The position numbers and the translations under genes are program-made. Below, one piece after another: positions 1 through 64,000 of a DNA stretch of 64,000 bases. The stretch lies in sequence record HE978309; one strand, written 5' to 3'. The notes beneath the pieces were generated by a model that was given only the letters and a program-made list of their open reading frames with translations, searched no databases and was not told the DNA's origin. Positions within the stretch are counted from its first letter, which is position 1. Each line of letters begins with the position of its first letter. Source of the DNA: Enterobacteria phage GEC-3S.

Positions 1-2109
1 TTAAAATTTAACATTCTTAACCAGTTTCATAAAGTCTTGTGCGCGTTTGTCATTATGCAGAATACGATACCAGTTATCTACAATATCATACAGTAACGGG
101 CTATTCTCTTTAAACTTCGCACAAACTGCTTTAATTCGTTCGTTTGCTGCCGTGAATTTTTCGTCACAGATCTTTTTAGTTTCTTCGTCCATAATCCAAC
201 GAGTACGAAGGAGTAACTTGGAAACCTCTTTATTATAATGACGACCGTACAGTCTGTCAATAAATTCTGGAATACAGCGTTCTAATTCATCGTCATGAAA
301 CAACATAGTGATCACACCCAGATATTCGCCATACCCCAGATGATTGGTCTTAACCTTCTTAGCCAGACCAGCCAGCTTACCGCGAACAAATTCTAGCGCA
401 CATTCCAATTGTTCGTCAACGAGATATTTTTGTGTCTCGTTTCGAGTAATAATATACTTTGTTACCCCGAAGTAGTCAAGCGCCGTGTGTAATGTATTTT
501 CATTATAGATCGATTGACGGCTACGGCTTTCGAATGCATCACCTACGCGGAACATGTGCAAGCCTGATAACTCGCGAATCTCTGCCGCTTTCATGTGATG
601 GCTGGTTTTATGCCAACTGTCACCAATCTTTTCCATGATATACACGTTAGGCAGCTTGGGAGTAGCTTCACGTTGTGTACGCTCGGTCTTCTCCGGCTTA
701 ACTGCTTTAGCACGCAGATCATCGGCCTCGGACACTTTAATCACGGTCATTTCAGAATCATCATAATACTGTTTGATGTACTCGAAAGTCTCCATATGTT
801 TTTCGTTGTTCTGACGGAACACCAGTACCTTTTTATTGATGCCATATTCCTGGACCATGCCGTTAAGAGTCAGTGCACGCAGTTTCGGTTTATCGGTGTC
901 ATCAATAAGACACGTAATATCTTCTTTATGCATCCATACAAAATGCGTAATGTTGTATTGACTGCTAACGAAAGCAGGGCGCAATTTGCTGATTGTGTGT
1001 CGATGATGATACAGAGTATACACCTGTCCTTCTACGTCATTTGGCGAATCTTTACCCGCATTCACAAACTTATTATAGATTGCTACCGGGTCATCCCACT
1101 GCCCGATCTTACCCATCTTGCTAATAATATTGCGTTGCGTCGATGAATACTCGCTCATAAATTGCGCAAGTTTACGCTCTGTTTCAATGCTGGCGATCTT
1201 TTCTTTAACCTTTTCCAACATCATTTCATTGATTTCTGCAATGCGTTTTTCGATGTTCGCTTTAGTCTCAATTGACAAGTGAACTTCTTCACGCGATGGC
1301 ATCAGGTCCAGATCACCCAACTCAAAATTAATGTAAATGGTCTGGTGCTGTCGGTTTACAGCTTCTAACCATGTTCCGCGAACATATTCATACGGGATCG
1401 GATACTGGATCTTGCCCATGATTGCATATACCACATAGGAATCGTTATCACGTCCATTACACACATAATAATTATCAAAGCTAGGGAAATAATTAATTTC
1501 GATTGCGTTGATATTCGGTTTATGTTCCCCAAAATGACGCAGTACAAACTGTGCTTCTCGATGCCATGTCTGAATGTCTTTTTCTTTCACCGGAATAGTG
1601 ATTTTCAGACCATTGTCTTCATAGGTCGGTTCGTCGAAAATCTGCACCATTTTCGGCATAGAGTTTTGCACGAATGCGGTAAAGCCATAAGCGCGACCAT
1701 TGTAATAGTTTACGATTGTAAAGGTGTCGGTATAGCTATAAGCAGACTTCGCACCCAAACCAAAAGACCCGATATAGTCATTAGTCTGGTCTTTTGTTGA
1801 TTCAAAGTAAACCGTAAACAGTTGTTCTAATTCTTTCTTAGACGGAATACCAGTACCATAATCACGCACAGAAAAATACGGTTCGATTGCAGTCGGTAAA
1901 TGAATATCAAACGGACGATCTAAGGTTCCGGCTTCTTTGTGAGTGTCGGTAGCATTGCACGAATACTCACGGACGCAAGCACGCTCACAATATTGATAAG
2001 TGTTCTTAGAAAGCACCATAAAAGCCTTGCTACTTGCTTTCAGTGAAAAATCAACTGCACCGCTCAGGTCACTACCAAATACTTCTTCATTATCAATATG
2101 CATTTTCAT
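1..2109 (-). CDS. rIIA: rIIA protein (GHKL/Bergerat-fold ATPase-like)
   Basis: 702-aa ORF, ATG with SD GAGGA; N-terminal motifs RDYGTGIP and GSFGLGAKS; sits directly before gp39 as in T4. Confidence 0.8.
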   Translation of the reverse strand: MKMHIDNEEVFGSDLSGAVDFSLKASSKAFMVLSKNTYQYCERACVREYSCNATDTHKEAGTLDRPFDIHLPTAIEPYFSVRDYGTGIPSKKELEQLFTVYFESTKDQTNDYIGSFGLGAKSAYSYTDTFTIVNYYNGRAYGFTAFVQNSMPKMVQIFDEPTYEDNGLKITIPVKEKDIQTWHREAQFVLRHFGEHKPNINAIEINYFPSFDNYYVCNGRDNDSYVVYAIMGKIQYPIPYEYVRGTWLEAVNRQHQTIYINFELGDLDLMPSREEVHLSIETKANIEKRIAEINEMMLEKVKEKIASIETERKLAQFMSEYSSTQRNIISKMGKIGQWDDPVAIYNKFVNAGKDSPNDVEGQVYTLYHHRHTISKLRPAFVSSQYNITHFVWMHKEDITCLIDDTDKPKLRALTLNGMVQEYGINKKVLVFRQNNEKHMETFEYIKQYYDDSEMTVIKVSEADDLRAKAVKPEKTERTQREATPKLPNVYIMEKIGDSWHKTSHHMKAAEIRELSGLHMFRVGDAFESRSRQSIYNENTLHTALDYFGVTKYIITRNETQKYLVDEQLECALEFVRGKLAGLAKKVKTNHLGYGEYLGVITMLFHDDELERCIPEFIDRLYGRHYNKEVSKLLLRTRWIMDEETKKICDEKFTAANERIKAVCAKFKENSPLLYDIVDNWYRILHNDKRAQDFMKLVKNVKF

Positions 2110-2123
2110 AATATAATCCTCAC

Positions 2124-2381
2124 TTAATTAAAATCTTCTTTGTCCATCTCTGCGTAGATTACATCCCACGCCCATAAATCAATAAACGCATTATATGTCA
2201 CGGTGCAATCGTTGTCAATCACTTCTTTCGCATATTTCTTGATGTTTTCGTAGGAAACTTGCGGATCAATTTTGTGTTTACGAAGGTGCGCATATTCATA
2301 TCTCAGACATTTCATAAACAGGTCCATCGATTTCTTTTCTCGATGGTACTTGGCGAACATAAAATCAAAACTTCTATTCAT
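2124..2381 (-). CDS. hypothetical protein (85 aa)
   Basis: ATG preceded by AAGGAG; position of T4 rIIA.1-type small genes. Confidence 0.5.
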   Translation of the reverse strand: MNRSFDFMFAKYHREKKSMDLFMKCLRYEYAHLRKHKIDPQVSYENIKKYAKEVIDNDCTVTYNAFIDLWAWDVIYAEMDKEDFN

Positions 2382-2391
2382 TTTCTACTCC

Positions 2392-2586
2392 TTATACATT
2401 TTCAATCACCCATTGCAGATGGGCTTCTTCGGCAACCAGTTCAGCGCGGCTTTTCTCTAAGCACTTGCTGTATTCTTTACGTTCCCAATCAGCAATTTCG
2501 TTTTTCAGGGCTTCTTCATAGTAAGCAATTACGCCTTTCAGATCGGAAACTCTACGGCTTGCCAGTTCGATGTAATGGTTACGCAT
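2392..2586 (-). CDS. hypothetical protein (64 aa)
   Basis: ATG preceded by AGGAGAATCAAA leader. Confidence 0.5.
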   Translation of the reverse strand: MRNHYIELASRRVSDLKGVIAYYEEALKNEIADWERKEYSKCLEKSRAELVAEEAHLQWVIENV

Positions 2587-2773
2587 TTTGATTCTCCTTT
2601 GTTACTAGATAACGAATTTGGTCTTGCATTGCGATCAGTTCCCAGCGTGCTACTTTCATCATGGAAACTGACTCTTTGAACATAATATTAGCTTTTTCCT
2701 TATCCCCTGTCAAGTAGATTTCTGCAATTTTTTCACAAAATTTTTGAGTTTCTTCATTCTTAAACGGTTTCAT
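2579..2773 (-). CDS. hypothetical protein (64 aa)
   Basis: track start is TTG; first ATG at 2773 (MKPFKNEE...) lies downstream of promoter 2804-2832. Confidence 0.45.
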   Translation of the reverse strand: MKPFKNEETQKFCEKIAEIYLTGDKEKANIMFKESVSMMKVARWELIAMQDQIRYLVTKENQNA

Positions 2774-2803
2774 ATAAGTCAACCTTTTGTTTTCGATGGG
2801 GAT

Positions 2804-2832
2804 ATTATGATATATCCCCGATCCAGTGTCAA
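2804..2832 (-). promoter_or_regulatory. sigma70-type early promoter (TTGACA-N17-CATAAT), -10 inside GGGGATAT/ATATCCCC palindrome
   Basis: read on minus strand; followed by leader ATCGAAAAC...AAGG and ATG 2773. Confidence 0.5.
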
Positions 2833-3140
2833 CAACTTTTTAATCTTTTTTTCAGTGCATCCATTACTCGCTCTGCGATCAGTTCTCGTAAGCACTGATA
2901 ACCATGATATTTGATGGCAATGTCACGCAGATCATTAACCAGTTCCCGTACTTCATGGTCTTTTAGATCGTCTCTATATTTCGATTTAATCGTATCTTTA
3001 GGTGGATTTCGGATAACCTGAAAACCTTGTTCTGCAATCACTGCGGCTTCTCGCTGGCGTTCATGCTGTACTGTATTTTTGATCAGGTCTACTTCCATGA
3101 ACTTTGTCATACTCATCATCATGTTATTCTTTTTTCTCAT
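2829..3140 (-). CDS. hypothetical protein (103 aa)
   Basis: start moved to ATG 3140 (MRKKNN...) with SD GAGGA; the track extension runs through promoter 3175-3202. Confidence 0.5.
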   Translation of the reverse strand: MRKKNNMMMSMTKFMEVDLIKNTVQHERQREAAVIAEQGFQVIRNPPKDTIKSKYRDDLKDHEVRELVNDLRDIAIKYHGYQCLRELIAERVMDALKKRLKSC

Positions 3141-3174
3141 TATTAAATCCTCATAAAAGAAAAGGGAGACTCCC

Positions 3175-3202
3175 ATTATAGAGAATCTCCCTTGTATGTC
3201 AA
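3175..3202 (-). promoter_or_regulatory. early promoter (TTGACA-N16-TATAAT) with flanking GGGAGA/TCTCCC palindrome
   Basis: -35 overlaps last codons of gp39. Confidence 0.5.
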
Positions 3203-3205
3203 GTG

Positions 3206-5029
3206 TTATGATTGCATCCAAATTTTGCGTTGATCTGCATCTTCGCTATAGAGCAAATCGAATAGCTCTTTATAGTTTTCCGGCAACGTGATGATCTCCA
3301 TTACAGGATCGTTGATCACGCGATGATAATCTGATTCTGTAAGAGATGCTAACCCTTTGATATATCTAATGCTATAACCTTTGATATTATCTCGGTCGTT
3401 CTCAAAATCTTCTAGGTCATAATACCATCGAACATCATCACCTTTCTTTGGTTCCGCAATGATAATAGGTGTTTTGACAAACCTGATTCGACCATCTTCG
3501 AACAATTCAGGCCAACGTGCAAAGAAAGAGATCAGACTAGGTTTAATAGACCCGATCCCGTCAGTATCAGCGTCTGTCATAATCGCAATATTTTTGTATT
3601 GCATAACTTCAAGTGCATCAACACCAAATTGCAAGCCAGTGATCGCCATGATGTTAAAAATTTCGGCGTTCTTAACGATCTTTGCCTCCGGTTGTTCCCA
3701 CGTTGTAAGAGTTTTACCTCGCAACGGGAAACCGCCATGTAAATCTTGATCACGTACAGAGATCAGATAGTTGATTGCGGAATCACCTTCCGTCAAAAAC
3801 AGGGTAGTTTCTGCGTCAGTTCCAATAAGGTTAGCTTTAACGTGTTTTGCTACCTTAGCCCGTTTCGCTGCCTTTGCTGCCTTAGTCGCTGCCGCTTTAT
3901 CTGCTGCCTCTTTGCGTGCCAGGACTACAGCAATAATAGGCATGATAATGTTTTCTTTCTTCGCAATGACTTTAGCCAGTTTTTTAAAGTCTAGATCAAT
4001 GTGTCGCTTGATATCACCAGTTGGATTAGTCAAGCGTTCTTTTGTCTGTGAATCAAAACGAAGGTTAGGCAATTCACGAACAATCAAAATACAGGTCAGT
4101 CCAGACTTAACCGCAGCTTTAGTAACATCAACCTTATATTCTTTCTTGATTCGTTTTACAATCTCTTCACAAAGATCATCTGTCACGTAGTCTACGTGTG
4201 TTCCCCCGTTTTTGGTAAACAGACCATTAGCAAAGGATACTGATTTAAAACCTTCTCCCTCGACCGCAGGAACTAGGGCAAGTGAAAAGTTTTTATCTTC
4301 AATGACAAACGGATCATCATTGTATAGTTTAGCATAATCCTTGAACTTACTAACAATACGTTTACCATTAAACTTAAACGTGATCTTAGGAAAGATTACG
4401 CTCAATGATTGCAGACGGTCATGAACAATATCTAAAACAGAGTTGTCCATCATATAACCTTCGAAGTGGTCGAAGTCTGGGCAAAATGTAACCTTTGTTC
4501 CCTTCAATTTTGATGGTTTCGATGACCATGTGATATTTTCAGCACCATTTGTGCATTGTACGGTCATTTCTGTTTCGCCGTCACAAGTTACACCAGTAAA
4601 CCAATCGCTAAAGAAATTTGACAACGACGACCCCACACCGTTCATACCTTGCGTTAATCGATTTGTATCATCAAAGTTAGACCCTGCTTTTGTTCGTGTC
4701 CATGCGGCTACAGGTTGCGGAATCTGCGTGCCCTCTGGGGTAGTAACCATATGTTGAGGAATACCGCGACCATTGTCTGTTACCGTAACAATATTGTTTT
4801 GGATATCGACGCTAATCACATTGGCAAATTCAAAATTAGTGCGGATCGCCTCGTCTACAGAGTTGTCGATGATCTCATCAATGATTTTAACCAGTCCAGG
4901 AACATATGAAATTTTTGTCCATTTACCGAACAGGAAACGTTGATGTTCTTCGTAAGTTGTTGATCCTATATACATTCCTGCACGCTTAAGGACATGTTCA
5001 CGATCAGATAAAATGCGAAACTCACTCAT
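3206..5029 (-). CDS. 39: DNA topoisomerase II large (ATPase) subunit, unsplit gp39
   Basis: 607 aa; GyrB-type N-terminus LSDREHVLKRAGMYIGS and DNGRGIP; ATG with SD GAGG; no gene-60-type split visible. Confidence 0.9.
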   Translation of the reverse strand: MSEFRILSDREHVLKRAGMYIGSTTYEEHQRFLFGKWTKISYVPGLVKIIDEIIDNSVDEAIRTNFEFANVISVDIQNNIVTVTDNGRGIPQHMVTTPEGTQIPQPVAAWTRTKAGSNFDDTNRLTQGMNGVGSSLSNFFSDWFTGVTCDGETEMTVQCTNGAENITWSSKPSKLKGTKVTFCPDFDHFEGYMMDNSVLDIVHDRLQSLSVIFPKITFKFNGKRIVSKFKDYAKLYNDDPFVIEDKNFSLALVPAVEGEGFKSVSFANGLFTKNGGTHVDYVTDDLCEEIVKRIKKEYKVDVTKAAVKSGLTCILIVRELPNLRFDSQTKERLTNPTGDIKRHIDLDFKKLAKVIAKKENIIMPIIAVVLARKEAADKAAATKAAKAAKRAKVAKHVKANLIGTDAETTLFLTEGDSAINYLISVRDQDLHGGFPLRGKTLTTWEQPEAKIVKNAEIFNIMAITGLQFGVDALEVMQYKNIAIMTDADTDGIGSIKPSLISFFARWPELFEDGRIRFVKTPIIIAEPKKGDDVRWYYDLEDFENDRDNIKGYSIRYIKGLASLTESDYHRVINDPVMEIITLPENYKELFDLLYSEDADQRKIWMQS

Positions 5030-5132
5030 TATTAAACCTCTTCATAACATAACCATAACTTACTGCAACCGCCACAAAGACGGCTGCAACAATCATATTA
5101 AAAATTGAGTGATTGTCAAGTATATGACTCAT
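5022..5132 (-). CDS. possible small hydrophobic peptide (36 aa)
   Basis: hand-read ORF MSHILDNHSIFNMIVAAVFVAVAVSYGYVMKRFNNE; ATGA-coupled to upstream stop; no clear SD; not in ORF track. Confidence 0.25.
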   Translation of the reverse strand: MSHILDNHSIFNMIVAAVFVAVAVSYGYVMKRFNNE

Positions 5133-5302
5133 GACACGCGCACATTTTTATCGTAATACCCGCCATTAATCCCGCGCGGGGCAGTTAATCCCTGTTTGCA
5201 TTCTTTACCACATTCAGGACATTCTGCCTTTTCACGCTCGGAAATTTTGCGGATTTTCTGAAATTGACCGTGTTCTTCACAAGAATAATCATATAATGGC
5301 AT
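5129..5302 (-). CDS. zinc-ribbon protein (57 aa)
   Basis: ATG 5302 with SD AAGGGG; CEEHG...CPECG cysteine pairs; track version is an N-terminal extension. Confidence 0.5.
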   Translation of the reverse strand: MPLYDYSCEEHGQFQKIRKISEREKAECPECGKECKQGLTAPRGINGGYYDKNVRVS

Positions 5303-5303
5303 A

Positions 5304-5972
5304 TTATCCCCTTTGTTTCTTAACTGAATTTGGATCTGGATTTTCTGGCAAGTCTTCCAGACCCATAGCATAACGTTGTGCATAGATTAGCATAAGAATA
5401 TCGCGAGCGCAATCATGAATTGCATCATGCGCGATAAATCCGTCTAGCGTACCCATTGGTAACGGGCATTCACACATACCACGATGCATCAATGTACGCT
5501 CAATGGCGGTGCGAACGTCTCGGATGTTCCAGAATCGCACAGGTTCAAGATTGAACGTCTCACGGGTATTGTGTGCGCGGCGGATCATATCAACTAGTAA
5601 CGGAATATCAAACGCATTACCGCGTGACCACATTACTGATTTAACCGGATCTACTCCTACGGATTCACAGAATGCGTTAAAACGCGCTAAACCTTCTTTA
5701 GTTGATACTTCCGTACCATTTGTGATTAATTGCTTTCTCATGCCTTCTGAGGCGGTATTCTTCCACCATTCAACCACACCATGATCAAACACCCTTACAC
5801 CTTTCTGGGAAGGAATATCAAATTTTACCAGAAAGGAATTGTCAACCAGTTCTTTAAATGTAGGTGGGTTGTGCGGATCTTCTTTAAATCCGATTGCCGC
5901 CATATTGATAACCGCCCCATCAGGCGGATAACCTAAACTTTCAAAGTCAATCATTAAATCCACTGGAAGCAT
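5304..5972 (-). CDS. dexA: exonuclease A (DEDDh 3'-5' exonuclease)
   Basis: 222 aa from ATG 5972 with SD GGAGGA; Exo I motif IDFES and Exo III motif HDAIHD; between gp39 and dda as in T4. Confidence 0.8.
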   Translation of the reverse strand: MLPVDLMIDFESLGYPPDGAVINMAAIGFKEDPHNPPTFKELVDNSFLVKFDIPSQKGVRVFDHGVVEWWKNTASEGMRKQLITNGTEVSTKEGLARFNAFCESVGVDPVKSVMWSRGNAFDIPLLVDMIRRAHNTRETFNLEPVRFWNIRDVRTAIERTLMHRGMCECPLPMGTLDGFIAHDAIHDCARDILMLIYAQRYAMGLEDLPENPDPNSVKKQRG

Positions 5973-5973
5973 T

Positions 5974-6216
5974 TTAAATATCCTCCGCGATATGTCGGAA
6001 CAACTCCAGATCGTTTTTATCCAGAATGAAACCGCTACAATCAATAATCCCGTTACCGTAATTATCGGTTAACAGTCGTTCCGTTGCCATGTATGCGCGT
6101 ACTTTGTTGTTAAAATTCATTACATGTTGTGCATAGTCACAATGAATCTTTTGACGCTTCCACGCGACAATTGATTGTAGATGTATTACATTAGCAATAT
6201 TATTAATAACAACCAT
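5974..6216 (-). CDS. hypothetical protein (80 aa)
   Basis: ATG 6216 (MVVINN...) with SD GAGG; stop abuts dexA start. Confidence 0.5.
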   Translation of the reverse strand: MVVINNIANVIHLQSIVAWKRQKIHCDYAQHVMNFNNKVRAYMATERLLTDNYGNGIIDCSGFILDKNDLELFRHIAEDI

Positions 6217-6217
6217 A

Positions 6218-6394
6218 TCAAAAACCTCGCTTAGTGAAATGTTCTGGCATTTTATTGATACATACAGCTTGGTAGTCACGAGATTTTTTTGACGAATTAA
6301 GAGCTACGGCCAAAAAATCCTGTAACTGTTCGTTTGTCATTTTTGGCTTACACCGCGTATCTAAACTCTTCGTTCTTCTAGCTTCATTAGCCAT
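6218..6394 (-). CDS. hypothetical small protein (58 aa), tandem paralog
   Basis: hand-read; C-terminus AVCINKMPEHFTKRGF; stop-T-ATG junction with next gene. Confidence 0.4.
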   Translation of the reverse strand: MANEARRTKSLDTRCKPKMTNEQLQDFLAVALNSSKKSRDYQAVCINKMPEHFTKRGF

Positions 6395-6395
6395 A

Positions 6396-6563
6396 TCAAA
6401 AACCTCGCTTAGTGAAATGCTCGATCATTTTATTGATACATGCAGCTTCACTATCGCCGGACACGTTCCAGCCGTATAGACCCCATCTAAAGCACATGGT
6501 AACAGTTCCATTGTGACGGCTTACCGTCACATCATTAAATTCTGGGATACTTCGCATAATCAT
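6396..6563 (-). CDS. hypothetical small protein (55 aa), tandem paralog
   Basis: hand-read; SD GAGGAA; C-terminus AACINKMIEHFTKRGF nearly identical to the neighbour. Confidence 0.4.
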   Translation of the reverse strand: MIMRSIPEFNDVTVSRHNGTVTMCFRWGLYGWNVSGDSEAACINKMIEHFTKRGF

Positions 6564-6573
6564 AATAATTTCC

Positions 6574-7965
6574 TCAAATATAGTCTACTCGATACCGCGC
6601 ACGGGTAACACCAACATATAATAACTGCATTGCCAATTCAAAGTCAACATTATCTGTACACATGCAAGGAGTATACAGGAACACGCGGTCTACGCTGATC
6701 CCTTGTGACTTATGAATAGTGCAAGCTGGTAATGCTTTTACATTCAAGAACATACGTTTCATAGTCCAGAAAGAGTCCCAATCTGGTTTAAATTTTGGAT
6801 TCTCTTTCTTCATTTCGCGATATTGTCCGGCGACCGTATTCAGATAGATAGAGAAAATGTTCTTCTGACGTTGTTCTGTCAGAATGTTGATTTCTACTAA
6901 ATCTGGTTTATCTGTAGTGATTCCGACTGCATCTAAACCGACTTTCTGATTTAGGATTTCTTTGTCTTCGTCATCATCGACGCTTTCCACTTTCAGAGTA
7001 TAGCCTAAAACTGGTTGCGGATCTACCCCCGTGCAACGTAATGTAAATTCACGCGGGATGACCTCTTTAACTCGGATCATCTCACCATTGTTAAAAATAA
7101 CATTGGGAATCTTCTTCCCGCGTTCATCTCGCATATATTCGATCAACGGTTCCTGAGTAACCAGAATTTCATCTACAATCACTGGTTCATCGGTGTTATA
7201 AACGCGCTTGCGCACAATTTCATTGAGTTTTTCGACGCTCTTGTTAGTGTAAGCCAGAATACGGTTTTCTAGAAGGTCTTCCGGCGTTTTAACGGTTTCG
7301 AAATAATGTTTCATAAACTCCGGCAGAGTTGAGCTATGGAATACACCCTCGTTACCGCACTGCTTTTCGAATACCCATTTACCGTTACGGACAGCGGTCG
7401 CCACATCAATGATCGGTGCATTAGATCGTTTAATTTCTGTCAACTCCACGTTTTGAAAATTTTCATCCGTGAAGAAAGGAGAAATTGACGTTGCACCGCT
7501 CGGATCAACTGGTCGTAACTGGTGCGGATCGCCAACTGCAATAACAACAATTCGACCGTTGATACTCTTCATGAGAATATCAAATAACTTCTTATCGACC
7601 ATACTCGCTTCATCAACAATGATGATCTGAACATCATCTAGCTTAGGAGTATCTTTTTGTTCAAATACTTGAGTATCTTCATAGTTGGTCGGGTTTAGTC
7701 GCAGTAGTGCATGTAAAGTAAATGCTTGACGACCTACCGCTTTACTCAAAACTTTTTTAGCCTGGTGGGTAGGCGTTGCCAAAACCACACCAGTTACACC
7801 ACGGCGGACCATTTCCTGAACAATGAATTTCATCATTGCGGTTTTACCAGTACCCGCCGCACCCCGGACAGTTGTATGCTTCTTTTGTTCAATGCGTTTC
7901 ATTAGAACATCAAAAGCATGTTTTTGCCCGTCTGTTAACATATCGAAAGTTAATACTCTGCTCAT
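6574..7965 (-). CDS. dda: Dda DNA helicase (SF1)
   Basis: 463 aa; Walker A GAAGTGKT, Walker B IIVDEASM; T4 synteny. Confidence 0.85.
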   Translation of the reverse strand: MSRVLTFDMLTDGQKHAFDVLMKRIEQKKHTTVRGAAGTGKTAMMKFIVQEMVRRGVTGVVLATPTHQAKKVLSKAVGRQAFTLHALLRLNPTNYEDTQVFEQKDTPKLDDVQIIIVDEASMVDKKLFDILMKSINGRIVVIAVGDPHQLRPVDPSGATSISPFFTDENFQNVELTEIKRSNAPIIDVATAVRNGKWVFEKQCGNEGVFHSSTLPEFMKHYFETVKTPEDLLENRILAYTNKSVEKLNEIVRKRVYNTDEPVIVDEILVTQEPLIEYMRDERGKKIPNVIFNNGEMIRVKEVIPREFTLRCTGVDPQPVLGYTLKVESVDDDEDKEILNQKVGLDAVGITTDKPDLVEINILTEQRQKNIFSIYLNTVAGQYREMKKENPKFKPDWDSFWTMKRMFLNVKALPACTIHKSQGISVDRVFLYTPCMCTDNVDFELAMQLLYVGVTRARYRVDYI

Positions 7966-8279
7966 TATCCTAAAATCCTCACCTTGCGAACACAGATAGT
8001 ATTGAGTTCTCGCCGTACCCGTTCTTTCTCATATTCAGGAATTTTGTATTCTATACCATCCCGAACAATTTCAGAAGACCGGATTATACCAAATTTTCTT
8101 TTAGGCACAACCTTGTATTTCGGTTCACCTGCCAATAGACTCTCACAATAATCTATCTGATCACACATTGACGCTAACGCAGCATCATGGGTTTCGCAAG
8201 TTAGGACGCGACCTTTCGCGTCCACTGAGTATTGAAAGAATCCGTCTTTATCACGATAACATACAGCAAATACATGCAT
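7965..8279 (-). CDS. hypothetical protein (104 aa)
   Basis: ATG; TAATG overlap with dda start. Confidence 0.5.
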   Translation of the reverse strand: MHVFAVCYRDKDGFFQYSVDAKGRVLTCETHDAALASMCDQIDYCESLLAGEPKYKVVPKRKFGIIRSSEIVRDGIEYKIPEYEKERVRRELNTICVRKVRILG

Positions 8280-9034
8280 TATAAACCTACCTTAGCTTTC
8301 ATCAATTCAATCCACGACGCATCAATCGGAAGCCCGTATTTCACGCGTTCTTTTTGTGCTGGCGTTAAGTTCTCATACTTAGAAAGAGATTCAATCAAAA
8401 CGCTGGTATATTTTAGCACGATTTCGGCATTGTTTGCAATAGCCTTAAGTTTTTCTTCTTTCTTGTTGATTTCGCTAAGTGCTTGCTTGAGATCTGCAAT
8501 TTTCTGATAACGTTCTTCCATACGGAAGAGAGTATTTTTAATCGCTCGCTCTGCTGCCTCTGCTTTCTCTGGTTCGTTGTGCTTTTTGTGGCGCTCGATT
8601 GCTAATTTCTTTTCTTCGATTGCCATTTCCTGATTTTTGATGCGATTCTCGTTAAGTTCGATCCACTCGATGTACTTCGCACGTAGGGCAATTTCATCAT
8701 CAGAAAGTTTACCGTTAGTTCCTAGTTCCTGGATCTCTTTAAGAGATTCGATAGTGTGATTGCCACGGAAAGAATTATATTTCAGTTTAACCGGAATTAC
8801 ATTGCCATCAACATATCCCAGATTGCAATCAATGCGCTCTAATGAGAGTCCGTCATCACCTTCACCGAAAGCCTCACCTGAATAGGCGCAATGAGTCTGA
8901 CGGTAAATGTTACGCACAGTGACTAAGCTCATAGAGAAGTCTTTGTTGCGACGTGAAGCGCCAGCCATGATAGAGTTCAGACGGAAAACAACCAGCGCCA
9001 ATTCTTCGTTAGATTTAAAAGCAAACAGTTTCAT
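8279..9034 (-). CDS. hypothetical protein with C-terminal coiled coil (T4 srd position)
   Basis: 251 aa; ATG with SD AAGGAGA; identity as Srd is positional only. Confidence 0.5.
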   Translation of the reverse strand: MKLFAFKSNEELALVVFRLNSIMAGASRRNKDFSMSLVTVRNIYRQTHCAYSGEAFGEGDDGLSLERIDCNLGYVDGNVIPVKLKYNSFRGNHTIESLKEIQELGTNGKLSDDEIALRAKYIEWIELNENRIKNQEMAIEEKKLAIERHKKHNEPEKAEAAERAIKNTLFRMEERYQKIADLKQALSEINKKEEKLKAIANNAEIVLKYTSVLIESLSKYENLTPAQKERVKYGLPIDASWIELMKAKVGL

Positions 9035-9063
9035 AATTGATTCTCCTTAGTTGGTATGTGTTT

Positions 9064-9092
9064 ATTATTGTCTATCTGGTTTGTGCTGTCAA
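9064..9092 (-). promoter_or_regulatory. early promoter (TTGACA-N17-AATAAT)
   Basis: upstream of ORF 8279-9034 with conserved leader ...AAGGAGAATCAATTATG. Confidence 0.45.
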
Positions 9093-9095
9093 CAC

Positions 9096-9599
9096 TTAAA
9101 TTAAAGAAAATTTGTAAATCTCTATCAGATCGCCGTTACACGCGTAAACTTCCTCGATCTCATCAAGGATCATGGTCGTCCCTGTCTTGTATATGCACTC
9201 TCGCTCATCTGCCAACATAGCATACAAAGACAGTCGAGTAGTCGGATTGTCATACTCTTTAGACACCACTCGGTCAATAGCATGTTCGTAATAATTCATG
9301 CAAGGCTTGGTAGGTTTTATTGCAATAATCTTTCCTGTTGCATAAACATCGGTTGCAAAGTCCTCTGCTGTTGATTGCAGTGGCGTAAAGCTCATAGGAC
9401 GCTCTACAACGAAAGAATCACCTACAATTAAGGTATCCAGCTTACGGCCTTCTCTTTTGCTCACACCGCGATACAAGGCTTCATGATGCACTAATCGCTC
9501 AGTCTTTTCAATCAATCCATTAAGGATCGACATATCGATATTTTCTTTAGAGTTCATCACTTCATCAATGATGTTAAGTTCTTCTGGTGTAAATTGCAT
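9096..9599 (-). CDS. ADP-ribosyltransferase-like protein (ModA/ModB-like)
   Basis: 167 aa; R-S-E type motifs (YRG, QSTAED, DERE); lies between srd-position gene and gp56 as modA/modB do in T4. Confidence 0.45.
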   Translation of the reverse strand: MQFTPEELNIIDEVMNSKENIDMSILNGLIEKTERLVHHEALYRGVSKREGRKLDTLIVGDSFVVERPMSFTPLQSTAEDFATDVYATGKIIAIKPTKPCMNYYEHAIDRVVSKEYDNPTTRLSLYAMLADERECIYKTGTTMILDEIEEVYACNGDLIEIYKFSLI

Positions 9600-9608
9600 A
9601 ATAAAAAA

Positions 9609-9632
9609 GCCTCCAATCTTTCGACGGGAGGC
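9609..9632 (-). terminator. intrinsic terminator hairpin GCCUCC-N12-GGAGGC + U6 that contains the SD of the downstream gene
   Basis: stem then TTTTTTATT running straight into ATG 9599. Confidence 0.5.
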
Positions 9633-9660
9633 ATAATAAAACCATTATAGAGTAGTGTCA
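9633..9660 (-). promoter_or_regulatory. early promoter (TTGACA-N17-TATTAT) abutting the terminator hairpin
   Basis: predicted start falls in or near the hairpin. Confidence 0.4.
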
Positions 9661-9668
9661 ACTAATTT

Positions 9669-10187
9669 TTAGTAGCCGCGTTCTTGACGGGCGAAGTTTT
9701 CAGCATTTTTCAGATAGTACAGAATAAAGAGTTCTTGAGCGTCAATACCCAGCGGGATCATCTTTGACAGAATGAAGTGGATCGCGTCCACAAATTCAAA
9801 TTTCACTTCAAGCTGATCTTCCGGTGACAGTTCAGAGAATTTACGCGCTCGCGCTTCTCCGTGGTTCTTTTTCCACATTTTCCAGATTGCACTTGCATCT
9901 TTACCATTGGACATTCCACCCAGCGATGTGTAAAGCTCTCGTGTTTCGTCTGCGATAGCGTCATCCATCCGTTGCATCCAATCCAGCATTTCACCGCAAG
10001 TCTCTAGCTTAGTTGGATTTGGGACCCAATCAAATTTTTCGGATAATGCAACCTGCAAACCAGTTTGCATTTCGAGCATCACCTGAAACGGATCTTTACC
10101 TTCTGCAATCGCGTGATGATATGCGGCGATAGCCGCGTTAATATCTTTTTCGTTAACCAGACCAGCACAAGAATTAAATTCTGACAT
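9669..10187 (-). CDS. 56: dCTP pyrophosphatase (dCTPase, MazG-like)
   Basis: 172 aa from ATG 10187 with SD GAGGTG; track start is GTG; T4 gp56-like sequence and position before gp61. Confidence 0.75.
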   Translation of the reverse strand: MSEFNSCAGLVNEKDINAAIAAYHHAIAEGKDPFQVMLEMQTGLQVALSEKFDWVPNPTKLETCGEMLDWMQRMDDAIADETRELYTSLGGMSNGKDASAIWKMWKKNHGEARARKFSELSPEDQLEVKFEFVDAIHFILSKMIPLGIDAQELFILYYLKNAENFARQERGY

Positions 10188-10201
10188 ATTCACCTCATTA
10201 A

Positions 10202-11230
10202 TTAAAATTTACAATATTTCATAAACCGCATTTTAGCCATCAGACCTTGTACGGTGTTCTCTTTGATATATTCCATGATCTGGTCGCGTGTAGCGCCCTC
10301 GTCCTGAATCATGGCGTTAACGTCTTTAGAATGCCACGGGCAACGGTCCCACAATACAATCTTTTCCCCTGCATTGATAAACTTTTCCAGTCGGTGCATT
10401 GTATCGGCAGACCGTGGTTCCGCATCAAGTACAAACACTCGCTGGTCTGGGAAAGGGATTTCATCTAATCCCAAAGTACCGCCAGTAATTGCACACCCGT
10501 TATCAATAAACAATGAATCGATCGGACCTTCTAAGAAATACACTGGCCTACTCGGATCGGCGCGTTCAAGACCATAGACCTTACTCGCTAACTCATGAGT
10601 TTTAATCGTCATATATTTGGTCTTTCCGTAATCCTTTCTCAATGCTCGCCCCTGAATGGATTCTATCTTGTTCTCGCGGTTAAAGATAGGAATCACTAAA
10701 CGCGGTTCAGGTTGTGGATTCTTGAAAGTATCAGCTTTAATGTGATTTGCTACCTTTTGCCATTCTCTCGTGAAATACAGAAGATCCCATTTATCGTGGG
10801 GAATGCAACGATCACTGACATACTTTATTATAGGATGATTAGCCGGAAGAGTATCTAACCTCTCGCAGAAAGGCAATGTTTGCACTTTCTTAATCTCCGG
10901 CTTTTCTACCTTTTTCAGTGGCTTGAACGTGGTGTTCTTGTTGTCGCCTTGTTCCTTCCGTCTCTCCATAAGCCATTCCCTGAATAGGTCCGGCTTATAT
11001 TGTTTAAGAAATTCACCTAACGGCTGATTGTAGTTACAGTTGAAGCAACCACAACGCAAACTATCCTTATAGGTATAGATACGGAATCGCGCTTGAGTAT
11101 GATTTTTCTTTGAGTCACCGCAGATCGGACAACTACAGACCAGCGTAAATGAGCTAGTATGCAACCGTTTAAAATTTCGTTCGCCGTATATGGCTTTTTC
11201 CGCTATTTCATAATCTGCGTAGTAAATCAT
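10202..11230 (-). CDS. 61: DNA primase
   Basis: 342 aa; N-terminal zinc-binding CSCPICGD...CGCFNC; TOPRIM-like core; T4 synteny. Confidence 0.85.
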   Translation of the reverse strand: MIYYADYEIAEKAIYGERNFKRLHTSSFTLVCSCPICGDSKKNHTQARFRIYTYKDSLRCGCFNCNYNQPLGEFLKQYKPDLFREWLMERRKEQGDNKNTTFKPLKKVEKPEIKKVQTLPFCERLDTLPANHPIIKYVSDRCIPHDKWDLLYFTREWQKVANHIKADTFKNPQPEPRLVIPIFNRENKIESIQGRALRKDYGKTKYMTIKTHELASKVYGLERADPSRPVYFLEGPIDSLFIDNGCAITGGTLGLDEIPFPDQRVFVLDAEPRSADTMHRLEKFINAGEKIVLWDRCPWHSKDVNAMIQDEGATRDQIMEYIKENTVQGLMAKMRFMKYCKF

Positions 11231-11239
11231 AATAACCTC

Positions 11240-11443
11240 TTATAGCTCAAATTTCATGAAAGTTCCTACACTTTCATTTTCATTCTCTCCGTTCTCATCT
11301 AAGCCAAATTTGTAGACACTACCATCTGGCGATGTGTAAGAGAATACACGAAAACGGCCTACCGGATCAAGTTCTGTAAATTCATATTCTTTTCCGGCTT
11401 CAAAAAGTGCATATGTGCTTTTAAGACATTTTATCGTAATCAT
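11240..11443 (-). CDS. hypothetical protein (67 aa)
   Basis: ATG overlapping upstream stop (ATGA). Confidence 0.5.
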   Translation of the reverse strand: MITIKCLKSTYALFEAGKEYEFTELDPVGRFRVFSYTSPDGSVYKFGLDENGENENESVGTFMKFEL

Positions 11444-11598
11444 TTAAGCGCCACCGATGAGAACATGATAATAATACCAGCATACATAACAGTCTCAGAA
11501 ATTTTTTCTGTTTTTGTCTTATATCCAGATAACCCGAAAAAGACAACACCAGAAATAGCCATCACAAGCCCGATAATGAATACAATAAAACTAACCAT
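11440..11598 (-). CDS. small membrane protein (52 aa)
   Basis: hand-read MVSFIVFIIGLVMAISGVVFFGL...; strong SD AGGAGA; not in track. Confidence 0.4.
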   Translation of the reverse strand: MVSFIVFIIGLVMAISGVVFFGLSGYKTKTEKISETVMYAGIIIMFSSVALK

Positions 11599-11763
11599 TA
11601 TCTTTCTCCTTTTTGCGTTTTTCTTTACCCGCTACACTAGGTCCACGATTGGTAATAGATCCGCTCGTTTCACCTGCTGCGATCTTCTCAGGATTGCCGC
11701 CAGCATCGCCAGCGGTCATATCTTCTTTGAGTTTATTTTCTTCAACAAACTGTTTAAAGCCAA

Positions 11764-12141
11764 TCATAGAATAATCTCTTTCAGTAAGTCAACAATCTGG
11801 TCTTTTGTCAGTTTATCCTGATTCTCTACAATCTTGATAACACAAGCGTTAACATCTTTTCTAGTCACGCGGGAGATCGTTTTAATCCGGTTAAATGGTT
11901 CGTAGAAATATACTGCTTCATTATAGAGAGCGGATACTTTACGACGCATTTGATCTTTATCTGACAAGAAAACAAGTGCTGTTTTATGACCTTCTACACC
12001 CGCCACGTTATATAGTTCAGCAACACCCCAGCGACCTTCCGGTTCAATCATTCCGGCGTGTTTACCGTCGATAAAAATAAGAATATCTCCGTTGAATGCG
12101 GTTTTGAATGCTACATCTTCCGGCGTAATCATATTTTTCAT
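11764..12141 (-). CDS. hypothetical protein (125 aa)
   Basis: ATG with SD AAGGAGA. Confidence 0.5.
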   Translation of the reverse strand: MKNMITPEDVAFKTAFNGDILIFIDGKHAGMIEPEGRWGVAELYNVAGVEGHKTALVFLSDKDQMRRKVSALYNEAVYFYEPFNRIKTISRVTRKDVNACVIKIVENQDKLTKDQIVDLLKEIIL

Positions 12142-12171
12142 AATATAGTCTCCTTAGAGTTTCATTATAGA

Positions 12172-12807
12172 TCAATCGAATGTAGAAAGCAAATGTTTTG
12201 TTTCTTTCAGTTGTCGTTCAAGATTTTTGCGTTTCTCTTTAAGTTGCATTTTAGCATTATTTCGCTCTCTTGTAACCTCTTTATCAATGCTCTTATTCCA
12301 GTTATCAATATCAGAATAAGTTGGCATACCCAATTCTAGACCTAATGCGGTTGGATGCAGGGTAACAGTCCATAAACCGCTAATCTTCTTAAACAGGTCG
12401 GGGTGTAGTGTACTATCTACATCTTCCGGTGTCAACTCTTTTTCTTCTTTCAGTGGTGGGATCTCGTCATATGGTTCCAGTGCATTTACTTTAATATCAG
12501 ATACCTCATCAAAGAATCCGCGTACATCCGCAGGAAATACACAAGCAATTTCCCAACCGCGATCACGCAGAGAAGTAATATTTTTCACTCCCCCACCATG
12601 TGTGATGATTGATGTGACATTGCCATCAAGGTCCACCGAATTTACGAGAAATGGCTTATCGTCTGTCAGATCATTATAAAACTGTGCTTCGGCTGTAGTC
12701 ATCTCCAGAAACAGATCTCGGATCGGACGACCATCAGGTGCGTTACCTTCCTTGAGAGTATAAAAGCGACTTACGATCCATTTTGGCGGTAAAGCATTAG
12801 CGATCAT
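12172..12807 (-). CDS. hypothetical protein (211 aa)
   Basis: ATG with SD TAGGAGA. Confidence 0.55.
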   Translation of the reverse strand: MIANALPPKWIVSRFYTLKEGNAPDGRPIRDLFLEMTTAEAQFYNDLTDDKPFLVNSVDLDGNVTSIITHGGGVKNITSLRDRGWEIACVFPADVRGFFDEVSDIKVNALEPYDEIPPLKEEKELTPEDVDSTLHPDLFKKISGLWTVTLHPTALGLELGMPTYSDIDNWNKSIDKEVTRERNNAKMQLKEKRKNLERQLKETKHLLSTFD

Positions 12808-12835
12808 GTTATATCTCCTATCAAATCATTCATCA

Positions 12836-12851
12836 GCGCCCCGCAGGGCGC
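12836..12851 (-). other. GC hairpin GCGCCC-CGCA-GGGCGC just downstream of gp41 stop
   Basis: perfect 6-bp stem; weak U-tract; possible terminator or stability element. Confidence 0.35.
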
Positions 12852-12857
12852 ATTTTA

Positions 12858-14270
12858 TTAGAAAGTCATGTTATTTGCTAGCTCGTCGAGTTTTTCTCGT
12901 TTCTCGGCTTGCTGTGCGCTTTGCGGTTTAACTTGTGCATTCTCCTGATCTGCGATCTGGTTTGGTACTTCATACCAACGCTGATTGCCTTTTTTCACAC
13001 CAACGTTAAACCGTGAATAATAGTTCTTGTCACCGTAACGAGACTTGATCTGCTTCATGAGTTGAACGCCCATTTTAGCCAGGTCTTCGGTTTCGATAAC
13101 ACCCAACATAAAATCGGCTGTAGCCGGAAGACCTGCTGATTCAGCGGTATCACTCATGTTAAGGTCGGAAGCATCCCAACCCGCGCGGGTAGTCTGTGCC
13201 GCAGTCCAACCAACAACATCCCACTTAACAAAAAATCCTCGCAGTTCTTCCGCAATCGCCTTAACTAGTGTGTAACTATTTTCAGAGTATACACGCAAGC
13301 GAGACGATGCGCAAATCCCCAGATAGTCAACAATCACAACATCAGGTTTAAACTGTTTCTTGAGTCGCAATTCATTCATTAACGCCTCAAAGTGATTGGA
13401 GTTCGCGCCACCAGTCGGATACTGCTTGATCATCAATTTTCCAACCGGACGATCTCCGATCTTCTTATTCTTAACACGCTTCATACGTGCGGAATATTCC
13501 GCAAAAGAAACATTACCATTATCCAATTCATCTAATGTAATGTCAAGCAAGTTTGCGTCGATACGTTTGGCTACGACATGCTCTGCCATCTCCATTGAGA
13601 TATACAATACATCATAACCGCATTCCATATAATCCGCAGCAAGAGAACACAATCCAAGCGATTTACCAACATTTACACCAGCAAGCAACACATTTAGCGT
13701 TTTTCTTTCCGCCCCTCCTTTCGTGATTTTATTCAACATCGGCAGCTTAAACGGGATCTTATTCGCTTTAGTCTGATATAGCAAGAATCGTTTTTCAAAG
13801 TCATTAAACCAGTCATGACCTACATCAGAATCAAACGTAATGGATAGTGCTTCCTGCATGATCTCAGGAATAGCTCCCTCACTCGGCAATTTCTTATTCT
13901 GTTTCTCTTTTGGTAGTTGTGCGTTCGCCTGAATCTCTAGCGCCCGTGACATTGCATTATACATGGCACGGTCACGAATAAATTTTTCGGTTTCCTTCAT
14001 TAACCAATCAAGGTCTTCCGGTGTATTCTCCAGCGAATCGAGAAGAGTTTTAGCCCCTTCATATGTTGTCTGATTGCCTCTCTCCTTGTCCAAAGCAATC
14101 TGTAATGCAGTTGGCGTAGGAATATTGGAATATTCGTCTACGTGCTTTTTAATCAGCTTATAAATCAGTTTTTCTTCGTCTTCGGTGAAGTAGTCCGCTT
14201 TAAGGTGAGGCCATACATTCGTAAAGAATGCGCCATTGTAAATCAACTGTGAAAAGATAGTTTTAATCAT
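12858..14270 (-). CDS. 41: replicative DNA helicase (DnaB-like)
   Basis: 470 aa; Walker A GVNVGKS; T4 gp41-like; ATGA overlap with upstream gene. Confidence 0.9.
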   Translation of the reverse strand: MIKTIFSQLIYNGAFFTNVWPHLKADYFTEDEEKLIYKLIKKHVDEYSNIPTPTALQIALDKERGNQTTYEGAKTLLDSLENTPEDLDWLMKETEKFIRDRAMYNAMSRALEIQANAQLPKEKQNKKLPSEGAIPEIMQEALSITFDSDVGHDWFNDFEKRFLLYQTKANKIPFKLPMLNKITKGGAERKTLNVLLAGVNVGKSLGLCSLAADYMECGYDVLYISMEMAEHVVAKRIDANLLDITLDELDNGNVSFAEYSARMKRVKNKKIGDRPVGKLMIKQYPTGGANSNHFEALMNELRLKKQFKPDVVIVDYLGICASSRLRVYSENSYTLVKAIAEELRGFFVKWDVVGWTAAQTTRAGWDASDLNMSDTAESAGLPATADFMLGVIETEDLAKMGVQLMKQIKSRYGDKNYYSRFNVGVKKGNQRWYEVPNQIADQENAQVKPQSAQQAEKREKLDELANNMTF

Positions 14271-14584
14271 ACATAGCCCCCAACTACACGCATAACAAAG
14301 GTCTTGAGTTTATACCAGAAAGTTTCTTTTTTCAACTTTTCTTCTGCTTCTTTGATCTGCGCGGTTAACGCCTTAATGACGTGTGGATATACCACATCAC
14401 GATCTGACGGCGTGGAGTAGTCGACCACAATACCTTTAGTGTCTGGATCGTATTCAACATTATGAATATAGACAATATGATGTTCTCCCTCTTCATCAAC
14501 AATTATCAATTCCTGAATAACTGTCTTCATTGCTTCTTGAATCAAGCCGTGTGCTTCTTCTAAACTTGTTGGCTTCTTATCCAT
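14267..14584 (-). CDS. hypothetical protein (105 aa; T4 gene 40 position)
   Basis: ATG with SD GAGAGGA. Confidence 0.45.
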   Translation of the reverse strand: MDKKPTSLEEAHGLIQEAMKTVIQELIIVDEEGEHHIVYIHNVEYDPDTKGIVVDYSTPSDRDVVYPHVIKALTAQIKEAEEKLKKETFWYKLKTFVMRVVGGYV

Positions 14585-14606
14585 AATATAATCCTCTCTA
14601 GATATG

Positions 14607-14630
14607 AAAAAGGGGCACGTAGCCCCTTTA
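14607..14630 (-). terminator. intrinsic terminator after uvsX
   Basis: AAAGGGGC-UACGU-GCCCCUUUUU on minus strand. Confidence 0.6.
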
Positions 14631-14639
14631 CTACCATTG

Positions 14640-15710
14640 TTATGCTAACATATCTTCGATTTCTTTGTCAACTGCTTCGTCGCTGATCACTTGCCCCAGC
14701 TTATAATGATCGTTGATCGCTTCGTTAAACTTATCGTTTGTCAGAAGTGGTTTCCAGAACTCAATGCTATTGGTTTCTTTAGCACGGAACTTGCGTTCTT
14801 CGGTTTCCATCTCTCCGGTCTCAGTATTCAGGATTGAACGAGAATACCAGCCGTTTGACGGTTTCACTACCCAGCCTAACTCTACAGCCAACTCCAGCAA
14901 ACCGGAATAAGGATCGATGCCACCGCTAAATGTTACGCTAATAGGGAACTTAGATTTTTCTTTAACGGTTCGTGATTTTTCCGCATTCAGGATAAAATCA
15001 TAACCAGTAATTTCGGTTCCTTCTTTCTGCTGACGACGACCAATAATGAAAACTTCATTGGCTGAATACATCGCGCCAGTACCGCCGGACATAACGGTCT
15101 TACTAAACATTTCTTGCGTTTCGTAAGTGTGGTTAATAGCGATGCACGGGATATCATTCATAGTCAGATACGGCGTAACCATACGGAACAAGCCTTTAAG
15201 TGCTTTAGCTCGCGTCATATCCTGTGCGGATTTCTCATTAATCGCGTCTTCAACTTCTTTTTTGCTTGCTAAGTTACCGATTGAGTCAATAAAGATGATC
15301 ACTTTATCTTCACGGGTAATTTGCTCAAGCTGGTTCATGATTTCAAATTTAAGTTCTTCGATGTTCTTGATTGGAACATGCACCACGCGATCAGGATCTA
15401 CACCCATAGATTCAAGATAAGCGGATGTAATACCGAACTCAGAATCAAAGAACAAACACGCTGCATCAGGATTCTGTTTCATGTATGCACTAACGCAAGT
15501 TAATCCCATGTTTGATTTAAAGTGCTTAGACGGACCAGCAAAGAAAATCAGACCAGATTGAAAGCCTTTTTTAAGATCACCTGAAAACGCAATATTCAGC
15601 ATCGGGATCTTAGTGCGAGTATTTGTTTTTTCGTTAAAGAAGCTGGATTTAGACAGTACCGCAGTAGTTTTCAGGGTAGAGTTCTTTTTCAGTTTTTCCA
15701 GTACAGACAT
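14640..15710 (-). CDS. uvsX: UvsX recombinase (RecA-like)
   Basis: 356 aa; Walker A GPSKHFKS; strong T4 UvsX-like sequence. Confidence 0.9.
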   Translation of the reverse strand: MSVLEKLKKNSTLKTTAVLSKSSFFNEKTNTRTKIPMLNIAFSGDLKKGFQSGLIFFAGPSKHFKSNMGLTCVSAYMKQNPDAACLFFDSEFGITSAYLESMGVDPDRVVHVPIKNIEELKFEIMNQLEQITREDKVIIFIDSIGNLASKKEVEDAINEKSAQDMTRAKALKGLFRMVTPYLTMNDIPCIAINHTYETQEMFSKTVMSGGTGAMYSANEVFIIGRRQQKEGTEITGYDFILNAEKSRTVKEKSKFPISVTFSGGIDPYSGLLELAVELGWVVKPSNGWYSRSILNTETGEMETEERKFRAKETNSIEFWKPLLTNDKFNEAINDHYKLGQVISDEAVDKEIEDMLA

Positions 15711-15721
15711 TATTAATACCT

Positions 15722-15910
15722 CTATTCAGTTAATCCGTAATACTTTAATTGCTTCATTGATATTCGATCTTTGTAGTGCTCTTGAATTAACTTTTTCATC
15801 GCATCAACATCGATCGTCACAAATACTTCGTTGCTGTGATTTCCGTGAACTTTCTTGAAATGCTCTATGCCTTCCTCACGTTCACGTTTAATCTTTTCAA
15901 TGTCTCTCAT
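15722..15910 (-). CDS. hypothetical protein (62 aa)
   Basis: ATG 15910 downstream of promoter 15955-15982. Confidence 0.45.
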   Translation of the reverse strand: MRDIEKIKREREEGIEHFKKVHGNHSNEVFVTIDVDAMKKLIQEHYKDRISMKQLKYYGLTE

Positions 15911-15954
15911 AGTATATTTCTCACGTTGGCGGGTATCGTCACCCAACACCCGCC

Positions 15955-15982
15955 ATTATACACACTCGATCTTAAATGTCAA
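15955..15982 (-). promoter_or_regulatory. early promoter (TTGACA-N16-TATAAT) followed by palindrome GGCGGGT...ACCCGCC
   Basis: -35 lies at the 3' end of gp43. Confidence 0.5.
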
Positions 15983-18650
15983 ACAGGTCCGTAAGCGATG
16001 CCACCTTTTCATATTGCAGCTTTGCAGCCGTGGTAATGTTCTCCAGCGGTTTGACGAAAGTCTTATTAAACAACAAAGGCCAGTCTAACCACTTCAACAC
16101 TTCTGATTCAATTTCTGGTGGAATACGAGTACCAGACAACCAACCAAAACAGATTTCTCCAAACGGATTTCGGTCTTTAAGCGGTACAATCATAACCTTC
16201 TCGCCTTCACGAATCGGATCTAGTCCGAATTTTCTGGCATTACGATTATAACACAATACACTCTTAACCGCATACGGACAACCCTTAATCGGATACCCGT
16301 TTGAATCGCTGTATTTCTGTAGGTTGTTTGCCGATGATACCGCAGCAACCTCAAGATAGTCAAGTTTTCGAAACTCTTGCTCAAAAATACCGTAGTATTC
16401 CTGCAATGACTCTTCCCCTTCCTGCAACATACGGCGAATACATTCTTTCAGTGATTTCTGACATGCTTTAGGTGTAGAACTACGTTGCGTTTCCAAGCCC
16501 ATGATTTTTAGCTTAGGTTCAGCAAAGCGCGTTCCTTCCATATCCCAAACATTAAGAGCATAGCGTTTTTTACCCGTCCAGAATCCACCGATACCCGCAG
16601 ATTTCAACGGAGGACCAGCAATTGCCTCACGGTCCATAAACATCAAGTGCTCATAGTTGTTCATGTACTCGCATAACTCGCGATACCCCTTGTCGATAAT
16701 AGGTTCCATTCTATGCTTACCGAAATTATCAAGGAAGTCAACAAGTTTTTCAGTATCGTCGAAACGGTCTTCCCCGCCAACCTTATCAATAACATTGTTA
16801 ACCAGCACATAAACGGAGTCAGTATCACAATAACGAACATATGCAAAATCGGTTGTTCCGCAAAGCTCGTTTAAGTATTCGTTAATCTTACGCTCAATCC
16901 ACTGAATTGCAAGCTGACCAAACAAGGTGATCGCACTAGCGTTACGGAGATCATAAAAACGGAATTTAGGATTCCCCAACGCACCATAAAGGGAGTTGAT
17001 CAAAACTTTACGAGAAAGCTGGTTTGTATTGCACAAGATCGATTCGTCTTTACATTCTTCCAGCAATTTCTCTAAGGCATCTTTACTTAATTCAGAAAGC
17101 ATCGATTTAAACGCTTCATCGAAGTCGTGACGCACTTCAACGCTATAGCTAATGGTTCCCCCATAAACATGATTTTCATCGTGTAGAATCGCTTTACAGA
17201 GTTCAGCATTGCGATCACATGCCAACATCATGTTTTTATACTGCTTACGCTGATCGAATACCTTTTTAATCTCAATCGGTACGATACCATGAATATCTTT
17301 TCTATACATCCATCCGTTAGGCGAGCAAGAATACTCATCACTCGGACGTGGTGCAGTTTTATTGATATACTCGTGCATCGGTGCAGCATCAAAAGATCCA
17401 GCGATTGTTTCAGGCGAAATATTAACCTGTCGAATAATAGATGGGTACAGACTTGTTAAGTCAAAGCTCATCATCCAACGGTAAGCATTCGGCACAGGTT
17501 CTTTTACGAATGCGCCCGGATAGGTCTGCTTAGGCTGTATCTTGTTCTCTGGTACTACTTTACCCTCAGCTTTCAGAGATCCGAAGATAATAGCATCCCA
17601 TACTTTCATCGGGTTATAAACATGGTTAAATTTAATCTTTGCATAGAAACATAGACTATACACCAGATCGATAAATCCACGCTTTTTATCAATCGCCAGA
17701 ACACGATCAACGTCGCCGATGTTATAATCGATGTAAAGTTGATGGTTGTCATCACGCAATTTCTTTAACGGACCATCATAATCAACCTTACCTATTCCGG
17801 TCTCATATTCAGCAACATAATCTAAGGCATATGTTGGTTGAGTCGTAAAGCTAAATTTCTTGTATAAGTCAATGTAATCAAGGCTTTCGATCCCCATGAT
17901 CGTAAAGGCTTCACGCTCGTTGCCAAAATCATCCTGTGAGATTCGGGATTTAATCTTACCGCACGGGCTTAGACGGTTGGCGGTTCTACTTCCGAACTTA
18001 TTACTGATACGTTTAATGATATACGGAATATCGAATGTTTCTGTGTTCCAGCCAGTGAAACCAACGGGTCGGTTTTCCTCAAAGAATCGGATGTATTCTA
18101 ACAGCAATTCATCTTCTGTGTCATAGACGTTATAAACAACGCGCTCTACAATATCAGGTCGAAGAATAGACTTGCTTGCTTCCCAGATTTCACCGTTTTT
18201 TCCTTTCAAATCAAATACAAAGAAACGATCATGTACGGAATCATAATGCGTAATTGCATCGATAGGATATTTCGCTTCTTCTGGTTTAGGAAATTCCGGT
18301 GCAGTGACCTCGATATCAACCCATGCTACACGGATTTTATTTCGGTCATATCGAATCTCGCCTTTATATGTATCGGACAGATAGGAGATGATAAAATCAT
18401 CCATCCCTAGTGCCTCCTGCCCCATTTCTCCCATCTTTTTACGCCATTTGTTGGCCTCGTTCATAGATGGGAATTTTTTAGCAATGCAAGGCTTGCCATA
18501 GATATCTTTATAATTCGTAACCATACCAGGCGCGGCATGATGAAATAAAGTTGGCGTATATTCAACGTAACGCTCTTGTTCTTGTCCAGCATCATCAATA
18601 TAACGCTCGTAGATCTTATCACCCACTCGCTCACATGACAGAAAATACAT
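15972..18650 (-). CDS. 43: DNA polymerase (family B)
   Basis: 892 aa from ATG 18650 with SD GAAGGAG; exo motifs and polymerase motif YGDTDS present; no intein or intron visible. Confidence 0.95.
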   Translation of the reverse strand: MYFLSCERVGDKIYERYIDDAGQEQERYVEYTPTLFHHAAPGMVTNYKDIYGKPCIAKKFPSMNEANKWRKKMGEMGQEALGMDDFIISYLSDTYKGEIRYDRNKIRVAWVDIEVTAPEFPKPEEAKYPIDAITHYDSVHDRFFVFDLKGKNGEIWEASKSILRPDIVERVVYNVYDTEDELLLEYIRFFEENRPVGFTGWNTETFDIPYIIKRISNKFGSRTANRLSPCGKIKSRISQDDFGNEREAFTIMGIESLDYIDLYKKFSFTTQPTYALDYVAEYETGIGKVDYDGPLKKLRDDNHQLYIDYNIGDVDRVLAIDKKRGFIDLVYSLCFYAKIKFNHVYNPMKVWDAIIFGSLKAEGKVVPENKIQPKQTYPGAFVKEPVPNAYRWMMSFDLTSLYPSIIRQVNISPETIAGSFDAAPMHEYINKTAPRPSDEYSCSPNGWMYRKDIHGIVPIEIKKVFDQRKQYKNMMLACDRNAELCKAILHDENHVYGGTISYSVEVRHDFDEAFKSMLSELSKDALEKLLEECKDESILCNTNQLSRKVLINSLYGALGNPKFRFYDLRNASAITLFGQLAIQWIERKINEYLNELCGTTDFAYVRYCDTDSVYVLVNNVIDKVGGEDRFDDTEKLVDFLDNFGKHRMEPIIDKGYRELCEYMNNYEHLMFMDREAIAGPPLKSAGIGGFWTGKKRYALNVWDMEGTRFAEPKLKIMGLETQRSSTPKACQKSLKECIRRMLQEGEESLQEYYGIFEQEFRKLDYLEVAAVSSANNLQKYSDSNGYPIKGCPYAVKSVLCYNRNARKFGLDPIREGEKVMIVPLKDRNPFGEICFGWLSGTRIPPEIESEVLKWLDWPLLFNKTFVKPLENITTAAKLQYEKVASLTDLFDI

Positions 18651-18682
18651 AATATAAACTCCTTCACTTACGAAAGACACTC

Positions 18683-18711
18683 ATTATAGGGGAATCAACT
18701 TAGTTTGTCAA
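18683..18711 (-). promoter_or_regulatory. early promoter (TTGACA-N17-TATAAT) upstream of gp43
   Basis: minus-strand read; flanked by ATAGGGG/CCCCTAT inverted repeat. Confidence 0.55.
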
Positions 18712-18732
18712 TACCCCTATCCCATCAGTATC

Positions 18733-19095
18733 TTAGCGTCCGATCTGATATTTCTCGATCAGCGTCCACTCTTCTTTCTGTTTGAAAGACAGTACACGGA
18801 AATTATTAACTTCGGTAGTTTCAAAATCACTATCAATCAGGGTACACAGATTCCACTGCGCAAGAAGTTTTGCAATGTTATTACGGCGCAATTCATCTTC
18901 CCACGTCATCTTAACACTACGACCATCTAATTTCAACAACTCCTTGAAATGAACGATGTAATAGCGCCCCTTCTTCTGGAGAATATGACAAGACTGATAC
19001 AGCGTCTTGTCTCGATTGTTGGCAATACCGCAGCGGGTTAAAGTTTCCTTAATTTTAAGGAAGTTTTCAGGACTAATCAAATTAATTTCAATCAT
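18733..19095 (-). CDS. regA: RegA translational repressor
   Basis: 120 aa; near-identical blocks to T4 RegA (KETLTRCGIANN, LYQSCHILQKKG). Confidence 0.9.
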   Translation of the reverse strand: MIEINLISPENFLKIKETLTRCGIANNRDKTLYQSCHILQKKGRYYIVHFKELLKLDGRSVKMTWEDELRRNNIAKLLAQWNLCTLIDSDFETTEVNNFRVLSFKQKEEWTLIEKYQIGR

Positions 19096-19096
19096 T

Positions 19097-19675
19097 TTAC
19101 CACCTTTCTATAATCTTTTTAAGTCGTTTCCTTTCTGTCTGATTCTTAGTAACACCCGCCAAAAGTTCATCGGTCGCATACGGTTTAATGTGCTTCAATA
19201 ACTTGTCCATATATCCCTTTTCATTAGCCAAATCGAGATAAAACCGGGCGTCATCCATATTTACACAATATGCTTTCGCCACTGCCATTAAAACCAATTT
19301 TTGGTCCAATTCTTCTGTTAGTTTAGCCCATTTACCGTATCGTTTCCCCTTAGAAATACTCTGTAAGAGATAATCAAAATGCATTTGATCTGGGAGGCCA
19401 TGACCGATTAAATTCATCACATACGCGCTATATAGACAATCTGCGTGCTGGGAAAGAGCGGTGTTAATCCATCTCTGGTTATATGCAGAATTGTTTCCCA
19501 CATTAACGCGCTGTTTATCTAAGGTGATATGATCCATCAGAGCAAATAATGCATTGTCGGTTTTCTCGGTGAATGTATCCGCTAATTCAGACACCTTTTC
19601 CCAATCACGAGAGCGCCATGCAATTTCATGCTCGTTTAATTGTGTATCATCTTCACCGAAAAATTGACCTAACAT
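19097..19675 (-). CDS. 62: clamp loader small subunit
   Basis: 192 aa; QLNEHEIAW and YGKWAKL blocks as in T4 gp62; TAATG-coupled to gp44. Confidence 0.85.
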   Translation of the reverse strand: MLGQFFGEDDTQLNEHEIAWRSRDWEKVSELADTFTEKTDNALFALMDHITLDKQRVNVGNNSAYNQRWINTALSQHADCLYSAYVMNLIGHGLPDQMHFDYLLQSISKGKRYGKWAKLTEELDQKLVLMAVAKAYCVNMDDARFYLDLANEKGYMDKLLKHIKPYATDELLAGVTKNQTERKRLKKIIERW

Positions 19676-20649
19676 TATACGAACTCCAATTCAACCATTA
19701 ATTGCATTAACAAAAAGACAATGTGAATCTCTTTATCAGCCGCGTGCGCAAACATCTGATTATTTTCACCGATAATCTCAGTGAGACGAATAATAGAAGC
19801 TGGCTTAACTTGAGTATACAACTCATTATAAAGTTTCTTGACAAATTGAGCGTATGTATTGGTATATCGCGGTGCAAGTTTACGTACATTAGCAAACTGT
19901 TTAGTTTTAAGTGCTTCCACCACATCGGTTACTTCGGTATTGCTACTTTCGATAACCATGCTCAATACGCCAGCATCAATTTTACCATGTTTAGCGTAGC
20001 GGTCCAAAAGTTTCATTACGCGTCGGAAGTCTGGGAAGTTCTGCTTAACCAGTTCCGCTAATACGCGCATTTCTTCTACTGGCACACCTTCTTTATCAAG
20101 AATTGCTTTACACCGGACGATCATTTCTTTCATCATGCGAAGCTGATCATCTTTAGTCGGAGATCCAAACGTGATGGGATCAAATCGAGATCGTAACGCT
20201 GGGATAATACCTTCTAGATCGTTTGCTGTGATAATGAATGTCACGTTGTTTGAGTATGCCTCAGAGAAACTACGCAAGTGTCTTTGAGCATCAGCTAGCC
20301 CCGCTCGGTCATACTCATCGATAATAACAACTTTGCCTTTTTCTCGTTTTTCTTCATCGAGTGATACACTCTGCGCAAAGCGTGTAATCTCATCGCGGAT
20401 AAAATCAATCTTACAATCTGCGCCGTTAACAAACAGATAATCAACACCCACATCTTCGCAAAGTGCCTTAGCAACGGTTGTTTTACCAGTACCCGGCGAT
20501 GGGCTATGCAGGATCATAGAAGGGATTCGGCCTTGCTTAACAATCTGCGCGAAGATCTTTTTATCTGCTTCCGGCAGAATACATTCAGAAATTGATTTCG
20601 GACGGTATTTCTGTTCCCACTGAAACTCATTTTCATTAACACTCAGCAT
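19675..20649 (-). CDS. 44: clamp loader large subunit (AAA+)
   Basis: 324 aa from ATG 20649 with SD GAGAGGTG; Walker A SPSPGTGKTT. Confidence 0.9.
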   Translation of the reverse strand: MLSVNENEFQWEQKYRPKSISECILPEADKKIFAQIVKQGRIPSMILHSPSPGTGKTTVAKALCEDVGVDYLFVNGADCKIDFIRDEITRFAQSVSLDEEKREKGKVVIIDEYDRAGLADAQRHLRSFSEAYSNNVTFIITANDLEGIIPALRSRFDPITFGSPTKDDQLRMMKEMIVRCKAILDKEGVPVEEMRVLAELVKQNFPDFRRVMKLLDRYAKHGKIDAGVLSMVIESSNTEVTDVVEALKTKQFANVRKLAPRYTNTYAQFVKKLYNELYTQVKPASIIRLTEIIGENNQMFAHAADKEIHIVFLLMQLMVELEFV

Positions 20650-20682
20650 ATAATCACCTCTCACAAATTACATCATTAAAAT

Positions 20683-20702
20683 GGGGAGTATTTACACTCC
20701 CC
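20683..20702 (-). other. hairpin GGGGAGU-N6-ACUCCCC between gp45 and gp44
   Basis: perfect 7-bp stem; same GGGRGTA/TACYCCC palindrome type seen at many promoters. Confidence 0.4.
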
Positions 20703-20714
20703 ACAAACATTATA

Positions 20715-21401
20715 TTAGTCGGTGTAGCTGGAGTCAAGGTCACACGCGATCATATAAGATACGGTTTCACTTGCCAGCCATACAGCCTTACGGCGAGTGA
20801 AGCTCAGTTTGTAATCGCCGAAGTCAGTAGCAACCAGTTTCATGTTATCTTTACGAATAAAGAAATGGAAGTCTGCGGTTCCGGTATATTCGCCCATATC
20901 AAGACAAAACATCTCATTAGGATTATTTTTGTCAATCTCTTCCCAACCTTTGATCATCAGACGACCATCAATCGGAAGAAATTCAAGGCGATCCACTTTA
21001 AGCTGATTGCTCATTTTCATAAGCTGTTTCAGATCGTCGTTGCTCAGTTCGTAATCTACATCGCTTGCAGGTGGAGTAACTCGGCCTTTCGGTGATACGA
21101 TAGCCGCAGCACTAGCACCAGGATAATTAATTTTCAGACGATCATTAGACACACGAATGTTTCCGGTTCGGTCATCAACCGTAATATCTGCTTCATCGCC
21201 TACCAGATTCAGAATACCCAGGAAAGAGTTAAGATCATAGATCCCAATTTCGTGTTCCAGTTCTTGATTCAGAGTCGCTTCACCATATACAACGTTTGTC
21301 ATGTTTTTGGTGATCAGGACGTTTCCTTTTTTCAGGATGATACCTGGGTTAATAGCGGAAAAGTTTTTCAGGGTAGCAATGGTTTCTTTAGTCAGTTTCA
21401 T
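20715..21401 (-). CDS. 45: sliding clamp
   Basis: 228 aa from ATG 21401 (MKLTKETIATLKNF...) with SD AAAGGTGA; track M1 is TTG. Confidence 0.85.
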   Translation of the reverse strand: MKLTKETIATLKNFSAINPGIILKKGNVLITKNMTNVVYGEATLNQELEHEIGIYDLNSFLGILNLVGDEADITVDDRTGNIRVSNDRLKINYPGASAAAIVSPKGRVTPPASDVDYELSNDDLKQLMKMSNQLKVDRLEFLPIDGRLMIKGWEEIDKNNPNEMFCLDMGEYTGTADFHFFIRKDNMKLVATDFGDYKLSFTRRKAVWLASETVSYMIACDLDSSYTD

Positions 21402-21431
21402 CAAATCACCTTTATCATGTTAATCAATTAA

Positions 21432-21809
21432 TTACGGGTTTACTTCGTGCTCATTTTGAATCTTTAGCATTCTTTCGATAAATTTTTTCTCGGCTTCCTT
21501 GTCGGATGAGTGAGTATACTTCAATCCAATGTAAGCTGTCAAGTATTGTTGCAGAGCATAGACAGTAACAGGATTCTTTGCGGTCTTTTTGCCATCGAGA
21601 TATACCAGATCACCACGAACATCAAACGCAAGTTTACGACGAATCACATCATCAACAAATTTATCTAGGACAAAATACCACTCAATACACTCTATCCCGT
21701 GACGGTAGTTCATTACATCATTATCTTTGATATAGTCAAACGGAATATGACATAATTTACTATTTTGTAGGATGAATAGCATTTGTTCTTTTAAGCTCAT
21801 ACGTTTCAT
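21432..21809 (-). CDS. hypothetical protein (about 125 aa; T4 rpbA position)
   Basis: start chosen at ATG 21809 with SD GGGAAGTGA; identity not established. Confidence 0.4.
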   Translation of the reverse strand: MKRMSLKEQMLFILQNSKLCHIPFDYIKDNDVMNYRHGIECIEWYFVLDKFVDDVIRRKLAFDVRGDLVYLDGKKTAKNPVTVYALQQYLTAYIGLKYTHSSDKEAEKKFIERMLKIQNEHEVNP

Positions 21810-21813
21810 TCTA

Positions 21814-22191
21814 TCACTTCCCATCAGCAATTGCGATCAGACGAGTTACTACTACGCTAGCGGCTTCAATCAGCAGTTCATCGGTGTCAATCTGATAACC
21901 CTTTTCGAGAATATCTTTACCTCGAATAGTTTTAGCGCCTTTAGCAATTGAATCATCGTAATACTTGCGCATTGTAGCGATCCATTCTTTTTGCACCATA
22001 TCATCAATATGCGCGTACAGTTCAAAACGTGCTTGCTGCGGGATAACCTTCATTTTAGCTTTCTCGCTTTCCGGCATTTGTAGTACCCACGCTTTACGGA
22101 TCTTGTTCATTGCTCGGTCAAATTCGAGGCTGGTTTTCTTGTTCTGAATGTCTGCTACAGTAATTTTAGCCAGGTTTGCGGAAGTAGTCAT
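21814..22191 (-). CDS. hypothetical protein (125 aa)
   Basis: ATG 22191 with SD GGAGA. Confidence 0.45.
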   Translation of the reverse strand: MTTSANLAKITVADIQNKKTSLEFDRAMNKIRKAWVLQMPESEKAKMKVIPQQARFELYAHIDDMVQKEWIATMRKYYDDSIAKGAKTIRGKDILEKGYQIDTDELLIEAASVVVTRLIAIADGK

Positions 22192-22221
22192 AATATTAAT
22201 CTCCAAAATAAAATCAGTATA

Positions 22222-22452
22222 TCACGTTCTAAAGTTTGTTGCAACCCCAGCATCAGGGTAATCAAGTTTATCTAAGTTGGGGACCAGCATAAACTCATGA
22301 TGACGACAAGACAACATTTTTGTTATGTCTTCATCGCTGTATATGCTGTTTTTCATATCCCCCATACTAACTACATATTCTTCACCGGAATATAGATTGA
22401 TTAAGGTATACAATTCTAACTCCGGCTGCGTTACTCTGTCAAATGTTAACAT
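22222..22452 (-). CDS. hypothetical protein (76 aa)
   Basis: ATG; overlaps gp46 stop. Confidence 0.45.
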   Translation of the reverse strand: MLTFDRVTQPELELYTLINLYSGEEYVVSMGDMKNSIYSDEDITKMLSCRHHEFMLVPNLDKLDYPDAGVATNFRT

Positions 22453-24121
22453 TCATTTCAGTGAATCGCCCACGTTTAACCATCTTGAGATGACGGCTAA
22501 AATCATCAGGGTTATGGTCACGATGGCTGATAATATACACGTTATCATCTAACTTGTCAATGATGGAATCAAGTGCTTTTACGCCTTGAACGTCCGTAGC
22601 CCCATCATAAATTTCGTCGAGTACCAACAAAGAAATATTAGTACCAGATACTTTACCAGCAACATCACGCCATGTAAAGAGCATCGCAAGGTCAATACGT
22701 GCTTTTTCGCCTTGACTGAATGATGTATACGAAAACGATTCACGCCCCCGTGATTTGATTGTTTCGTTAAACTCTTCATCTAGCGTAAAGATATAATCCG
22801 CTTCCATGATATCAAGATAATACGCAATCCGATCATTGAAATATGGAATATATTTCTTGACGATAGACGCCTTAACACCGGAATCCTTCAACATTTCTGT
22901 TACAAATCCACGGTGATATTTTTCAAGAACTAGCTTTGATTTTTCATTAGTAATCTCTACCAGTTCGTGTTCCAGTTTAGCAAGTTCTTCGGAATTGTCA
23001 ACCCTTTCTTTTTGGAATTCCTGAATTGCTTTCTGGATCTGTTTAGCCCGACCTACAGATGCCGTTAAATTCGCTCTCTGTGACTCTATAGCGCGTTTAA
23101 TTTCCAAGACCTTAGTTTGTGCTGTCTGGAAAGAATTGGCCTTCTCTGCGTATTCTACGCGTTTCTCGTCAATCAGAGACAGTTTATGTTCTGCTTGTGC
23201 TTTTTGTTCGCGTACAGCTTGATCATTACCTTGAATGATCGGTTGTGTGCACGTAGGACAGATCCCGCCTTTCTCATGCATATGAATAACGCGGTCAAAG
23301 TTCTGGATCTGCGCACCAATCTGTGCGATAGCCGTATTAATTTTAGCCAATGCCGCGCTAGGATCTTCCGGCATAACAACAGCCAATAGCTCATCGGTTA
23401 AGCGCGTTTCTTCGGCTTTAAATGCTTTAGCCGATTCTACCTCTTTATCATACATATTCTGTAAACGCTGGAGATTCTCGGCACTCGCCTTGCTAGCGTC
23501 TTCTATGTACTTTTTATGAGTGTTGATTTGTTGCTGAACGTGATTAGCTTTCATTTCCTGCATTTGGATATTCTGGGTAATCTCGCGCACATACGCTTTA
23601 TTCAGTTTATCCATTTCGCCTAGTGTAGCAATATCAAGCAAATCCTCGACCAGTTTACGGCGACCCGCTGCCGGAAGACTCATAAACGGAACATAACCAG
23701 CAGTGCCTAAAACAACGATCTGTTTAAAGCTGGCTAGGTTCATGCCTATGATACCTTCAAAATATTCCTGAAAGTCTTTGGTGCTTGCGCTCTCGTCGAT
23801 CTTTTGACCGTCTCGATGCACTTCGAATACTTCCGGCTTTTGTCCACGTTTAATATAAAATTCTTTCCCGTCCAGTTCAAACCAGACTTCGACTAACAGT
23901 TTCTTTTTGTTGACGCTGTTAATCAATTGGCCTTTCTTGATACTACGAAACGGTTTACCGAACAACACAAAGCAAAGCGCCTCGATCATGGTCGATTTAC
24001 CAGCACCGTTAACACCAGTGATTAGCGTCTTTTTGAATCCGTCTAGCTGAATCTCAACAGGTTCAGCACCCACGCTCATTATATTTTGATAGCGCAAGGT
24101 TTTAAAATTTAACTTTGCCAT
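22439..24121 (-). CDS. 46: recombination endonuclease subunit (Rad50/SbcC-like)
   Basis: 560 aa from ATG 24121 with SD GGAGTGG; Walker A GVNGAGKST, long coiled coil, C-terminal LVLDEIYDG. Confidence 0.9.
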   Translation of the reverse strand: MAKLNFKTLRYQNIMSVGAEPVEIQLDGFKKTLITGVNGAGKSTMIEALCFVLFGKPFRSIKKGQLINSVNKKKLLVEVWFELDGKEFYIKRGQKPEVFEVHRDGQKIDESASTKDFQEYFEGIIGMNLASFKQIVVLGTAGYVPFMSLPAAGRRKLVEDLLDIATLGEMDKLNKAYVREITQNIQMQEMKANHVQQQINTHKKYIEDASKASAENLQRLQNMYDKEVESAKAFKAEETRLTDELLAVVMPEDPSAALAKINTAIAQIGAQIQNFDRVIHMHEKGGICPTCTQPIIQGNDQAVREQKAQAEHKLSLIDEKRVEYAEKANSFQTAQTKVLEIKRAIESQRANLTASVGRAKQIQKAIQEFQKERVDNSEELAKLEHELVEITNEKSKLVLEKYHRGFVTEMLKDSGVKASIVKKYIPYFNDRIAYYLDIMEADYIFTLDEEFNETIKSRGRESFSYTSFSQGEKARIDLAMLFTWRDVAGKVSGTNISLLVLDEIYDGATDVQGVKALDSIIDKLDDNVYIISHRDHNPDDFSRHLKMVKRGRFTEMNVNI

Positions 24122-24365
24122 TAATCCACTCCGCAATCACACATTCCATAATATTAAATGCTAACACATCTTCATCAATGTTGTAAACACTTGCCGCCTT
24201 CACTTTAACTAGTGTGTCTCTGCGATCTGGCAGCATGATCACATAATCCAGTGTCGCAGGATCATATGTCATAAAGGGATCAACATAAATCCCTTTATTC
24301 AATGCCAGATATTCGCGAAGACCTTCTATAACCCTGTGTCTAAGGTAGGTCATCGATAGAATCAT
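24102..24365 (-). CDS. hypothetical protein (87 aa)
   Basis: ATGA overlap with upstream gene. Confidence 0.5.
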   Translation of the reverse strand: MILSMTYLRHRVIEGLREYLALNKGIYVDPFMTYDPATLDYVIMLPDRRDTLVKVKAASVYNIDEDVLAFNIMECVIAEWINGKVKF

Positions 24366-24922
24366 TTTAGTTTATGTTCCTCTAAAAATTCTTCAATTTC
24401 ACCTTGCAGGTCTTCCGCTTGCTGTTCCAGAATATCGCGAAATTCACCTACAGTCAAGCGGTGATCACATTTCACCAGACGATGTGGGAGAATATACCCT
24501 TTATACATTGTCTCTGACGCTTCCAGGAATACCCCACTATGCATGACAGAGATCCAACCTGTTAACGTCAATGGAGTATTCGGAAAATAATACTGGCTGG
24601 ATTGTTTCCACTGGACGAAAGCACCATACACAATAGGATTATATTCACCAACCACACTCTTAATAATGGATTCTACTTTGTCTTTTACAAAGTCGCCAAT
24701 GTCCATAGTTATCATCAACTCTTTTGGATTAATGATTTTAAGGTAACGACGGTAGCCGTCATCATACCACATCTTAACAACTGACCGATCAATATTCGCT
24801 TTCAGATAGCCATAGATCGGATTCTTGTAATATGATTGTTTTAGTGTGTATGTGTGCACCAATTTAATAAAATGTTCCATTACCAACAAATCAGAATCAG
24901 CCGCGACCATAGTCGTATTCAT
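24362..24922 (-). CDS. hypothetical protein (186 aa)
   Basis: start chosen at ATG 24922 with SD GAGGAA. Confidence 0.45.
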   Translation of the reverse strand: MNTTMVAADSDLLVMEHFIKLVHTYTLKQSYYKNPIYGYLKANIDRSVVKMWYDDGYRRYLKIINPKELMITMDIGDFVKDKVESIIKSVVGEYNPIVYGAFVQWKQSSQYYFPNTPLTLTGWISVMHSGVFLEASETMYKGYILPHRLVKCDHRLTVGEFRDILEQQAEDLQGEIEEFLEEHKLK

Positions 24923-25214
24923 AATATGTTCCTCGTTCAATCTCATATTGTTTCAGGTCTTCTAAAAGTTCATCCACTGCTTGTTTCAGCACATGACGCA
25001 GCGTAAAGTAATAGCTTTCATCAAATTCTATTTCCGCGCGAGGAATAGAACGAAACTTACACTTAACAGTAGTATCGGTGAGTCGCTTTTCGACCATCAT
25101 CCGAACTTCTTCATGCTCTTTGGAATACCATACATCAACGGAGATCCCCTTGCGTCGAGCAAACATAGGCAACGCTGCATTAAATTCCATTACTTTTTGT
25201 GCAAGTGTTTTCAT
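24897..25214 (-). CDS. hypothetical protein (105 aa)
   Basis: ATG; ATGA overlap. Confidence 0.5.
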   Translation of the reverse strand: MKTLAQKVMEFNAALPMFARRKGISVDVWYSKEHEEVRMMVEKRLTDTTVKCKFRSIPRAEIEFDESYYFTLRHVLKQAVDELLEDLKQYEIERGTYYEYDYGRG

Positions 25215-25462
25215 CGTACAGACCCCATAGATCCACGCGCAATAACATTCTGGGTAATATCAGCAACCTTACGGGATACGATGTTTGTTAGCCCCTCTTT
25301 GGTGATATTTTCACGATCAAATGGGATTTCGTCATGAGTCCACAAACCATAGTTAGACCGAAATGATAGCATATACTGACCATCTCGCACAACCTCAAAT
25401 ACATGGATCTTAGTGAATTTCGATAAACCTTCGTTGATTTCTTTCAGTGCATTAGTAATCAT
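25211..25462 (-). CDS. hypothetical protein (83 aa)
   Basis: ATG 25462 with SD GGAGG. Confidence 0.5.
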   Translation of the reverse strand: MITNALKEINEGLSKFTKIHVFEVVRDGQYMLSFRSNYGLWTHDEIPFDRENITKEGLTNIVSRKVADITQNVIARGSMGSVR

Positions 25463-25487
25463 AACAACCTCCAATCAATTTTTAGAG

Positions 25488-25516
25488 AGTATAACGGGGA
25501 TTTCTCCCCGCGTCAA
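25488..25516 (-). promoter_or_regulatory. early promoter (TTGACG-N17-TATACT); spacer is palindrome CGGGGA-GAAA-TCCCCG
   Basis: immediately after gp47 stop. Confidence 0.5.
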
Positions 25517-26542
25517 CTAACTTTTTGCGCTATTTACTTCGGCTAAAAGTTCATCAGAAATACGCTTGACCGCCGCAAGTTCTTCCGGTTCTAGGTTTTG
25601 TTCTTCCAGATATTCATAGACCATCTGAATAGTGCTTTTAACTTCAATAACACCTGTTTCCTGTGATGCGCTACTCTCCAGCTTATGGACCACTTTTAGC
25701 TTGTGTACAACGGCCTCTAACGCGCTTTCTAACTTACTTAACCCATTATCAGCAACCGTTGCGATAAGACGCACACTAAGCCCCTTAAAGCGTTCTACAT
25801 CGATTTTATCATCTGACGGGTAAGTGATACGCACATGATAAGTTTTATCATTCTGGATAAACTCTTTTTTGTGTGTATCGGTATCGAATACCCAAAAACC
25901 ACGCGGATCGTTTTCGTCACCCGCCGTTAGTGTGTATGGTGTACCAATATACGTTACGTTACCGCCATCGCTGATAGTATGAAAATGACCAGAAAACACT
26001 TCACGGTATTTCTTGAGGAAGTCCGCACTATAACCTTCGGATTTTAGCCCTTTATAGAAATAGTAACCGGACAATTCCCAATGGCCTACACAATATTCGC
26101 TGAATGAGTTTTGAATAAACTCTAAAATCTCTGATTTGTTATCATCACAAAACCACGGGAACAGATCAAATGATACACCATCAAAGGTAACTGTTTCCGG
26201 CTTATCAATAACTTTAATACAATCATACTGGCTTAACACTTCACGCGGTGCGTTAGGCTGGATCTTGTTTCGTTTAAACATATCATGATTTCCGACCGTG
26301 ATATAACAAGTAATACCAGCCTCTTCCAGTAGCGGGATGACCTTAGTACGGTTAAATTTCATTGTTTCATGAGTTATCGCCTTGCGGCAATCAAACCAAT
26401 CCCCTGTTTGAATCCATGTCTTAATATTATGCTCTTTGGAGTATTCAACCGCTTTCTTGATGGTATCAAGAATATACTCATGCACCCACGGATCATCGCC
26501 ACCGATACCAGTATGCAGATCACCTAAAAGCAAAATTTTCAT
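25517..26542 (-). CDS. 47: recombination endonuclease subunit (Mre11/SbcD-like)
   Basis: 341 aa; calcineurin-type phosphoesterase motifs GDLH, GDWFD, GNHD. Confidence 0.9.
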   Translation of the reverse strand: MKILLLGDLHTGIGGDDPWVHEYILDTIKKAVEYSKEHNIKTWIQTGDWFDCRKAITHETMKFNRTKVIPLLEEAGITCYITVGNHDMFKRNKIQPNAPREVLSQYDCIKVIDKPETVTFDGVSFDLFPWFCDDNKSEILEFIQNSFSEYCVGHWELSGYYFYKGLKSEGYSADFLKKYREVFSGHFHTISDGGNVTYIGTPYTLTAGDENDPRGFWVFDTDTHKKEFIQNDKTYHVRITYPSDDKIDVERFKGLSVRLIATVADNGLSKLESALEAVVHKLKVVHKLESSASQETGVIEVKSTIQMVYEYLEEQNLEPEELAAVKRISDELLAEVNSAKS

Positions 26543-26594
26543 AGTCTCTTCCTCTCTTCGTTTTCGATGCTCTCACTATATCACATAAAAATAA

Positions 26595-26610
26595 AAAGGG
26601 AAACCCCTTT
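26595..26610 (-). terminator. intrinsic terminator
   Basis: AAAGGG-GUUU-CCCUUU followed by UUAUUUUU on minus strand. Confidence 0.5.
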
Positions 26611-26632
26611 CAGAGTCTCCCTTATAAAGCCA

Positions 26633-26920
26633 TTACAGCATACTTAATACCGTTTGCCGTGTACTAATCCACATAGCAGAAAGCAGTTCTGGCGTGTGTG
26701 GCTGTTTGTAGATATCACGTAACTTTCCGATAGCGTAGATATACGCATCACGGTTATCATCGATGATAGCTTGTTCAGCCCACCGCTTAAGGCGTGCAAT
26801 CTCTCGCGAGTTCTTACGCAAGATCTTTTCCGCTTTCTTAGCGGCTTTAGCCTCTAGTTCTGCTTGTACTTTGTCTACTTCATTCACTGCAATCTGGTCA
26901 TGCTGTTCATCGTAAGTCAT
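26633..26920 (-). CDS. hypothetical protein (95 aa)
   Basis: ATG 26920 with SD GGAAGGAAA; track start is TTG. Confidence 0.45.
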   Translation of the reverse strand: MTYDEQHDQIAVNEVDKVQAELEAKAAKKAEKILRKNSREIARLKRWAEQAIIDDNRDAYIYAIGKLRDIYKQPHTPELLSAMWISTRQTVLSML

Positions 26921-26921
26921 G

Positions 26922-27155
26922 TTATTTTCCTTCCGGGATATAGTCAATTATTAAAGAAAATTCATCTTCTGATACATTATAGCTATGTGAGATTGTACCC
27001 GTAAAGACCTCAAGATCCGGTGATTTGATATTGCACGGATCGATAATCACCGGAACGCCGCAATCTCTCAAAAATAATTTGGCGAAATACGGCACAAGGT
27101 CAGTTTCAAACTCTGCTTCTTCCAGCAAACGGGAAATGTTAATTTTCAATCTCAT
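26922..27155 (-). CDS. hypothetical protein (77 aa)
   Basis: ATG; overlaps gp55 stop. Confidence 0.45.
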
Positions 27156-27672
27156 AAAATTGGTCCAGGCTAGGCAATTCCTCGGTTAATACATCTTCAA
27201 CCTTTGGCGCTTTCGGTTTATTGACCGATTCCTCGTAGTTGTTGATTTTATCGTAAATGTCCTGTATGAATGCCTCATCAGCAATCTGGCACATATCAGC
27301 GTCGCGTTCGTCATATACATGATGCACAAAATATTTGTATTTTGCGGCTGTCGCTGTTCTTTCTTTTTTAATGCGCTGCACAAAAGCATTAAAGCACGCT
27401 TGCGTGATGTAAGCATGAGGATTTTTATACTTTGTCTCGTCAAAATTAATCAAACCCTTGACCGCCGCTTCGATTCCGTCGTCGATCATTTCTTCGCGCC
27501 ATGTTTGACTATAACCAGAAAAGTTAAAACGCCGTGATAGATTTTTAGAGATTTGCATAATTGCCAGGCCGATTTGATCGCTCATTGGAACTTGCCGACC
27601 TTCTGCTGCAATTTGTTGTTTCCAACGGCAAATTTCTTCGTAAAGCTCTTTATTGTTTACATAATCAGACAC
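27139..27672 (-). CDS. 55: late-transcription sigma factor
   Basis: 177 aa; long blocks matching T4 gp55 ([29 protein letters not shown]); only in-frame start is GTG with SD GAGGGTG. Confidence 0.9.
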
Positions 27673-27697
27673 TTCGCACCCTCGCTATTATTTAGGA

Positions 27698-27717
27698 AAT
27701 AACCCTTTCGGGCTATT
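27698..27717 (-). other. RNA hairpin with GAAA tetraloop spanning the stop codon of the 489-aa gene
   Basis: AAUAGCCC-GAAA-GGGUUAUU on the minus-strand transcript only; no U-tract. Confidence 0.4.
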
Positions 27718-29182
27718 CCCCATTGCCATTATACTTTCTTTGCTTAGTTATCCACACTCTAACCATCTCTACTGATTCACCGTCAGACGGATCAAGAGTT
27801 TTTCCTTTTTTCTTCATGCGGTACTTAAATCCGTTAAATCTTGCATTCTCTTGCTCGTTAAAGTCGAACATCTTTTTAAATGATTTTCGCCCTTTACGCT
27901 CACCGCATTCTAGCGGAATCATTCGGTCTGTTATTACATTGGCATTAGGTAGAAACGTTTTTAGATAATCCACCAACGCCCAATCAGGAACATATAGATT
28001 AACATTCTCCTTGCTCTCGTTGTCTCTCAGGTTACAACGCAAACATAATTGAAATGCTGGTTCCAGATAATCAGACACATGACGCGCTTTCAAAAACTCG
28101 TTTGTCGGGAGATCGCAACTATTAGCAAGACCTTTTAAAATATCAATCTCCCATCGTTGAGGGTTAAAGCTGAACATCACAGCAACATTTTTATGATGAA
28201 TGTAAGAGTTAAGACCATAAGATCCGTAAGGTATCCGCTCACCAATACCATTTGTGCACGCTTCACGGTCCCGATTCACGGTATAAATGAAGTCATCACC
28301 ACATTCATTTTTAACCATATCAACAAGACGTTCAAAGGTATTGTTTGTTTCTGACTGGTGACGCGACCATCGTTCAGAGTCCGTCATAAGGATGATATTA
28401 ACTCTATCTGTATTTTTATACTCTTTGAAATATAGTCTGGATTCTAGCGCACTCGGAACAAAATCGCAATTTGCATAGTATCGTAGATACTTCCCACTAT
28501 ATGTATCAAAGAGATTTGCACATGCTATCGTAACCTTTTTAAAGTCTCCCCACGTACCGTGTTTGTTATCGTTCAAGAAAACAATTTTCGACCCATTCTT
28601 CCGGTGTCCTTCGTTATGTTTTACCATAACGTTGATTTTCTTCTCTAATAACGCCTCATAAAGCCCTCTAAGAGAAGAATCGATCATATCAGTACCATCC
28701 TTTGCACTTTCTATCTTTTCTTTGATAGCGGCCTTCTCAGAGTCTTTTAGAACTAAGTTCTGTAGGCATTCCGATTCGTCGGCGATTGGTTCGCAATGCT
28801 TCGTGATAAGTTCAAGATTAGACTTAAACGGATACTCATTAAATTCAACCAGTTGAGGAACTTCATCAATGTAAAGAGCATATTCACCAAACATTTTTGA
28901 ACGTTCCATATTAGATAACGCTGTATGTGTAATGAATATCACATCAGCACCGTCTTTAACTGATTGCATTATCGACGCTTGCACTGTCTTAAGGCTTCTT
29001 AGTCTTGTGCTATCAATCAAGACAGCACGACCGCCCATTCTTTTAAACTTATTGTAAGATTGTTCACTTAAAACACGAGATGGCGAAGCAATAACCGCTT
29101 TTTCTTTTGTCTCTAGGACGTGGGAAAGTATAGCATCAGTTTTCCCCGCCGCTGGCAATGCGATTAATGTTTCAATCTTCAT
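27713..29182 (-). CDS. uncharacterised P-loop NTPase (489 aa)
   Basis: ATG with TAATG overlap to upstream gene; Walker A ALPAAGKT at residues 9-16, Walker B-like LYIDEV near residue 105; large Cys/His-containing C-terminal region of unknown fold. Confidence 0.6.
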   Translation of the reverse strand: MKIETLIALPAAGKTDAILSHVLETKEKAVIASPSRVLSEQSYNKFKRMGGRAVLIDSTRLRSLKTVQASIMQSVKDGADVIFITHTALSNMERSKMFGEYALYIDEVPQLVEFNEYPFKSNLELITKHCEPIADESECLQNLVLKDSEKAAIKEKIESAKDGTDMIDSSLRGLYEALLEKKINVMVKHNEGHRKNGSKIVFLNDNKHGTWGDFKKVTIACANLFDTYSGKYLRYYANCDFVPSALESRLYFKEYKNTDRVNIILMTDSERWSRHQSETNNTFERLVDMVKNECGDDFIYTVNRDREACTNGIGERIPYGSYGLNSYIHHKNVAVMFSFNPQRWEIDILKGLANSCDLPTNEFLKARHVSDYLEPAFQLCLRCNLRDNESKENVNLYVPDWALVDYLKTFLPNANVITDRMIPLECGERKGRKSFKKMFDFNEQENARFNGFKYRMKKKGKTLDPSDGESVEMVRVWITKQRKYNGNGE

Positions 29183-29469
29183 TAGAAACCCTTACGTCGT
29201 GCTTTCTGGCATTTCTTGATCATTTTATCAGAAATTTCGCGCTTAGGTGCAATCTCTTTCACACCGAAAGCACTAATGCCAAATTCAGAGAGAATGTATT
29301 CAACCAACAATTCACGCACACGCGCTTTACCGATATTCACGCCGTTATTTTTCAGATATGTCTGGCCTTCGACTTGCATCAGATCTAAATCTGCGTCGGT
29401 AATATTGATTTCTTCCATGCGCCCAAATCGAGAATAAACCATGTGTGCGATTGCATTGTGTACTAACAT
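29182..29469 (-). CDS. hypothetical protein (95 aa)
   Basis: ATG 29469 with SD GAGGAA; stop overlaps start of the NTPase. Confidence 0.5.
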   Translation of the reverse strand: MLVHNAIAHMVYSRFGRMEEINITDADLDLMQVEGQTYLKNNGVNIGKARVRELLVEYILSEFGISAFGVKEIAPKREISDKMIKKCQKARRKGF

Positions 29470-29490
29470 AATATATTCCTCACTCAAGAA

Positions 29491-29649
29491 TTACTTAATG
29501 ATACTTACTTTACCAGATCCATGACAATGAGCGCAACACCCATCACCACGCAATCCTGTTCCGTTACAGTGTTTACACTTCTTCAACGGTAAAGCCATTA
29601 TAGCAAATAAAGCAATAATGAACACCGAAACTAAATTCTCAATAATCAT
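29491..29649 (-). CDS. small membrane-anchored zinc-finger protein (52 aa) with two CxxCxGxG motifs
   Basis: hand-read MIIENLVSVFIIALFAIMALPLKKCKHCNGTGLRGDGCCAHCHGSGKVSIIK; start overlaps end of NrdH-like gene; not in track. Confidence 0.4.
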   Translation of the reverse strand: MIIENLVSVFIIALFAIMALPLKKCKHCNGTGLRGDGCCAHCHGSGKVSIIK

Positions 29650-29908
29650 AAATCGCCCTCAGTTCTTTATAGCCTCCAATGTGCTCGTTGTCAATGAATA
29701 TCTGGGGGTATACATACCGGAGGCTCTTTGAGTTCAGCCTCCCCGCCAGTTCTTCAATCATATCACGGTCGGGAATAATGTCAACCCCGACCTGCTTGAA
29801 TACTGGTTTAAGTGTATACGGAATACCCAGATCATCCAGTAGCTTCATTGCACTAATACAACCATAACAATGATAAGCCTCTTTCGGTATACCGTATATC
29901 TCGATCAT
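29639..29908 (-). CDS. glutaredoxin-like protein (NrdH/NrdC family)
   Basis: 89 aa; CYGC redox motif and C-terminal PQIFID..HIGGY; ATGA overlap with upstream gene. Confidence 0.6.
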   Translation of the reverse strand: MIEIYGIPKEAYHCYGCISAMKLLDDLGIPYTLKPVFKQVGVDIIPDRDMIEELAGRLNSKSLRYVYPQIFIDNEHIGGYKELRAIYDY

Positions 29909-30381
29909 TTCTCAGCCTTTAATCTTTCTAGTTCTTCTTCCAGTTCCTTGATCCGTTGGTCACGTTCAAAGTCACGCTGTAACTTAGTGGCGAATACTCG
30001 TTTAAACTGATTGTAATCATCGATTTTAAACACTTCTTCTTCGCCATAGCGACGCACAGAAACTTCGTAGTTATTGAAGAATTGTTGCATCATTGCTTCG
30101 GATGATAGCTCTGCTGATACCACTTTAAAATATTGATCTTCTGTAGGCGAAAACCAATTACAAGCATAAAGATAAACCTTTTCATTGTCTGGGCACTGGT
30201 AAGCCTTACCATCGATTTCAATCACAGAAACATATTCAGGTATAGTAGATGAATCAATAGCTAAGACTTTAAACTGACGGTCCCCGATAAACTCAGAGAT
30301 CACACGATTCGCATCACTGGTTGCAAAGGCTTTACGCGCTTGTTCGTTTTTCCACTGATAGGTCATACCAACAACAAACAT
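29905..30381 (-). CDS. paralog family A protein (158 aa)
   Basis: start chosen at ATG 30381; N-domain motif GMTYQWK plus C-terminal coiled coil. Confidence 0.45.
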   Translation of the reverse strand: MFVVGMTYQWKNEQARKAFATSDANRVISEFIGDRQFKVLAIDSSTIPEYVSVIEIDGKAYQCPDNEKVYLYACNWFSPTEDQYFKVVSAELSSEAMMQQFFNNYEVSVRRYGEEEVFKIDDYNQFKRVFATKLQRDFERDQRIKELEEELERLKAEK

Positions 30382-30382
30382 A

Positions 30383-31207
30383 TTACCAACCTCGCTCTTT
30401 ACCAATCAAAAATTCAACTTCACGACGTTTAATGTCTTCTTGAAGGTCTTTAATCTTCTGGCGATCTTGCATGATTTCATCCATCTTGTCAAGTGCCGCA
30501 ATGAAATCATCGAAACGTTCAAAGGTTTTACCTTCATTTGCTTCGCCAAATTTAACCATTGTCAGGCCGTAACGACTACTAAACAGACGTTTCAACTGTC
30601 CAACGATTTTAGAATCAGTGGTTATAACTTCCAATTCTTCTACTTCACGAAAGAATTTTCTATCAGAATCAATAAACCAGCTAGTTCCTTTATGGTTACT
30701 ATCTTCGGTTGCACTCATTAGAGTATGGTCTTTACCATCAATTTCAATTACATCAATTTGCCCACATGGACGAACATTTTTAACAGTAAAAGGTCTATAA
30801 TTTATTGCTCGTGCAATAACATAATTAAGATTAGATACGTTTTCAGCATAATGACAGAAGTCGGTCATAGCCTTATCATCTTTCCAAGTATAAGTTTTAC
30901 CAACTTCCCATTTCTGGGGAACTTCTTCAACTTCACGAAAGAATTTTCTATCAAATGGACTAAAGAAATATGTTGCAGTCCAAATGTCTTTTCCTGTAGC
31001 AGTTTTCGCCGTATGATAAACACCGTCTAGCTCTATTGCATCAATCCAACCGTTACCCTCGATCTCGATGATGGTAAATGGCTTGTCACCAATAGCTGCA
31101 CTAATATCGCTGTTAAGTGGAGAAAGAACACCTTCTCCGTTAGTAATAAACTCAGTTTTAGCGTTTACATCTTTCCAAGTGTAAGTTTTACCAATTTCCC
31201 ATTTCAT
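30383..31207 (-). CDS. paralog family A protein with internal tandem duplication (274 aa)
   Basis: ATG with SD AAGGGGA; two copies of W-E-x-GKTYTWKD ... DRKFFREVEE module. Confidence 0.55.
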   Translation of the reverse strand: MKWEIGKTYTWKDVNAKTEFITNGEGVLSPLNSDISAAIGDKPFTIIEIEGNGWIDAIELDGVYHTAKTATGKDIWTATYFFSPFDRKFFREVEEVPQKWEVGKTYTWKDDKAMTDFCHYAENVSNLNYVIARAINYRPFTVKNVRPCGQIDVIEIDGKDHTLMSATEDSNHKGTSWFIDSDRKFFREVEELEVITTDSKIVGQLKRLFSSRYGLTMVKFGEANEGKTFERFDDFIAALDKMDEIMQDRQKIKDLQEDIKRREVEFLIGKERGW

Positions 31208-31219
31208 AATATATTCCCC

Positions 31220-31705
31220 TTAACCGATTTTATCAAGTTCGTTTAATGCTTTCTCAGCTTCCTGTATAGCTTGCACTCTTTCCGGCATTTTGTCAAGAAA
31301 ATCTTTCAACTCTTCAAAACTGGAGATATGACGCAAGGCATTAGCACCGATAGCCGCATGTGATTTGCATTCAAAGCGAATTTTATAATTATCCATAGCC
31401 AATTTGAGAAGGTCTATTAGATCATATTCACGACCAGGCAATAAAACTTCTTTGAAGCACGCTCGGTCGCCATCGGAAAACCATATATTATCACCAACAT
31501 CGATAGAACTAATATAATCCCCTTCGTGATTATAGATTGAACGTACATTACCCCAACGGTCTACAGTAGCGACAGTAAATGGTTTATCTAGATATGTAAA
31601 CACACCATCAATATTAGGTTTTTGTTCGTAACGCCAACAATCACGCAAAATACGCTTTTCGTACTCACCAACCAACTTATATGTCTTCCCTTCTTCCCAT
31701 TTCAT
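31220..31705 (-). CDS. paralog family A protein (161 aa)
   Basis: start chosen at ATG 31705 (MKWEEGKTY...). Confidence 0.5.
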   Translation of the reverse strand: MKWEEGKTYKLVGEYEKRILRDCWRYEQKPNIDGVFTYLDKPFTVATVDRWGNVRSIYNHEGDYISSIDVGDNIWFSDGDRACFKEVLLPGREYDLIDLLKLAMDNYKIRFECKSHAAIGANALRHISSFEELKDFLDKMPERVQAIQEAEKALNELDKIG

Positions 31706-31709
31706 AATA

Positions 31710-32237
31710 TCATCTCTCATTTTTGATACGTGATTCTAATTGGATCATACGGTCGCGCGTTTGCTTATATTCTCGGATATCACCGATCCGGCTAGGCATA
31801 CCATCCAGTACGCTCTTAATCCCTTCTAGGGTAGTGATTTTAGCAATACTATTATGCAATCCCATCTTATCGATTAACTGAATGTCGTAGGCTTCCATAA
31901 GCAGACCCAGACGTTCTAAAGTTAGGTCTTCTTCTTTTTCTTCCGATTCTGGAATCTTAGGTTCAATAGTAACTTCGGTAAAGAAACGACGCTCGCCCGA
32001 CCAAAACCACACACCGGAACAGCCAATAGGGGATTCTTTTAACGTCATAGAGTCGTAACCACTGCCGATAATAGTAATTTCTCTAACATCACCATCATCG
32101 TCAATGTCTTCTACCCTAAACGGGCGACCAGCCAACAGGTCAACAATACATCTGTTAATAGACGACGAAAATTTAGTCAGTTCGGCTTTCGACGCTTCGC
32201 ATTCAATCTTGTAAGTTTTACCAACTTCCCATTCCAT
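31710..32237 (-). CDS. paralog family A protein (175 aa)
   Basis: start at ATG 32237 (MEWEVGKTY...) with SD GAGGTGA. Confidence 0.5.
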   Translation of the reverse strand: MEWEVGKTYKIECEASKAELTKFSSSINRCIVDLLAGRPFRVEDIDDDGDVREITIIGSGYDSMTLKESPIGCSGVWFWSGERRFFTEVTIEPKIPESEEKEEDLTLERLGLLMEAYDIQLIDKMGLHNSIAKITTLEGIKSVLDGMPSRIGDIREYKQTRDRMIQLESRIKNER

Positions 32238-32247
32238 AATAATCACC

Positions 32248-32751
32248 TCAAATAATTTTCACTGGAATACTATTAACAATCTTGTATTGTACTTGATTGT
32301 CAGACCCCCGCCACGGCTTCTTCGTTGGCATATCTTTAATATAACGACCATCGATGAACATGTCAACTGATTCTACAATTTTTCTTTGCTCATCATTCAA
32401 TTGGTCAAGGGTATAACCAGACCATAGCCAAATATCTTTATTTGGCATCCATGATTTTACTTCATCGATGATCCGCTGTACACCCTTTAAATTGCGTTTA
32501 TACAGTGGATCGCCACCTAAGAATGTTAGCCCCTGAATAAAATCAGGTCTAAGCAGATCCAGAATCAATCCCATTGTATCATCGGTGAATGGTTTCCCGT
32601 TCTTAGGATTGAGTATACTGGAATTAAAGCAACCATCACATGCGTGTGAACATCCGGTAACGTAAAGGGAGACTCTCACTCCCTCACCGTTAACCATATC
32701 ACAATCTTTAATATCGGCATAGCGTAGTTTGCCGTATGTATCAGAACTCAT
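32248..32751 (-). CDS. nrdG: anaerobic ribonucleotide reductase activating protein (radical SAM)
   Basis: CSHACDGC (CX3CX2C) cluster; start at ATG 32751; T4 synteny next to nrdD. Confidence 0.85.
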   Translation of the reverse strand: MSSDTYGKLRYADIKDCDMVNGEGVRVSLYVTGCSHACDGCFNSSILNPKNGKPFTDDTMGLILDLLRPDFIQGLTFLGGDPLYKRNLKGVQRIIDEVKSWMPNKDIWLWSGYTLDQLNDEQRKIVESVDMFIDGRYIKDMPTKKPWRGSDNQVQYKIVNSIPVKII

Positions 32752-32893
32752 ATTCAATTACCCCGAACTCGTTTACAATCTGCGCTTTATAGTAACCACC
32801 GCGAGATGCCAATAGATAAGCTGGGCTTAGGTATTCGTATTCACGGATTTCTACTTGTGCGTTTTCAGTTTCCCAAATCAGTAAAGTCCACAT
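32741..32893 (-). CDS. possible small protein (50 aa)
   Basis: hand-read ORF with strong SD AGGAGAATCAAAT, ATGA-coupled to nrdG; downstream of promoter 32936-32964. Confidence 0.3.
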   Translation of the reverse strand: MWTLLIWETENAQVEIREYEYLSPAYLLASRGGYYKAQIVNEFGVIEYEF

Positions 32894-32935
32894 ATTTGAT
32901 TCTCCTGTAAAGTTGTATCTCGTCTTGATGAATAT

Positions 32936-32964
32936 AGTATAGGGGATCTCGCGATCCCCGTCAA
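32936..32964 (-). promoter_or_regulatory. early promoter (TTGACG-N17-TATACT); spacer is palindrome GGGGATC-GCGA-GATCCCC
   Basis: minus-strand read. Confidence 0.5.
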
Positions 32965-32968
32965 GCGT

Positions 32969-33496
32969 TTATTTTAAATTTTTTCGAATGTATTCAGACC
33001 ATTCCTTCCCTGTCATTTCGGACCCGTTCTGGAAACTGAAATATTCATACGGCATCGAGTCAAGATAAAACAGGATCATACATCGCGCCATATAATACCA
33101 ATCACGATTAAAGTAAACTACGTTATCACCAGTACCATCAACCCCTTTATCATAACCATCGCGGGTACGGGCAACCCATTGAATAGTATCATTTTTCTCA
33201 CGGATAGTAACAGGTTCCCAATATCCAGCACATCCAGCATGACCACACGAACAAGTAAGGAAATATTGTCCTTTTGCTTTGTTGTCATCCCATTCACGAT
33301 GGATTGGTTCGATCTCGTGAAACAGTGCCAAACAATCATGATTATGCAACACTGGCTTACCATCAATCAATGCATGGAATGTATACAAACGACCAGTAGA
33401 CAAATAGCTATCCTCACGCTCAACCAGTTCAATAGCAATCTTTTTAGCTCGTTCTTTGTGTCGCTGTGCTTTACGCTTACGGTTTAATGATTTCAT
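32969..33496 (-). CDS. hypothetical protein (175 aa)
   Basis: start at ATG 33496 with SD GAGGTGA. Confidence 0.5.
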   Translation of the reverse strand: MKSLNRKRKAQRHKERAKKIAIELVEREDSYLSTGRLYTFHALIDGKPVLHNHDCLALFHEIEPIHREWDDNKAKGQYFLTCSCGHAGCAGYWEPVTIREKNDTIQWVARTRDGYDKGVDGTGDNVVYFNRDWYYMARCMILFYLDSMPYEYFSFQNGSEMTGKEWSEYIRKNLK

Positions 33497-33513
33497 ATTC
33501 ACCTCACACATTA

Positions 33514-34059
33514 TCAAATGTCGCGATATAGTACATTATGAAAATGAGAACTTGCATTACCAATATTGTAGATAATAAATTCTTCATCCGGCGCTTGCGC
33601 TACAAATTGAGTATGAGCAACCGCCACAACCTTAAAAATACGATCCGTGATCTTGTGTTTAATTTCTGCTCCTACTTCCATAGGAACATATTCATTTGTT
33701 TCTGTTTCAGTCGCAAAACAGCCATCTTCTTCATAAGCACGAACAAATCGATCGCAATCAGTACGCTTAACAAATTCAAGAGTATACAATTCTCGCGAAT
33801 TGTCGGTATAGACCAATACAGAATTATTCTGATAGCGAATCACATACAGGTTATTATCATCGTCAATTACGCAAAAGCTACGGATTTGTGTTCCTTCTCC
33901 TTTACTCCAGCAGATATTAACCACCGTTCCTCTAATAAAAAAACTTTCCTTTAAATTAAAACTAGCCAATGTGCTAGCGTGCATTTTAACAACAACACCA
34001 TCGCCAATTTCCAGTTTACGAAGTTTAACTTCTTTGCTCAGTACACAAAACATCATCAT
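33514..34059 (-). CDS. hypothetical protein (181 aa)
   Basis: three consecutive ATGs after SD GAGAGGA. Confidence 0.5.
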   Translation of the reverse strand: MMMFCVLSKEVKLRKLEIGDGVVVKMHASTLASFNLKESFFIRGTVVNICWSKGEGTQIRSFCVIDDDNNLYVIRYQNNSVLVYTDNSRELYTLEFVKRTDCDRFVRAYEEDGCFATETETNEYVPMEVGAEIKHKITDRIFKVVAVAHTQFVAQAPDEEFIIYNIGNASSHFHNVLYRDI

Positions 34060-34091
34060 TATGTTGTCCTCTCGTTGTTTTCGATGTGAGC

Positions 34092-34119
34092 ATTATACAT
34101 TAGCTAATCATGTTGTCAA
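34092..34119 (-). promoter_or_regulatory. early promoter (TTGACA-N16-TATAAT)
   Basis: directly downstream of terminator 34137-34156. Confidence 0.5.
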
Positions 34120-34136
34120 CACCCCAAAACGAAAAA

Positions 34137-34156
34137 GCCGACCCTTTCGGATCGGC
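34137..34156 (-). terminator. intrinsic terminator after nrdD
   Basis: GCCGAUCC-GAAA-GGGUCGGC then UUUUUCGUUUU on minus strand. Confidence 0.55.
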
Positions 34157-34162
34157 TGAAAA

Positions 34163-36025
34163 TTACATGTGCTTAACGCGGTTTACCATCTCGGAGTGTT
34201 TCCCGTGGTTGAATGGACGCAGATCAACAGATCCAAGATATCCACTAACGCGACGGATAACATTCATCTTTTCCAGATTGTCATTGCCGCAATCAGGGCA
34301 AACAAAACCAGACTCGGTCGCTCTCATTTCCTTAGTAGATCCGCATACATGACATACATCAGAAGGAGTATTAACACCGAAGTAGTGCAATTTATCCATT
34401 GCATAGTCTACTACAGTTTCAAGACCTTTCAGGTTGTTTTTCATGTCTGGGAACTCAACATAAGAGATCATGCCCCCGGACGCCAGCCAGTGATAATCTT
34501 TCTCAAAGTCGATTTTCTCAAATGGAGTGACTTTCCGGTCTACGTCAAGGTGGAATGAGTTGGTGTACCAGTCTTTATCGGTAGCACCCTTAACAATACC
34601 AAATTGCTCTCGGTCCAGTCGATTAAATCGATAGCAAAGGCTCTCGGCTGGCGTACCGTAAAGACTAAACCCAAGTCCAGTTTCGTCCTTCCATTTTTCA
34701 GTATAATGACGCAAGATCTTAAGAATATGTTTACCGTATCGCTGCGCAACTTCCGAATCAAACGGATGAACACCAAACAGGACGCTCAATACCTCATGTA
34801 AACCAATATATCCAAGAGAGATACTAGCTCGACCATCTTTCAACACTTCCAAAATTTCATCGTTTTGATGAATACGGAAAAATGCACCTTCGGTATACAG
34901 TACAGGAGCAACATTGGCTTTAGCCCCTTTTAAAGCGTCTACGCGACTCATGAGCGCATCAAAGCAAATAGGCAGACGATTAGCTAGCTCTTGTTCGAAT
35001 AGCTCAATTCTGCGCATTACAGACGCTTTACCAGCACGACGCGCGGCAATAAGGGCAATACGCGGAAGATTCAGAGTAACAACACCTAAGTTATTACGTC
35101 CGTCTAATACTTCTTCGCCTTTCTCATTATGCCACACACCCAGGAAGCTACGACAACCCATCGGGCTAACCGGAACACTAGATCCAGTGATACTACGGTT
35201 ATTCTTTGCAGAGATATAATCAGGGTAAAGACGCTTACTAGAACATTCCAATGCAAGTTGCTTAATGTCGTAGTTCGGATCTTCCGGTTTAAGGTTTAAT
35301 CCTTCTTCTAAGAACATCACCAGCTTAGGAAACACCGGAGTGATACCATCTTTACCTAAACCTTTAGTTCGAACTTTCAGGATCGCTTTCTGAATCAGTT
35401 TTTCTTCCCAGCTAGTACCCATACCAAATGTTAAAGTCACAAAAGGTGTTTGACCGTTGGTGGAGAACAAAGTGTTGATTTCATATTCTAACGCTTGATA
35501 CCCGTCTAGCGTTTCTTTTTCTGTCTTCTCTTGTGCATAGAGAGTATCAGCTTTGATTCCGTAGGTTTCGGCATCAGCAAGGTGTTTATGATATGTTTTC
35601 TCAACATACGGTGCTAACACCTGATCGATGTTTGCAATTGTGGTCCCGCCATATTGATGACTTGCCACCTGTGCGATAATTTGAGCGGTTACAGCACAAG
35701 CAACGCCGATTGATTTCGGACTTTCGATTTGTGCGCTACCCAATTTAAAACCATTCTCTAGCATGTCTTTTAGATTAACAAGACAGCAGTTAGTAAACGG
35801 CATAGCGGGTGCATAATCCATATCATGATAATGAATATCACCGTCTACATGCGCTTTATAGATGTGCTCAGGTAACACGGTTTTAGCAATCTGTTTAGAC
35901 ACAGCGCCAGCAATCAGATCTCGACGTGTCGGGAATGTTCGCGCGTCTTTGTTCGCGTTCTCTTTGCTTACTTCGTTTTCTTTACCCGTTGCGATCTCTG
36001 TAATGTCTTTGATTAGTTTTTCCAT
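34163..36025 (-). CDS. nrdD: anaerobic ribonucleoside-triphosphate reductase
   Basis: 620 aa; C-terminal glycyl-radical motif RVSGYLG and zinc ribbon CHVCG...CPDCG; ORF is continuous, no intron. Confidence 0.95.
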   Translation of the reverse strand: MEKLIKDITEIATGKENEVSKENANKDARTFPTRRDLIAGAVSKQIAKTVLPEHIYKAHVDGDIHYHDMDYAPAMPFTNCCLVNLKDMLENGFKLGSAQIESPKSIGVACAVTAQIIAQVASHQYGGTTIANIDQVLAPYVEKTYHKHLADAETYGIKADTLYAQEKTEKETLDGYQALEYEINTLFSTNGQTPFVTLTFGMGTSWEEKLIQKAILKVRTKGLGKDGITPVFPKLVMFLEEGLNLKPEDPNYDIKQLALECSSKRLYPDYISAKNNRSITGSSVPVSPMGCRSFLGVWHNEKGEEVLDGRNNLGVVTLNLPRIALIAARRAGKASVMRRIELFEQELANRLPICFDALMSRVDALKGAKANVAPVLYTEGAFFRIHQNDEILEVLKDGRASISLGYIGLHEVLSVLFGVHPFDSEVAQRYGKHILKILRHYTEKWKDETGLGFSLYGTPAESLCYRFNRLDREQFGIVKGATDKDWYTNSFHLDVDRKVTPFEKIDFEKDYHWLASGGMISYVEFPDMKNNLKGLETVVDYAMDKLHYFGVNTPSDVCHVCGSTKEMRATESGFVCPDCGNDNLEKMNVIRRVSGYLGSVDLRPFNHGKHSEMVNRVKHM

Positions 36026-36043
36026 TGTATCACCTATGAAAAA

Positions 36044-36060
36044 GCGGGATTTTCTCCCGC
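36044..36060 (-). terminator. intrinsic terminator
   Basis: GCGGGA-GAAAA-UCCCGC + UUUUUC on minus strand, just upstream of nrdD SD. Confidence 0.55.
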
Positions 36061-36070
36061 TCGTTGATAG

Positions 36071-36565
36071 TTATTTTACCAGTTCTGCTAATTCTTTTTC
36101 TTTAGCTTCCAGTTCAGCCTTAAGCTGTTTAATCTCTTGTCGCTTCTTATTAGCGGCTTCTTGCTTACTATTTCGGATAACCTGATCTAGATACAACTCC
36201 CAATCCTGAATATTTTTGATAATATAACCGTCAACATTAATTGGTCGGATATTTAGTACAGCTTCCAGTTTAGTCGCAAAAACTTTAATTGCTGGGGTGA
36301 AGTATTCATATTCGTTATCTTCAAACCAATAACCTAGACTTGCATTATCAATACGAAGACGAAGTTCAAGATCAAGGTCTTTATCTTCGGTGTAAAGATC
36401 TTTCACCTGACCCAGCGAACTAACAACAACTTTAAAACGAATTTTATCTACACCACCAAACACATCAGTAAGTATACCAGCAATTGAGCTATTAGCGCAA
36501 GATTGGTCGCTGAATGCGTCAAGGTTTTCTTTAGTTACAGTATACCAAACATCTTGTACCCACAT
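36071..36565 (-). CDS. hypothetical protein with C-terminal coiled coil (164 aa)
   Basis: ATG with SD GAGAGGATTATATT. Confidence 0.5.
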   Translation of the reverse strand: MWVQDVWYTVTKENLDAFSDQSCANSSIAGILTDVFGGVDKIRFKVVVSSLGQVKDLYTEDKDLDLELRLRIDNASLGYWFEDNEYEYFTPAIKVFATKLEAVLNIRPINVDGYIIKNIQDWELYLDQVIRNSKQEAANKKRQEIKQLKAELEAKEKELAELVK

Positions 36566-36595
36566 AATATAATCCTCTCGTTGTTAAGTGGGAGT

Positions 36596-36623
36596 ATTAT
36601 AGCATACTCCCTTCGCATGTCAA
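36596..36623 (-). promoter_or_regulatory. early promoter (TTGACA-N16-TATAAT); -10 inside GGGAGTA/TACTCCC palindrome
   Basis: minus-strand read. Confidence 0.55.
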
Positions 36624-37798
36624 GCACTAACTTTTTTCTTTACTGCTTTCACCTTCTGGCGAATTGCTCGAATCTCTTCGATCTCTTTTTCAGTATCTTT
36701 AACAATTTCTTTGCGATTCTGAATATCTTTATCGAGATTATCATCAAGTTTAGGCAGCATGTCAATCAAGAACTTTTTAAGGTCTTTCAGGTTGCGAATA
36801 ACAGTACCTTCACCCATTACCGCCACGCCTACACCATCCGGCAGATCACCAAACAGTTTAACCAGTTCAGACAGATGATCATGATCTTCTAGTGCTTCTT
36901 CCGGTTCAGATGGCAGTTCAACAAAGTAATAACGTTCATCATTGCTGATCAGGTGATACCAGCAAAGCCCAAAAGATTTAGGAGTATATTCTACACCACC
37001 AACTTCAACTGCGTCAACACTTCCGAAAGAATCTACTTTAGTTACCTTAAATCCATGTTCCAGCGTTTTAATAATTTCAATAACATGACTGGATACGGTT
37101 TCAGTATTAAACCAATGAGGCAAATTATGTGGATTTGGCTTGTATCGTTCGCCTACTTTAAATCTCTGACCACGCTCTTGCATACGGACATATTCAACTC
37201 GCGTGATTTCCGCGAAGTATTCAAATTCGCTACCGTCAAACAAGCAATTCCATTGATCACAAAAACGATCCGCCTTGACGGTTTCACCTTTCGCGGTGAT
37301 CATGGTAGCTGATCCGTGCAATTCTTCTTCAACTAAAAAGCCATATTCTACAAAATCAACAAGTTTCATGGCTTCTTTGTGCTCTGGGTCATGCTCTCCC
37401 CAGAATCGCTTAAATTCTTGCAAACCTTCTGGGGTAAACGAATAACATTTACCTTTTTCAAAGTAAGTCGGCATTGCATCCTCTTTCTTGTTCATCGCTT
37501 CGTATGCCTCTTTTGAGATACGTTTAAAGTATTTGCGCTCATTGTGCATAATCATAGTAGCCCAATAATAAACGATATCCTCAGCGGAATAAACTACATC
37601 TCCAGCTTCAATAGTAATAACATGACCGTTGTCATCTTTTTCTAATACTTTAAAGCCCTTTTCTACGATTTCAGCAACCCGAATATGACCACGGCGCGAA
37701 GCATCGGTCAGAATAATTGAATAGCGAGAAAAGTCTAGAAACTCATCTTTACCACCTTCACGGAATGCATAGTAATGACCTTCAAAGAATTTAGCCAT
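36620..37798 (-). CDS. paralog family B protein (392 aa, multi-module)
   Basis: ATG with SD; repeated GFKVL...ERKYFKRI-type modules. Confidence 0.55.
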   Translation of the reverse strand: MAKFFEGHYYAFREGGKDEFLDFSRYSIILTDASRRGHIRVAEIVEKGFKVLEKDDNGHVITIEAGDVVYSAEDIVYYWATMIMHNERKYFKRISKEAYEAMNKKEDAMPTYFEKGKCYSFTPEGLQEFKRFWGEHDPEHKEAMKLVDFVEYGFLVEEELHGSATMITAKGETVKADRFCDQWNCLFDGSEFEYFAEITRVEYVRMQERGQRFKVGERYKPNPHNLPHWFNTETVSSHVIEIIKTLEHGFKVTKVDSFGSVDAVEVGGVEYTPKSFGLCWYHLISNDERYYFVELPSEPEEALEDHDHLSELVKLFGDLPDGVGVAVMGEGTVIRNLKDLKKFLIDMLPKLDDNLDKDIQNRKEIVKDTEKEIEEIRAIRQKVKAVKKKVSA

Positions 37799-37829
37799 AA
37801 TATAATCCTCTCGTTGTTTAGATGGGAGT

Positions 37830-37858
37830 ATCTTACTACTCCCGTTTCATCATGTCAA
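37830..37858 (-). promoter_or_regulatory. early promoter (TTGACA-N17-TAAGAT) inside GGGAGTAG/ACTCCC palindrome
   Basis: minus-strand read. Confidence 0.5.
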
Positions 37859-38421
37859 GCGTTAAATGACTTTTGGATCTCTTTCAGTTCAGCTACTTTA
37901 TAGGCGCTGAATTTAGCGTAGGTATCATGTCGAATAATTTCACTTTCAAGAAAGGTTTCCAGCCGAGATCTATTTTCAATAAGGAACTCTTTCAGGTCTT
38001 CCGCGTTCTTGATAAAGATTTTATTGTCAGTAATGTCATCTTCAATCGCAAAGGAGATAGAGCGAACTTTACCAAACAAGTTAATCAGATCTTCCAGAGA
38101 TTCTTCTTTCTTAACTGGTTTCATTTCTTCAAACTGCTTTTTAGTGATGCGTTTAAAGTATTTGCGCTCGTTTGCAGCAATCAGAACAGATGCACCTTCA
38201 TACCCATGAGTTTCTACCAGATACACACGCCCCATCGCATCAACAGTGAGAACTTTAAAGCCGTTACAAAGCACGTCATACAAGAACTTATTATGTTGCG
38301 GACATCGTTTGATAAATTCTGCGGCTGTTTCTGCACTACGGAAAGTATAGTAACGACCTCGTTCAAAAACAGCATCATTTGAAGACTTAGCCGGATACAC
38401 TTTATACATTTTCTGTACCAT
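37855..38421 (-). CDS. paralog family B protein (188 aa)
   Basis: start at ATG 38421 with SD GAGGATTATATT; motif NERKYFKRITKKQFEEM. Confidence 0.5.
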   Translation of the reverse strand: MVQKMYKVYPAKSSNDAVFERGRYYTFRSAETAAEFIKRCPQHNKFLYDVLCNGFKVLTVDAMGRVYLVETHGYEGASVLIAANERKYFKRITKKQFEEMKPVKKEESLEDLINLFGKVRSISFAIEDDITDNKIFIKNAEDLKEFLIENRSRLETFLESEIIRHDTYAKFSAYKVAELKEIQKSFNA

Positions 38422-38435
38422 AATATAATCCTCTA

Positions 38436-38708
38436 TCATTTCACTAATTGAACAGCACGAAACAGAATGCGGTCACACGGAAGCAGCATAAATTCCCAAC
38501 GCGGATCAAAGTCTTTAGCGGTATATGTTTTCCCATCAACCGAGATTTCACTTACATAACCAATAGGTGACACTTTAAGAACAGTAAATCCATTCTTGAT
38601 TGCTTCGTAGGTATCTTTCAGACCTTCGTAGTCGTCCTCTAAGAAGTCTTTATGTGCTTGCTCAGATTTAAAAACATAGGCCACACCGGATTTAAACATC
38701 TTACGCAT
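38436..38708 (-). CDS. paralog family B protein (90 aa)
   Basis: start at ATG 38708 with SD AAGGAGAATCAACA; track extension overlaps promoter. Confidence 0.45.
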   Translation of the reverse strand: MRKMFKSGVAYVFKSEQAHKDFLEDDYEGLKDTYEAIKNGFTVLKVSPIGYVSEISVDGKTYTAKDFDPRWEFMLLPCDRILFRAVQLVK

Positions 38709-38739
38709 TGTTGATTCTCCTTCTTGATTAGATGGGAGC

Positions 38740-38768
38740 ATTTTACTACTCCCATTTCTTATTGTCAA
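38740..38768 (-). promoter_or_regulatory. early promoter (TTGACA-N17-TAAAAT) inside GGGAGTAG/GCTCCC palindrome
   Basis: minus-strand read. Confidence 0.5.
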
Positions 38769-38771
38769 CTA

Positions 38772-39245
38772 CTATCTTAATCTTTGTATGAATTGTTTCT
38801 TATACTTCTTCGTGATTTCTTCTCGTGTATCAGCGTCGCAGTAATCGAAACCTTCTGCGTCCATAATAGCAACCATCTCCGCTCGTGTCAAGCGTGAAAA
38901 TCGTTTTACTTTATCAACAGCATATTGAGGATGTAAATGATTGTTGGTGTAGTCTCCTTTGATGTAATTAACATAGTTTGTAGCCCAAACAACGAAATCA
39001 GCACCTAAAGCACCAACACCAAACCGTTTAAAGTCTCCGGTCAACGATCCTTCTAGGCGGTTGCAACACGAATGAAGCAATCCCCTTACGCGGCCTTGCC
39101 CTTTCCCATCTAGATCGTGGTCGTGGTCAAGATGGTTTTTGCTCATATCCTCAAAAAGTGGCAATTGACAAAGGGGGCAAATGCCCCCCTGTTTTTCGAA
39201 TAGTTCTTGTTTGTACTCTTTAGCACTCTTAGCAGTCAGTAACAT
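38772..39245 (-). CDS. 49: recombination endonuclease VII (Holliday junction resolvase)
   Basis: 157 aa from ATG 39245 with SD GGAGGGTG; zinc site CPLCQ...CCNRLEG and HLDHDHD as in T4 gp49. Confidence 0.85.
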   Translation of the reverse strand: MLLTAKSAKEYKQELFEKQGGICPLCQLPLFEDMSKNHLDHDHDLDGKGQGRVRGLLHSCCNRLEGSLTGDFKRFGVGALGADFVVWATNYVNYIKGDYTNNHLHPQYAVDKVKRFSRLTRAEMVAIMDAEGFDYCDADTREEITKKYKKQFIQRLR

Positions 39246-39269
39246 AAATTCACCCTCCAAAGAAGGTAT

Positions 39270-39551
39270 TTAACCATTAATCTTGTTTTTGACTACAAAG
39301 GATCGGAACTCATCAAAACCACCGATATAATCACCATCATAGAAAATCTGCGGCATGGTGGCAATAACTTCTACCCCTGCGCGATCCTGAATATCGGCAA
39401 TGATAGAATCAATCTTTACCGGGCGACCGTTTTCGTCCACACCATCATTAACCGGAATGTAGATGTAAGGGATCTTACGCGCTTCACAAAGGCGCTTTGC
39501 ATTCTGGCAATACTTACAGTTGTAACCTTCAAAACCAAAAATTTCTACCAT
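39270..39551 (-). CDS. nrdC: thioredoxin/glutaredoxin (NrdC-like)
   Basis: 93 aa from ATG 39551 with SD GAGGT; CKYCQNAKRL redox motif; C-terminal PQIFYDGDYIGGFDEFR. Confidence 0.7.
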   Translation of the reverse strand: MVEIFGFEGYNCKYCQNAKRLCEARKIPYIYIPVNDGVDENGRPVKIDSIIADIQDRAGVEVIATMPQIFYDGDYIGGFDEFRSFVVKNKING

Positions 39552-39552
39552 G

Positions 39553-40308
39553 TTATACCTCATTCAGTTCTATATCAAGTTCATTTTCAATAATATAGGC
39601 ATTAACTGCCCGTGCCGCATCATCTTCTGTGTCAAATCTTCCTATATACACACCGCGAACTTTAGCACCGTAATTACCTTGTTTTGGTACTTTGTAAACG
39701 TATCTATGACGGGAACTTGCTGCTTTTTGGAGCTTCTTGCCATATTCAGACTTTGCATATTCTATATCATCAATCTCGTTTATACAAGACCTATCACCAA
39801 AATGTTTCAACGCTGCAAGATTATATGCATACGCCGCACCGATCTCGGAGGGAAAATATCCTAAATGTATAGACTTCCCATCCAACATTATTGCACCAGT
39901 CCAATAACCTTTATTCTTATTAAACGACACACCTTTATACTTCGAATATGTTTTGCATTTGGTCTTGCTCATATTCATATTATTTTGTTTGCTTGTCGTC
40001 TCTCTAAGGTTTTCAATGCGGCTATTATAACGATCTCGGTCTTTATGATCTATATACTTAGGACAATGACCATGAAACATATGATAGATAACACGGTGCA
40101 TACGTTCGTATCGCTCGCCAGTCCATACAATACGATACCCATCGGGGGTATCACTTCCAGCTAATCCGTTTATAACACCTTTTCGGTGCGGGTGAATCTT
40201 CCACCTAAGAAAACCATCATCATAATAAAACCGTGAATGATATAAATCATATAAACGTTTATCTTCTGGAGTCTTGTGTATAACCTCATATTTTAACATT
40301 GGTGACAT
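39553..40308 (-). CDS. HNH homing endonuclease with AP2-type DNA-binding domains
   Basis: 251 aa; HNH core IDHKDRDRYNSRIENLR; two AP2-like segments; overlaps both neighbours. Confidence 0.7.
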   Translation of the reverse strand: MSPMLKYEVIHKTPEDKRLYDLYHSRFYYDDGFLRWKIHPHRKGVINGLAGSDTPDGYRIVWTGERYERMHRVIYHMFHGHCPKYIDHKDRDRYNSRIENLRETTSKQNNMNMSKTKCKTYSKYKGVSFNKNKGYWTGAIMLDGKSIHLGYFPSEIGAAYAYNLAALKHFGDRSCINEIDDIEYAKSEYGKKLQKAASSRHRYVYKVPKQGNYGAKVRGVYIGRFDTEDDAARAVNAYIIENELDIELNEV

Positions 40309-41101
40309 AAACTTCCTTAGTATCGGATTTTTTACCCCCGCTACGATCTAAACAATATGTTTTATCCAGTTCAACAACAGAAACATCATTACGTTCGATA
40401 AAATCAAGCAAATGGTTGTTAACTTTCCCTTTGTGGTGAGTAACATTGCTTAATCCAAACTTAGCACCGCTAGACATTAATGATTCTATCCACATGTAGA
40501 ATTTAATCTCTTCTTCTTCACTCCAGAACTTATTATATTCTGCCGACGTGATCCAATATGGCGGATCAAGGAAAACGAAATCACCTGGCAAGATCTCGAT
40601 CTCGTCATAGCGACCAGACGTAAAACTGATTCGACCGTCTTTGTTTTCTTCCTTAAAATTCAGGACACGCTCTACCGCGTTTTCGTTAAAAGTCCGGCGA
40701 CCAAAATTAGCATTAAATTCTCCCTTTCGGTTATGGCGGTTAATGTTGCTAAAACTGTGCTGAATCAACACAAACAGCGATAGCGGATCTGGATTCTCGT
40801 TATACTTCTTACGGAATGTCATGTAAGCGTCTTTATCTTCGCGAGACAAACCATTTTCGGCAATAATACGCTTGATCGTAGAAACCGGATCAGGACACTC
40901 GTCAATCGCTTTGTACGCGTCAATTAAGCGGTGATCATAGTCATTAGCCAGCACATCACCTTCGACGTACAGAGACACGCTCAAGCCTCCACAGAAGGCA
41001 TCAACAAAGCGGTTATAGCGCTTAGGGAAATACTTACTAACACCTGGCAATAGCTTTTCCTTATTGCCAGTATAGGGAATTAAACCTAATGCTTTCTTCA
41101 T
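40286..41101 (-). CDS. dam: DNA adenine methyltransferase
   Basis: 271 aa; motif I FVDAFCGGLSV and motif IV DPPY; close to T4 Dam sequence. Confidence 0.9.
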   Translation of the reverse strand: MKKALGLIPYTGNKEKLLPGVSKYFPKRYNRFVDAFCGGLSVSLYVEGDVLANDYDHRLIDAYKAIDECPDPVSTIKRIIAENGLSREDKDAYMTFRKKYNENPDPLSLFVLIQHSFSNINRHNRKGEFNANFGRRTFNENAVERVLNFKEENKDGRISFTSGRYDEIEILPGDFVFLDPPYWITSAEYNKFWSEEEEIKFYMWIESLMSSGAKFGLSNVTHHKGKVNNHLLDFIERNDVSVVELDKTYCLDRSGGKKSDTKEVYVTNVKI

Positions 41102-41532
41102 TATCCCTTCCTCAAATAAGTTCGCTCAATCTCTACCCGTTCGAAAAAATCTTGCCAGTCGCAAGGAAAATTGCAGTTTCCGAAATGATCCTCTTTGTAA
41201 AGTTCTTTACCGGATGGCAGCTTAATATCTGTTACGCTGTAGTATCCGCAACAATCGCAATCACCATCTGTATATTCTGTTTTGGTAGGAATATCCATCA
41301 TTGCCAGATACAAAGGTACATCGTCTTGCTCAAAGTTCATGTAACCTTCATGGTCGAATGAAACAAAGTTATCATCGCCACCGAAAGGGATATAATGGTC
41401 ATAATCGGTTACAGGTTGACCGTGCAATTCCCATTCTACAATTTTAACATTACCGCTAAACTTGATACCCATAATTTCAACAAGAAAATGAGTATCGTCA
41501 ATGTAAATCTTACTAGGAGTTGGATAACCCAT
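41101..41532 (-). CDS. hypothetical Cys-rich protein (143 aa)
   Basis: ATG with SD GAGGATTATATA. Confidence 0.5.
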   Translation of the reverse strand: MGYPTPSKIYIDDTHFLVEIMGIKFSGNVKIVEWELHGQPVTDYDHYIPFGGDDNFVSFDHEGYMNFEQDDVPLYLAMMDIPTKTEYTDGDCDCCGYYSVTDIKLPSGKELYKEDHFGNCNFPCDWQDFFERVEIERTYLRKG

Positions 41533-41542
41533 TATATAATCC

Positions 41543-41836
41543 TCATATCTCAGAGAATAGAATCTCTGTTAGCTTCACTGACTGCTCTCTGAATGTTAGC
41601 GTATACTCGAAAGGAAAGTCAACACCCAACTTCAAAAGAGAATAGCCTACCGCCTCTTTATGCTTATCGGTTAGGGCGATCCTAACCAATTCCCGTTGAA
41701 TCTCTTTAGGCGGTGAATGGATAGTAACACGGGTATCATGTAATGTCCAGTCACCATTTCGAATTAAGATTAACGGTTTATCATCATTGAAGATCACCGA
41801 CCCCTTTCCGGTCGGTGAGTGTTTTATACTAATCAT
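41543..41836 (-). CDS. hypothetical protein (97 aa)
   Basis: ATG 41836; track M1 is TTG. Confidence 0.45.
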   Translation of the reverse strand: MISIKHSPTGKGSVIFNDDKPLILIRNGDWTLHDTRVTIHSPPKEIQRELVRIALTDKHKEAVGYSLLKLGVDFPFEYTLTFREQSVKLTEILFSEI

Positions 41837-42050
41837 CAAATTCTAAGAAATATTCTGGAACGATATAACCGTTAAAGTCATTGCACTTATAAAAATGTGG
41901 TGCATTTAATGCTGGATGAGCATTAGTAAAGAGTTTACCCTCTAGAAACAGAATGTAATTAATCGGTCTAATACCGACAGAATCAGGGTCTAAACCTTTT
42001 TCTTTCAGTTCAGCCAGCGTTAAAACTCGTCCAGATCTTAACTTAGCCAT
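41829..42050 (-). CDS. hypothetical protein (73 aa)
   Basis: ATG; overlaps neighbours. Confidence 0.45.
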   Translation of the reverse strand: MAKLRSGRVLTLAELKEKGLDPDSVGIRPINYILFLEGKLFTNAHPALNAPHFYKCNDFNGYIVPEYFLEFDD

Positions 42051-42336
42051 GATTTACCCCCAATTCATCAAGATTATGTCGCAGCATTTCAGAGTATTTT
42101 TCTACTTCCTTAATCTTAGTGTGGATCTCCACGATCTCATCCACACTATCAGAAATTTTAATGGCATTCGCGAGCGTGCTTTTACCCGCTTTCACAGTCT
42201 CTTTCATTTCAACCAACATGTCCGCGTGTTTCAATAGTAATTCTTCACGTCGAACATAAGCGGCGGTCAAAGCCTCATCAGCGATTTCTAAAGCATTTTC
42301 AGCGACACCAACAACCATTTTACGAGTAGACAGCAT
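42043..42336 (-). CDS. hypothetical protein (97 aa)
   Basis: ATG with SD GAGGTGA. Confidence 0.45.
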   Translation of the reverse strand: MLSTRKMVVGVAENALEIADEALTAAYVRREELLLKHADMLVEMKETVKAGKSTLANAIKISDSVDEIVEIHTKIKEVEKYSEMLRHNLDELGVNHG

Positions 42337-42350
42337 AAATTCACCTCACA

Positions 42351-42659
42351 TTATTTCACGTTAACGCCGTCATCAATCCAGCCGACGCTATTTGGTTTAA
42401 CAGTTTTACCATAGGATGCATACTTAATCAAGCATGGTTTAACATCATTATCAAATCTTCCTAAACGTACTCCCAAATCAGGAATATCCATGTATGCGGC
42501 TTTATATCCCCATGTGCCATATTCAGAATCAATCTCAACCGGACGGCCTTTAAAAGCATACACTACACCGTGACGGTCAACGATAACATAGCAATAGCCA
42601 GCCGGAAGATACACCGTTTCTCCGTAAACTTTAACTGGAGTAGCAGAAGAGATAAACAT
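42351..42659 (-). CDS. hypothetical protein (102 aa)
   Basis: ATG with conserved leader GAGGATTATATT. Confidence 0.5.
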   Translation of the reverse strand: MFISSATPVKVYGETVYLPAGYCYVIVDRHGVVYAFKGRPVEIDSEYGTWGYKAAYMDIPDLGVRLGRFDNDVKPCLIKYASYGKTVKPNSVGWIDDGVNVK

Positions 42660-42693
42660 AATATAATCCTCACATCGTTCATTTGATGCGGTT

Positions 42694-42722
42694 ATTATAG
42701 GATAACCGCATTTTCATGTCAA
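42694..42722 (-). promoter_or_regulatory. early promoter (TTGACA-N17-TATAAT)
   Basis: minus-strand read. Confidence 0.5.
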
Positions 42723-42729
42723 CAGTTTT

Positions 42730-43038
42730 TTAAAAATCTTCTTCCGGTTTATATCGACCGTCATCGACTGGTTTTGGACTGAATCCTTTATGCGTGCGCG
42801 GCTTCGCTTCCGGTTTCCCCGCGATCGACAGTCCAAGCCATTTAAGAAGTTTGTATGAGTAAGCGATGATCACAACTACCCACGTTAAAGGCCATACAAT
42901 AGAACAAATGGCATATGCTCCGGTATCGACCTCTTTGGTGTCCTTGTCGAATCTGGCATACAAGCAAATTATAAGATAGGTGATCATTGCACCAGTAGGC
43001 CAAATATAAAGCACATTAACAATATCTTGTGTTGTCAC
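42730..43038 (-). CDS. membrane protein (about 102 aa)
   Basis: start placed at GTG 43038 behind a perfect SD AAGGAGGA; two hydrophobic helices. Confidence 0.4.
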   Translation of the reverse strand: MTTQDIVNVLYIWPTGAMITYLIICLYARFDKDTKEVDTGAYAICSIVWPLTWVVVIIAYSYKLLKWLGLSIAGKPEAKPRTHKGFSPKPVDDGRYKPEEDF

Positions 43039-43048
43039 GTTATCCTCC

Positions 43049-43327
43049 TTACATGTCTTGCAGTGCATAAAAGCATTTTTCTTCGTAGTCATAGAAAATG
43101 TCAAAGTATGCTTTTTCTACATACTCACCATTGATCCAAGCGGCAGTAACAATCAGAGTGGTCCAGTTAGATCCGCTCTCAACGGTAAAGGTTTTAATAC
43201 CCAGCTTCGCTGCTAAGTCGAACGCAAACCGGACACAACCACGGCAGGAAGTGATATTGGAAGTTTTGATTTTAATGCCACCGCGAGTTTTAGAAATTTC
43301 TACTTTAGCGAAAGACAGGTTGCTCAT
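43049..43327 (-). CDS. hypothetical protein (92 aa)
   Basis: ATG with leader CTTAAGGAGAATCAAA. Confidence 0.5.
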   Translation of the reverse strand: MSNLSFAKVEISKTRGGIKIKTSNITSCRGCVRFAFDLAAKLGIKTFTVESGSNWTTLIVTAAWINGEYVEKAYFDIFYDYEEKCFYALQDM

Positions 43328-43369
43328 TTTGATTCTCCTTAAGAAAGTGTGTTTCGTTTTGATGTGTTT

Positions 43370-43398
43370 AGTATAGGGGATACGTGATCCCCTGTCAA
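43370..43398 (-). promoter_or_regulatory. early promoter (TTGACA-N17-TATACT); spacer palindrome GGGGAT-ACGTG-ATCCCC
   Basis: minus-strand read. Confidence 0.5.
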
Positions 43399-43414
43399 CA
43401 ACTTTTTTATGATT

Positions 43415-43735
43415 TTAGTGAATTAACTCTACACCAAAATGAGGCACAGAGAACGCCTTACGAAACACATATTCATCATGTTTAGGAATCGCCCCTAACC
43501 GCTCTATTTCGCTCGCTGACACGATAAACCGCTTATCTGGTGCATTTACCTTATATGCTTCAACAACGCACGGAAAACGCGTTTTATCGAGTTCTGGATA
43601 GTTTTCCGAATCCATCAGGACAATGAATACCCTATTACATTGATTGTAGAATCCTGTTTTTGATTTCATCAAGTTTTCTTCTATGTTCAAGTCGTGCAAT
43701 CTTCTTTTCATGATTTCGTTGGTTCTTGTCTTCAC
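43415..43735 (-). CDS. hypothetical protein (start uncertain)
   Basis: overlaps the upstream ORF by about 100 nt in another frame; could be a shorter gene or a frameshifted continuation. Confidence 0.3.
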   Translation of the reverse strand: MKTRTNEIMKRRLHDLNIEENLMKSKTGFYNQCNRVFIVLMDSENYPELDKTRFPCVVEAYKVNAPDKRFIVSASEIERLGAIPKHDEYVFRKAFSVPHFGVELIH

Positions 43736-43973
43736 AGTTTACCCACTCAACAAGATCTTTACCTAACTCGAAAGCCCATTCTCGGTCCTGCTTTACGTTT
43801 TGTAGGTATGGACTTTCCGACACTCGACGAAGTGATGTTGTCGTAACAAGAATGATCCCAGGAATGTTCGGATGTTCCTTTCCATATACAATAGGACGCG
43901 AGTCACTATCAATACCTTGTAAGAAGGTGTATCCTGAATCACTTAGAATCATATACTTTTTCATTTCACACAT
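43635..43973 (-). CDS. hypothetical protein (112 aa)
   Basis: ATG 43973 with SD GAGGAA. Confidence 0.45.
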   Translation of the reverse strand: MCEMKKYMILSDSGYTFLQGIDSDSRPIVYGKEHPNIPGIILVTTTSLRRVSESPYLQNVKQDREWAFELGKDLVEWVNCEDKNQRNHEKKIARLEHRRKLDEIKNRILQSM

Positions 43974-44230
43974 CACAGTTTCCTCAACCAGTTATTAAAG
44001 CTAGCAAACCATGATGCTTTTCGTGCTTCTTTGACTTTATGTGCACGTAAACCACTGAAACACCATTCATAATCATCACTGAAACATGATTCAACAGGAA
44101 CACCCGCATTTCGTAGTTCTCTGGTCGTTATCATGAATCCTTGACATAATGGGCGACCTTCAACAATGATAGGAAGTTTAACTTTTTCCATGAAAGTATA
44201 CCCAGCACGGTCAATAATTTCAATCTTCAT
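43973..44230 (-). CDS. paralog family C protein (85 aa)
   Basis: MKIEIIDRAGYTFM...; ATG with SD GAGGATTATATT. Confidence 0.5.
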   Translation of the reverse strand: MKIEIIDRAGYTFMEKVKLPIIVEGRPLCQGFMITTRELRNAGVPVESCFSDDYEWCFSGLRAHKVKEARKASWFASFNNWLRKL

Positions 44231-44248
44231 AATATAATCCTCAATTAG

Positions 44249-44446
44249 TTATACCGCCCAGGCTTCATTTGCACGAAAACACCATTCATATTCAGGAAAA
44301 TAACCTTTAATTGGTACGCCAGCTTTTTGTAGTTCCTGCGTTTCTACAAGATAATCAAGCCCATAACGACGACCTTCCACGATGATCGGAAGTTTAACGC
44401 CATTCATGAAAGAAAATCCACCGTCATCAATAATTTCAATTTTCAT
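44249..44446 (-). CDS. paralog family C protein (65 aa)
   Basis: MKIEIIDDGGFSFM...; SD GGAGA. Confidence 0.5.
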   Translation of the reverse strand: MKIEIIDDGGFSFMNGVKLPIIVEGRRYGLDYLVETQELQKAGVPIKGYFPEYEWCFRANEAWAV

Positions 44447-44690
44447 TTACATTATCTCCATAGATCTTTCCAGCAATATCAATTTCACCAGCGCGAACAT
44501 CTAGGATAAGATGCGGTAGGTGTATGCAGTTTTCCCACCCCACGCGCTTCATTTCTTCTACGGTAACGTAAGCCCACCCGTTCGCTGTAATAAAGTCTAC
44601 TTCAACCTTGAGAGGAAAGCAAGACTTTTCTATGTCTTCGAATCCGACAATATGTTTTGTTGTTGAATATGGAATATATCCGGTGATCAT
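44436..44690 (-). CDS. hypothetical protein (84 aa)
   Basis: ATGA overlap. Confidence 0.45.
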   Translation of the reverse strand: MITGYIPYSTTKHIVGFEDIEKSCFPLKVEVDFITANGWAYVTVEEMKRVGWENCIHLPHLILDVRAGEIDIAGKIYGDNVNEN

Positions 44691-45121
44691 TTTGTGATCT
44701 CCTTATACTCAACACACCATAAGCGGGTAGCCCATGATAAACGCTCATAACGCTGGCAGAAATCGGACCATAGATATTGTGTACCGTCTTGCATAGTTGA
44801 AATATGCGTTTTCTCGCCCACTTTCACGAAAGATGTATTTGACTTCGTGATCACGACCGGAGTATATCCGAAAGCGGGTTCCAACTCAACATCTGAACTA
44901 AATGCCAATTTAACAGAATTTGTTTTTCTGACCGCTGTCCGGTTTCCTTCTGGGTATAGCACAGCAGGTTTAGCTCCTAAGCGGATAAACTCAGTGTTTT
45001 TAATGAACAGAATATCATGATAACCGTCATATTCCGACACTTCCATAGTAACAGGAAAATCGATATGTGCTAAACCTGGTAGATCTCGCATATCATGAAA
45101 TGTAGCCATAATCTTTTTCAT
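44687..45121 (-). CDS. hypothetical protein (144 aa)
   Basis: start chosen at ATG 45121 with SD GTGAGGAA. Confidence 0.45.
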   Translation of the reverse strand: MKKIMATFHDMRDLPGLAHIDFPVTMEVSEYDGYHDILFIKNTEFIRLGAKPAVLYPEGNRTAVRKTNSVKLAFSSDVELEPAFGYTPVVITKSNTSFVKVGEKTHISTMQDGTQYLWSDFCQRYERLSWATRLWCVEYKEITK

Positions 45122-45131
45122 TCTATATTCC

Positions 45132-45329
45132 TCACTCTTCTGTTTCATTTCTTTTATATGGTACTATAACAGGATTAATACAGCAAGCACCAATTACGTT
45201 ATGAGCACCACAATTTAAGCATTTATAATCATGGAACTTATTAAGGAATCGACCAAACTCATAACCGACTAGCGCCGCTTGTACTTGAGTCTCGATCTCA
45301 TCCATATCAGCCAATGTTTTAACCTTCAT
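45132..45329 (-). CDS. hypothetical Cys-rich protein (65 aa)
   Basis: ATG with SD GAGGATTATACT; CLNCG...CC motif. Confidence 0.45.
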   Translation of the reverse strand: MKVKTLADMDEIETQVQAALVGYEFGRFLNKFHDYKCLNCGAHNVIGACCINPVIVPYKRNETEE

Positions 45330-45339
45330 AGTATAATCC

Positions 45340-45624
45340 TCAAATGGTAGTTTTGCGAAGATGGTCGTTACATGCTTTTAATGCATCAGTCGCGGTGTCA
45401 TAGCGAGTATTATCATAGCACCAGTAACCATCTGTCAACTGATAAATCAATCCATCTTTTTTAGCTTCGATGAAAGATAACTCTTTGAAAGTTTCTACTT
45501 TCTTTGCTGATACTCCACGGCGTTTATAGAGTTTAGCTAAAATGCGTTCAGCTTGTTCCTCTTTATCACCAGACAGATCCCAGATGATGTTTCGGATATG
45601 CTTGATTAATTGTTCAGTGGTCAT
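45340..45624 (-). CDS. hypothetical protein (94 aa)
   Basis: ATG with leader AAGGAGAATCAAAG. Confidence 0.5.
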   Translation of the reverse strand: MTTEQLIKHIRNIIWDLSGDKEEQAERILAKLYKRRGVSAKKVETFKELSFIEAKKDGLIYQLTDGYWCYDNTRYDTATDALKACNDHLRKTTI

Positions 45625-45653
45625 CTTTGATTCTCCTTAGTTGGTATGCGTGC

Positions 45654-45681
45654 ATTATAGCATTGTGATTATCTTTGTCAA
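45654..45681 (-). promoter_or_regulatory. early promoter (TTGACA-N16-TATAAT)
   Basis: directly downstream of terminator 45699-45718. Confidence 0.5.
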
Positions 45682-45698
45682 CACCCAAAAACAAAAAA

Positions 45699-45718
45699 GG
45701 CTACCCCGAAGGATAGCC
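45699..45718 (-). terminator. intrinsic terminator after the glycine-rich gene
   Basis: GGCUAUCC-UUCG-GGGUAGCC + UUUUUUGUUUUU on minus strand. Confidence 0.55.
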
Positions 45719-45725
45719 CATAAAA

Positions 45726-46505
45726 TTACACGCGAGCACCGTAGATCGTGCCTACTTTATCCCAGCGAGGGGCATTGCCAGTAACAGCCTTACCAGCCGC
45801 ACCACCGTTATATTCCGATCCCTGTCCACGGATATTACATTTACCACCAGCACCACCAGCATCACCACCGTTACCGCCATTATATACACCGTTTACAGAC
45901 CCTTTACCTGGCGCGGAAATAGTACCAGCAGTAGCACCCTGTTCCATATTAGCAGACCCACCGGCAGCACCAAACGGACGCCCACCGCCACCGCCAAAGG
46001 TTAATCTCATTTGTGAAAAAGGAGAATAATACCCACCGCCGCCGCCGCCACCACCACCGCAAATAGCGCCGTTATTTGTGATGCGTAAGCGTGTGCCTAT
46101 ACCGTTGTTAATTGCATTACCACCAGCGCCACCAGCGGAGTTATTGCCACCATTACCACCACGCCCCCAAACATGAACACCTGGGTTAATGATCAATGTT
46201 ACATATTCGTTTGTTAACGAGCTAGGGAAGTCAAGACAAGGAACTCCAGTAGATTGGGAAACAATATTACCCGTGATAGTAATTACTACCGGAGTAGATC
46301 CCTGTGCTTTCATCCAGTTAATAAGAGTGTCTTTATTGTAAGAGTTACTAGCACCAATGCTATAATGAATCTCTTTAGAGCGTCCGACCATTGCCGACAT
46401 ATACGCCGGACGACCTAAGCGAACAGCTTGCATTGCGGCGCTCATCCACCGTTGACCAGTCTCGGACACCGCAGATGATCCTACCCATCCAGAAGATATT
46501 GCCAT
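45726..46505 (-). CDS. glycine-rich protein (259 aa)
   Basis: ATG with SD GAGGAA; C-terminal two thirds dominated by GGxGG repeats including G9; function unknown. Confidence 0.6.
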   Translation of the reverse strand: MAISSGWVGSSAVSETGQRWMSAAMQAVRLGRPAYMSAMVGRSKEIHYSIGASNSYNKDTLINWMKAQGSTPVVITITGNIVSQSTGVPCLDFPSSLTNEYVTLIINPGVHVWGRGGNGGNNSAGGAGGNAINNGIGTRLRITNNGAICGGGGGGGGGYYSPFSQMRLTFGGGGGRPFGAAGGSANMEQGATAGTISAPGKGSVNGVYNGGNGGDAGGAGGKCNIRGQGSEYNGGAAGKAVTGNAPRWDKVGTIYGARV

Positions 46506-46521
46506 AAAATTTCCTCACAAG

Positions 46522-46541
46522 AAAAGCCCCAATTAAGGGGC
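46522..46541 (-). terminator. intrinsic terminator just upstream of the glycine-rich gene SD
   Basis: GCCCC-UUAAUU-GGGGC + UUUUCUU on minus strand. Confidence 0.5.
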
Positions 46542-46559
46542 ATTGATTGATAATATTAC

Positions 46560-46781
46560 TTAGATGACCTCTGCTTCACCATCCAGGAAGAAAGACCATG
46601 TTTTGTTAGGATAGCGAAGCGCCCATGATTCAGCAGTTTTAACACCAGCTTCGAACAATTGACGGCTGGTTACTTTAGCCATACCATCTTCGATGGCAAC
46701 GTTTTCAATAATCATCGGGTACTTAGCGCCACGCATGAAACCGAAACCAGCGGAAGATTTGATAATTTTAACAGTTGCCAT
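46560..46781 (-). CDS. paralog family C-like protein (73 aa)
   Basis: MATVKIIKSSAGFGFM...; leader GGAGAATCAAAA. Confidence 0.5.
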   Translation of the reverse strand: MATVKIIKSSAGFGFMRGAKYPMIIENVAIEDGMAKVTSRQLFEAGVKTAESWALRYPNKTWSFFLDGEAEVI

Positions 46782-46822
46782 TTTTGATTCTCCTAGAAAG
46801 TGTATCTCGTTTCGATGTGTGT

Positions 46823-46851
46823 ATTATGCAATAACACCGGAACGCTGTCAA
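46823..46851 (-). promoter_or_regulatory. early promoter (TTGACA-N17-CATAAT)
   Basis: followed by leader ACACACATCGAAACGAG. Confidence 0.5.
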
Positions 46852-46869
46852 CACTTTCTAAGAAAAATT

Positions 46870-47154
46870 TTAAACTAATCGAATGTAACCCAAAATTTCA
46901 GCACTTTTAGCCAGATCTAAAATTTCCCATTCAAGATCGCCGTAGTCATAATTTGCAACCATCAACTGACCATTTTTCATGCAGCAATCATGAGAGAAAA
47001 TTTGCCCCGCATAAACTACGATAGTGATAAACTTTCCTGATTCTGGCGGTGTGGAAGACAAAGCGACCATATGACCATTCAGCTTAGTCACCAGTGATGG
47101 AACAATAAAATTCGGGCTTACCTTAATACCGTTAAATTCGTTTGTGTCTTTCAT
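46870..47154 (-). CDS. hypothetical protein (94 aa)
   Basis: ATGA overlap. Confidence 0.45.
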   Translation of the reverse strand: MKDTNEFNGIKVSPNFIVPSLVTKLNGHMVALSSTPPESGKFITIVVYAGQIFSHDCCMKNGQLMVANYDYGDLEWEILDLAKSAEILGYIRLV

Positions 47155-47501
47155 GCCAGACCTCGCAAAACACTAATAGCATAATCATGCTGGTTATTCA
47201 TAATATCAATTGCATTGTGATAACGAGCTAAACCATCAAGGATAAATTCTTGTTTATCCTGTTTCAGTTTGGTATCACGCGCAGCCATAAGAGCATCGAG
47301 AACAGGTCCAAAGTGATTATCTAATTCATCTTCGGTTGCAATGTTTCCTATTGCCTCGTCGATCCGTGATTCTAATGCTTGCTTTTCGTTGATCACTTGC
47401 TGGGTATATTCCAACACATCAAGAATATCGCGGGTAACGTCGCCATGATAAGGTATTCCCGCATGAAGATGATCAATTAATCGCTGAATATCAATGTTCA
47501 T
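47151..47501 (-). CDS. hypothetical protein (116 aa)
   Basis: ATGA overlap. Confidence 0.45.
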   Translation of the reverse strand: MNIDIQRLIDHLHAGIPYHGDVTRDILDVLEYTQQVINEKQALESRIDEAIGNIATEDELDNHFGPVLDALMAARDTKLKQDKQEFILDGLARYHNAIDIMNNQHDYAISVLRGLA

Positions 47502-47836
47502 TTGTAACCCTCCTCTGAAAGCACATCCCAGATCGTTGAGTCAAGGTGCATTAAATTCCACATAATAGAGTCATAACTACCGAAGCCAGAAGTAAAAATT
47601 ACATCACACTGGCGATAGGTCTTATGAAAATCGGTGGCTGTCTCTGCATCAATCGGCATATCGTCACCAGAAAGCACCAGACATTTAAGAATCATAACTC
47701 TGTTAGCCGTTGGCGCTTGCTTAGTCTTTTCAGCATATTTTTCGATGATCCGTTTTGCCTTTTCTTCTTTGATACGTCCAGACCAAATCCGGTTTCGGTA
47801 TTGATTCATAATAATTTCAATCACATCATTTTGCAT
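47498..47836 (-). CDS. hypothetical protein (112 aa)
   Basis: ATG; SD GGAGA. Confidence 0.45.
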   Translation of the reverse strand: MQNDVIEIIMNQYRNRIWSGRIKEEKAKRIIEKYAEKTKQAPTANRVMILKCLVLSGDDMPIDAETATDFHKTYRQCDVIFTSGFGSYDSIMWNLMHLDSTIWDVLSEEGYK

Positions 47837-55691: not shown

Positions 55692-55907
55692 TTATTTTCC
55701 TTTTCTCTGTTTACGTTTATAAAAGTAATACATTACCTCATCACATCCGGTGATCCAACATGCTATGGCAGTAAACAGGTTTACAATTCCCAACACACCT
55801 ACTGACGCGGCGCTGTCAACAGACATAGGAACAGTAAAGGCCATAGCTAACATAGCAACGCCACAAATGACATTAAGCACCATTATAATAAGACCGAAGA
55901 AAACCAT
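55692..55907 (-). CDS. small membrane protein (71 aa)
   Basis: start at ATG 55907 behind SD GGAGGA. Confidence 0.45.
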   Translation of the reverse strand: MVFFGLIIMVLNVICGVAMLAMAFTVPMSVDSAASVGVLGIVNLFTAIACWITGCDEVMYYFYKRKQRKGK

Positions 55908-55909
55908 TG

Positions 55910-56089
55910 TCAATCCTCCGACACAAGAAAACCAACAATCACGCCAGTGATAAGACATGATGCGCCGCTAATCAGACAACCCGCACCAAGTGATTCCCAC
56001 CAGATCAGAGAAGCGACAATAACACAGAATCCCCATACTACCGCAATCACAACATAGGCAAGGGTCGCCCAAAACATATATTTGTTCAT
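55910..56089 (-). CDS. small membrane protein (59 aa)
   Basis: start at ATG 56089, ATGA-coupled. Confidence 0.45.
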   Translation of the reverse strand: MNKYMFWATLAYVVIAVVWGFCVIVASLIWWESLGAGCLISGASCLITGVIVGFLVSED

Positions 56090-56274
56090 AATAAATCCCA
56101 TTCACCAAACAAATAAGAAAAAAGCCATATCAACAGAAACGAGGCAATTGATCCGGCAAGCAAAATGATATTAGAGAATCCGCCGTCTATCCAGGCGACA
56201 AAACAGAATACGCCAGTATAGAAGCATAAACCCATTACAAAGCATACTATAAGCAACCATAGACAAAACTCCAT
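56086..56274 (-). CDS. small membrane protein (62 aa)
   Basis: ATG with SD GGAGGG. Confidence 0.5.
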   Translation of the reverse strand: MEFCLWLLIVCFVMGLCFYTGVFCFVAWIDGGFSNIILLAGSIASFLLIWLFSYLFGEWDLL

Positions 56275-56335
56275 AGAAAGCCCTCCATCGAGATAAATTA
56301 GTACGGGTAGGGGACTGCACTACCCGCTTTGTTAA

Positions 56336-56494
56336 TCAACGCAGAGCTTCTTCTAGCGCGATCCCAAACCATCCACAAACAACGCCCATACAGACAGCTA
56401 CAAGAAGATTCATTCTCTCTTTAGGGATCATTGCAATCATAACAACAACCATACAGAAAGCCATTACCATTGATGTTAACATTTGTTCAACCAT
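56336..56494 (-). CDS. small membrane protein (52 aa)
   Basis: hand-read MVEQMLTSMVMAFCMVVVMIAMIP...; SD AAGGTG; not in track. Confidence 0.4.
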   Translation of the reverse strand: MVEQMLTSMVMAFCMVVVMIAMIPKERMNLLVAVCMGVVCGWFGIALEEALR

Positions 56495-56496
56495 TA

Positions 56497-56829
56497 TCAC
56501 ACCTTTAAAGTCATAGACGCATAAACATTAATGCCAGGCCAGTTAGGATCGCAATTATACTCAACATCCCACAAATAAAGCGGTTTAGATGTATCAGCCA
56601 AGTTTTTAAAATCTTCTACCCACATTTCAAGGCTATATGATGGATAAACTAGGCTATCATATCCGCCGTAACGTTGGCCTACTGGTCGGTCAGTAAAAAC
56701 TACCTCAAGATCCGGTAATTCTTTTTCAAGGATAACCGCCAGCGCATAAATCAGACGGTCTTCCTTGTTACGCTGCCGAAGGACCGTTGTCAGTTGGTTT
56801 TTCTGGTTCACTAGCAAGCACCTCCACAT
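56497..56829 (-). CDS. hypothetical protein (110 aa; possible frameshifted continuation of upstream ORF)
   Basis: no SD at its ATG; overlaps upstream ORF by about 62 nt in the +1 frame. Confidence 0.35.
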   Translation of the reverse strand: MWRCLLVNQKNQLTTVLRQRNKEDRLIYALAVILEKELPDLEVVFTDRPVGQRYGGYDSLVYPSYSLEMWVEDFKNLADTSKPLYLWDVEYNCDPNWPGINVYASMTLKV

Positions 56830-57088
56830 TTTCACAGAATGAAATTTTCACAGACACAATTTTACCATAAGTGAAGAATGAATATACATTATCGAGATAT
56901 TCAACGTCACCTACAATCACATCAAACTGCGGATCAGCCACTGCCGCAACATATTCTACCAGTTCATCAAGAGAATGCAACTTAATTTCATCAATTCGGC
57001 TGTATTTGGTTGCATCTTTGATTTTAAAACCACGTTCTTTCAGCTTATCAATTAGAATTTCACGCGGAGTTTCAAACAGTTTGCTCAT
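56768..57088 (-). CDS. hypothetical protein (106 aa)
   Basis: ATG with SD GTGAGGATTATATT. Confidence 0.45.
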   Translation of the reverse strand: MSKLFETPREILIDKLKERGFKIKDATKYSRIDEIKLHSLDELVEYVAAVADPQFDVIVGDVEYLDNVYSFFTYGKIVSVKISFCENVEVLASEPEKPTDNGPSAA

Positions 57089-57109
57089 AATATAATCCTC
57101 ACATTAAAT

Positions 57110-57307
57110 CTAAAATTTGTTAACGACGAATTGCATAATTAGACTAATCACAAACATTGCAAACCAAGTATAAATGCAACAGATAAAAGCTACATACAAT
57201 TCAATCTGGTCAGAGAATACACCGGGTAAAAGCATTAGCAAAATAAAAACAGTAAAGACGCTAGCGATACCCGCAACAAAACCAATATCATTTTTACTAA
57301 TCGTCAT
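57110..57307 (-). CDS. small membrane protein (65 aa)
   Basis: ATG 57307, ATGA-coupled. Confidence 0.45.
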   Translation of the reverse strand: MTISKNDIGFVAGIASVFTVFILLMLLPGVFSDQIELYVAFICCIYTWFAMFVISLIMQFVVNKF

Positions 57308-57516
57308 CAAGTCACCGTTTTGTAAAGAAACACAATAAAATCCAAGACAAGAAAGACAGTGTAAATGATCATCGTCAAGACAGTAAACATTGTCAAATTT
57401 TCATCGTTAGTTAATTCATAGTCGCCCATCCATACAATCACAAGATATAGCATTGAAAGAATGGAAGCACCTACGAAGTTAAAAAACATATTCTTGAGCG
57501 TCATATTAACAACCAT
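57307..57516 (-). CDS. small membrane protein (69 aa; start may be 57504)
   Basis: two TM helices. Confidence 0.45.
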   Translation of the reverse strand: MVVNMTLKNMFFNFVGASILSMLYLVIVWMGDYELTNDENLTMFTVLTMIIYTVFLVLDFIVFLYKTVT

Positions 57517-57688
57517 CGCGGCTTAAGTCAACAGCAATTGCATACAGCATAATGAATATGCTAGCAGATCCAAGAATCAATACACCCTCACATTTTGAAA
57601 CTCGCTCATCAAAATGTAACATTATCCATCCGAGGATGTTAAAGGCGCAGACCGCGCCTATGTTCGCTAACCAATTAATCTTTTTCAT
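57506..57688 (-). CDS. small membrane protein (60 aa)
   Basis: ATG with SD TAAGGTA. Confidence 0.45.
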   Translation of the reverse strand: MKKINWLANIGAVCAFNILGWIMLHFDERVSKCEGVLILGSASIFIMLYAIAVDLSRDGC

Positions 57689-57696
57689 AATATACC

Positions 57697-58023
57697 TTAG
57701 AAAGAAACAGTTTTCAAGAAATCCAGATTTTCAGTACCGAAAACAGAAAAGTAGTGTTTTCCTTTTTCGGTTTTAGAGAAAGCGATTGTCTTCTCTACAT
57801 GGTGACGGAAGCCCGACAGACGATCACCCAGGTCAAGGCGGCAAGCGTAAGTAGTGCCGTTTTCGAAAGTAACCTCGATTTGAGTTTTGTCATATTCGCT
57901 TTCATAGGCTTTTGCTGCCGCGTCCTGTGCTTTACGCTCGAAGTCTTCGAAGTGGAATACTTCGTTTGCGTTAGCGAATACAGAAGATTCAGAGAAGATA
58001 ACTTTAACAGATACTGGTTTCAT
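57697..58023 (-). CDS. hypothetical protein (108 aa)
   Basis: leader AAGGAGTATCAAAATG. Confidence 0.5.
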   Translation of the reverse strand: MKPVSVKVIFSESSVFANANEVFHFEDFERKAQDAAAKAYESEYDKTQIEVTFENGTTYACRLDLGDRLSGFRHHVEKTIAFSKTEKGKHYFSVFGTENLDFLKTVSF

Positions 58024-58065
58024 TTTGATACTCCTTAGTAGTTCGTGTTTCGTTTCGATGGGTGT

Positions 58066-58094
58066 ATTATGCTATACACCCTCTCGCGTGTCAA
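58066..58094 (-). promoter_or_regulatory. early promoter (TTGACA-N17-CATAAT) inside GGGTGTAT/ATACACCC palindrome
   Basis: followed by leader CATCGAAACGAAACAC. Confidence 0.55.
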
Positions 58095-58102
58095 CAACTT
58101 TT

Positions 58103-58291
58103 TTAGTCTTTTTTCATAATTTCTAGAGCAGTTTCTACAGCACCTTTCCAACCCTCCCACATAATGGACATAGTAATGAAGTTAAAGCACCCGCAGGAAT
58201 CAACCTTTTTAGAGATAAACCATTCTACAAACGCTTCGCTCATACCATGCTCTTTAGCGGATTCGCGTAATTGTTCAATTTGGTCTTCCAT
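58103..58291 (-). CDS. hypothetical protein (62 aa)
   Basis: SD GAGGTGA. Confidence 0.45.
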   Translation of the reverse strand: MEDQIEQLRESAKEHGMSEAFVEWFISKKVDSCGCFNFITMSIMWEGWKGAVETALEIMKKD

Positions 58292-58300
58292 AGTATCACC

Positions 58301-58489
58301 TCAACACTTAACGTTATTCAAACGATTTTGAAAGTACATATAGCAAGCATAATTTTGTTTTGGCTGTACCGTATCAGATAAGCACGCTTTTACAGCCTCG
58401 CGGTCCGATGGATCTACGCCCTCAGCGTTAAGCAATGCTAAGATCTGATAATAGCGTACTCTCAGTTGCGTTAATGGTTTCTCTCCCAT
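58301..58489 (-). CDS. hypothetical protein (62 aa)
   Basis: start at ATG 58489 behind SD GGAGGG. Confidence 0.45.
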   Translation of the reverse strand: MGEKPLTQLRVRYYQILALLNAEGVDPSDREAVKACLSDTVQPKQNYACYMYFQNRLNNVKC

Positions 58490-58501
58490 AAAACCCTCCA
58501 A

Positions 58502-58729
58502 TTAAAGTTGTTCTGCAATGTATGCGGTGCATTTACGGAGTTTAGCCATCGCACCACCTTTCATGTCGCTTGCACCTACAAGGTTCATGATCTCTAAGCG
58601 GTCAGTCGGATTCAGTCTAGTAGCCCAGATCTGGTTAGCCAGTTCCATTTTACCCATCTGCGGTTCCATCTCAAACAGTTCGCGCTCAAAGTCGATAATT
58701 TCTTTTGCTGCGTCTTTAAAGTTAATCAT
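58502..58729 (-). CDS. hypothetical protein (75 aa)
   Basis: leader GGGAGAATCAAAATG. Confidence 0.45.
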   Translation of the reverse strand: MINFKDAAKEIIDFERELFEMEPQMGKMELANQIWATRLNPTDRLEIMNLVGASDMKGGAMAKLRKCTAYIAEQL

Positions 58730-58758
58730 TTTGATTCTCCCGTTTCGTTGATGGTTGT

Positions 58759-58787
58759 ATTGTAGGGGAGTTATCCTCCCCTGTCAA
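58759..58787 (-). promoter_or_regulatory. early promoter (TTGACA-N17-TACAAT); spacer palindrome GGGGAG-GATAA-CTCCCC
   Basis: minus-strand read. Confidence 0.5.
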
Positions 58788-58795
58788 CACTTTTA

Positions 58796-58981
58796 TCAGA
58801 AATATGCAATATAGTTTGCCAGTCCTACAGAGTCATCATTCGGCATTGCTTTTACTGCCAGTTCAAACCCTGCTTCAACTTTCTGTTTAGCGGATTCTTC
58901 GTTATAACCCCAGATTACCAGAATAGCTACTACGTTTTCTTTGCTTACTGCTTTCAGTGCTTTAGTGATGCGACGTGCCAT
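58796..58981 (-). CDS. hypothetical protein (61 aa)
   Basis: leader GGAGAATCAAATTATG. Confidence 0.45.
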   Translation of the reverse strand: MARRITKALKAVSKENVVAILVIWGYNEESAKQKVEAGFELAVKAMPNDDSVGLANYIAYF

Positions 58982-59027
58982 AATTTGATTCTCCGTTTAA
59001 GAAAGTGTGTTTCGTTTCGATGGGTGT

Positions 59028-59056
59028 ATTATGCTATAGGCCGGATCTGGTGTCAA
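59028..59056 (-). promoter_or_regulatory. early promoter (TTGACA-N17-CATAAT)
   Basis: directly downstream of terminator 59090-59107. Confidence 0.5.
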
Positions 59057-59089
59057 CAACTTTTTTAAAAAATTTTAGGCAATAAAAAA

Positions 59090-59107
59090 GCCACTCCGAA
59101 GAGTGGC
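59090..59107 (-). terminator. intrinsic terminator with UUCG tetraloop
   Basis: GCCACUC-UUCG-GAGUGGC + UUUUUUAUU on minus strand. Confidence 0.65.
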
Positions 59108-59245
59108 TTATAGGGAAGGTAGCGAATCTTCCTTGTCTCCAACCTGCTAGCGGCCTAGCAAGTGAATGCTTTAGCGTACCGGATCGCCCACATACGCTGT
59201 AATAAATGCGGCTAGGTGACGTCCAAATCATTCTAACCGCGCTGT
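59108..59245 (-). ncRNA. candidate small non-coding RNA (about 135 nt) from late-type promoter to intrinsic terminator
   Basis: TATAAATA at 59250-59257 then hairpin-rich sequence ending in the terminator; the only ORF here runs through promoter and terminator. Confidence 0.35.
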
Positions 59246-59249
59246 CTTT

Positions 59250-59257
59250 AGTTCACT
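59250..59257 (-). promoter_or_regulatory. T4 late promoter core TATAAATA (exact consensus)
   Basis: immediately after stop of ORF 59259-59477. Confidence 0.4.
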
Positions 59258-59258
59258 A

Positions 59259-59477
59259 TTATTTATATCGCTTTCTCTCGCGACGTTTTTGATCTTCTTC
59301 CTTGATAGAGTTAAATGCATCAAAAAGACACATGACACTGATAATGAACATAACCGTATTTTCTACGATATCCCACGGCTTCGCATCAGTACAGATCCCC
59401 CAAACGGTAAGAAATGCAAATAAGGCAGAAGAGATCACAAGCATGATACTTGCTAAGATATAAAAAGTCATTTTCAT
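59259..59477 (-). CDS. small membrane protein (72 aa)
   Basis: ATGA-coupled. Confidence 0.45.
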   Translation of the reverse strand: MKMTFYILASIMLVISSALFAFLTVWGICTDAKPWDIVENTVMFIISVMCLFDAFNSIKEEDQKRRERKRYK

Positions 59478-59656
59478 GGTTTTACCTCAATTCTTCGATA
59501 TTCATCACACATCCACGCAGTAAGCAAGAATCCCAACACATAAGCAACAAAATACGTTAATGCTTCTTCTGGTTCGGTGCTATGCGCCATCATCAGACCA
59601 GCGAGAAAGGTCTTAACAATTACATTTAAAATAATTAGCCACGCAAATAATTTCAT
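59474..59656 (-). CDS. small membrane protein (60 aa)
   Basis: start at ATG 59656, ATGA-coupled. Confidence 0.45.
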   Translation of the reverse strand: MKLFAWLIILNVIVKTFLAGLMMAHSTEPEEALTYFVAYVLGFLLTAWMCDEYRRIEVKP

Positions 59657-59877
59657 CGTTTGCCCCATTTCGGACGAGTCTTTTCAAACTTATACATTAC
59701 GCAACAATCTCGAATCATCCACGTAACAAGAGCACCAGTCAACACAGACAACACACAGAAGAAGTAAAACGGTCCGGTTGCATTATCAACATGAGCAAGC
59801 CATGTAAAGAAAACACATGCAAGGAATGTAAAGAACATCATAAAACACAAGAAAGCAAAATATTTTATGCTACTCAT
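59653..59877 (-). CDS. small membrane protein (74 aa)
   Basis: start at ATG 59877, ATGA-coupled. Confidence 0.45.
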   Translation of the reverse strand: MSSIKYFAFLCFMMFFTFLACVFFTWLAHVDNATGPFYFFCVLSVLTGALVTWMIRDCCVMYKFEKTRPKWGKR

Positions 59878-59984
59878 AGCGCCACCATACAACAGATCAT
59901 AAGAAAACCCAACGCAATAAGAATTGCATCAAATTTAGTGAACTCCGGTCCACCTATCAACATCATTCGTTCCTGTTCAGTCAT
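59874..59984 (-). CDS. possible small membrane peptide (36 aa)
   Basis: hand-read; ATGA overlaps at both ends; not in track. Confidence 0.3.
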   Translation of the reverse strand: MTEQERMMLIGGPEFTKFDAILIALGFLMICCMVAL

Positions 59985-60178
59985 AGATCACAGAGCCATC
60001 TTAAAGCACCACATAAAGCGAGCAGAATACTAGGTATAAACGAGATCAAAACAAGTTGGCAAAAATCATCTAAGGTAACACCGGAATAGCTACCTACTGT
60101 AACAACACCGATCATCAGACACAGAAAGAAAACAAATGCAACCAGAAACAAAGTATTGCTAAACAGTTTAGTGATCAT
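59981..60178 (-). CDS. small membrane protein (65 aa)
   Basis: start chosen at ATG 60178 with SD GGGGTG. Confidence 0.4.
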   Translation of the reverse strand: MITKLFSNTLFLVAFVFFLCLMIGVVTVGSYSGVTLDDFCQLVLISFIPSILLALCGALRWLCDL

Positions 60179-60371
60179 TAGACACCCCACGACGATCAAT
60201 TTCAAAAACTTTTTTATCATCAACGAAGCATGTCACAACTGCCTCGTTGACTTCCGCAAATTGTTGTGTTACCCACTTAAGGTCAGAGCGAAACAATGTT
60301 CTATTAATAACAAATGCTTTACCGATCTTATCCTTACCCATAAATTTTGCTTTAACCATATCCAATTCCAT
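60168..60371 (-). CDS. dmd: Dmd-like antitoxin (inhibitor of RnlA/LsoA-type toxins)
   Basis: 67 aa; MEL..V.F.G...K...D..W.TQQFAEVN.A.V..FVDDKKV.E.D.RG pattern matches T4 Dmd as I recall it. Confidence 0.45.
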   Translation of the reverse strand: MELDMVKAKFMGKDKIGKAFVINRTLFRSDLKWVTQQFAEVNEAVVTCFVDDKKVFEIDRRGVSNDH

Positions 60372-60380
60372 ATTATCACC

Positions 60381-60539
60381 TTATTTGCTAATCGCTAAAC
60401 CCAATCCGAAGAGAGCACCCGATGCTACAGTATACCCGAAAGTTTCAAATGCAGTAAAGATATCTAAGCCACCAGCTAACAGAGTTGCAGTAAACAGAGT
60501 ACCAGCTACGAACATAAAAGTTTTACCGATAAATTTCAT
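60381..60539 (-). CDS. small membrane protein (52 aa)
   Basis: hand-read; leader GGAGAATCAAAATG; not in track. Confidence 0.4.
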   Translation of the reverse strand: MKFIGKTFMFVAGTLFTATLLAGGLDIFTAFETFGYTVASGALFGLGLAISK

Positions 60540-60570
60540 TTTGATTCTCCTTTCGTTTGTTTGTGGGGGT

Positions 60571-60599
60571 ATCTTACTACCCCCGTTTCATGTTGTCAA
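60571..60599 (-). promoter_or_regulatory. early promoter (TTGACA-N17-TAAGAT) inside GGGGGTAG/ACCCCC palindrome
   Basis: minus-strand read. Confidence 0.5.
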
Positions 60600-60605
60600 C
60601 TATTT

Positions 60606-60980
60606 TTAAGAATATTTTACTTCGTCTACAATGTCTTTCATGACATTGATTTCCATTCCGGTCAGAACACGTTGGAACATGTGCTGCACATACGCTTTCA
60701 GGTATTCATTTGATGGCTTGCTATCGAAAGTCTTTTTAGTGTAGTAGTCATCACCGAAAGCTACTGTAATTATATTTTCGTCGTCGTTCCAAGCGATATA
60801 AGCAAATTTGCCGTTATCCCAGAAGCGAGCACTAATTGCTACTTTTGTTGAATCGAATCCTACTTCGCTGTGAGATTCAAGAACTACTTGCGTGCCAGTT
60901 TCTTTATGAATGTAGTAGCGGGATACTAAGTCAAAGTTACGGGTGTAGTGACATTCGAATTTATCTTTAAACATCATCAT
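60606..60980 (-). CDS. hypothetical protein (124 aa)
   Basis: start at triple ATG 60974-60980 behind GGAGAATCAAA; track extension overlaps promoter. Confidence 0.5.
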   Translation of the reverse strand: MMMFKDKFECHYTRNFDLVSRYYIHKETGTQVVLESHSEVGFDSTKVAISARFWDNGKFAYIAWNDDENIITVAFGDDYYTKKTFDSKPSNEYLKAYVQHMFQRVLTGMEINVMKDIVDEVKYS

Positions 60981-61017
60981 TTTGATTCTCCTAAGTGTGT
61001 TTCGTTTCGATATGTGC

Positions 61018-61046
61018 ATTATTCTATAGTCGTTTATGGTTGTCAA
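61018..61046 (-). promoter_or_regulatory. early promoter (TTGACA-N17-AATAAT)
   Basis: directly downstream of terminator 61064-61082. Confidence 0.45.
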
Positions 61047-61063
61047 CACCTAAAAACAAAAAA

Positions 61064-61082
61064 CCCCGAAAAATTTTCGGGG
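61064..61082 (-). terminator. intrinsic terminator
   Basis: CCCCGAA-AAUUU-UUCGGGG + UUUUUUGUUUUU on minus strand. Confidence 0.6.
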
Positions 61083-61089
61083 TATAAAA

Positions 61090-61554
61090 TTACAGTTTGG
61101 TCGTCCACTCCAGGTCTAGATCTTCGACATACTCATGAGATCGGACAATCTCTAAATCGAACTCTAGGTCAGTGCCAAATTTACGCGCACCAACATCATA
61201 AGAAAGCGTGATATGCGGTACATATTCAGGATAATCCCACGTCGCACCTAAAGCAGTTCCGATATCGTGTCTGAATTGCATGTAGTCGCTTTCAAATGCC
61301 AACACAAGCGCATTAGTACCGGATTGAGTTTCAAACACTTTCAGATGACACAGAGAGCCTAAAAACTTTTCACCCTCTTCCGGGATAAACGGAACATAGA
61401 CACGAGAATATAAGATAGTGCTATGCAGTTTATCACGAGGAACAGCATTAGGCAGATCGTAGAACTCCTGCAATTTTTCAATGCGGTCTAGTGTATCCTC
61501 AGTGAATTTAACCGCAGCATATGTACCTTTAACGGATTCTCGAAACGGGGTCAT
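61090..61554 (-). CDS. 57B: 2H phosphoesterase (Acb1/57B-like cyclic-nucleotide phosphodiesterase candidate)
   Basis: 154 aa from ATG 61554 with SD GGAGG; two H-x-T/S-x motifs (HSTI, HITL); position downstream of 57A and gene 1 as in T4. Confidence 0.5.
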   Translation of the reverse strand: MTPFRESVKGTYAAVKFTEDTLDRIEKLQEFYDLPNAVPRDKLHSTILYSRVYVPFIPEEGEKFLGSLCHLKVFETQSGTNALVLAFESDYMQFRHDIGTALGATWDYPEYVPHITLSYDVGARKFGTDLEFDLEIVRSHEYVEDLDLEWTTKL

Positions 61555-61556
61555 AA

Positions 61557-61817
61557 TCAAGCCTCCGTGATCAGTTCTACTTCCTCTTTAGCGTCTTCCG
61601 CTGCTTCGTCTTTAGGGAGAAGTGCTTTCACTTCTTCGACAATAGCATCAAGGGAAACAGTGCCGTTTTCGTCTGGCTGAATACCCAGAATGCGTACCAG
61701 TTCCATCAATACACGCTCACGATCTTTCAGTTGGCCTTCTAAGAATGCGGCCTTTTCTTGAGTGTCAAACAGACGTACTTTCAGGACATTAATCATTTGT
61801 TCATGCTGATTGGACAT
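61557..61817 (-). CDS. 57A: gp57A-like coiled-coil protein (tail fibre assembly chaperone candidate)
   Basis: 86 aa from ATG 61817 with SD AGGAGA; acidic C-terminus; positional match. Confidence 0.4.
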   Translation of the reverse strand: MSNQHEQMINVLKVRLFDTQEKAAFLEGQLKDRERVLMELVRILGIQPDENGTVSLDAIVEEVKALLPKDEAAEDAKEEVELITEA

Positions 61818-61849
61818 ATTCACATCTCCTACTTGTTGATAACTTTTTA

Positions 61850-62506
61850 TTAAATGTTCGCGAGAATCGCGCTTTCAAATTCTTCTAATGTGCCATTATT
61901 TATAATGATGGTTTCACCGTCAATAGGCAAAATTCCTTTTTCGGTGGAGTGAGTCGATACAATACCAGTATCACGCTGAATATGCAACACCTTAGCACCC
62001 ATAGCACGCATGAGAGCAATTTCAATAGGCTGACGCACATCAACCACTACAAAATACCCTTCTTCATTTTTGCGCTTCATAAACTCATCCACAAATAGAT
62101 TACACCAATAAAGCGGATTGATCAAGTTAACCATTATATCAGTACCGAGAGTGGTTAACATGAGACGAATAGACCAGACGTTATTATGTTTTTCGCCGAT
62201 CTCATTAACGACCTTGTAAATCTCAGCCAGACGATCACAAGTAAAGGAGCTACCGCCATACTTCGAATCTAGCATAAGCAGACACTGAATAAACCACTTA
62301 TGCGCGGTGTAGGTATCAATACCTAGATCGGCTTCTCTGTCACGCCCTAACCCGTCAAAGTCAAGATAAGTCAGACCTAAGTCTGGTTGACATTCGCATA
62401 AGATTTCTTTGATCGGCGCTGCCAGTTGATAACTGTGTCCATCAATGATTAACGCGGCAGTGTCTTTTCCTACTCGCTTTTTACCACAAAGTGCAATCAA
62501 TTTCAT
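61850..62506 (-). CDS. 1: deoxynucleoside monophosphate kinase
   Basis: 218 aa; P-loop GKKRVGKDT; long blocks matching T4 gp1 (LGTD, DVRQ, AMGA). Confidence 0.85.
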   Translation of the reverse strand: MKLIALCGKKRVGKDTAALIIDGHSYQLAAPIKEILCECQPDLGLTYLDFDGLGRDREADLGIDTYTAHKWFIQCLLMLDSKYGGSSFTCDRLAEIYKVVNEIGEKHNNVWSIRLMLTTLGTDIMVNLINPLYWCNLFVDEFMKRKNEEGYFVVVDVRQPIEIALMRAMGAKVLHIQRDTGIVSTHSTEKGILPIDGETIIINNGTLEEFESAILANI

Positions 62507-62521
62507 TATATAAGCCTCTTA

Positions 62522-63112
62522 TTACTTTCTAAAAGCAGGGTGCATAGCTTTAATACCTTCCACCCGCTGACGATCCGCCGCCTGAATTGCTGGGCGAGGA
62601 ACGATCAGTTGGCCATCACGTTCAATGCTCATTGTTTTAAATGGAAGAATTGCAGTACACACCAGAGATTCATGCATATCATCGGTGTATGTTAACTCAA
62701 GTTCCCCCAATTGTGAACACCAACAACCATAAAAGTTAAAGGTGCAAACAATGTTACGGCGTTCATTGTCCATCATGTGAACTTGAACGGCTTCCGGCAT
62801 TGAATCCTTCCACGCTGTGGAGTTACCGTTATTGTAGTCTACTATAGAAAGCATCCATGTGTAAAGGTTTAGATAACTTTCCAAATGCTCATCGACAATA
62901 AACCGGACTACCAACGGGTCAAACTCCACATGACTAGAAGGATAATCAGCAACCGCCAAACCATATTGGCCAGCAACTTGCTTAGTCGGTGGAATGGTTA
63001 TAGCAGGAAGTGTAACACCTTGAGCATTTAAAGTAAAGCCTTTTGTTAGTTGTCCATCTGGAATATTGATCTGCCAGTTGCTAGGGTTAGCATAGTTAAA
63101 GAGATTAGACAT
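62522..63112 (-). CDS. hypothetical late protein (196 aa; T4 gene 3 position)
   Basis: ATG with SD GAGGAA; late-promoter-like AATAAATA upstream; identity not established. Confidence 0.4.
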   Translation of the reverse strand: MSNLFNYANPSNWQINIPDGQLTKGFTLNAQGVTLPAITIPPTKQVAGQYGLAVADYPSSHVEFDPLVVRFIVDEHLESYLNLYTWMLSIVDYNNGNSTAWKDSMPEAVQVHMMDNERRNIVCTFNFYGCWCSQLGELELTYTDDMHESLVCTAILPFKTMSIERDGQLIVPRPAIQAADRQRVEGIKAMHPAFRK

Positions 63113-63132
63113 TACTGATTCCTCAAATGAAA

Positions 63133-63142
63133 ATATTTATTA
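63133..63142 (-). promoter_or_regulatory. possible late promoter (TAATAAATAT, 7/8 match to TATAAATA)
   Basis: about 25 nt upstream of ATG 63112. Confidence 0.3.
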
Positions 63143-63266
63143 ACAATTGTCGCTTTGCGACGTGCCGTAGGCACTGACTACTTTTTAACCGAAACAAATT
63201 TTTATTATTCTAAAGATCTTTCTTCGTTTTGGTTATGTTTTAACCAATAACTATATTTTTATACAG

Positions 63267-63275
63267 TAATAAATA
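63267..63275 (+). promoter_or_regulatory. possible late promoter (TAATAAATA) for plus-strand gene
   Basis: about 26 nt upstream of ATG 63302; SD GAGGA. Confidence 0.3.
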
Positions 63276-63301
63276 AAACGGGTACTATACGAGGACTTCT
63301 T

Positions 63302-63556
63302 ATGACAGAAGACATTTTGTTAAAACTCTATGATCGTTTGGATAACGAATTAGCAACATTGCGGGGTGAAGTTCTCTATTTGTCTAAATGCAATACAGAT
63401 CTGCTTAAGCAGATTGCAGAAAGGGATGATCAAATAAAATCCCTTTCAGGTGCATTACGTGATCGCGACAAGGCATTAGAGATTTTACAGCGTGTTACCA
63501 ATAAGGAAGAATTAAAAGACTTCTTACATGGTTATGCTCATGCCATCGATCTATAA
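63302..63556 (+). CDS. hypothetical coiled-coil protein (84 aa), the only plus-strand gene
   Basis: ATG with SD GAGGA; ends at a bidirectional terminator. Confidence 0.45.
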   Translation: MTEDILLKLYDRLDNELATLRGEVLYLSKCNTDLLKQIAERDDQIKSLSGALRDRDKALEILQRVTNKEELKDFLHGYAHAIDL

Positions 63557-63561
63557 TAAAA

Positions 63562-63578
63562 AAGCCCGTCATTGACGG
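63562..63578. terminator. bidirectional intrinsic terminator between convergent genes
   Basis: GCCCGTC-ATT-GACGGGC flanked by A6 and T-rich tract. Confidence 0.55.
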
Positions 63579-63586
63579 GCTTAATC

Positions 63587-63991
63587 TTATGCATCCTTCC
63601 AAACTTTCCTTGCGTCGTATTTCTTGCCTTTTGACATAAACTGATATGTAGGCATATAGATAATATTGCTCCAGTCTTTCGGGCTAATCTCAACAAGTTT
63701 TGTTTTAATGTGTCCCGGTAGATATGCTTTGATCATGTGGTCACTACCACGCATACCTTTTACATCGCTCCATTTGATTTTTAAGCGTGTTTTATTGCTC
63801 AAGGTAGGAGTAGATGCATATTGCTTTAAAAGTGCCTCTAAAAACTGCTGACGGGCTTTAGGAGTTACATAGTGTAAGTTAAGACCCAACATTACAGTAT
63901 TACCCGCCTTTGTCTTAGAATCACCCAGACAAATGATCAGCGGGAAAACATCCCAATATGGCAAAGTGTCTTTATACTTCGCATCATACAT
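63587..63991 (-). CDS. hypothetical protein, N-terminus probably beyond window edge
   Basis: reading frame stays open to position 64000. Confidence 0.4.
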
Positions 63992-64000
63992 AAAGGTATA

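Follow-up and report, generated by a model that had tools for sequence, protein, structure and literature searches.

The DNA analysed here, which we call the window, is a stretch of 64,000 nucleotides (record HE978309) that comprises the first 64 kb, from rIIA to gene 3, of an RB49/Phi1-like T4-type coliphage (genus Krischvirus). It is colinear with Phi1, RB49 and Sf20 at 97-98% identity, has an average A/T fraction of 0.60 and encodes regB. An initial annotation had proposed that at least 24 copies of a recurring promoter-hairpin-leader unit lie on its minus strand. As a cassette we counted a promoter with at most one mismatch in the -35 hexamer and an acceptable -10 hexamer, lying in an intergenic region or at most 30 nt from the upstream stop codon and followed by a start codon 25-62 nt past the -10; four sites in which the -10 overlaps the start codon were dropped. 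This gave 27 intergenic cassettes between positions 2771 and 61091, at coordinates that agree with those first proposed, and one further degenerate copy (26543-26632). They are given below together with a terminator-only relic; cassette numbers in the text (e.g. 43398) are the positions of the -35 hexamers.

60978-61091 (minus), before ORF125: upstream terminator hairpin 61083-61063 and T-run; TTGACA 61046; -10 AATAAT; leader ATCGAAACGAAACAC; GGAGAATCAAAATG
60537-60624 (minus), before ORF124: TTGACA 60599; GGGGGTA/TACCCCC around -10 TAAGAT; GGAGAATCAAAATG; MFE -14.0, z -3.3
58979-59110 (minus), before ORF117: terminator 59109-59088 upstream; TTGACA 59056; CATAAT; leader exactly CATCGAAACGAAACAC
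58727-58812 (minus), before ORF116: TTGACA 58787; spacer filled by palindrome GGGGAGGATAACTCCCC
58021-58119 (minus), before ORF113: TTGACA 58094; GGGTGTAT/ATACACCC stem around -10 CATAAT; leader exactly CATCGAAACGAAACAC
52677-52762 (minus), before ORF095 (operon with regB): TTGACA 52737; GGGGGTA/TACCCCC stem around -10
51828-51925 (minus), looser cassette before vs.1: TTGACT 51893; TATTAT; weak upstream hairpin; SD GGAG
48033-48134 (minus), before ORF084: 12-bp terminator 48133-48106; TTGACA 48093; GGAGAATCAAAATG
46779-46900 (minus), before ORF080: TTGACA 46851; CATAAT; leader CATCGAAACGAGATAC; upstream stem weak, A/T-rich only
45622-45720 (minus), before ORF078: terminator 45719-45698, the end of the gene 38 module; TTGACA 45681; TATAAT
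43325-43423 (minus), before ORF070: TTGACA 43398; spacer palindrome GGGGATCACGTATCCCC
42657-42747 (minus), before ORF068: TTGACA 42722; 10-bp ATGCGGTTAT/ATAACCGCAT stem around TATAAT; GAGGATTATATTATG
38706-38793 (minus), before ORF060: TTGACA 38768; stem around -10 TAAAAT; ATG at 38708 the likeliest start codon
37796-37883 (minus), before frd.2: TTGACA 37858; GGGAGTA/TACTCCC stem around -10; GAGGATTATATTATG
36563-36648 (minus), before ORF057: TTGACA 36623; TATAAT; GGGAGTAT/ATACTCCC stem around -10
34057-34158 (minus), before ORF055: upstream terminator AGCCGATCC...GGGTCGGCT and T-run; TTGACA 34119; TATAAT
32891-32989 (minus), before ORF053: TTGACG 32964; palindrome GGGGATCGCGAGATCCCC in spacer
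25460-25541 (minus), before ORF038: TTGACG 25516; palindrome CGGGGAGAAATCCCCG in spacer
20647-20762 (minus), before gene 44: promoter TTGACT 20737; TATAAT; leader hairpin GGGAGTG..TACTCCC
18648-18736 (minus), before gene 43 (DNA polymerase): promoter TTGACA 18711; TATAAT
15908-16007 (minus), end of gene 43, before ORF025: promoter TTGACA 15982; TATAAT; 9-bp leader hairpin
14582-14696 (minus), promoter-like, before gene 40: TTGACA 14671; TAGCAT; leader hairpin and T-run; GAGGATTATATTATG
9597-9686 (minus), before modB: TTGACA 9661; TATTAT; SD inside leader hairpin and U-run
9032-9117 (minus), before srd: TTGACA 9092; AATAAT; GGAGAATCAA; no strong hairpin
5027-5144 (minus), before gene 39 (topoisomerase): promoter TTGACA 5119; TATGAT; leader hairpin
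3138-3227 (minus), before ORF005: TTGACA 3202; TATAAT in loop of 13-bp stem, then T-run
2771-2857 (minus), before ORF004: TTGACA 2832; GGGGATAT/ATATCCCC stem around CATAAT; leader CATCGAAAAC
26543-26632 (minus), degenerate copy before gene 47: terminator hairpin 26623-26596; TGaTATAGT (extended -10), no -35; leader CATCGAAAACGAAGAGAGG
53895-53980 (minus), terminator-only relic: hairpin 53971-53947 and cassette-type tail TTTCGTTTT; no -35; repeat family D7

The proposed recurrence of the unit on the minus strand was borne out, since TTGACA followed after 16-18 nt by TATAAT, with up to one mismatch allowed in the -10, is found 33 times on that strand of the window and not once on the plus strand, whereas 50 dinucleotide shuffles averaged 0.68 such sites and never exceeded 2. 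The top promoter sites were identical in an independent scan of 42000-61500, and the largest direct-repeat families found by an unbiased repeat finder (D1-D4, D6, D7, D9, D11, D13 and D16) are the cassette. The -35 hexamer is a perfect TTGACA in 22 of the 27 cassettes and the -10 has 0-2 mismatches, with the ATG 25-62 nt further on. A G or C lies directly 5' of TTGACA in 90% (consensus G), and most of the 16 positions 5' of the G(T/G)TG that precedes TTGACA have an A/T fraction of 0.63-0.90. The cassettes divide the region into units that hold 1-17 genes (median 2), seven of them with a single gene, and 18 of the 27 genes downstream are unnamed ORFs in the Phi1 annotation. The further claim that cassettes flank most paralog and orphan genes did not hold, as a cassette stands immediately before only 27 of the roughly 130 genes.

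Strong local hairpins are enriched 4.4-fold in the cassette footprints (28 versus 6.3 expected, p ~2e-11) and are found in 23 of the 27 cassettes. In five cassettes the hairpin lies upstream and a T-run follows it, in four a palindrome occupies the whole spacer, in nine the stem arms stand on either side of the -10, so that the -10 lies in the hairpin loop, and in five the hairpin is within the leader; a stem overlapping the -35 was not clearly seen in any of the 27. The stem sequences vary between copies (GGGGG, GGGTG, GGGAG, GCGGTT) and the stem position is kept. Among orthologues, pairing is retained in 29 of 35 changed stem pairs.

The absence of the elements from related genomes in which the flanked genes are conserved had been named in advance as a ground for refutation, and the opposite was observed: at the 27 sites the promoter hexamers are nearly invariant in five related genomes. 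In the comparison of six genomes, all 27 sites are stable in position, and variable columns make up 2.5% of the -35 and 0.6% of the -10 as opposed to 14% of the spacer and upstream tract and 18% of third codon positions. The -35 and -10 hexamers are under purifying selection, which supports the function of the promoters predicted here.

We consider it very probable that these units are promoter-early stem-loops (PeSLs), the regulatory heads of early transcription units of an RB49-like T4-type phage. PeSLs have been defined in the coliphages RB49 and phi1 (Arbiol, Comeau, Kutateladze, Adamia & Krisch, 2010, Genome Biol Evol 2:140, PMC2839356), in which a stable stem-loop, often of polyG/polyC, occupies one of five positions relative to the promoter. 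The match to these cassettes drawn in the initial annotation is upheld, as the window belongs to the defining phage group and every described component, namely the A/T-rich tract, the sigma70-consensus promoter, the G/C-rich stem-loop and the SD with its ATG, is present, with the RB49/phi1 elements lying at orthologous positions in the same genus. Because PeSLs were first described in this very group, the finding is correct but already known. Promoters at the same sites and with the same G-TTGACA consensus have been reported for RB49 (Desplats et al., 2002; Nolan et al., 2006, Virol J 3:30, PMC1524935). The consensus of the latter study, with G at -33, either T or C at -12 and C from -3 to -1, is shared by the present sites and is stated to agree with 5'-end mapping, and the 51 early promoters predicted there include sites 2832, 9092, 9661, 32964, 34119, 36623 and 37858; GenBank AY343333 (RB49) annotates 15982, 18711 and 20737 as early promoters. 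The TransTerm terminators of Nolan et al. (2006) also overlap the cassettes, although in both of these studies promoters and terminators were handled apart and no composite repeated cassette was described. The cassette family is present in about 58 Krischvirus records of the phage collection searched; in each listed Krischvirus genome BLAST detects 8-13 copies of this subfamily, and no member of the sequence family was found in that collection outside the genus.

According to the PeSL model, each unit comprises an A-rich tract, a T4-type early promoter (G-TTGACA, 16-18 nt, -10) presumably read by the host sigma70 RNA polymerase, a start-site region that is C-rich and then reads CAT, a short stereotyped leader and a strong ribosome-binding site, with a G/C-rich hairpin placed before the promoter, inside it or directly behind it. 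Only polymerases arriving from upstream would transcribe the hairpin in full, and read-through would therefore be stopped or weakened there and every unit insulated. Promoter and terminator activity, mapped 5' ends and mini-circle formation are attributed to the cassettes by analogy with the literature on orthologous elements. PeSL206/205 has a promoter activity of about 13,000 Miller units, and the PeSL211/210 stem-loop cut lacZ expression about as strongly as rrnB T1 (PMC2839356). The 17-nt stem-loop GGGGATCACGTATCCCC of cassette 43398 is identical to that of RB49 PeSL211/210, the element tested as a terminator.

As dispersed direct repeats, the units can offer the phage recombination system short patches of homology, and recombination at them may occasionally add, remove or swap the genes between them. 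A survey of the six genomes for indels of 100 bp or more (15 loci) showed that gene shuffling by way of cassettes, as proposed, is only partly supported and weak in these data: crossovers inside a cassette account for just two, while ten are insertions of nuclease or homing-endonuclease genes. The ORF004 indel falls inside the leader of cassette 2832, and for the gene 38 indel the endpoint lies between the -10 of cassette 45681 and the leader; in phage MIZ5 gene 38 is absent and the promoter half of this cassette is replaced by a different one. These crossovers lie in the same -10-to-ATG zone as those in the mini-circles with cassette-internal junctions sequenced by Arbiol et al. (2010; PMC2839356). 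Of the remaining three loci, one lies at tandem paralogues and one at a 58-nt repeat, both direct repeats distinct from the cassettes, and no repeat was found at the third. Although 6 of the 15 loci lie in cassette footprints, which make up about 5% of the sequence, four of these six are nuclease-gene insertions and the figure is confounded by non-coding gap length. No non-coding gaps are longer than those at the cassette junctions, and hence insertions there may simply be the ones that were tolerated. It is therefore conceivable, though we rate it as distinctly the less probable reading, that we are dealing with ordinary, immobile early promoters and their ribosome-binding sites, alike through shared functional constraint and old local duplication, with recombination as incidental as at any short direct repeat. 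Such a view would fit the preponderance of nuclease-gene insertions, the occurrence of two of the five other indels at non-cassette repeats and of one at no repeat, the fixed position of 27/27 sites and the shortness of exact identity between cassettes, which has a median of 8 nt, reaches at least 20 nt in 5 of 351 pairs and is at most 32 nt (59056 versus 58094). It accounts less well for the likeness running on through the leader, which is under no known constraint (the 32 nt of 59056/58094 and 21 nt common to 59056 and 43398), for the two indels with cassette-internal crossovers and for the sequenced mini-circles. The overall importance of cassette-mediated recombination is inferred. Nothing essential differs from Arbiol et al. 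(2010), except that in the window and the six genomes homing-endonuclease insertions outnumber cassette-mediated events, which tempers their emphasis.

A G/C-rich hairpin with a U-tract directly behind it, the form of a canonical intrinsic (rho-independent) terminator, is present upstream at 61083-61063, 59109-59088, 48133-48106, 45719-45698 and about 34157-34136, as well as in cassettes 9661, 3202 and 14671. Neither the -10-flanking nor the spacer-filling hairpins have a U-run behind them, but AUCGAAAC or UAUACU instead, and a minus-strand terminator scan did not pick them up; as AUCGAAAC rather than a U-tract follows them, the nine -10-flanking hairpins are not canonical intrinsic terminators. 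This, together with the -10 hexamer lying in the hairpin loop of these nine copies and the speculation of the PeSL authors that GGGG...CCCC is a possible protein target, might suggest that the promoter-internal G/C-rich palindromes work as DNA and not as RNA terminators, either as a site for a recombination or regulatory protein or as a structure that alters promoter opening. We regard this as unlikely, given that a spacer-type stem-loop with the sequence of that in cassette 43398 lowered downstream expression in vivo, that the variation of stems between copies suits a structural better than a sequence-specific requirement and that no candidate protein is known. Termination has been published for a spacer-type stem-loop only (PMC2839356), and the cassette hairpins that have no U-tract are presumed to insulate. 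That the promoter sites are chance consensus matches in A/T-rich DNA, for which a loose scan (9/12 matches) with 89 hits against 54 expected could be cited, is refuted by the excess of strict matches, all on the coding strand, by the recovery of the family by a repeat finder given no motif and by the hexamer conservation between genomes.

Composite terminator-promoter elements between variable genes, also proposed as recombination linkers, are known as PeSL-like elements from other T4-like phages (Comeau, Arbiol & Krisch, 2014, PMC4122927) and from the T-even internal-protein locus; with T4-type early promoters and weaker A/T-rich stems, they are analogues and not homologues. The PeSL authors also drew a comparison with morons and integron cassettes, which likewise place a small gene with its own promoter and terminator between resident genes. 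Unlike these, PeSLs are oriented as the neighbouring genes and have no integrase or attC-type site; mobility would need general homologous recombination.

Among the leader sequences of the proposed unit, GGAGAATCAA occurs 12 times, on the minus strand only, and in 11 instances within cassettes, whereas GAGGATTATATTATG is found in cassettes in only 4 of its 8 occurrences and is therefore a general ribosome-binding region, not a cassette feature. The exact leader CATCGAAACGAAACAC is restricted to a cassette subfamily, with two copies and six at up to three mismatches. By eye, the cassette alignment has a looser CAT(C/A) 5-7 nt past the -10 in 16 of the 27.

To the PeSL description we can add that the cassette ribosome-binding site GGAGAAUCAAA, which goes without mention in Arbiol et al. 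(2010; PMC2839356) as a RegB-type site, fits the RegB/S1 consensus GGAGRAYARAA at 10 of 11 positions; the mismatch, at position 8, is a C where A is strongly preferred. The RegB/S1 target in T4 is a single-stranded, intergenic 11-nt sequence of early transcripts, located in the SD regions of early genes as are the sites described here (Durand et al., 2006, PMC1702504). RB49 RegB is a divergent family member, and judged by sequence match the cassette sites are putative targets. With at most one mismatch the consensus occurs 12 times on the minus strand, each time in a ribosome-binding region; nine of these matches are in cassettes, one is in a displaced cassette leader (2597) and one belongs to regB itself, whose candidate site is GGAUAAUAAAA.

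The elements that recur on the minus strand of this window are promoter-early stem-loops (PeSLs), which are already known in the same phage group. Megablast against the phage collection aligns the window colinearly, at 97-98% identity, with the genomes of Escherichia phage Phi1 and RB49 from their position 1 on, and the same search matched about 57 related genomes, all T4-type coliphages of the genus Krischvirus. The region spans rIIA to gene 3, with replication genes and hyperplastic regions rich in small unnamed ORFs, and nearly all of its genes are carried on the minus strand; no tRNA was found within the 64 kb, nor any match to an Rfam family at its gathering score. PeSLs have been defined in phi1 and RB49, with 52 and 51 copies per genome, as a sigma70-consensus promoter with an A/T-rich region upstream and a stem-loop, often polyG/polyC, whose position is between the boxes, over one or other of them, upstream or downstream; the 3' end of the element supplies the SD and ATG for the gene that follows, in most cases an ORFan (Arbiol et al., 2010; PMC2839356). 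The same study reported that the PeSL211/210 stem-loop reduces the expression of a downstream lacZ to a degree similar to rrnB T1 and that PeSL206/205 has an activity of ~13,000 Miller units. RB49 PeSL211/210 reads TTGACA-GGGGATCACGTATCCCC-TATACT, followed by the ATCAAAACGAAACACACTTTCTTAA leader, and its palindrome is identical to that of cassette 43398 of the window (cassettes are named by the first base of the minus-strand -35); with this identity and the PeSL features found, the reading as PeSLs made in the initial annotation is borne out. In an earlier catalogue 51 RB49 early promoters were predicted, with G at -33, T or C at -12 and C at -3 to -1, a consensus that agrees with the 5'-end mapping by Desplats et al. 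(2002) (Nolan et al., 2006; PMC1524935). When sites were cross-checked against the supplement of that study and GenBank annotation, cassette sites of the window were present in its coordinate list, where several of the hairpins are TransTerm terminators, and the RB49 GenBank record has the sites around gene 43 and gene 44 annotated as early promoters. PeSLs have been published as one way in which large lytic phages can exchange accessory genes and keep their regulation intact, and one further RB49-like genome with PeSLs is nothing new in kind.

A scan of the window for a perfect TTGACA, a 16-18 nt spacer and a -10 within one mismatch of TATAAT gave 33 matches on the minus strand and none on the plus strand, the chance level of this strict match being 0.68 on average in dinucleotide shuffles. 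The same promoter sites came out at the top of a separate consensus scan of 42000-61500, and the cassette formed the largest direct-repeat families in the output of a motif-free repeat finder. Sites were then filtered on promoter quality and gene context, the latter meaning an intergenic position or one at most 30 nt from the stop codon upstream, and a distance of 25-62 nt from the -10 to the start codon; promoter-like sites at 57717, 31236, 22442 and 11792 were dropped, their -10 overlapping the start codon. That left 27 cassettes between 2771 and 61091, consistent with the count of at least 24 and the extent first proposed. The units that they bound hold 1-17 genes (median 2), seven of them a single gene, and the region is indeed partitioned as had been suggested; single-gene units include those of ORF125 (61046/60599), ORF117 (59056/58787), frd.2 (37858/36623) and modB (9661/9092); however, only 27 of about 130 genes have a cassette of their own, and the cassettes therefore do not 'flank most' orphan genes. 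Further sites related to the cassettes or their promoters are as follows.

26543-26632, degenerate copy before gene 47, with a terminator hairpin, an extended -10 (TGaTATAGT), no -35 and the leader CATCGAAAAC
53947-53971, terminator-only relic
260, 2218, 2713, 21542, 22560, 32366, 36765, 38891, 45438, 29784, 57396 and others, minus strand, promoters inside coding sequence

The last group comprises about 14 more perfect TTGACA promoters, found on the coding strand only and far above chance. They typically lie 80-140 nt ahead of the stop of the host gene and 60-170 nt ahead of the next start, have neither hairpin nor cassette leader, and several are in the list of predicted RB49 early promoters. 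We also observed that the ORF060 start in the Phi1 annotation (window 38741) falls within a cassette promoter and is probably mis-annotated; the ATG at 38708, with GGAGAATCAACA ahead of it, agrees with the promoter geometry and with the shorter RB49 annotation.

Around the promoter, an A-rich tract with G(T/G)TG at its end precedes the -35, TTGACA is directly preceded by G or C in 90% of copies (consensus G), and the -10 is followed by a C-rich stretch and CAT(C/A), which in a subfamily only runs on as CGAAACGAAACAC and then the ribosome-binding site. A conserved leader had been put forward as a mark of the family, but the exact leader CATCGAAACGAAACAC occurs only twice in the window, and six times at up to three mismatches; the leader thus does not define the family, and for this reason our search was anchored on the promoter. 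All 12 copies of GGAGAATCAA are on the minus strand and 11 of them lie in cassettes, while GAGGATTATATTATG has eight copies, four in cassettes, and is found also at promoterless genes such as rIIA, which makes it a general translation start region. A GGAG-containing SD is present in 17 of 26 cassette genes versus 30 of 105 other genes (odds ratio 4.7, p = 6e-4).

The 11-nt motif targeted by RegB/S1 in T4, GGAGRAYARAA, is located in intergenic SD regions of early mRNAs (Durand et al., 2006; PMC1702504). At up to one mismatch, this consensus has 12 sites on the minus strand of the window, all in ribosome-binding regions, nine of them in cassettes (GGAGAATCAAA), one in a displaced leader before ORF003 and one at regB itself. 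The regB site, GGATAATAAAA, agrees with the published GGAU SD of RB49 regB, which is cleaved in vivo. In the cassettes the one deviation from the consensus is a C at position 8, for which there is a strong preference for A, so that cleavage by RegB is plausible but unproven and the sites are putative targets. As the near-consensus site GGAGAAUCAAA is essentially exclusive to cassettes, we tentatively suggest that the cassettes carrying it could be self-limiting 'burst' modules, in which very strong transcription by the host polymerase at infection would be followed by switch-off through RegB cutting of the SD. If this is the case, RegB and S1 would cut within the GGAG of GGAGAAUCAAA RNA and not GAGGAUUAUAUU RNA, cassettes and genes with the other site, GAGGAUUAUAUUAUG, would escape the switch-off, a gene recombined behind a GGAG-type cassette would inherit its temporal programme, and the transcriptional cassette would be tied to the post-transcriptional early shut-off of the phage. 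RegB goes unmentioned in the PeSL paper (Arbiol et al., 2010; PMC2839356), and the RegB-like ribosome-binding site is an addition to the PeSL description.

Cassette footprints contain 28 strong local hairpins versus 6.3 expected (4.4-fold, p ~2e-11), and a strong hairpin is present in 23 of the 27 cassettes.

61046, 59056, 48093, 45681, 34119, cassettes with an upstream hairpin and T-run
58787, 43398, 32964, 25516, cassettes with a hairpin filling the spacer
60599, 58094, 52737, 42722, 38768, 37858, 36623, 3202, 2832, cassettes with stem arms flanking the -10 and the hexamer in the loop
20737, 15982, 14671, 9661, 5119, cassettes with a hairpin within the leader

The stems vary from copy to copy (GGGGG/CCCCC, GGGTG/CACCC, GGGAG/CTCCC, GCGGTT/AACCGC) while their position is constant, which points to selection on structure. 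The folding energy of whole cassettes (119-nt segments) was not clearly below that of random windows (p = 0.09) because cassettes are A/T-rich; folding z-scores (mean -1.95) and the local density of strong hairpins were used instead. The nine hairpins that flank the -10 were aligned and are given as per-copy stems, column-wise covariation being left out since the stems occur in two registers one base apart, which a single bracket string would miscount. Among orthologues, 29 of 35 changed stem pairs are still paired, mostly via G-U and with a two-sided change in only one, and the broken pairs are mostly terminal, evidence that is modest given the low divergence among the genomes. According to the mapped start region, the own transcript of these cassettes begins at or after the 3' arm, and the full hairpin would therefore be present only in read-through RNA from upstream; this fits a role as insulators, which we infer for this class, with no U-tract. 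Three hairpins are described separately.

9600-9640, minus strand, modB leader hairpin GCCUCC...GGAGGC with U-run, directly ahead of the modB AUG
49052-49120, minus strand, hairpin CCCCAGAUU ... AAUCUGGGG upstream of rI
63562-63582, 9-bp G/C-rich hairpin with T-runs, near the junction of the minus-strand genes and plus-strand ORF130

The modB hairpin (MFE -15.0, z -4.0) has the SD in its 3' arm; a transcript initiated at the promoter of the cassette should begin within the 5' arm, so that its SD is unpaired, and read-through RNA would be terminated or have its SD masked. In the rI hairpin (MFE -19.6 kcal/mol, z -4.2), a portion of the rI Shine-Dalgarno is base-paired, and a late-promoter motif, TATAAATA, is located between the arms. 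It resembles a T4 arrangement in which RNA reading through early in infection cannot be translated, and translation is from late transcripts that begin within the hairpin. A late promoter has been listed at the matching RB49 position, Pl:48756 (Nolan et al., 2006; PMC1524935). The third hairpin is probably a bidirectional terminator.

The possibility that the elements are missing from related genomes, raised in the initial annotation as a point against its reading, does not hold. In a six-genome MAFFT alignment of the window with Phi1, RB49, JSE, Sf20 and MIZ5, hardly any change in the promoter hexamers is seen at the 27 sites in any of the five relatives. Variable columns make up 2.5% of the -35 and 0.6% of the -10, compared with ~14% of the spacer and upstream tract, 6.7% of the leader and ribosome-binding site and 18% of third codon positions, and both hexamers thus bear the signature of purifying selection. 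By BLAST, the family of cassette 43398 was found in ~58 Krischvirus records, with 8-13 detectable subfamily copies per listed genome; the only match beyond Krischvirus was a borderline one of 41 nt in three copies of one siphovirus genome. This match (vB_EcoS_ACG-M12 and two identical records, 25347-25386; 88% identity, E = 5e-4) covers the cassette leader and ribosome-binding site in an unrelated 46 kb coliphage and may be due to chance.

It had also been proposed that the cassettes mediate gene shuffling, and the six genomes bear this out only in part. Of 15 loci with indels of 100 bp or more, two involve cassettes and 10 are insertions of nuclease genes, among them introns or inteins within gene 43 and nrdD.

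3202, 5006-5042, 9646-9668, 14597, 17448-17459, 26538, 35155, 39566-40294, 53909-53930, 55096-55123, nuclease-gene insertions (HNH-AP2 or Endonuclease_7 by Pfam, or annotated homing endonuclease)
39553-40308, minus strand, HNH-AP2 homing endonuclease gene (Pfam HNH_3 + AP2) between nrdC and dam, in the window and Sf20 only among the six genomes
6213-6448, ORF009.1 indel, missing from RB49, JSE, Sf20 and MIZ5
43973-44446, ORF073/074 indel, one paralogue missing in JSE
45687-46561, gene 38 (tail-fibre adhesin), missing from MIZ5 (45584-45646) and present in the other five

Paralogue-mediated deletion of ORF111 was considered and rejected, as ORF110, ORF111 and ORF112 share no protein similarity; no repeat was found at this indel. 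Direct repeats other than cassettes account for two further indels, namely a 58-nt repeat at the gene junction of ORF009.1 (91% identity, 178-nt spacing; repeat family D19) and the tandem paralogues ORF073/074 (53% identity, 216-nt repeat spacing). Cassette exchange is seen at cassettes 2832 and 45681. In JSE, which is without ORF004, cassette 2832 runs into a canonical leader ending GGAGAATCAAAATG and then ORF003; in the window, ORF004 lies inside the leader of this cassette. MIZ5 is without gene 38 and its flanking terminators, and a different, spacer-palindrome cassette supplies the promoter half at 45681, the switch point lying between the -10 and the leader, the same zone to which mini-circle crossovers have been mapped (Arbiol et al., 2010; PMC2839356). 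Six of the 15 indel loci fall within cassette footprints, which make up ~5% of the sequence, but four of these are endonuclease insertions, and as cassette junctions are the longest non-coding gaps, insertion tolerance is a confounder. Runs of exact identity between cassettes are short, 32 nt at most, and just 5 of 351 pairs have one of at least 20 nt. Cassette-mediated exchange therefore happens, but it is a minority of events in this sample, which suggests that homing endonucleases rather than cassette exchange are behind most large indels of the region. With ~57 Krischvirus genomes now available, the shuffling hypothesis is properly testable.

A last difference between the genomes concerns ORF050, which belongs with ORF049 and ORF051 to a paralogue family with the common N-terminus MKWE(I/V)GKTY (repeat families D10 and D14). 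About 160 nt of its N-terminal part (31517-31679) are wholly unlike the five relatives, with no DNA match elsewhere in the window, while the protein matches Phi1 ORF050 exactly over its C-terminal half; this stretch is a mosaic replacement within the paralogue family.

Follow-up and report, generated by a model that had tools for sequence, protein, structure and literature searches.

Between dexA and dda of Enterobacteria phage GEC-3S (sequence record HE978309), two adjacent small genes end in almost the same sequence, which raises the question of how they came to share it. An earlier note on this DNA proposed a recent local duplication of a small gene. A 2.7-kb query around the two genes matched 57 records in a phage collection, all from Krischvirus or near kin; the window (the whole 64,000-nt stretch analysed here) belongs to Krischvirus, the RB49/Phi1/JSE group of T4-like coliphages in the Straboviridae. 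Phi1 is the best match of the 57 (98.1% identity, coordinates identical). In the sense of transcription, the minus strand reads srd, ORF012, dda, ORF010, ORF009.1, ORF009, dexA, 39.2, 006.1, and 39, with dda (6574-7965, minus strand) and dexA (5304-5972, minus strand) annotated in Phi1 at the same coordinates. The first of the two small genes, ORF010 (6396..6563, minus strand), encodes 55 aa ending in EAACINKMIEHFTKRGF, was found in all genomes examined, and matches PHROG 16162 over its full length (4.5e-44, 1-55 of 55). The second, ORF009.1 (6218..6394, minus strand), is an optional mini-gene of apparently chimeric build that encodes 58 aa ending in QAVCINKMPEHFTKRGF and matches PHROG 37371, again over its full length (3.2e-46, 1-58 of 58). 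Each of the two also matches the PHROG profile of the other, in the last 21 positions only. Among 5.8 billion proteins, eight clusters were found for ORF009.1 and three for ORF010, and both are ORFans restricted to Krischvirus; no Pfam domain was detected in either. They are followed by ORF009 (5974..6216, minus strand; 80 aa, PHROG 15021).

The shared sequence is a direct repeat of 58 nt (6213-6270 and 6391-6448) with 53/58 identical positions (91%) and a spacing of 178 nt, so that the roughly 58-bp, about 90% identical repeat described in the earlier note is borne out. It is the sole direct-repeat family within 5900-6700 and, as family D12 with two copies, the most similar direct repeat of at least 30 nt anywhere in the 64-kb window, where its first 28 nt have exactly two occurrences, against zero expected from 100 shuffles. 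The upstream copy in the sense of transcription (copy 1, 6391..6448, minus strand) runs from the last 17 codons of ORF010 to the ATG and first G of ORF009.1, with the stop codon TGA at 6396-6398, a 1-nt spacer, ATG plus G at 6391-6394, and the Shine-Dalgarno (SD) sequence GAGG at 6403-6406. The downstream copy (copy 2, 6213..6270, minus strand) likewise runs from the last 17 codons of ORF009.1 to the ATG and first G of ORF009, with TGA at 6218-6220, a 1-nt spacer, ATG plus G at 6213-6216, and GAGG at 6225-6228; ORF009 thus has its own SD and start codon inside copy 2. The repeat therefore does not stop with the coding sequence, and in both copies GAGG precedes the ATG by 8 nt. On the minus strand, both copies read (E/Q)A(A/V)CINKM(I/P)EHFTKRGF, TGA, T, ATG, G. 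Two neighbouring small genes, annotated in Phi1 as ORF010 and ORF009.1, do indeed have the repeat as their common 3' coding end, the CINKM(P/I)EHFTKRGF ends lie in the frames of the minus-strand ORFs 6396-6563 and 6218-6394, and each stop is followed by T and the next ATG, all as the earlier note had read them. Copy 2 contains an A4 run (6250-6253, minus strand) that is A3 or A5 in some relatives. No degenerate third copy was found at the dda/ORF010 junction, where the alignment score of 7 equals background.

The stop-T-ATG junction is part of a wider pattern. The nine junctions between srd and gene 39 all have spacings of -8 to +10 nt, with a 1-nt spacer at four successive junctions; a stop-N-ATG layout is usual in this region and not peculiar to the ORF010/ORF009.1 pair. 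A TGA-T-ATG arrangement with the SD inside the upstream ORF is the layout of a translationally coupled pair and is present in both copies, and the same stop/start and SD design recurs at all nine junctions of the run. Because each copy supplies an SD, its spacing, and an ATG, translational coupling at these junctions would be a fair reading. Several natural alleles end ORF009.1 early yet keep the downstream SD, and no SD-sequestering structure was predicted.

The likeness of the two genes is confined to their ends. In a BLASTP comparison, residues 31-58 of ORF009.1 align with residues 28-55 of ORF010 and nothing else aligns, and shuffled controls outscore the N-terminal 40 or so residues of the two proteins (p = 0.8). 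Compared in register, the DNA is identical at 53/58 positions in the repeat, at 10-12 of 18 just upstream, and at 4-7 of 18 beyond about 18 nt. What had been taken for the duplication of a small gene is hence limited to about the last 17 codons, the stop, the SD, and the next ATG, with about 40 unrelated N-terminal codons in each gene. Tandem paralogues would be expected to show homology over most of the gene length, which ORF010 and ORF009.1 do not appear to do. A whole-gene tandem duplication would have to assume paralogues whose N-terminal parts diverged, perhaps through frameshifts, while their 3' ends were kept alike by gene conversion, and we consider this quite improbable. The genes are adjacent, in the same orientation, and of similar length (55 vs. 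58 aa), in-frame likeness reaches a few codons upstream of the repeat (S.D..A, the stretch with 10-12 of 18 identical nt), and gene conversion of 3' ends does happen. Gapped local alignment of the two unique parts as DNA also gives a match of about 60 nt at similar positions in both (score 14, shuffle p = 0.01), which reaches p = 0.02-0.03 against random same-strand segments of the window; its matched blocks, however, fall in different frames, and we do not regard this similarity as significant, leaving whole-gene duplication a small chance. Against common descent of the N-terminal parts stand also their lack of protein similarity, the missing third copy at the dda/ORF010 junction, and the finding that the N-terminal part of ORF009.1 has homologues, in the frame in which it is read, among proteins of phages from other families (E = 5.5e-9), whereas ORF010 matches none of these.

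This homology concerns a portable peptide module in codons 6-37 of ORF009.1 (RRTKSLDTRCKPKMTNEQLQDFLAVALNSSKK; 6284..6379, minus strand) of about 30 aa, in which a basic stretch is followed by the pattern KPxMTNEQLQxFIxxALxxSK. The first lead, a weak tblastn match, pointed to small ORFs in N4-like coliphages and in jumbo phage TH47, and the PHROG 37371 profile is itself matched by an N4-like protein (3.2e-5) and by the TH47 ORF (2.4e-5) in positions 6-37 only. A profile built from 31 module-bearing N4-like proteins and searched against the 1313 six-frame ORFs of the window recovered residues 6-37 of ORF009.1 at E = 5.5e-9, with 0.61 for the next-best window ORF; TH47 matches the same profile at 2.6e-8. 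Library-wide, the module was found in proteins of 31-131 aa and at varying positions: as a 38-aa ORF of its own in 22 Asteriusvirus records, as a free-standing 49-aa ORF adjoining N4 gp1/gp2 homologues, at the N-terminal end of one 131-aa protein, and at the C-terminal end of a 99-aa protein of Serratia phage 4S, the N-terminal part of which looks like a candidate helix-turn-helix. It also lies mid-protein in 31 of the 120 listed homologues of the N4 gp6 family (PHROG 7648, early small proteins of Schitoviridae), although N4 gp6 itself lacks it. These proteins resemble ORF009.1 in size, and the CIK-stop end lines up with its CINK. Still, ORF009.1 has neither the conserved N-terminus MRKSLIMGTKEDV nor the C-terminus IVTFNHP(C)I of this family and does not match PHROG 7648, and its alignment with the N4-like profile covers profile positions 16-47, the module, only. 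The module is common to both, but with the family termini absent ORF009.1 is not a member of the N4 gp6 family. A literature search on N4 gp6 returned nothing evidently about that protein. With the module match limited to residues 6-37 and the tail shared with ORF010, ORF009.1 reads as a chimera, in which codons 1 to about 41 belong to the module family and the last 17 or so codons are a copy of the ORF010 tail. An AlphaFold model from a 13-sequence alignment predicts two helices at low confidence (mean pLDDT 65.7, pTM 0.31). At a guess, ORF009.1 might be an early, dispensable host-interaction peptide.

Within the genus, ORF009.1 comes and goes as a unit. It is carried by 16 of the 57 GenBank Krischvirus records. 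In these, the query is covered as a single piece of 2701 bp, and in the remaining records by two pieces spanning 2523 bp; non-carriers are thus short by exactly 178 bp, and JSE, for example, aligns with a single repeat copy and no unique part. All seven metagenomic look-ups led to the same locus, and no other genomic context of ORF009.1 was found among them; nor did any genome have ORF009.1 without ORF010, which is present with its tail in all genomes. In neighbour-joining trees of the left flank (dda and ORF010 body) and of the right flank (ORF009 and dexA), carriers and non-carriers are interleaved, and the two trees disagree. The carrier 011D4, for instance, groups with the non-carriers E26 and PHB13, the carrier pEJ01 with the non-carrier Whisky, and the carriers ECD7 and kvi with the non-carrier RB49. 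The most divergent of the sampled Krischvirus lineages (Makalu, L010, and L038) also carry the unit. Synonymous diversity (pS) is 0.10 in the unique part of ORF009.1, 0.12 in dda, and 0.10 in dexA, and because the insert equals its neighbours in this respect, it is not recent. On all three counts (equal pS, carriage by divergent lineages, and interleaving with non-carriers), the duplication is not the recent event that the earlier note had supposed. Together they suggest an age for the 178-bp unit close to that of the genus as sampled, with many losses or exchanges. It behaves as an old presence/absence polymorphism that has evidently been reshuffled among Krischviruses by recombination in the flanks.

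Some genomes retain what appear to be the products of recombination between the two copies. In the non-carrier PHB13, the body of ORF010 runs into a tail that, from AAGCTGAATG onward, matches copy 2 of its close relative 011D4 exactly and shares the A5 frameshift of that copy, so that the proteins of both end in CINKNARTFH before the stop; PHB13, 011D4, and E26 cluster on both flank trees. PHB13 evidently carries a natural deletion scar, left by copy-to-copy recombination that removed exactly 178 bp, and its junction is the product that would be expected of a crossover at the 5' edge of the repeat. Makalu documents copy-to-copy gene conversion: its copy 2 reads ATC-GAA-TAT, as does its copy 1, while other copy 2 sequences have CCA, ACA, or TCA, then GAA or GAT, then CAT, and TAT occurs nowhere else in copy 2. 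A GGT/GGG polymorphism is common to both repeat copies. In the divergent L038, the unique part is only 102/119 identical to that of the window, yet over the 54-nt coding tail just two substitutions and one indel separate copy 2 from copy 1 of the same locus. From these genomes, the two copies are evidently substrates of homologous recombination.

The same 17 codons evolve differently in the two genes. Variant codons of the shared tail are synonymous in six and nonsynonymous in three cases within ORF010 (30 genomes), vs. one and 11 within ORF009.1 (17 in-frame copies; Fisher p = 0.016). Over whole genes, pN/pS is 0.05 for dda and dexA, 0.15 for ORF009, 0.24 for ORF010, and 0.41 for ORF009.1. 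ORF010 is intact at 55 aa in 30/31 genomes, the exception being the PHB13 recombinant, and the 58-aa frame of ORF009.1 is kept in 13 of the 21 carrier sequences tabulated (the window and 20 loci). Eight disruptive alleles of ORF009.1 were found (T5, T7, A6, A8, A5 in the repeat, A3 in the repeat, A6+A5, and TGA to TGT), at least five of which lose the tail. The main frameshift site is an A7 homopolymer in codons S35-K36-K37 (6284..6290, minus strand), which is A6 in Makalu, L034, L035, and L038 and A8 in ECD7; a second is the T6 homopolymer at 6312..6317 (minus strand), which is T5 in pEJ01 and T7 in L031 and L032. The A3 allele in the repeat of L038 makes ORF009.1 end at CINK, and the TGA-to-TGT allele reads through its stop. 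The A6+A5 double frameshift restores the frame as far as the junction, a hint that either the tail or termination at the junction is under some selection. Sequencing errors may account for some of the homopolymer variants in GenBank genomes; several disruptive alleles recur in independent metagenome assemblies, so not all of them are errors. The A7 run also presents an in-frame A AAA AAA (6284-6290), a weak candidate for a slippery heptamer (X XXY YYZ) of programmed -1 frameshifting, from which the -1 frame ends 11 codons on, at a TGA within the repeat; the predicted -1 product of 48-49 aa resembles the Makalu allele, a search for a stimulatory structure found none, and genomes differ in the length of the run. 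Separately, a 49-aa variant of ORF010 with another tail (P0011) was left out, because its contig, L009, turns into unrelated, G+C-richer sequence in the middle of the repeat and so looks like a chimeric metagenome assembly. The shared tail is thus conserved within ORF010 and drifts within ORF009.1, a gene that has been broken repeatedly at homopolymer runs. Tail drift, broken alleles, and a pN/pS of 0.41 make ORF009.1 look like a dispensable accessory gene with its borrowed tail as a passenger, where copy 2 still gives ORF009 its SD and start.

These patterns also bear on whether the repeat is kept twice for a function of its own, either as a cis element (an RNA structure, a terminator, or a regulatory site) or as a peptide domain needed by both proteins, which we rate as highly improbable. 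A predicted hairpin around copy 1 (-21.4 kcal/mol, z = -2.1) might speak for an RNA element, but it is missing from copy 2 (z = +0.8), shows no compensatory changes or covariation, and has no Rfam match, and folding of the 58-nt cores themselves does not surpass that of shuffles (z = +0.9 and +1.4). Promoter and terminator signals in the repeat do not exceed chance: promoter-like sites are absent from 6213-6270 and 6391-6448 (the region has 8 sites vs. 7.2 by chance), as are terminator-like sites from the repeat. A peptide needed twice would fit the 13 carrier sequences that keep the 58-aa frame, the frame-restoring double frameshift, and the allele that reads through its stop, but not the ratio of 1 synonymous to 11 nonsynonymous changes in the ORF009.1 tail or the alleles that lose this tail altogether. 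The identity of the two copies spans synonymous sites and the non-coding junction, which points to copying at the DNA level.

The reading that we prefer, with a probability of roughly three in four, is that the repeat is a duplicated gene junction flanking an optional chimeric mini-gene, ORF009.1, which is deleted or converted through the two copies. The body of the mini-gene would have entered the ORF010/ORF009 junction by recombination, after which the junction stood on both sides of it; through entry at this point, the new gene would have gained a stop while ORF009 kept its SD and start. Elsewhere in the window, the unique 124 nt of ORF009.1 matched nothing beyond chance stretches of 10-19 nt, and at the DNA level the only matches in the phage database were the 16 carriers. 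As no donor was found for this unique part of about 120 nt, we infer the insertion event and do not observe it. Proteins of the module family end in CIK or ISK exactly 12 residues after the SK of the module, the position of CINK in ORF009.1, and the end of an N4-like gene (CCATGTATCAAATAG) has CATGTATCAA in common with the repeat. The first third of the repeat, up to CINK, may therefore represent microhomology used in joining the end of a donor gene to the ORF010 tail.

The same coincidence equally allows the reverse history, in which the repeat was native to an ORF009.1-type gene that ended in QAACINK, with an SD in the 30-nt intergenic spacer behind it; ORF010 would then have acquired the repeat, and a one-base slip from A3 to A4 would have made this spacer into the coding tail MIEHFTKRGF in both genes. 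Besides the I-x-K or CIK ends 12 residues past SK and the CATGTATCAA common to the N4-like gene end and the repeat, this direction could draw on the slightly better fit of the 48-aa Makalu frame to the N4-like profile (37.5 vs. 32.9 bits) and on the L038 A3 allele, where CINK and a stop are followed by a normal-looking spacer with an SD, showing what such an ancestor would look like. That allele is, however, most simply another homopolymer slip, in a copy that is otherwise almost the same as copy 1 of its own locus. ORF010 with its tail is present in every genome and ORF009.1 alone in none, and purifying selection is seen on the tail in ORF010 and not in ORF009.1. We thus consider the reverse history unlikely and, since ORF010 is ubiquitous and its tail appears to be under selection, favour a tail native to ORF010 over one native to ORF009.1.

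Optional single genes between flanking repeats have a precedent in this phage group. In RB49 and Phi1, promoter-early stem-loop (PeSL) cassettes and mini-circles have been described, in which short conserved direct repeats flank single ORFans that differ among close genomes, and recombination between the flanking copies has been proposed to excise or insert these ORFans (Arbiol et al. 2010, PMC2839356; Comeau et al. 2014, PMC4122927). PeSLs are recognised by a strong sigma-70-like early promoter (TTGACA - 17 nt - TATAAT) with an adjacent G+C-rich stem-loop terminator, by similarity to other PeSL copies, and by an intergenic site in hyperplastic regions (Arbiol et al. 2010, PMC2839356). The locus studied here resembles them in the phage group, in the flanking repeats, and in the gain and loss of a single ORFan; its excision product exists as a natural isolate, PHB13. 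Unlike PeSLs, the 58-nt repeat consists of coding and translation-initiation sequence and has no sigma-70-type promoter and no stem-loop terminator, its family D12 is separate from the PeSL-like families of the window (D1-D3, D5, and D7), it lies outside hyperplastic regions, and the inserted gene becomes a protein chimera; the repeat has none of the PeSL characters that we tested. ORFan009.1 was listed as one of seven Phi1-specific genes and placed outside the hyperplastic regions, and the text of that study makes no mention of a flanking repeat at this gene (Arbiol et al. 2010, PMC2839356). Both the flanking repeat and the chimeric build appear to be undescribed.

The locus also recalls the tandem families of paralogous small genes in T4-like phages, which are likewise adjacent, tightly packed, same-strand small early genes that share sequence; in ORF010 and ORF009.1, however, only about 17 codons and the junction are common and the remainder is unrelated. 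The window has true tandem paralogues of its own, for instance at the repeats 44154/44370 and 30635-32242. As to mechanism, T4 recombination reportedly requires a homology of roughly 50 bp, a figure ascribed to work by Singer and colleagues from 1982. A repeat of 58 nt at about 91% identity is near the efficient length, and a 178-bp deletion and homogenised copies are the products expected of short-repeat recombination in T4; the mechanism is ordinary, and what is unusual is the composition of the repeat.

A more far-reaching reading would see the repeat as a coding "junction cassette" (last codons, stop, SD, and start) that acts as a recombination adaptor, with a portable host-targeting module as its cargo and, as a side possibility in both genes, the last 10 codons derived from a one-base slip in an earlier intergenic spacer. 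We consider it rather unlikely. If it were true, the adaptor would allow in-frame insertion and removal of the body of a foreign mini-gene with no gene losing its ribosome-binding site, and it would parallel, inside a tightly packed early operon, the part that PeSLs play for transcription signals; the occurrence of the module in small proteins of at least four phage lineages would then suggest a portable host-targeting peptide.

On the preferred reading of a duplicated junction around an optional mini-gene, the event is of an ordinary kind, namely the repeat-mediated gain and loss of an accessory phage gene, and it alters no major view of phage biology. It does offer a clean natural example of how a packed phage operon gains or loses a gene and leaves the neighbours unbroken, with a flanking repeat that is the gene junction itself, and sequenced isolates preserve every stage (carriers, a deletion scar, converted copies, and alleles in decay). 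The idea of repeat-mediated shuffling in T4-like phages would thereby be extended from promoter/terminator cassettes to coding and translation-initiation sequence. Such events make chimeric proteins, here with a borrowed tail that does not appear to be under selection, and the module common to Krischvirus, N4-like, jumbo, and Serratia phages is a candidate for functional study.

Direct repeats elsewhere in the window were found between 44154-44230 and 44370-44446, within 30635-32242 (families D6, D9, and D15 of the window-wide repeat scan), and between 37491-37543 and 38120-38172; they are 42-77 nt long, 77-86% identical, and spaced 216-630 nt apart. Some of them, if not all, span the 5' ends of neighbouring small minus-strand genes. 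These repeats look like true tandem paralogue families, in contrast to the 58-nt repeat at ORF010/ORF009.1. Many minus-strand genes of the window also share a near-identical start context, GAGGATTATATTATG, which recurs on this strand at 2090-2130, 29455-29490, 44211-44251, 45317-45348, 50838-50878, and 57069-57100 (families D4, D8, and D11). It is a conserved translation-initiation motif of GEC-3S and differs from the GAGGTTTTTGATATG found in the 58-nt repeat.

Five further families (D1-D3, D5, and D7; repeat length 47-69 nt) combine TTGACA...TATAAT-like boxes with short palindromes on the minus strand and look like the promoter early stem-loop (PeSL) cassettes known from RB49 and phi1. Their sites include 2786-2854, which is the closest to the 58-nt repeat, 43352-43420, 46805-46873, 48047-48113, 58048-58116, 59010-59078, and 61000-61066, among others. 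A promoter-like TTGACT-18-TATTAT sequence (10/12) is present on the minus strand at 6618-6647, within the end of dda and ~55 nt upstream of ORF010; the count of promoter-like sites in this region is at chance level.

The minus-strand RNA at 6400-6445 is predicted to fold into an imperfect 17-pair hairpin, UAGUGAAGCUGCAUGUAUCA...UGAUCGAGCAUUUCACUA (-21.4 kcal/mol, z = -2.1), which is built from the ORF010 copy of the repeat and a few upstream bases and is followed after 3 nt by a U5 tract. This hairpin has no covariation support, and it is absent from the second repeat copy in the ORF009.1 tail.

Within the ORF010 copy, one contig (L009, ENA ERZ27296280 k119_185182) passes from Krischvirus sequence into unrelated, G+C-richer sequence from position 2615 onward, with the breakpoint exactly at ...GTGAAGC, the 5' edge of the 58-nt repeat; this contig is probably an assembly chimera. 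Small length variants occur in genes neighbouring ORF010 and ORF009.1, as ORF009 is one codon longer in phage Cognac (L029, 246 nt) and dexA, as annotated, is 18 nt shorter in phage E26 (L023). Another Krischvirus relative, the metagenome contig SRR23924984_20827 (L036), encodes a homing-endonuclease-type gene with HNH_3 and AP2 domains (2873-3177) after gene 39.2, a place occupied by ORF006.1 and gene 39 in GEC-3S.

Among the 120 listed N4-like homologues (P0012-P0131) of N4 gp6 (L043:31-189), the protein ends are conserved (MRKSLIMGTKEDV... and ...IVTFNHPCIK) and flank a hypervariable middle, in which several unrelated segments are exchanged. The MTNEQLQ module, the ~30-aa peptide also present in ORF009.1, is one of these segments, and it appears to be mobile inside the N4 gp6 family as well.

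Follow-up and report, generated by a model that had tools for sequence, protein, structure and literature searches.

The short region between gp56 and the modB-like gene of a Krischvirus genome appears to hold a cassette of the promoter-early stem-loop (PeSL) type, in which a single hairpin would both terminate transcription and occlude the Shine-Dalgarno (SD) sequence of the downstream gene, the promoter being so placed that its own transcripts escape both effects. The probability of this reading is put at about 0.7. The window (the whole stretch of DNA that was analysed, 64,000 nucleotides) is 99.5% identical to RB49, whose coordinates equal those of the window minus 179. An earlier note on this DNA had proposed that the hairpin couples termination, SD occlusion and promoter choice; its interpretation is supported at the level of sequence, also by equivalent hairpins with compensatory changes before the first mod gene of other phages.

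As an object the element is already known: it is a PeSL in the sense of Arbiol 2010, and its promoter and terminator were predicted for RB49 by Nolan 2006. In the literature found there was no description of an SD sequence lying within the terminator, nor of hairpins joining the -10, SD and AUG before the first mod gene elsewhere.

Layout of the locus

The elements of the cassette all lie on the minus strand, in the interval 9671-9597, between the modB-like gene and gp56, the upstream gene that feeds transcripts into the cassette (Table 1). This is the arrangement claimed in the earlier note, a hairpin and a promoter between gp56 and an ADP-ribosyltransferase-like gene; the extent given there, 9599-9660, takes in the parts but stops too early, the first T of the -35 hexamer (9661) falling one base outside.

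Table 1. Elements of the modB cassette and its flanking genes (window coordinates).
Feature	Position	Strand	Remarks
gp56 dCTPase/dUTPase gene	9669..10193	-	ORF; Pfam dUTPase_2; PHROG 173
gp56 stop codon TAA	9671-9669	-	
AT-rich stretch TAAAAATTAG	9662..9671	-	UP-element-like; takes in the gp56 stop codon
-35 hexamer TTGACA	9656..9661	-	invariant in all aligned sequences
Promoter spacer CTACTCTATAATGGTTT	9639..9655	-	17 nt
-10 hexamer TATTAT	9633..9638	-	invariant among aligned relatives
5' arm GCCTCC	9627..9632	-	from the fold; directly abuts the -10; invariant among relatives
Predicted +1	9625..9626	-	C9626 is 7 nt and G9625 8 nt past the -10
Hairpin top C-GUC-GAAA-GAU-U	9615..9626	-	mismatched C and U, 3-bp inner stem, tetraloop
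3' arm GGAGGC	9609..9614	-	contains the modB SD GGAGG (9614-9610)
U-tract T6	9603..9608	-	between SD and ATG; followed by ATT and the ATG
modB-like ADP-ribosyltransferase gene	9096..9599	-	ORF; 167 aa; ATG 9599-9597

The gp56 gene bears the same name in RB49 and phi1. The product of the downstream gene matches PHROG 832 RNA polymerase ADP-ribosylase (E = 1e-20), and its alignment with T4 ModA and ModB shows no variation in the Arg, Ser and Glu-x-Glu columns. The assignment to the ADP-ribosyltransferases made in the earlier note is borne out, but its label 'ModA-like' is not, the gene being annotated ModB in RB49, phi1 and JSE. Both Mod proteins of T4 are early proteins, ModA being highly toxic to E. 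coli. A 34-aa ORF at 9661..9557, which overlaps the cassette out of frame, was treated as spurious.

Hairpin and terminator

The element GCCUCC...GGAGGC-U6 is probably an intrinsic terminator, as had been claimed from its 6-bp stem and U6 tract. TransTerm, applied to the identical RB49 sequence, reported a terminator 'modB<--56' at 9430-9453 (9609-9632 of the window) with confidence 100, and the Makalu_002 annotation places at the same element a terminator overlapping the RBS. The full hairpin, ((((((.(((....))).)))))), has 9 bp and a folding energy of -15.0 kcal/mol. It consists of an outer stem of 6 bp, five of them G-C, and an inner stem of 3 bp (GUC/GAU, with one G-U pair) which closes the GAAA tetraloop, and the U6 tract follows without a gap. 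The hairpin is better than first described, the supposed loop of 12 nt containing the inner stem. The fold of 79 nt gave z = -2.2, and 6 of 200 shuffled sequences were equally stable.

Strict hairpins followed by a T-run were found at only four sites in the 64 kb, every one on the gene strand. The generic terminator scan missed the modB hairpin because its loop limit was 8. The search of Rfam with the minus strand of the cassette gave no match at E <= 1, and the other strand gave a single chance match to isrN (E = 0.17). Searches of the accessible literature and data retrieved no RNA 5' or 3' ends for the modB cassette or for any Krischvirus, and no reporter data for the cassette. The gp56 stop codon and the hairpin are separated by 36 nt, so that a ribosome terminating at the former should not melt the latter.

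Promoter and predicted start of transcription

A promoter TTGACA-N17-TATTAT was expected just upstream of the hairpin; it is present, matches 11 of 12 consensus positions, and its -10 abuts the GCCTCC arm. With a threshold of 11/12, the minus strand of the window has 33 matches and the plus strand 0. A generic promoter scan of 8500-11000 showed no overall enrichment (6 sites, 5.6 expected). In RB49 an early promoter, Pe:9496, was predicted with an HMM by Nolan 2006; it corresponds to 9625-9675 of the window, so that the -10 falls within it, the 3' end of the promoter model is position 9625, and promoter and TransTerm terminator overlap by 8 nt. The HMM score was low for the modB promoter, 11.3 compared with 28.9 for the neighbouring srd promoter. 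The same study found C to be preferred at -3 to -1 and reported agreement with the 5'-end mapping of RB49 early RNAs.

The cassette can be aligned with 15 sister cassettes of the window, with which it has in common the TTGACA hexamer (within GTTGACA), the -10, a C-rich -3 to -1 region and the initial transcribed TCGAAA. At the start the sister consensus reads CCC, then the +1 A, then TCGAAAC, and the modB cassette reads CCC, then G9625, then TCGAAAG; G9625 is the homologue of the sister +1 A. A sigma-70 start 5-8 nt after the -10 would lie at 9627-9624, no earlier than the last base of the 5' arm. Geometry and homology thus both point to a start at 9626/9625, just past the 5' arm, which fits the earlier claim that promoter-made transcripts begin in or near the hairpin. 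Given this predicted +1, the 5' arm would be found solely in RNAs begun upstream, and it doubles as the discriminator of the promoter (-7 to -2 if G9625 is +1), GCCTCC standing where the sister cassettes have a C-rich discriminator of the ACACCC type. A GC-rich discriminator may lower the stability of the open complex.

Folding of the alternative transcripts

The GGAGG of the 3' arm was named as the SD sequence in the earlier note, with the ATG following within 10 nt. The spacing is exactly 10 nt, and the RBS annotated in Makalu_002 lies within the terminator. In computed folds the pairing probability of the SD was 1.00 for RNAs starting at 9668, 9652, 9637 and 9632, which is to say in any RNA containing 9632-9627, as SD occlusion by the hairpin would require. 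It fell to 0.41 and 0.38 for RNAs starting at 9626 and 9625, respectively, the folds of which amount to -2.3 kcal/mol compared with -15 kcal/mol for the hairpin-bearing RNA. The pairing of the AUG in upstream-started RNA was only 0.05-0.5.

The measure over the translation initiation region (TIR; -13 to +3) was replaced by an SD-specific one, the former under-scoring modB because the U-tract shifts the SD to -15 to -11. An extended helix of UAUAAUGG with UUAUUAUG, which would occlude the AUG by way of the TATAAT found inside the promoter spacer (9649-9644), is marginal at best, with an AUG pairing of 0.3-0.5, and its pairing is weakened in JSE. A distance of 10 nt between SD and AUG is long, which is a point against the proposed translation of the short RNA.

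Conservation in Krischvirus and its relatives

The cassette was found in 57 of 57 matching phage records, with at least 94.5% identity, all of Krischvirus type. Across six Krischvirus lineages it is invariant except for one spacer base and a T5 or T6 tract; among relatives the U-tract ranges from T5 to T7. The 5' part of the spacer is the only stretch of the cassette that varies freely. The most informative comparison was offered by a metagenomic relative (L008), in which gp56 and modB are 75.8% and 71.6% identical to the window at the nucleotide level and the third codon positions of the flanking genes only 50-56% identical, and which nevertheless keeps 65 of the 70 intergenic bases. The probability of five or fewer differences at this divergence is about 1e-11. 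The five differences concern the spacer, an internal-loop base or the length of the U-tract, and the sole change in the hairpin top is that of the mismatched U to C. With synonymous sites saturated at this distance, the sequence comparison shows the modB cassette to be under strong purifying selection.

The TATAAT inside the spacer reads AATCAA in JSE and TATCAT in FL20, and is therefore not a conserved element. In JSE the homology to the window ends within TAAAAATTAG, 2 nt upstream of the -35, and a homing-endonuclease gene takes the place of the gp56-proximal context. There was no covariation in the modB stem, which is invariant in the six lineages, the 57 records and the relative whose ModB is 75% identical; since the stem never varies in Krischvirus, it affords no pair-level covariation test for the modB hairpin itself. 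The metagenome scan yielded near-identical loci only.

Hairpins before the first mod gene of other T4-like phages

For comparison, 13 different upstream regions of a first mod gene were taken from T4, Gelderlandvirus, Dhakavirus, Kanagawavirus and metagenomic relatives, plus the small ORF that precedes mod in Mosigvirus; mod loci were sought by three single-protein scans. In all of them the -10 and discriminator of an early promoter form the 5' arm of a hairpin of 9-16 bp (-13 to -20 kcal/mol), the 3' arm of which comprises the SD, the spacer and the AUG. The U-tract is absent from the equivalent hairpins of five other lineages. The pairs 3' of GGAG occur in two to four types with both sides changed, G-C or A-U at position +5 and A-U, G-C or U-A at position +6, in a table that was anchored on the SD and built from the minimum-energy fold of each sequence, and is therefore biased towards pairing. 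Because it includes G-U pairs, the helix can form in the sense RNA only. RNAalifold on the cross-genus MAFFT alignment gave no consensus structure because the helices lie in different registers, and the support across genera is by analogy, from hairpins of different sequence.

No such hairpin precedes the second mod gene (T4 modA, MX01 modA), and weaker versions precede T4 motB.2, mrh.2, 55.6 and a-gt.4. Indirect evidence for the start site in T4 comes from a published primer for a circularisation assay of modA-modB RNA, the sequence of which, reverse-complemented, begins exactly 8 nt past the T4 -10.

The T-even and Krischvirus hairpins are alike in gene family, in position, in their placement on an early promoter and in having GGAGG in the 3' arm. 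They differ in that the T-even hairpins, of 13-16 bp, begin inside the -10 and run through the AUG without a U-tract, so that by their sequences they are pure translational occluders, whereas the Krischvirus hairpin begins after the -10, ends at the SD and adds the U6 tract, and hence is predicted also to terminate. No description of the mod hairpin linking -10, SD and AUG turned up in the literature that could be searched, though the T4 modB hairpin or RB49 start sites may be treated in Desplats 2002, Miller 2003 or Tiemann 1999/2004.

Comparison with known systems

PeSLs have been divided into five subclasses, one of which has the stem-loop downstream of the -10 (PMC2839356). The modB cassette resembles them in genus, in the AT-rich stretch with a stop codon 5' of the -35 (here TAAAAATTAG), in its near-consensus sigma-70 promoter, in the position of the stem-loop, in the SD and ATG that follow and in its similarity to the sister cassettes; it is almost certainly, we infer, among the 51-52 PeSLs counted in RB49 and phi1. 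In contrast to the usual PeSL, its 3' arm is the SD and its U-tract lies between SD and ATG, and it stands between the conserved genes 56 and modB and not before an ORFan in a hyperplastic region. Promoter and terminator activity was measured with lacZ fusions for PeSL193/192, 206/205 and 211/210 only (PMC2839356). The PeSL papers (PMC2839356, PMC4122927) deal with termination and recombination and not with translational occlusion.

The logic of the cassette is that of the T4 genes e (lysozyme), soc, 49 and I-TevI, where the start is occluded and the promoter lies within the hairpin. In RNAs of these genes that start upstream, the hairpin sequesters the SD, the AUG or both, and a promoter in the DNA of the 5' strand gives rise to shorter, translated RNAs (Uzan & Miller 2010, PMC3014915). 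Their promoters, however, are late ones (TATAAATA) that delay expression, and their hairpins are not terminators, whereas the modB hairpin is a predicted terminator and its promoter is of the early sigma-70 type. A late-promoter reading of the cassette was rejected, the motif TATAAATA being absent; the cassette would therefore work like this class without strictly being a member of it. With an early promoter, expression would by the same logic be restricted to the immediate-early burst.

Overlapping or coupled pairs of promoters and terminators in bacteria are comparable in that the terminator of the upstream unit and the promoter of the downstream unit share a few dozen bases, as they do here; a 2026 preprint bears the title 'Widespread coupling of promoters and terminators of transcription in bacteria'. 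In the modB cassette the promoter comes first and the terminator second, so that transcription from the promoter has to begin within the hairpin of the terminator, the stem of which also contains the SD.

Proposed mechanism and alternatives

It is proposed that polymerase arriving from the gene 61-56 unit would transcribe the GCCUCC...GGAGGC-U6 element and terminate just before the modB AUG, and that in any mRNA reading through, the SD would be locked in the stem and modB left untranslated. At its own sigma-70 promoter the 5' arm would serve as an untranscribed discriminator, with the start at about G9625; RNA from this promoter would lack the 5' arm, and so would neither terminate at the U-tract nor hide the SD, and would be translated. 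ModB, an early enzyme of host takeover, would then be made only from its own immediate-early promoter and be insulated from upstream transcription both transcriptionally and translationally.

One may instead suppose an ordinary PeSL terminator beside a promoter, the overlap of 3' arm and SD being incidental, without any part in translation, and explained by the G-rich nature of SD sequences and the C-rich nature of PeSL discriminators. The sister cassettes do combine C-rich discriminators (ACACCC, ACCCCC) with GGAG-type SDs, which makes partial complementarity cheap, and a 6-bp partner for GGAGGC with G-U pairs allowed arose in 6% of shuffles; when the upstream 54 nt were shuffled, a perfect Watson-Crick complement with a loop of 3-15 nt, as present here, arose in just 0.05% of cases. 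RNAs that end in the U-tract stop short of the AUG, which could make occlusion superfluous; it would add little if termination is efficient, and it may not be the selected feature. In the PeSL papers the stem-loops are purely terminators or attenuators, translation being unmentioned. Against this, five other lineages have hairpins before the first mod gene that occlude the SD and AUG and show compensatory changes, and there, in the absence of a U-tract, occlusion is the only possible role of the helix. The modB arms are moreover C-rich, then G-rich, whereas the order typical of the RB49 and phi1 PeSLs, described as frequent but not obligatory, is G(n)-loop-C(n); and modB is the one gene start, of 27 promoter-proximal ones in the window, with a T-run of at least 5 between -10 and ATG. 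An incidental overlap is accordingly considered unlikely.

Less probable still is a self-attenuating leader, in which modB is transcribed from a point ahead of the hairpin, such as a start near A9637 served by the TATAAT in the spacer; most of these transcripts would terminate or stay translationally silent, and the output of ModB would be kept low on purpose. That hexamer is perfect, an RNA from 9637 retains the full hairpin with an SD pairing of 1.00, and the toxicity of Mod proteins would favour low expression. As an alternative -10 it was nevertheless rejected, its '-35' (CTAAAA, at 17 nt) matching at only 3 of 6 positions, with no TG extension and with the lack of conservation noted above for JSE and FL20, whereas the TTGACA-N17-TATTAT pair is invariant and aligns with the sister promoters, the consensus of which agrees with mapped RB49 5' ends.

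A function mainly at the level of DNA, as a recombination module for PeSL shuffling and mini-circles with RNA effects as by-products, seems slightly more remote still. Exchanges and mini-circle junctions do occur inside PeSLs (Arbiol 2010, PMC2839356; Comeau 2014, PMC4122927), and the homology break in JSE lies next to the -35, beside a homing-endonuclease gene. Recombination, however, requires homology and no specific fold, the G-U pairs of the helix exist in the sense RNA only, and it is the spacer that drifts, whereas precisely the -35, the -10, the two arms, the SD, the U-tract and the surroundings of the ATG are conserved; DNA-level and RNA functions are in any case not mutually exclusive. 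A riboswitch or classical attenuator was rejected, the RNA having a single dominant hairpin, no competing fold and no Rfam family.

Significance

No new field is opened by the promoter-escaped hairpin proposed here, and all its ingredients have published precedent in T4 biology. If the mechanism holds, some 65 nt and one RNA helix would provide transcriptional and translational insulation from which a single promoter is exempt, and synthetic biology would gain an insulator part passing only locally initiated expression. A translational dimension would also be added to the PeSLs, so far seen as terminators and recombination modules.

It is tempting, though the idea is put forward tentatively and is rather doubtful, to go further and see in the promoter-embedded hairpin hiding the start of the first mod gene an ancient device of the Straboviridae by which translation of this toxic enzyme is set by promoter choice, the Krischvirus version combining promoter, terminator and occluder in one. 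Were this so, some PeSL stem-loops would serve the translational insulation of early genes, beyond termination and recombination.

In the phages themselves the mod genes lie downstream of long early and replication-gene transcripts. The arrangement, if it works as proposed, would explain how the Mod ADP-ribosyltransferases of T4-like phages are nevertheless confined to the opening minutes of infection.

Structure of the modB cassette

The 69-nt gap between gp56 and the modB-like gene (Table) reads, 5' to 3' on the minus strand, TAA (gp56 stop)-AAATTAG-TTGACA-CTACTCTATAATGGTTT-TATTAT-GCCTCC-C-GTC-GAAA-GAT-T-GGAGGC-TTTTTT-ATT-ATG. The promoter scan located TTGACA/17/TATTAT at 9661-9633 of the minus strand (11/12 consensus positions), confirming the promoter proposed in an earlier note; the coordinates of that note were correct, except that the strand is the minus one and the -35 hexamer begins at 9661, one base off. 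The RNA of 9632-9609 folds as ((((((.(((....))).)))))) with -15 kcal/mol, identical to the ensemble centroid. The 6-bp stem described earlier is thus present but incomplete, being the outer part of a 9-bp hairpin with a GAAA tetraloop. The placing of the SD in the 3' arm proved right: GGAGG (9614-9610) lies within GGAGGC at 10-nt spacing from the ATG and is the sole SD-like sequence ahead of it. No Rfam family was matched by the cassette.

Positions of the features discussed (those with the prefix L refer to the locus sequences compared)
Feature	Position	Strand	Remark
gp61 primase	11230-10202	minus	
gp56 dCTPase	10193-9669	minus	
167-aa ADP-ribosyltransferase (modB-like)	9599-9096	minus	PHROG 832, E = 1e-20
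srd promoter TTGACA-N17-AATAAT	9092-9064 (in 9034-9095)	minus	next cassette after that of modB
srd	9034-8279	minus	
T4 modB upstream hairpin	L009:2629-2663	minus	
Other mod-locus hairpins	L013:~750-789; L014:~1370-1413; L016:~1355-1398; L015:~1170-1215; L017-L035 around 360-403		

Every gene of this region is coded on the minus strand, as are 119 of the 120 called gene starts of the window, whose strand asymmetry is strong. The GTG start of gene 56 at 10193 comes from the ORF lister; other records annotate an ATG 6 nt downstream. A weak Rfam match to isrN on the antisense strand inside gene 56 (9798-9869, plus; 17.4 bits, gathering score 44; E = 0.17) is almost certainly due to chance. The srd cassette has no stem-loop and is identical at 58/61 positions to that of L008, an IMG/VR contig; since no terminator lies between modB and srd, modB transcripts should run on into srd.

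When the 54 nt upstream were shuffled, GGAGGC had a fully Watson-Crick partner within hairpin range in 0.05% of cases. Under a strict rule only four hairpin-plus-T-run sites were found in all 64 kb, every one on the gene strand. All 33 promoter matches of at least 11/12 are on the minus strand; the plus strand has just twelve matches, of 10/12. Among 27 promoter-proximal gene starts of the window, only in modB does a T-run separate -10 and ATG. Across 120 putative gene starts the median SD pairing probability was 0.60, that of modB being 1.00.

Three canonical hairpin-plus-T-run terminators (minus strand) have hairpin 5' ends at 63579, 61081 and 59106. The last two lie directly 5' of promoters (-35 at 61046 and 59056) of promoter-early stem-loops (PeSLs), so that the T-run also serves as AT-rich upstream element; they represent the PeSL subclass "stem-loop upstream of -35". 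At three other minus-strand gene starts, 53894, 39245 and 25462, a local hairpin with upstream sequence likewise has the SD in its 3' arm (SD pairing 0.99, 0.80 and 0.84; sequence examples CUCUUAAUCAACUGAGGG and ACCUUCUUUGGAGGGU). No strong promoter was found adjoining 53894 and 39245; at 25462 the hairpin is downstream of the -10 of its own PeSL promoter, whose transcripts therefore keep it.

Predicted transcription start and folding

With TATTAT as -12 to -7 the predicted +1 is C9626, and a start 5-8 nt after the -10 falls at 9627-9624, hence no plausible start lies upstream of the final base of the 5' arm. The alignment of this cassette with 15 others of the window gave the consensus ...TATAAT-ACACCC/A-TCGAAAC...AGGAGAATCAAA-ATG, in which the modB cassette reads TATTAT-GCCTCCC/G-TCGAAAG-ATT-GGAGGC-T6-ATT-ATG (slash before the predicted +1). 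The C-rich positions -3 to -1 and the initial TCGAAA are common to modB and its sister cassettes, from which the homologous +1 is predicted to be G9625. Nolan et al. 2006 noted a preference for C and stated that their own consensus fits the mapped 5' ends of early RNAs in RB49.

RNA started at 9625 or 9626 had just -2.3 kcal/mol, a value that shuffled sequences also reach (z = +0.5), with SD pairing of ~0.4; RNAs from 9668, 9652, 9637 and 9632 retained the -15 kcal/mol hairpin and SD pairing of 1.00. The 5' arm would therefore be the untranscribed discriminator of the promoter. In the sister cassettes the -10 usually lies within a hairpin of the C-rich discriminator with a spacer G-run; the modB discriminator has swapped this partner for the downstream SD.

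The internal TATAATGG of the promoter spacer (9642-9649) is complementary, with G-U pairs, to UUAUUAUG over the start codon (9597-9604, minus strand), and such pairing could extend the occlusion to the AUG. It is retained in L008 and changed to AATCAATGG in phage JSE and TATCATGG in phage FL20; because of these changes it is probably not a selected element.

Conservation of the cassette

The region is 99.5% identical to that of Escherichia phage RB49 and its relatives, genus Krischvirus, the numbering of the window being that of ECD7 and within a base that of phi1. The cassette was kept at 94.5% identity or more in all 57 phage records containing it, and in six Krischvirus lineages, some with strongly diverged gene 56, its only differences are one spacer base and the length of the T-run (T5 or T6). 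The most informative relative was L008, whose ModB is 75% identical in protein. Nucleotide identity is 75.8% in gp56 and 71.6% in modB (56% and 50% at third codon positions), and 65/70 in the intergenic cassette; of the five changes, three fall in the 5' part of the spacer, one affects the mismatched internal-loop U and one adds a T. At third-position divergence, five or fewer changes would have a probability of ~1e-11.

Gene 56 (9669-10193) is far more diverged between Krischvirus sublineages (L002, L004, L005) than the adjoining cassette and modB. In MIZ2, gene 56 is ~73% identical by a crude global alignment (86% by BLAST over a 501-nt stretch, conserved parts included), the cassette 100% and modB 97.8%. 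This pattern indicates a mosaic boundary near the cassette.

Hairpins before mod genes in other genera

The stem is invariant in Krischvirus, so the sequences upstream of Mod homologues in other phages were examined. The T4 modB upstream sequence is GTTTAC-N17-TATGAT-AGCTTCTG-aagtata-CGGAGGCT-ATCATG; its -10 hexamer and the next bases form a 14-bp hairpin of -18 kcal/mol with the stretch from SD through spacer to AUG. In T4, Gelderlandvirus (-18.2 kcal/mol), Dhakavirus (-14.3 kcal/mol), and Kanagawavirus and related metagenomic phages (-15 to -20 kcal/mol) alike, the early promoter's -10 and discriminator are complementary to the first mod gene's SD, spacer and AUG; in Mosigvirus phiC120 the hairpin precedes a small ORF before mod. 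Overall, these hairpins comprise 9-16 bp with -13 to -20 kcal/mol. Their arms show compensatory differences between lineages (TATGATAGCUUC/GGAGGCUAUCAUG; TATGATGACCUUC/GGAGGUCAUCAUG; GUUAGUAUCUCUU/AGGAGAUACUAAC; AUGACCUC/GGAGGUCAU), positions +4 to +11 after GGAG having two to four pair types each, and, owing to its G-U pairs, the helix can form in the sense RNA alone. The U-tract is absent from all those examined, so that occlusion of the translation start is all they can do. No such hairpin was present before the second mod gene (T4 modA, MX01 modA).

Among 13 early-promoter-proximal genes in the first 50 kb of T4, modB had the largest promoter-dependent difference, pairing of its translation-initiation region being 0.84 in the long RNA and 0.35 in the short one. 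Weaker versions (L036, T4 sequence, 1-50000) precede motB.2 (gene start 8161), mrh.2 (15232), 55.6 (41646) and a-gt.4 (39396), with 0.62-0.73 in upstream RNA and 0.04-0.45 in proximal-promoter RNA; in motB.2 the -10 lies within the hairpin and the SD GAGG within the 3' arm. The primer of a circularisation assay of T4 modA-modB RNA corresponds to sequence starting exactly 8 nt after the -10, an indirect hint at the T4 start site.

Relation to known elements

PeSLs were defined in RB49 and phi1, with about 50 cassettes per genome (Arbiol et al. 2010, PMC2839356): an AT-rich stretch that holds the stop codon of the upstream gene, a sigma-70 promoter close to the consensus, a stem-loop, which can occupy five positions including one downstream of the -10, and the SD and ATG of the next gene. 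For RB49, the supplements of Nolan et al. 2006 list a predicted early promoter Pe:9496 (9446-9496) and a TransTerm terminator at 9430-9453 ("modB<--56", 10 bp, confidence 100), which at an offset of 179 are 9625-9675 and 9609-9632 here. Promoter, terminator and their 8-nt overlap are thus already on record, and the Makalu_002 record annotates a terminator with an RBS inside. The PeSL papers do not discuss translation, and that of 2010 (PMC2839356) nowhere uses the words "translation", "ribosome" or "sequester".

The modB cassette has all structural features of a PeSL but the usual G(n)-loop-C(n) polarity, and the sequence features of an intrinsic terminator. In its action it would resemble the T4 inhibitory hairpins, yet it lacks their late promoter. 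The cassette and its two transcription signals were previously catalogued, and the regulatory logic is classical. In the searchable literature, which leaves several key older papers outside, no description was found of SD, terminator and promoter discriminator fused in one helix, nor of cross-genus conservation of a promoter-embedded occluding hairpin before the first mod gene. A T4 specialist would find this neat, not surprising.

Proposed mechanism

The best explanation (probability about 0.7) is that upstream RNA is terminated or SD-occluded and that RNA of the cassette's own promoter is exempt from both. Polymerase arriving from genes 61 and 56 would make the full hairpin 36 nt past the gp56 stop codon, a distance that should be too great for the terminating ribosome to melt it. 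Most of this RNA would end in the U-tract, and read-through RNA would have its SD locked within the stem. Polymerase starting at the cassette's own promoter, about G9625, would yield RNA without the 5' arm, not terminated and with the SD exposed. The same logic holds for T4 e, soc, 49 and I-TevI, where the promoter is late; the modB cassette has an early promoter and an added terminator.

That the overlap is incidental within an ordinary PeSL terminator seems unlikely; the occluding design recurs before the first mod gene in lineages whose hairpins have no U-tract. A self-attenuating leader, started from the internal TATAAT, is quite improbable; this TATAAT is lost in JSE and FL20, which have more spacer changes and nothing else altered. 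Slightly less probable still is a mainly recombinational role, although in JSE (L037:1-772) an opposite-strand homing-endonuclease gene lies immediately 5' of the cassette and homology to the window ends 2 nt upstream of the -35 hexamer, which implies that the cassette travels with modB and would fit PeSLs as junctions of modular exchange. Phage G37-3 gave the same truncated match as JSE.

T4 ModA and ModB are early proteins, and T4 ModA is highly toxic to E. coli. The likely purpose of termination and occlusion acting on upstream RNA would be that an early host-takeover enzyme is made solely from its own immediate-early promoter.

Follow-up and report, generated by a model that had tools for sequence, protein, structure and literature searches.

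The GC-rich palindromes that recur at the early promoters of Enterobacteria phage GEC-3S (HE978309) are very probably the PeSL (promoter-early stem-loop) cassettes of RB49-type T4-like coliphages, and it is most likely on RNA from the upstream gene that their hairpins act. The 64,000-nucleotide stretch analysed here, termed the window, belongs to a Krischvirus (an RB49-like T4-type coliphage), carries the cassette genes on its minus strand and displays 94-99% identity to RB49, phi1, JSE and ~55 other Krischvirus genomes. PeSL motifs have been reported from RB49 and phi1, including a subclass "overlapping the -10 box" (Arbiol et al. 2010, PMC2839356), and the palindrome type is thus already known; the RB49/phi1 element has been described as a 'GN-loop-CN' stem with the promoter TTGACA-N17-TATAAT (Comeau et al. 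2014, PMC4122927). The window cassettes have positional orthologues in both phages at the same gene junctions (350-nt queries, 89-100% identity), and the repeat family is dispersed in each genome, where a 3.5-kb query matches 3-5 places. Most of the genes adjoining the PeSLs are hypothetical ORFs, and a few copies lie next to gene 43, nrdD or regB, in agreement with Arbiol et al. 2010. Every copy lies in a gap of 54-103 nt between minus-strand ORFs, and the upstream TGA stop is located inside some of the -35 hexamers. The hexamers of all listed copies match the promoter consensus at 10-12 of 12 positions, and aaaaagt(t/a)g precedes the -35 in most. Stem dG ranges from -9 to -21 kcal/mol across the PeSLs, and all five placements (spacer, -10, -35, upstream and downstream) were found in the window. 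No Rfam family attained its gathering score when the covariance models were run over the whole window.

A previous sequence-only reading had described perfect inverted repeats with a -10-like hexamer in the loop at 36596, 37830, 38740, 52708, 60571 and in the gp45-gp44 gap, and all six palindromes are present. Except in the gp45-gp44 gap, which is arranged differently, each site comprises on the minus strand a near-consensus sigma-70 early promoter, TTGACA-N16-18-TAnnAT, and the five numbered positions are the final bases of the -10 hexamers. The -10-wrapping hairpin displays a GC-rich stem of 7-8 bp and a 6-nt loop; its 5' arm occupies the spacer, most of the -10 forms the loop, and the 3' arm constitutes the C-rich discriminator and ends at -1, a position assigned with the transcription start taken from the logo description in PMC1524935. 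Placement of the -10 in the loop holds for most of its bases (5/6 with 7-bp stems, 4/6 with 8-bp stems), the remainder belonging to the 3' arm. Copies with a stem around the -10 are as follows.

60565-60599, minus strand: -10-wrapping PeSL, -35 TTGACA at 60594-60599, -10 TAAGAT at 60571-60576; hairpin 60565-60584, GGGGGTA/TACCCCC, 7 bp arms, 6-nt loop, same stem in 8 orthologues.
58060-58094, minus strand: -10-wrapping PeSL, -35 at 58089-58094, -10 CATAAT at 58066-58071; hairpin 58060-58081, GGGTGTAT/ATACACCC, same stem in 6 orthologues despite varying adjacent spacer.
52702-52737, minus strand: -10-wrapping PeSL, -35 at 52732-52737, -10 TAATAT at 52708-52713; hairpin 52702-52721, GGGGGTA/TACCCCC, 7 bp arms, 6-nt loop; when coordinates are offset to the RB49 record, the site falls upstream of the ORF095-regB pair.
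42687-42722, minus strand: -10-wrapping PeSL with another arm sequence, -35 at 42717-42722, -10 TATAAT at 42694-42699; hairpin 42687-42710, (T)GCGGTTAT/ATAACCGC(A), three independent U.G wobble variants in orthologues.
38732-38768, minus strand: -10-wrapping PeSL, -35 at 38763-38768, -10 TAAAAT at 38740-38745; hairpin 38732-38755, ATGGGAGTA/TGCTCCCAT, one U.G pair (U-A in most orthologues); it folds two ways, as 7 perfect bp with a 10-nt loop or as 9 bp with one U.G and a 6-nt loop.
37824-37858, minus strand: -10-wrapping PeSL, -35 at 37853-37858 (TGA stop of the upstream ORF inside TTGACA), -10 TAAGAT at 37830-37835; hairpin 37824-37843, GGGAGTA/TACTCCC, 7 bp arms, 6-nt loop.
36590-36623, minus strand: -10-wrapping PeSL, -35 at 36618-36623 (upstream TGA stop inside), -10 TATAAT at 36596-36601; hairpin 36590-36611, GGGAGTAT/ATACTCCC, 8 bp arms, 6-nt loop.
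2798-2832, minus strand: -10-wrapping PeSL beyond the range of the earlier reading, -35 at 2827-2832, -10 CATAAT at 2804-2809; hairpin 2798-2819, GGGGATAT/ATATCCCC.
3162-3202, minus strand: promoter 3202, TTGACA-N16-TATAAT; 13-bp stem 3162-3193 whose 6-nt loop is exactly the -10.

Members with other arms had been missed previously, namely 58060-58081 (GGGTGTAT), 42687-42710 (GCGGTTAT), 2798-2819 (GGGGATAT) and 3162-3193.

The spacer variants GGGGAT/ATCCCC (43375-43393 and 32942-32959) and GGGGAG/CTCCCC (58764-58782), also described before, were recovered, together with downstream, -35-wrapping and stem-less architectures.

58764-58787, minus strand: spacer-class PeSL, TTGACA-GGGGAG gataa CTCCCC-TACAAT; hairpin 58764-58782.
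43375-43398, minus strand: spacer-class PeSL, TTGACA-GGGGAT cacgt ATCCCC-TATACT; hairpin 43375-43393, stem unchanged with several loop sequences among 16-17 orthologues.
32942-32964, minus strand: spacer-class PeSL, TTGAC-GGGGATC gcga GATCCCC-TATACT; hairpin 32942-32959, the stem taking in the last base of the -35.
25494-25516, minus strand: spacer-class PeSL, TTGACG-CGGGGA gaaa TCCCCG-TTATACT; hairpin 25494-25511.
20681-20737, minus strand: gp45-gp44 gap, promoter TTGACT-N17-TATAAT at 20709-20737, 6 nt between its -10 and the stem; hairpin 20681-20704, (T)GGGGAGT gtaaat ACTCCCC(A), then TTTTAAT.
15927-15982, minus strand: promoter 15982, downstream class, 12-bp stem 15927-15955 starting from the last base of the -10, just after gene 43.
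9609-9661, minus strand: promoter 9661, downstream class, 5' arm GCCTCC at -6 to -1, 3' arm GGAGGC then TTTTTT, a canonical terminator.
18686-18720, minus strand: promoter 18711, -35-wrapping class, ATAGGGG...CCCCTAT arms around the -35 and spacer, with a long loop and weak.
61018-61083, minus strand: stem-less promoter 61046, separate canonical terminator upstream at 61063-61083 (stem and T-run).
59028-59109, minus strand: stem-less promoter 59056, canonical terminator upstream at 59088-59109.
48065-48133, minus strand: stem-less promoter 48093, canonical terminator upstream at 48106-48133.
45654-45719, minus strand: stem-less promoter 45681, canonical terminator upstream at 45698-45719.
34092-34157, minus strand: stem-less promoter 34119, canonical terminator upstream at 34136-34157.

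The gp45-gp44 hairpin, a perfect inverted repeat at 20682-20703 with 8 bp arms and a 6-nt loop, is a separate sub-architecture in which the stem lies downstream of the -10 and is followed by a U-rich tail. Its loop GTAAAT had been taken for a -10, but the sigma-70 -10 of this promoter is TATAAT, upstream of the stem. The loop and next base, GTAAATA (with the preceding T, TGTAAATA), are annotated in RB49 as a 'hypothetical late promoter'.

That the palindromes are genuine and that selection acts on them is shown by several comparisons. Embedded hairpins with a dG of -10 kcal/mol or lower were identified in 12 of 25 intergenic promoters, while in the control set of 63 intragenic promoter-like matches none reached even -8. 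GGGRGTA-N6-TACYCCC occurs three times in the window and in none of 100 shuffles, and every embedded hairpin outscores 300/300 shuffles in which both hexamers were held fixed, with z-scores of -2.8 to -4.9 in 66-nt context.

Stem positions covary between copies, the arms including GGGAGTA, GGGGGTA, GGGTGTAT, GCGGTTAT and GGGGATAT. In copy sets that had been selected for pairing, pairs of the 7-bp group covary as AU/GC/GU, and the 8-bp group presents double changes at three pairs, with a score reached in 0/500 shuffles. Orthologues retrieved by flanking homology, with pairing disregarded, have variable columns at 11/143 stem positions, as compared with 10/28 among loop positions that do not belong to the -10 and 19/82 in the rest of the spacer and discriminator (stem versus rest, Fisher p = 9e-5). 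Across ~20 related genomes, loops drift and stems are conserved, and the changes that stems do accept are mostly to sense-strand G·U and never to A·C: transitions generated U.G at 6 pairs and A.C at 0 (one-sided p = 0.016, a small count), and the intermediate observed between GGGAGTA/TACTCCC and GGGGGTA/TACCCCC is the G.U form. The stem of the 37858 site is not indispensable in an ECD7-like contig, since two C>A changes break it there. The proposal that the symmetry exceeds promoter consensus and reflects a DNA or RNA structure is borne out by these comparisons, as pairing covaries and stems are conserved while loops and spacer vary; the data support a selected nucleic-acid structure for which promoter consensus alone does not account. 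A palindrome of duplex DNA is disfavoured because stem substitutions yield sense-strand G.U and in no case A.C.

Each cassette is a short intergenic minus-strand module. It starts with an A-rich upstream region, continues with a near-consensus host sigma-70 promoter, used straight after infection and with a GC-rich hairpin fused into it, and ends with a short leader that is conserved and a Shine-Dalgarno sequence. The predicted transcription start lies inside or after the hairpin in 16/17 stem-bearing promoters (our reading), and the RB49 early-promoter logo, with C at -3 to -1, is reported to be consistent with 5'-end mapping (PMC1524935). Since in the -10-wrapping copies the RNA of the promoter itself begins after the hairpin, the hairpin exists only in read-through RNA from the upstream gene. 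Its most likely role in that RNA is to define where the upstream transcription unit has its 3' end, whether transcription is attenuated or terminated there or the hairpin stops 3' exonucleases. Small early-gene cassettes could in this way be insulated, with terminator and promoter packed into ~35 bp, and the ~70-100 bp of conserved cassette sequence is also a source of dispersed homology for gene shuffling, as published.

Action on upstream RNA is supported by several further observations. A separate canonical terminator is located just upstream of 5/12 promoters that lack an embedded stem and of 0/13 that carry one (Fisher p = 0.015). At promoter 3202 the 13-bp stem and the U-run that follows (TTTCTTTT) form an unambiguous, canonical intrinsic terminator with the -10 hexamer as its loop. 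In the published assay, which covered one spacer-class stem only, the PeSL211/210 stem-loop, whose phi1 counterpart belongs to the spacer class, lowered expression of a lacZ gene downstream of it to an extent similar to rrnB T1, and the wild-type PeSL206/205 clone had a promoter activity of ~13,000 Miller units (PMC2839356). The -10-wrapping stems may act likewise, the alternative being protection of 3' ends. A U-tract is absent after the -10-wrapping and spacer stems, whose tails are AUCGAAAC, AUCUAAAC or UAUACU, with 0-4 T among their initial 8 sense-strand nucleotides; none of these stems was flagged in the consensus scan for terminators, and their heuristic hairpin-plus-tail scores are negative on both strands. 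A GC hairpin with a U-rich tract was found at 3162-3193, 9609-9632 and 20681-20704 and in the separate hairpins upstream of stem-less promoters.

The tails without a U-tract and the non-terminator scores would suit a variant of the preferred explanation that differs in the molecular step. In this variant, read-through RNA is first cleaved beyond the hairpin, for instance by RNase E, or by RegB at the Shine-Dalgarno GGAG that lies 20-35 nt past it, and the hairpin then bars 3' exonucleases and so keeps the upstream cistron stable. The variant is rather unlikely, although regB is encoded in the window region, the sense-strand G.U bias suits a role in RNA, and in 12/25 cassettes the hairpin is shortly followed by a Shine-Dalgarno region, GGAGAATCAAA, that matches the RegB/S1 consensus at 10/11 positions. 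The strong fall in downstream expression in the reporter assay of a spacer-class stem (PMC2839356) is unfavourable to it, as are the neighbouring copies 36623, 37858 and 42722, whose GAGAGGAT/GTGAGGAT leaders lack GGAG. That the GGAG-containing hairpins are themselves RegB endoribonuclease sites, as had been proposed, is scarcely credible, although some arms carry GGGAG or GGGGAG and regB is present. GGAG is missing from 7/13 embedded stems (GGGGGTA, GGGTGTAT, GCGGTTAT, GGGGAT) and base-paired in all of the other 6, while the cassette's own leader lacks the hairpin because the 3' arm ends at -1. A review of RegB reports that secondary structure protects from the enzyme and gives GGAGRAYARAA as the strong-site consensus; the 3' context of GGAG in the stems is UAGUAAG or GAUAAC, unlike the unpaired GGA(G) plus A-rich RegB/S1 target.

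Roles exerted on DNA, or on the opposite strand, fare less well than action on upstream RNA. A GC-rich spacer or discriminator, or a cruciform, might tune open-complex formation, promoter escape or the response to supercoiling: the 3' arm coincides with the -6 to -1 discriminator, which is C-rich in stem-less copies too (GCACAC, GCTCAC) and in RB49 early promoters generally (PMC1524935), and the stems are reported to form in single-stranded DNA in sequencing reactions (PMC2839356). This is nevertheless improbable, as conservation is of pairing and not of sequence, the G.U versus A.C asymmetry is unexpected for duplex or cruciform DNA, stems take five different positions relative to the promoter, and stem-less copies with separate terminators look equally good promoters. 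For cruciform extrusion, moreover, arms of only 7-8 bp around a 6-nt loop are short. Dyad symmetry centred on the -10 had also suggested the site of a dimeric DNA-binding protein, which could act as an operator switching early promoters; T4-type early promoters are shut off minutes after infection by a mechanism that the RegB review describes as incompletely understood. Such an operator is very improbable and the reading is unsupported, because both half-sites and their positions vary: at least seven half-sites occur (GGGAGTA, GGGGGTA, GGGTGTAT, GCGGTTAT, GGGGATAT, GGGGATC and CGGGGA), they covary so as to keep pairing, stem position shifts from class to class, substitutions are strand-asymmetric, loop and spacing positions drift freely, and roughly one in two early promoters of equal strength lacks a palindrome. 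Termination of antisense, plus-strand transcription entering the early region would fit the T-richer plus-strand tails of several stems (for example 52702-52721, followed by CGTTTTGTTGTG) and the plus-strand terminator annotated at the 38768 orthologue in the TB34 GenBank record. It is, however, highly improbable: plus-strand scores are also below the heuristic threshold, each wobble variant becomes an A.C mismatch on that strand, the 38768 stem falls there from -10.4 to -5.7 kcal/mol, and nearly all genes in this region lie on the minus strand.

The closest known system is the PeSL family of RB49 and phi1, in the same genus and at orthologous intergenic sites (Arbiol et al. 2010, Genome Biol Evol 2:140, PMC2839356). 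These elements share with the window copies the AT-rich upstream region, TTGACA-N17-TATAAT, the G-run/C-run stem-loop and the Shine-Dalgarno; their subclasses match those of the window, including 'overlapping the -10 box' and 'between -35 and -10', and G-T stem pairs were noted there as well. No essential difference was found, the window being another isolate that is 94-99% identical. What the present analysis adds to the published work, namely statistics on orthologues, the G.U bias of the sense strand, the mutual exclusion of embedded stems and upstream terminators, and the absence of a U-tract, does not amount to a difference in kind. The PeSLs of T4/PST and KVP40/nt-1 are likewise composites of promoter and stem-loop that flank variable early genes, but their promoters deviate from the sigma-70 consensus, their stem consensus is AGNA-loop-TCNT (PST/T4) or A3-4G3-loop-C3T3-4 (nt-1/KVP40), and PST stem-loops lie just upstream of the promoter, in contrast with those wrapped around the -10 here (PMC4122927). 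Intrinsic terminators similarly place a GC-rich hairpin in nascent RNA at a gene end, but the -10-wrapping and spacer stems lack their U-tract; in comparison with the RegB/S1 sites of T4 early mRNAs, the cassette match is in the leader, outside the palindrome. Lambdoid 'morons' are also self-contained units whose own promoter and terminator insulate an accessory gene. According to the PeSL authors, moron flanks neither form conserved repeats nor are believed to have a part in mobility. PeSLs, in contrast, are repeated units with a physical fusion of promoter and hairpin.

The recurrent palindromes of the window are promoter-early stem-loops (PeSLs), sigma-70 early promoters fused to a GC-rich hairpin, an element already known from RB49-type phages. 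Megablast searches with three window segments matched 57 GenBank phage records with identities of 94-99% and nearly full coverage; all of them belong to Krischvirus (RB49-like T4-type coliphages and Shigella phages). According to the RB49 and phi1 annotations, the minus strand carries essentially all genes of the region (dda ... 43, regA, 62, 44, 45, 46, 47, 55, nrdG, nrdD, 49, nrdC, dam, tk, regB, dmd), and the palindrome sites are therefore to be read on that strand. Query coverage of 89% or 100% among related phages depends on an HNH homing-endonuclease gene between nrdC and dam (about 39550-40310, minus strand), which the window shares with ELT3, PHB13, pEJ01, KMB43, Sf20 and phiS and which RB49, phi1, the MIZ phages and others lack. 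A solitary 84-residue ORF lies on the plus strand at 63302-63556, convergent with a minus-strand gene; the 9-bp GC-rich hairpin between them (63562-63582, AAGCCCGTC aat GACGGGCTT), with T-runs on both sides, is likely a bidirectional terminator.

All six palindromes listed by the sequence-only reading, whose coordinates, except in the gp45-gp44 gap, are the ends of -10 hexamers, were found where it had placed them. Read on the minus strand, each site displays a near-consensus sigma-70 promoter, which in the gp45-gp44 gap has the stem downstream. Three of these promoters, named by the minus-strand start of the -35, are:

Promoter 36623, minus strand, near-consensus sigma-70: TTGACAtgcgaaGGGAGTATgcTATAATACTCCC
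Promoter 37858, minus strand, near-consensus sigma-70: TTGACAtgatgaaacGGGAGTAgTAAGATACTCCC
Promoter 60599, minus strand, near-consensus sigma-70: TTGACAacatgaaacGGGGGTAgTAAGATACCCCC

The inverted repeats have arms of 7-8 bp and loops of 6 nt and are perfect, with one U.G pair in 38768. The claim that the -10 sits in the loop holds in part: the 3′ arm contains the remainder of the -10, and the gp45-gp44 loop, GTAAAT, is not a sigma-70 -10. The spacer variants GGGGAT/ATCCCC and GGGGAG/CTCCCC are present, and further family members, GGGTGTAT (58060-58081), GCGGTTAT (42687-42710), GGGGATAT (2798-2819) and a long stem at 3162-3193, depart from the pattern first described. Three exact matches to GGGRGTA-N6-TACYCCC are present in the window, and 100 shuffles gave none. 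Among 25 intergenic minus-strand promoters, 12 contain an embedded hairpin whose folding energy lies between -10 and -14 kcal/mol, a value reached by 0 of 300 shuffles that kept both hexamers, and none of the 63 promoter-like matches within genes that served as control folds below -8 kcal/mol. The hairpins stay the dominant structure in a 66-nt context (z-scores of -2.8 to -4.9). It is thus confirmed that the pattern is not due to chance. At 36620-36622, 37855-37857 and 2829-2831 (minus strand) the TGA stop of the upstream ORF lies within the -35 TTGACA, so that stop codon, promoter, hairpin and transcription start fit in about 40 nt.

A single MAFFT alignment of 7-bp and 8-bp stems aligned them on the -10 and lost the structural register; it was dropped and the two groups were therefore analysed apart. 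Once aligned by structural register, the stems of the 7-bp group pair at 100%, one pair varying as AU/GC/GU, and those of the 8-bp group at 99%, where both sides of three pairs have changed (GC/CG/UG, GC/AU/UA and GC/UA/UG/AU). The covariation score of the 8-bp group was reached by 0 of 500 shuffles, and every slid register falls to 30-76% paired. As these sets had been chosen for pairing, orthologues were fetched by flanking homology only, each site being covered by 5-20 related genomes or contigs; protein-anchored searches found three related loci in IMG/VR and four in metagenome contigs, and orthologues were consequently drawn from individual GenBank records. Variable columns number 11 of 143 in stems, 10 of 28 in the loop outside the -10 and 19 of 82 in the remaining spacer and discriminator (stems versus the other two sets combined, Fisher p = 9e-5). 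At 43398 the stem is unchanged while several loop sequences coexist among orthologues, and at 58094 it is intact in one genome whose seven adjoining bases are rewritten. Pairing is not kept in the 37858 stem of one ECD7-like contig and at a few terminal pairs; in that contig the orthologue of 37824-37843 carries two 3′-arm C>A changes (TACTCCC to TACTACA) that break the stem and leave the promoter hexamers intact. At 52702-52722 and 60565-60585 the 5′-arm G-run has five or six G between genomes and the C-run is fixed (RB49, phi1 and orthologues L007, L008 and L051), which looks like a slippage polymorphism at the stem base. Because arms differ between copies yet stay complementary, the lack of covariation named beforehand as counter-evidence is not what the stems display. 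Shuffles, covariation and orthologue columns agree that the structure proposed to lie beyond the promoter consensus is a selected one.

Stem transitions turn six pairs into a sense-strand U.G (42722 has three of them, and 38768, 36623 and 46851 have one apiece) and none into A.C (one-sided p = 0.016), and the intermediate seen between GGGAGTA/TACTCCC and GGGGGTA/TACCCCC is G.U. Such a bias between strands suggests that the molecule concerned is single-stranded and of the sense strand, either RNA or the non-template DNA strand. The symmetry of the palindromes had suggested a site for a dimeric DNA-binding protein. Such an operator is unlikely, since the copies have different half-sites that covary, the position moves between classes, about half of the equally good early promoters lack a palindrome, and wobble asymmetry is not a property of duplex DNA; covariation and positional variability led to the rejection of operator and cruciform alike. 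Termination of antisense, plus-strand transcription was also rejected: plus-strand tails are somewhat T-richer and the GenBank record of phage TB34 labels an orthologous hairpin a plus-strand terminator, but the wobble variants become A.C mismatches on that strand and plus-strand scores stay under threshold in a heuristic that gives a rough guide only.

In the published proposal the stem-loop terminates or attenuates transcription from upstream and the promoter restarts it, and the conserved cassette is used by recombination in shuffling genes and forming mini-circles (Arbiol et al. 2010, PMC2839356). Four observations support the view that the hairpin may act on RNA from the upstream gene. 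The 3′ arm is a C-rich discriminator ending at -1, and the RB49 early-promoter logo has C at -3 to -1, in agreement with mapped 5′ ends (Nolan et al. 2006, PMC1524935); the cassette's own RNA would therefore lack the hairpin. Of 17 promoters with a stem, the "downstream" class included, 16 have the start predicted from the described RB49 logo (Nolan et al. 2006, PMC1524935) within or beyond the hairpin; in promoter 9661 the 5′ arm GCCTCC occupies -6 to -1 and TTTTTT lies directly 3′ of the 3′ arm. A separate canonical terminator lies directly upstream of five stem-less promoters (61046, 59056, 48093, 45681 and 34119; class C), versus 0 of 13 promoters with an embedded stem (Fisher p = 0.015), and the two look like alternative arrangements. 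At 3162-3202 (minus strand) a 13-bp stem (AAGGGAGAUUCUC / GGGAGUCUCCCUU, -20.7 kcal/mol) is followed by UUUCUUUU, and its six-base loop is exactly TATAAT, the -10 of the perfect TTGACA-N16-TATAAT promoter 3202, which reads unambiguously as an intrinsic terminator wrapped round the -10, the clearest such case in the window. This cassette falls outside the range of the sequence-only reading.

The -10-wrapping stems and the spacer stems, which lie between -35 and -10, have no U-tract, their tails being AUCGAAAC, AUCUAAAC or UAUACU. A consensus scan flagged none of them as terminator-like, and a heuristic hairpin-plus-tail score was clearly negative for them on both strands and mostly positive for the hairpin of the gp45-gp44 gap and those of class C; its coefficients are reportedly those of d'Aubenton-Carafa et al. 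1990, and it is a rough guide only. The sole published terminator assay used the PeSL211/210 stem (Arbiol et al. 2010, PMC2839356), whose phi1 counterpart, TTGACAGGGGATCggtGATCCCCTTATAAT, belongs to the spacer class, so that termination by -10-wrapping stems would be an extrapolation. The published claim of "effective terminators" hence concerns one spacer-class stem, and the commonest class, -10-wrapping, lacks a U-tract. A live alternative is that the -10-wrapping hairpin protects the 3′ end of the upstream RNA. A specific form of it, to which we give only a slim chance, takes these hairpins as non-terminators forming half of a two-part module: RegB/S1 would cut read-through RNA within the Shine-Dalgarno sequence that comes next, at GGAGAATCAAA, after which 3′ exonucleases would be halted by the hairpin, 20-35 nt upstream of the cut. 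A polycistronic early transcript would thereby become stable monocistronic units, with the downstream cistron inactivated on that RNA. In a weaker variant, the hairpin and an RNA polymerase waiting at the strong promoter that overlaps it might together release read-through polymerases without a U-tract. Should the stems insulate transcription by another route than termination, they would interest synthetic biology as compact promoter/insulator parts, and would bear on the means by which T4-type phages shield adjacent genes from disturbance by swapped-in ones.

The phage endoribonuclease RegB had been suggested to target the GGAG-containing hairpins themselves. This does not agree with the stems: 6 of the 13 embedded stems contain GGAG, in base-paired form, and secondary structure shields RNA from RegB, whose strong-site consensus is GGAGRAYARAA (RegB review). 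The Shine-Dalgarno GGAGAATCAAA fits that consensus at 10 of 11 positions in 12 of the 25 cassettes; if active on the cassettes, RegB would act 20-35 nt downstream of the hairpin. Leaders of the 25 minus-strand cassettes (e.g. 60540-60565, 43328-43365 and 36566-36590) include one type, ...AGGAGAATCAAAATG, which contains GGAGAATCAAA (12/25), and a second, ...GAGAGGATTATATTATG, which lacks GGAG and occurs at 36623 and 37858; the leaders of 42722 (GTGAGGATTATATT) and 34119 (GAGAGGACAAC) are close variants of it. Their sequences suggest a division into RegB-sensitive and RegB-insensitive early genes.

About 50 PeSLs have been described in each of RB49 and phi1 (Arbiol et al. 2010, PMC2839356), with a stem of the form GN-loop-CN and the promoter TTGACA-N17-TATAAT (Comeau et al. 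2014, PMC4122927). The window cassettes are positional orthologues of those of RB49 and phi1, represent all five positional classes (-10-wrapping, spacer, -35-wrapping, upstream and downstream) and display every testable defining feature. No Rfam family matched anywhere in the window, which means solely that Rfam lacks PeSLs. Since its description and naming date from 2010 and concern just those phages that the window resembles, the element carries little weight as a discovery; it is a validated case of a sequence-only reading picking up real, selected structure. GenBank labelling of PeSL hairpins is inconsistent between records and annotators still mislabel them, in one record on the wrong strand: TB34 (OX001802.1) has orthologous hairpins at 6733-6760 and other loci labelled "terminator" on the plus strand, opposite the genes, and the Makalu_003 record annotates only canonical upstream hairpins, on the minus strand.

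An IMG/VR scan for TTGACA-N9-GGGNGTA-N6-TACNCCC returned Krischvirus contigs and about 20 marine or freshwater contigs. The latter, unrelated environmental viral contigs (L023-L031, L033-L038, L040, L042 and L047; GC 34-38%), carry TTGACAtaatcatgcGGGGGTAAgcaaTTACCCCCaacct, an 8-bp stem of -14.7 kcal/mol with a GCAA tetraloop and no -10 in the loop. No adjoining tRNA was found in six contigs scanned, and Rfam gave no credible match in one contig searched. This element, single-copy and with a GNRA loop lacking the -10, was rejected as a PeSL member. In the gp45-gp44 gap a TTGACT-N17-TATAAT promoter lies upstream of the stem, 6 nt separating the -10 from the hairpin (20681-20704), whose tail, UUUUAAU, is U-rich and which the heuristic, a rough guide only, rates as a weak terminator. 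Its loop bears the late-promoter-like TGTAAATA, marked "hypothetical late promoter" in the RB49 record. The hairpin is best read as a putative attenuator between genes 45 and 44, and in comparison with the other PeSLs it fits the "downstream" class and is not a case of the -10 in the loop.
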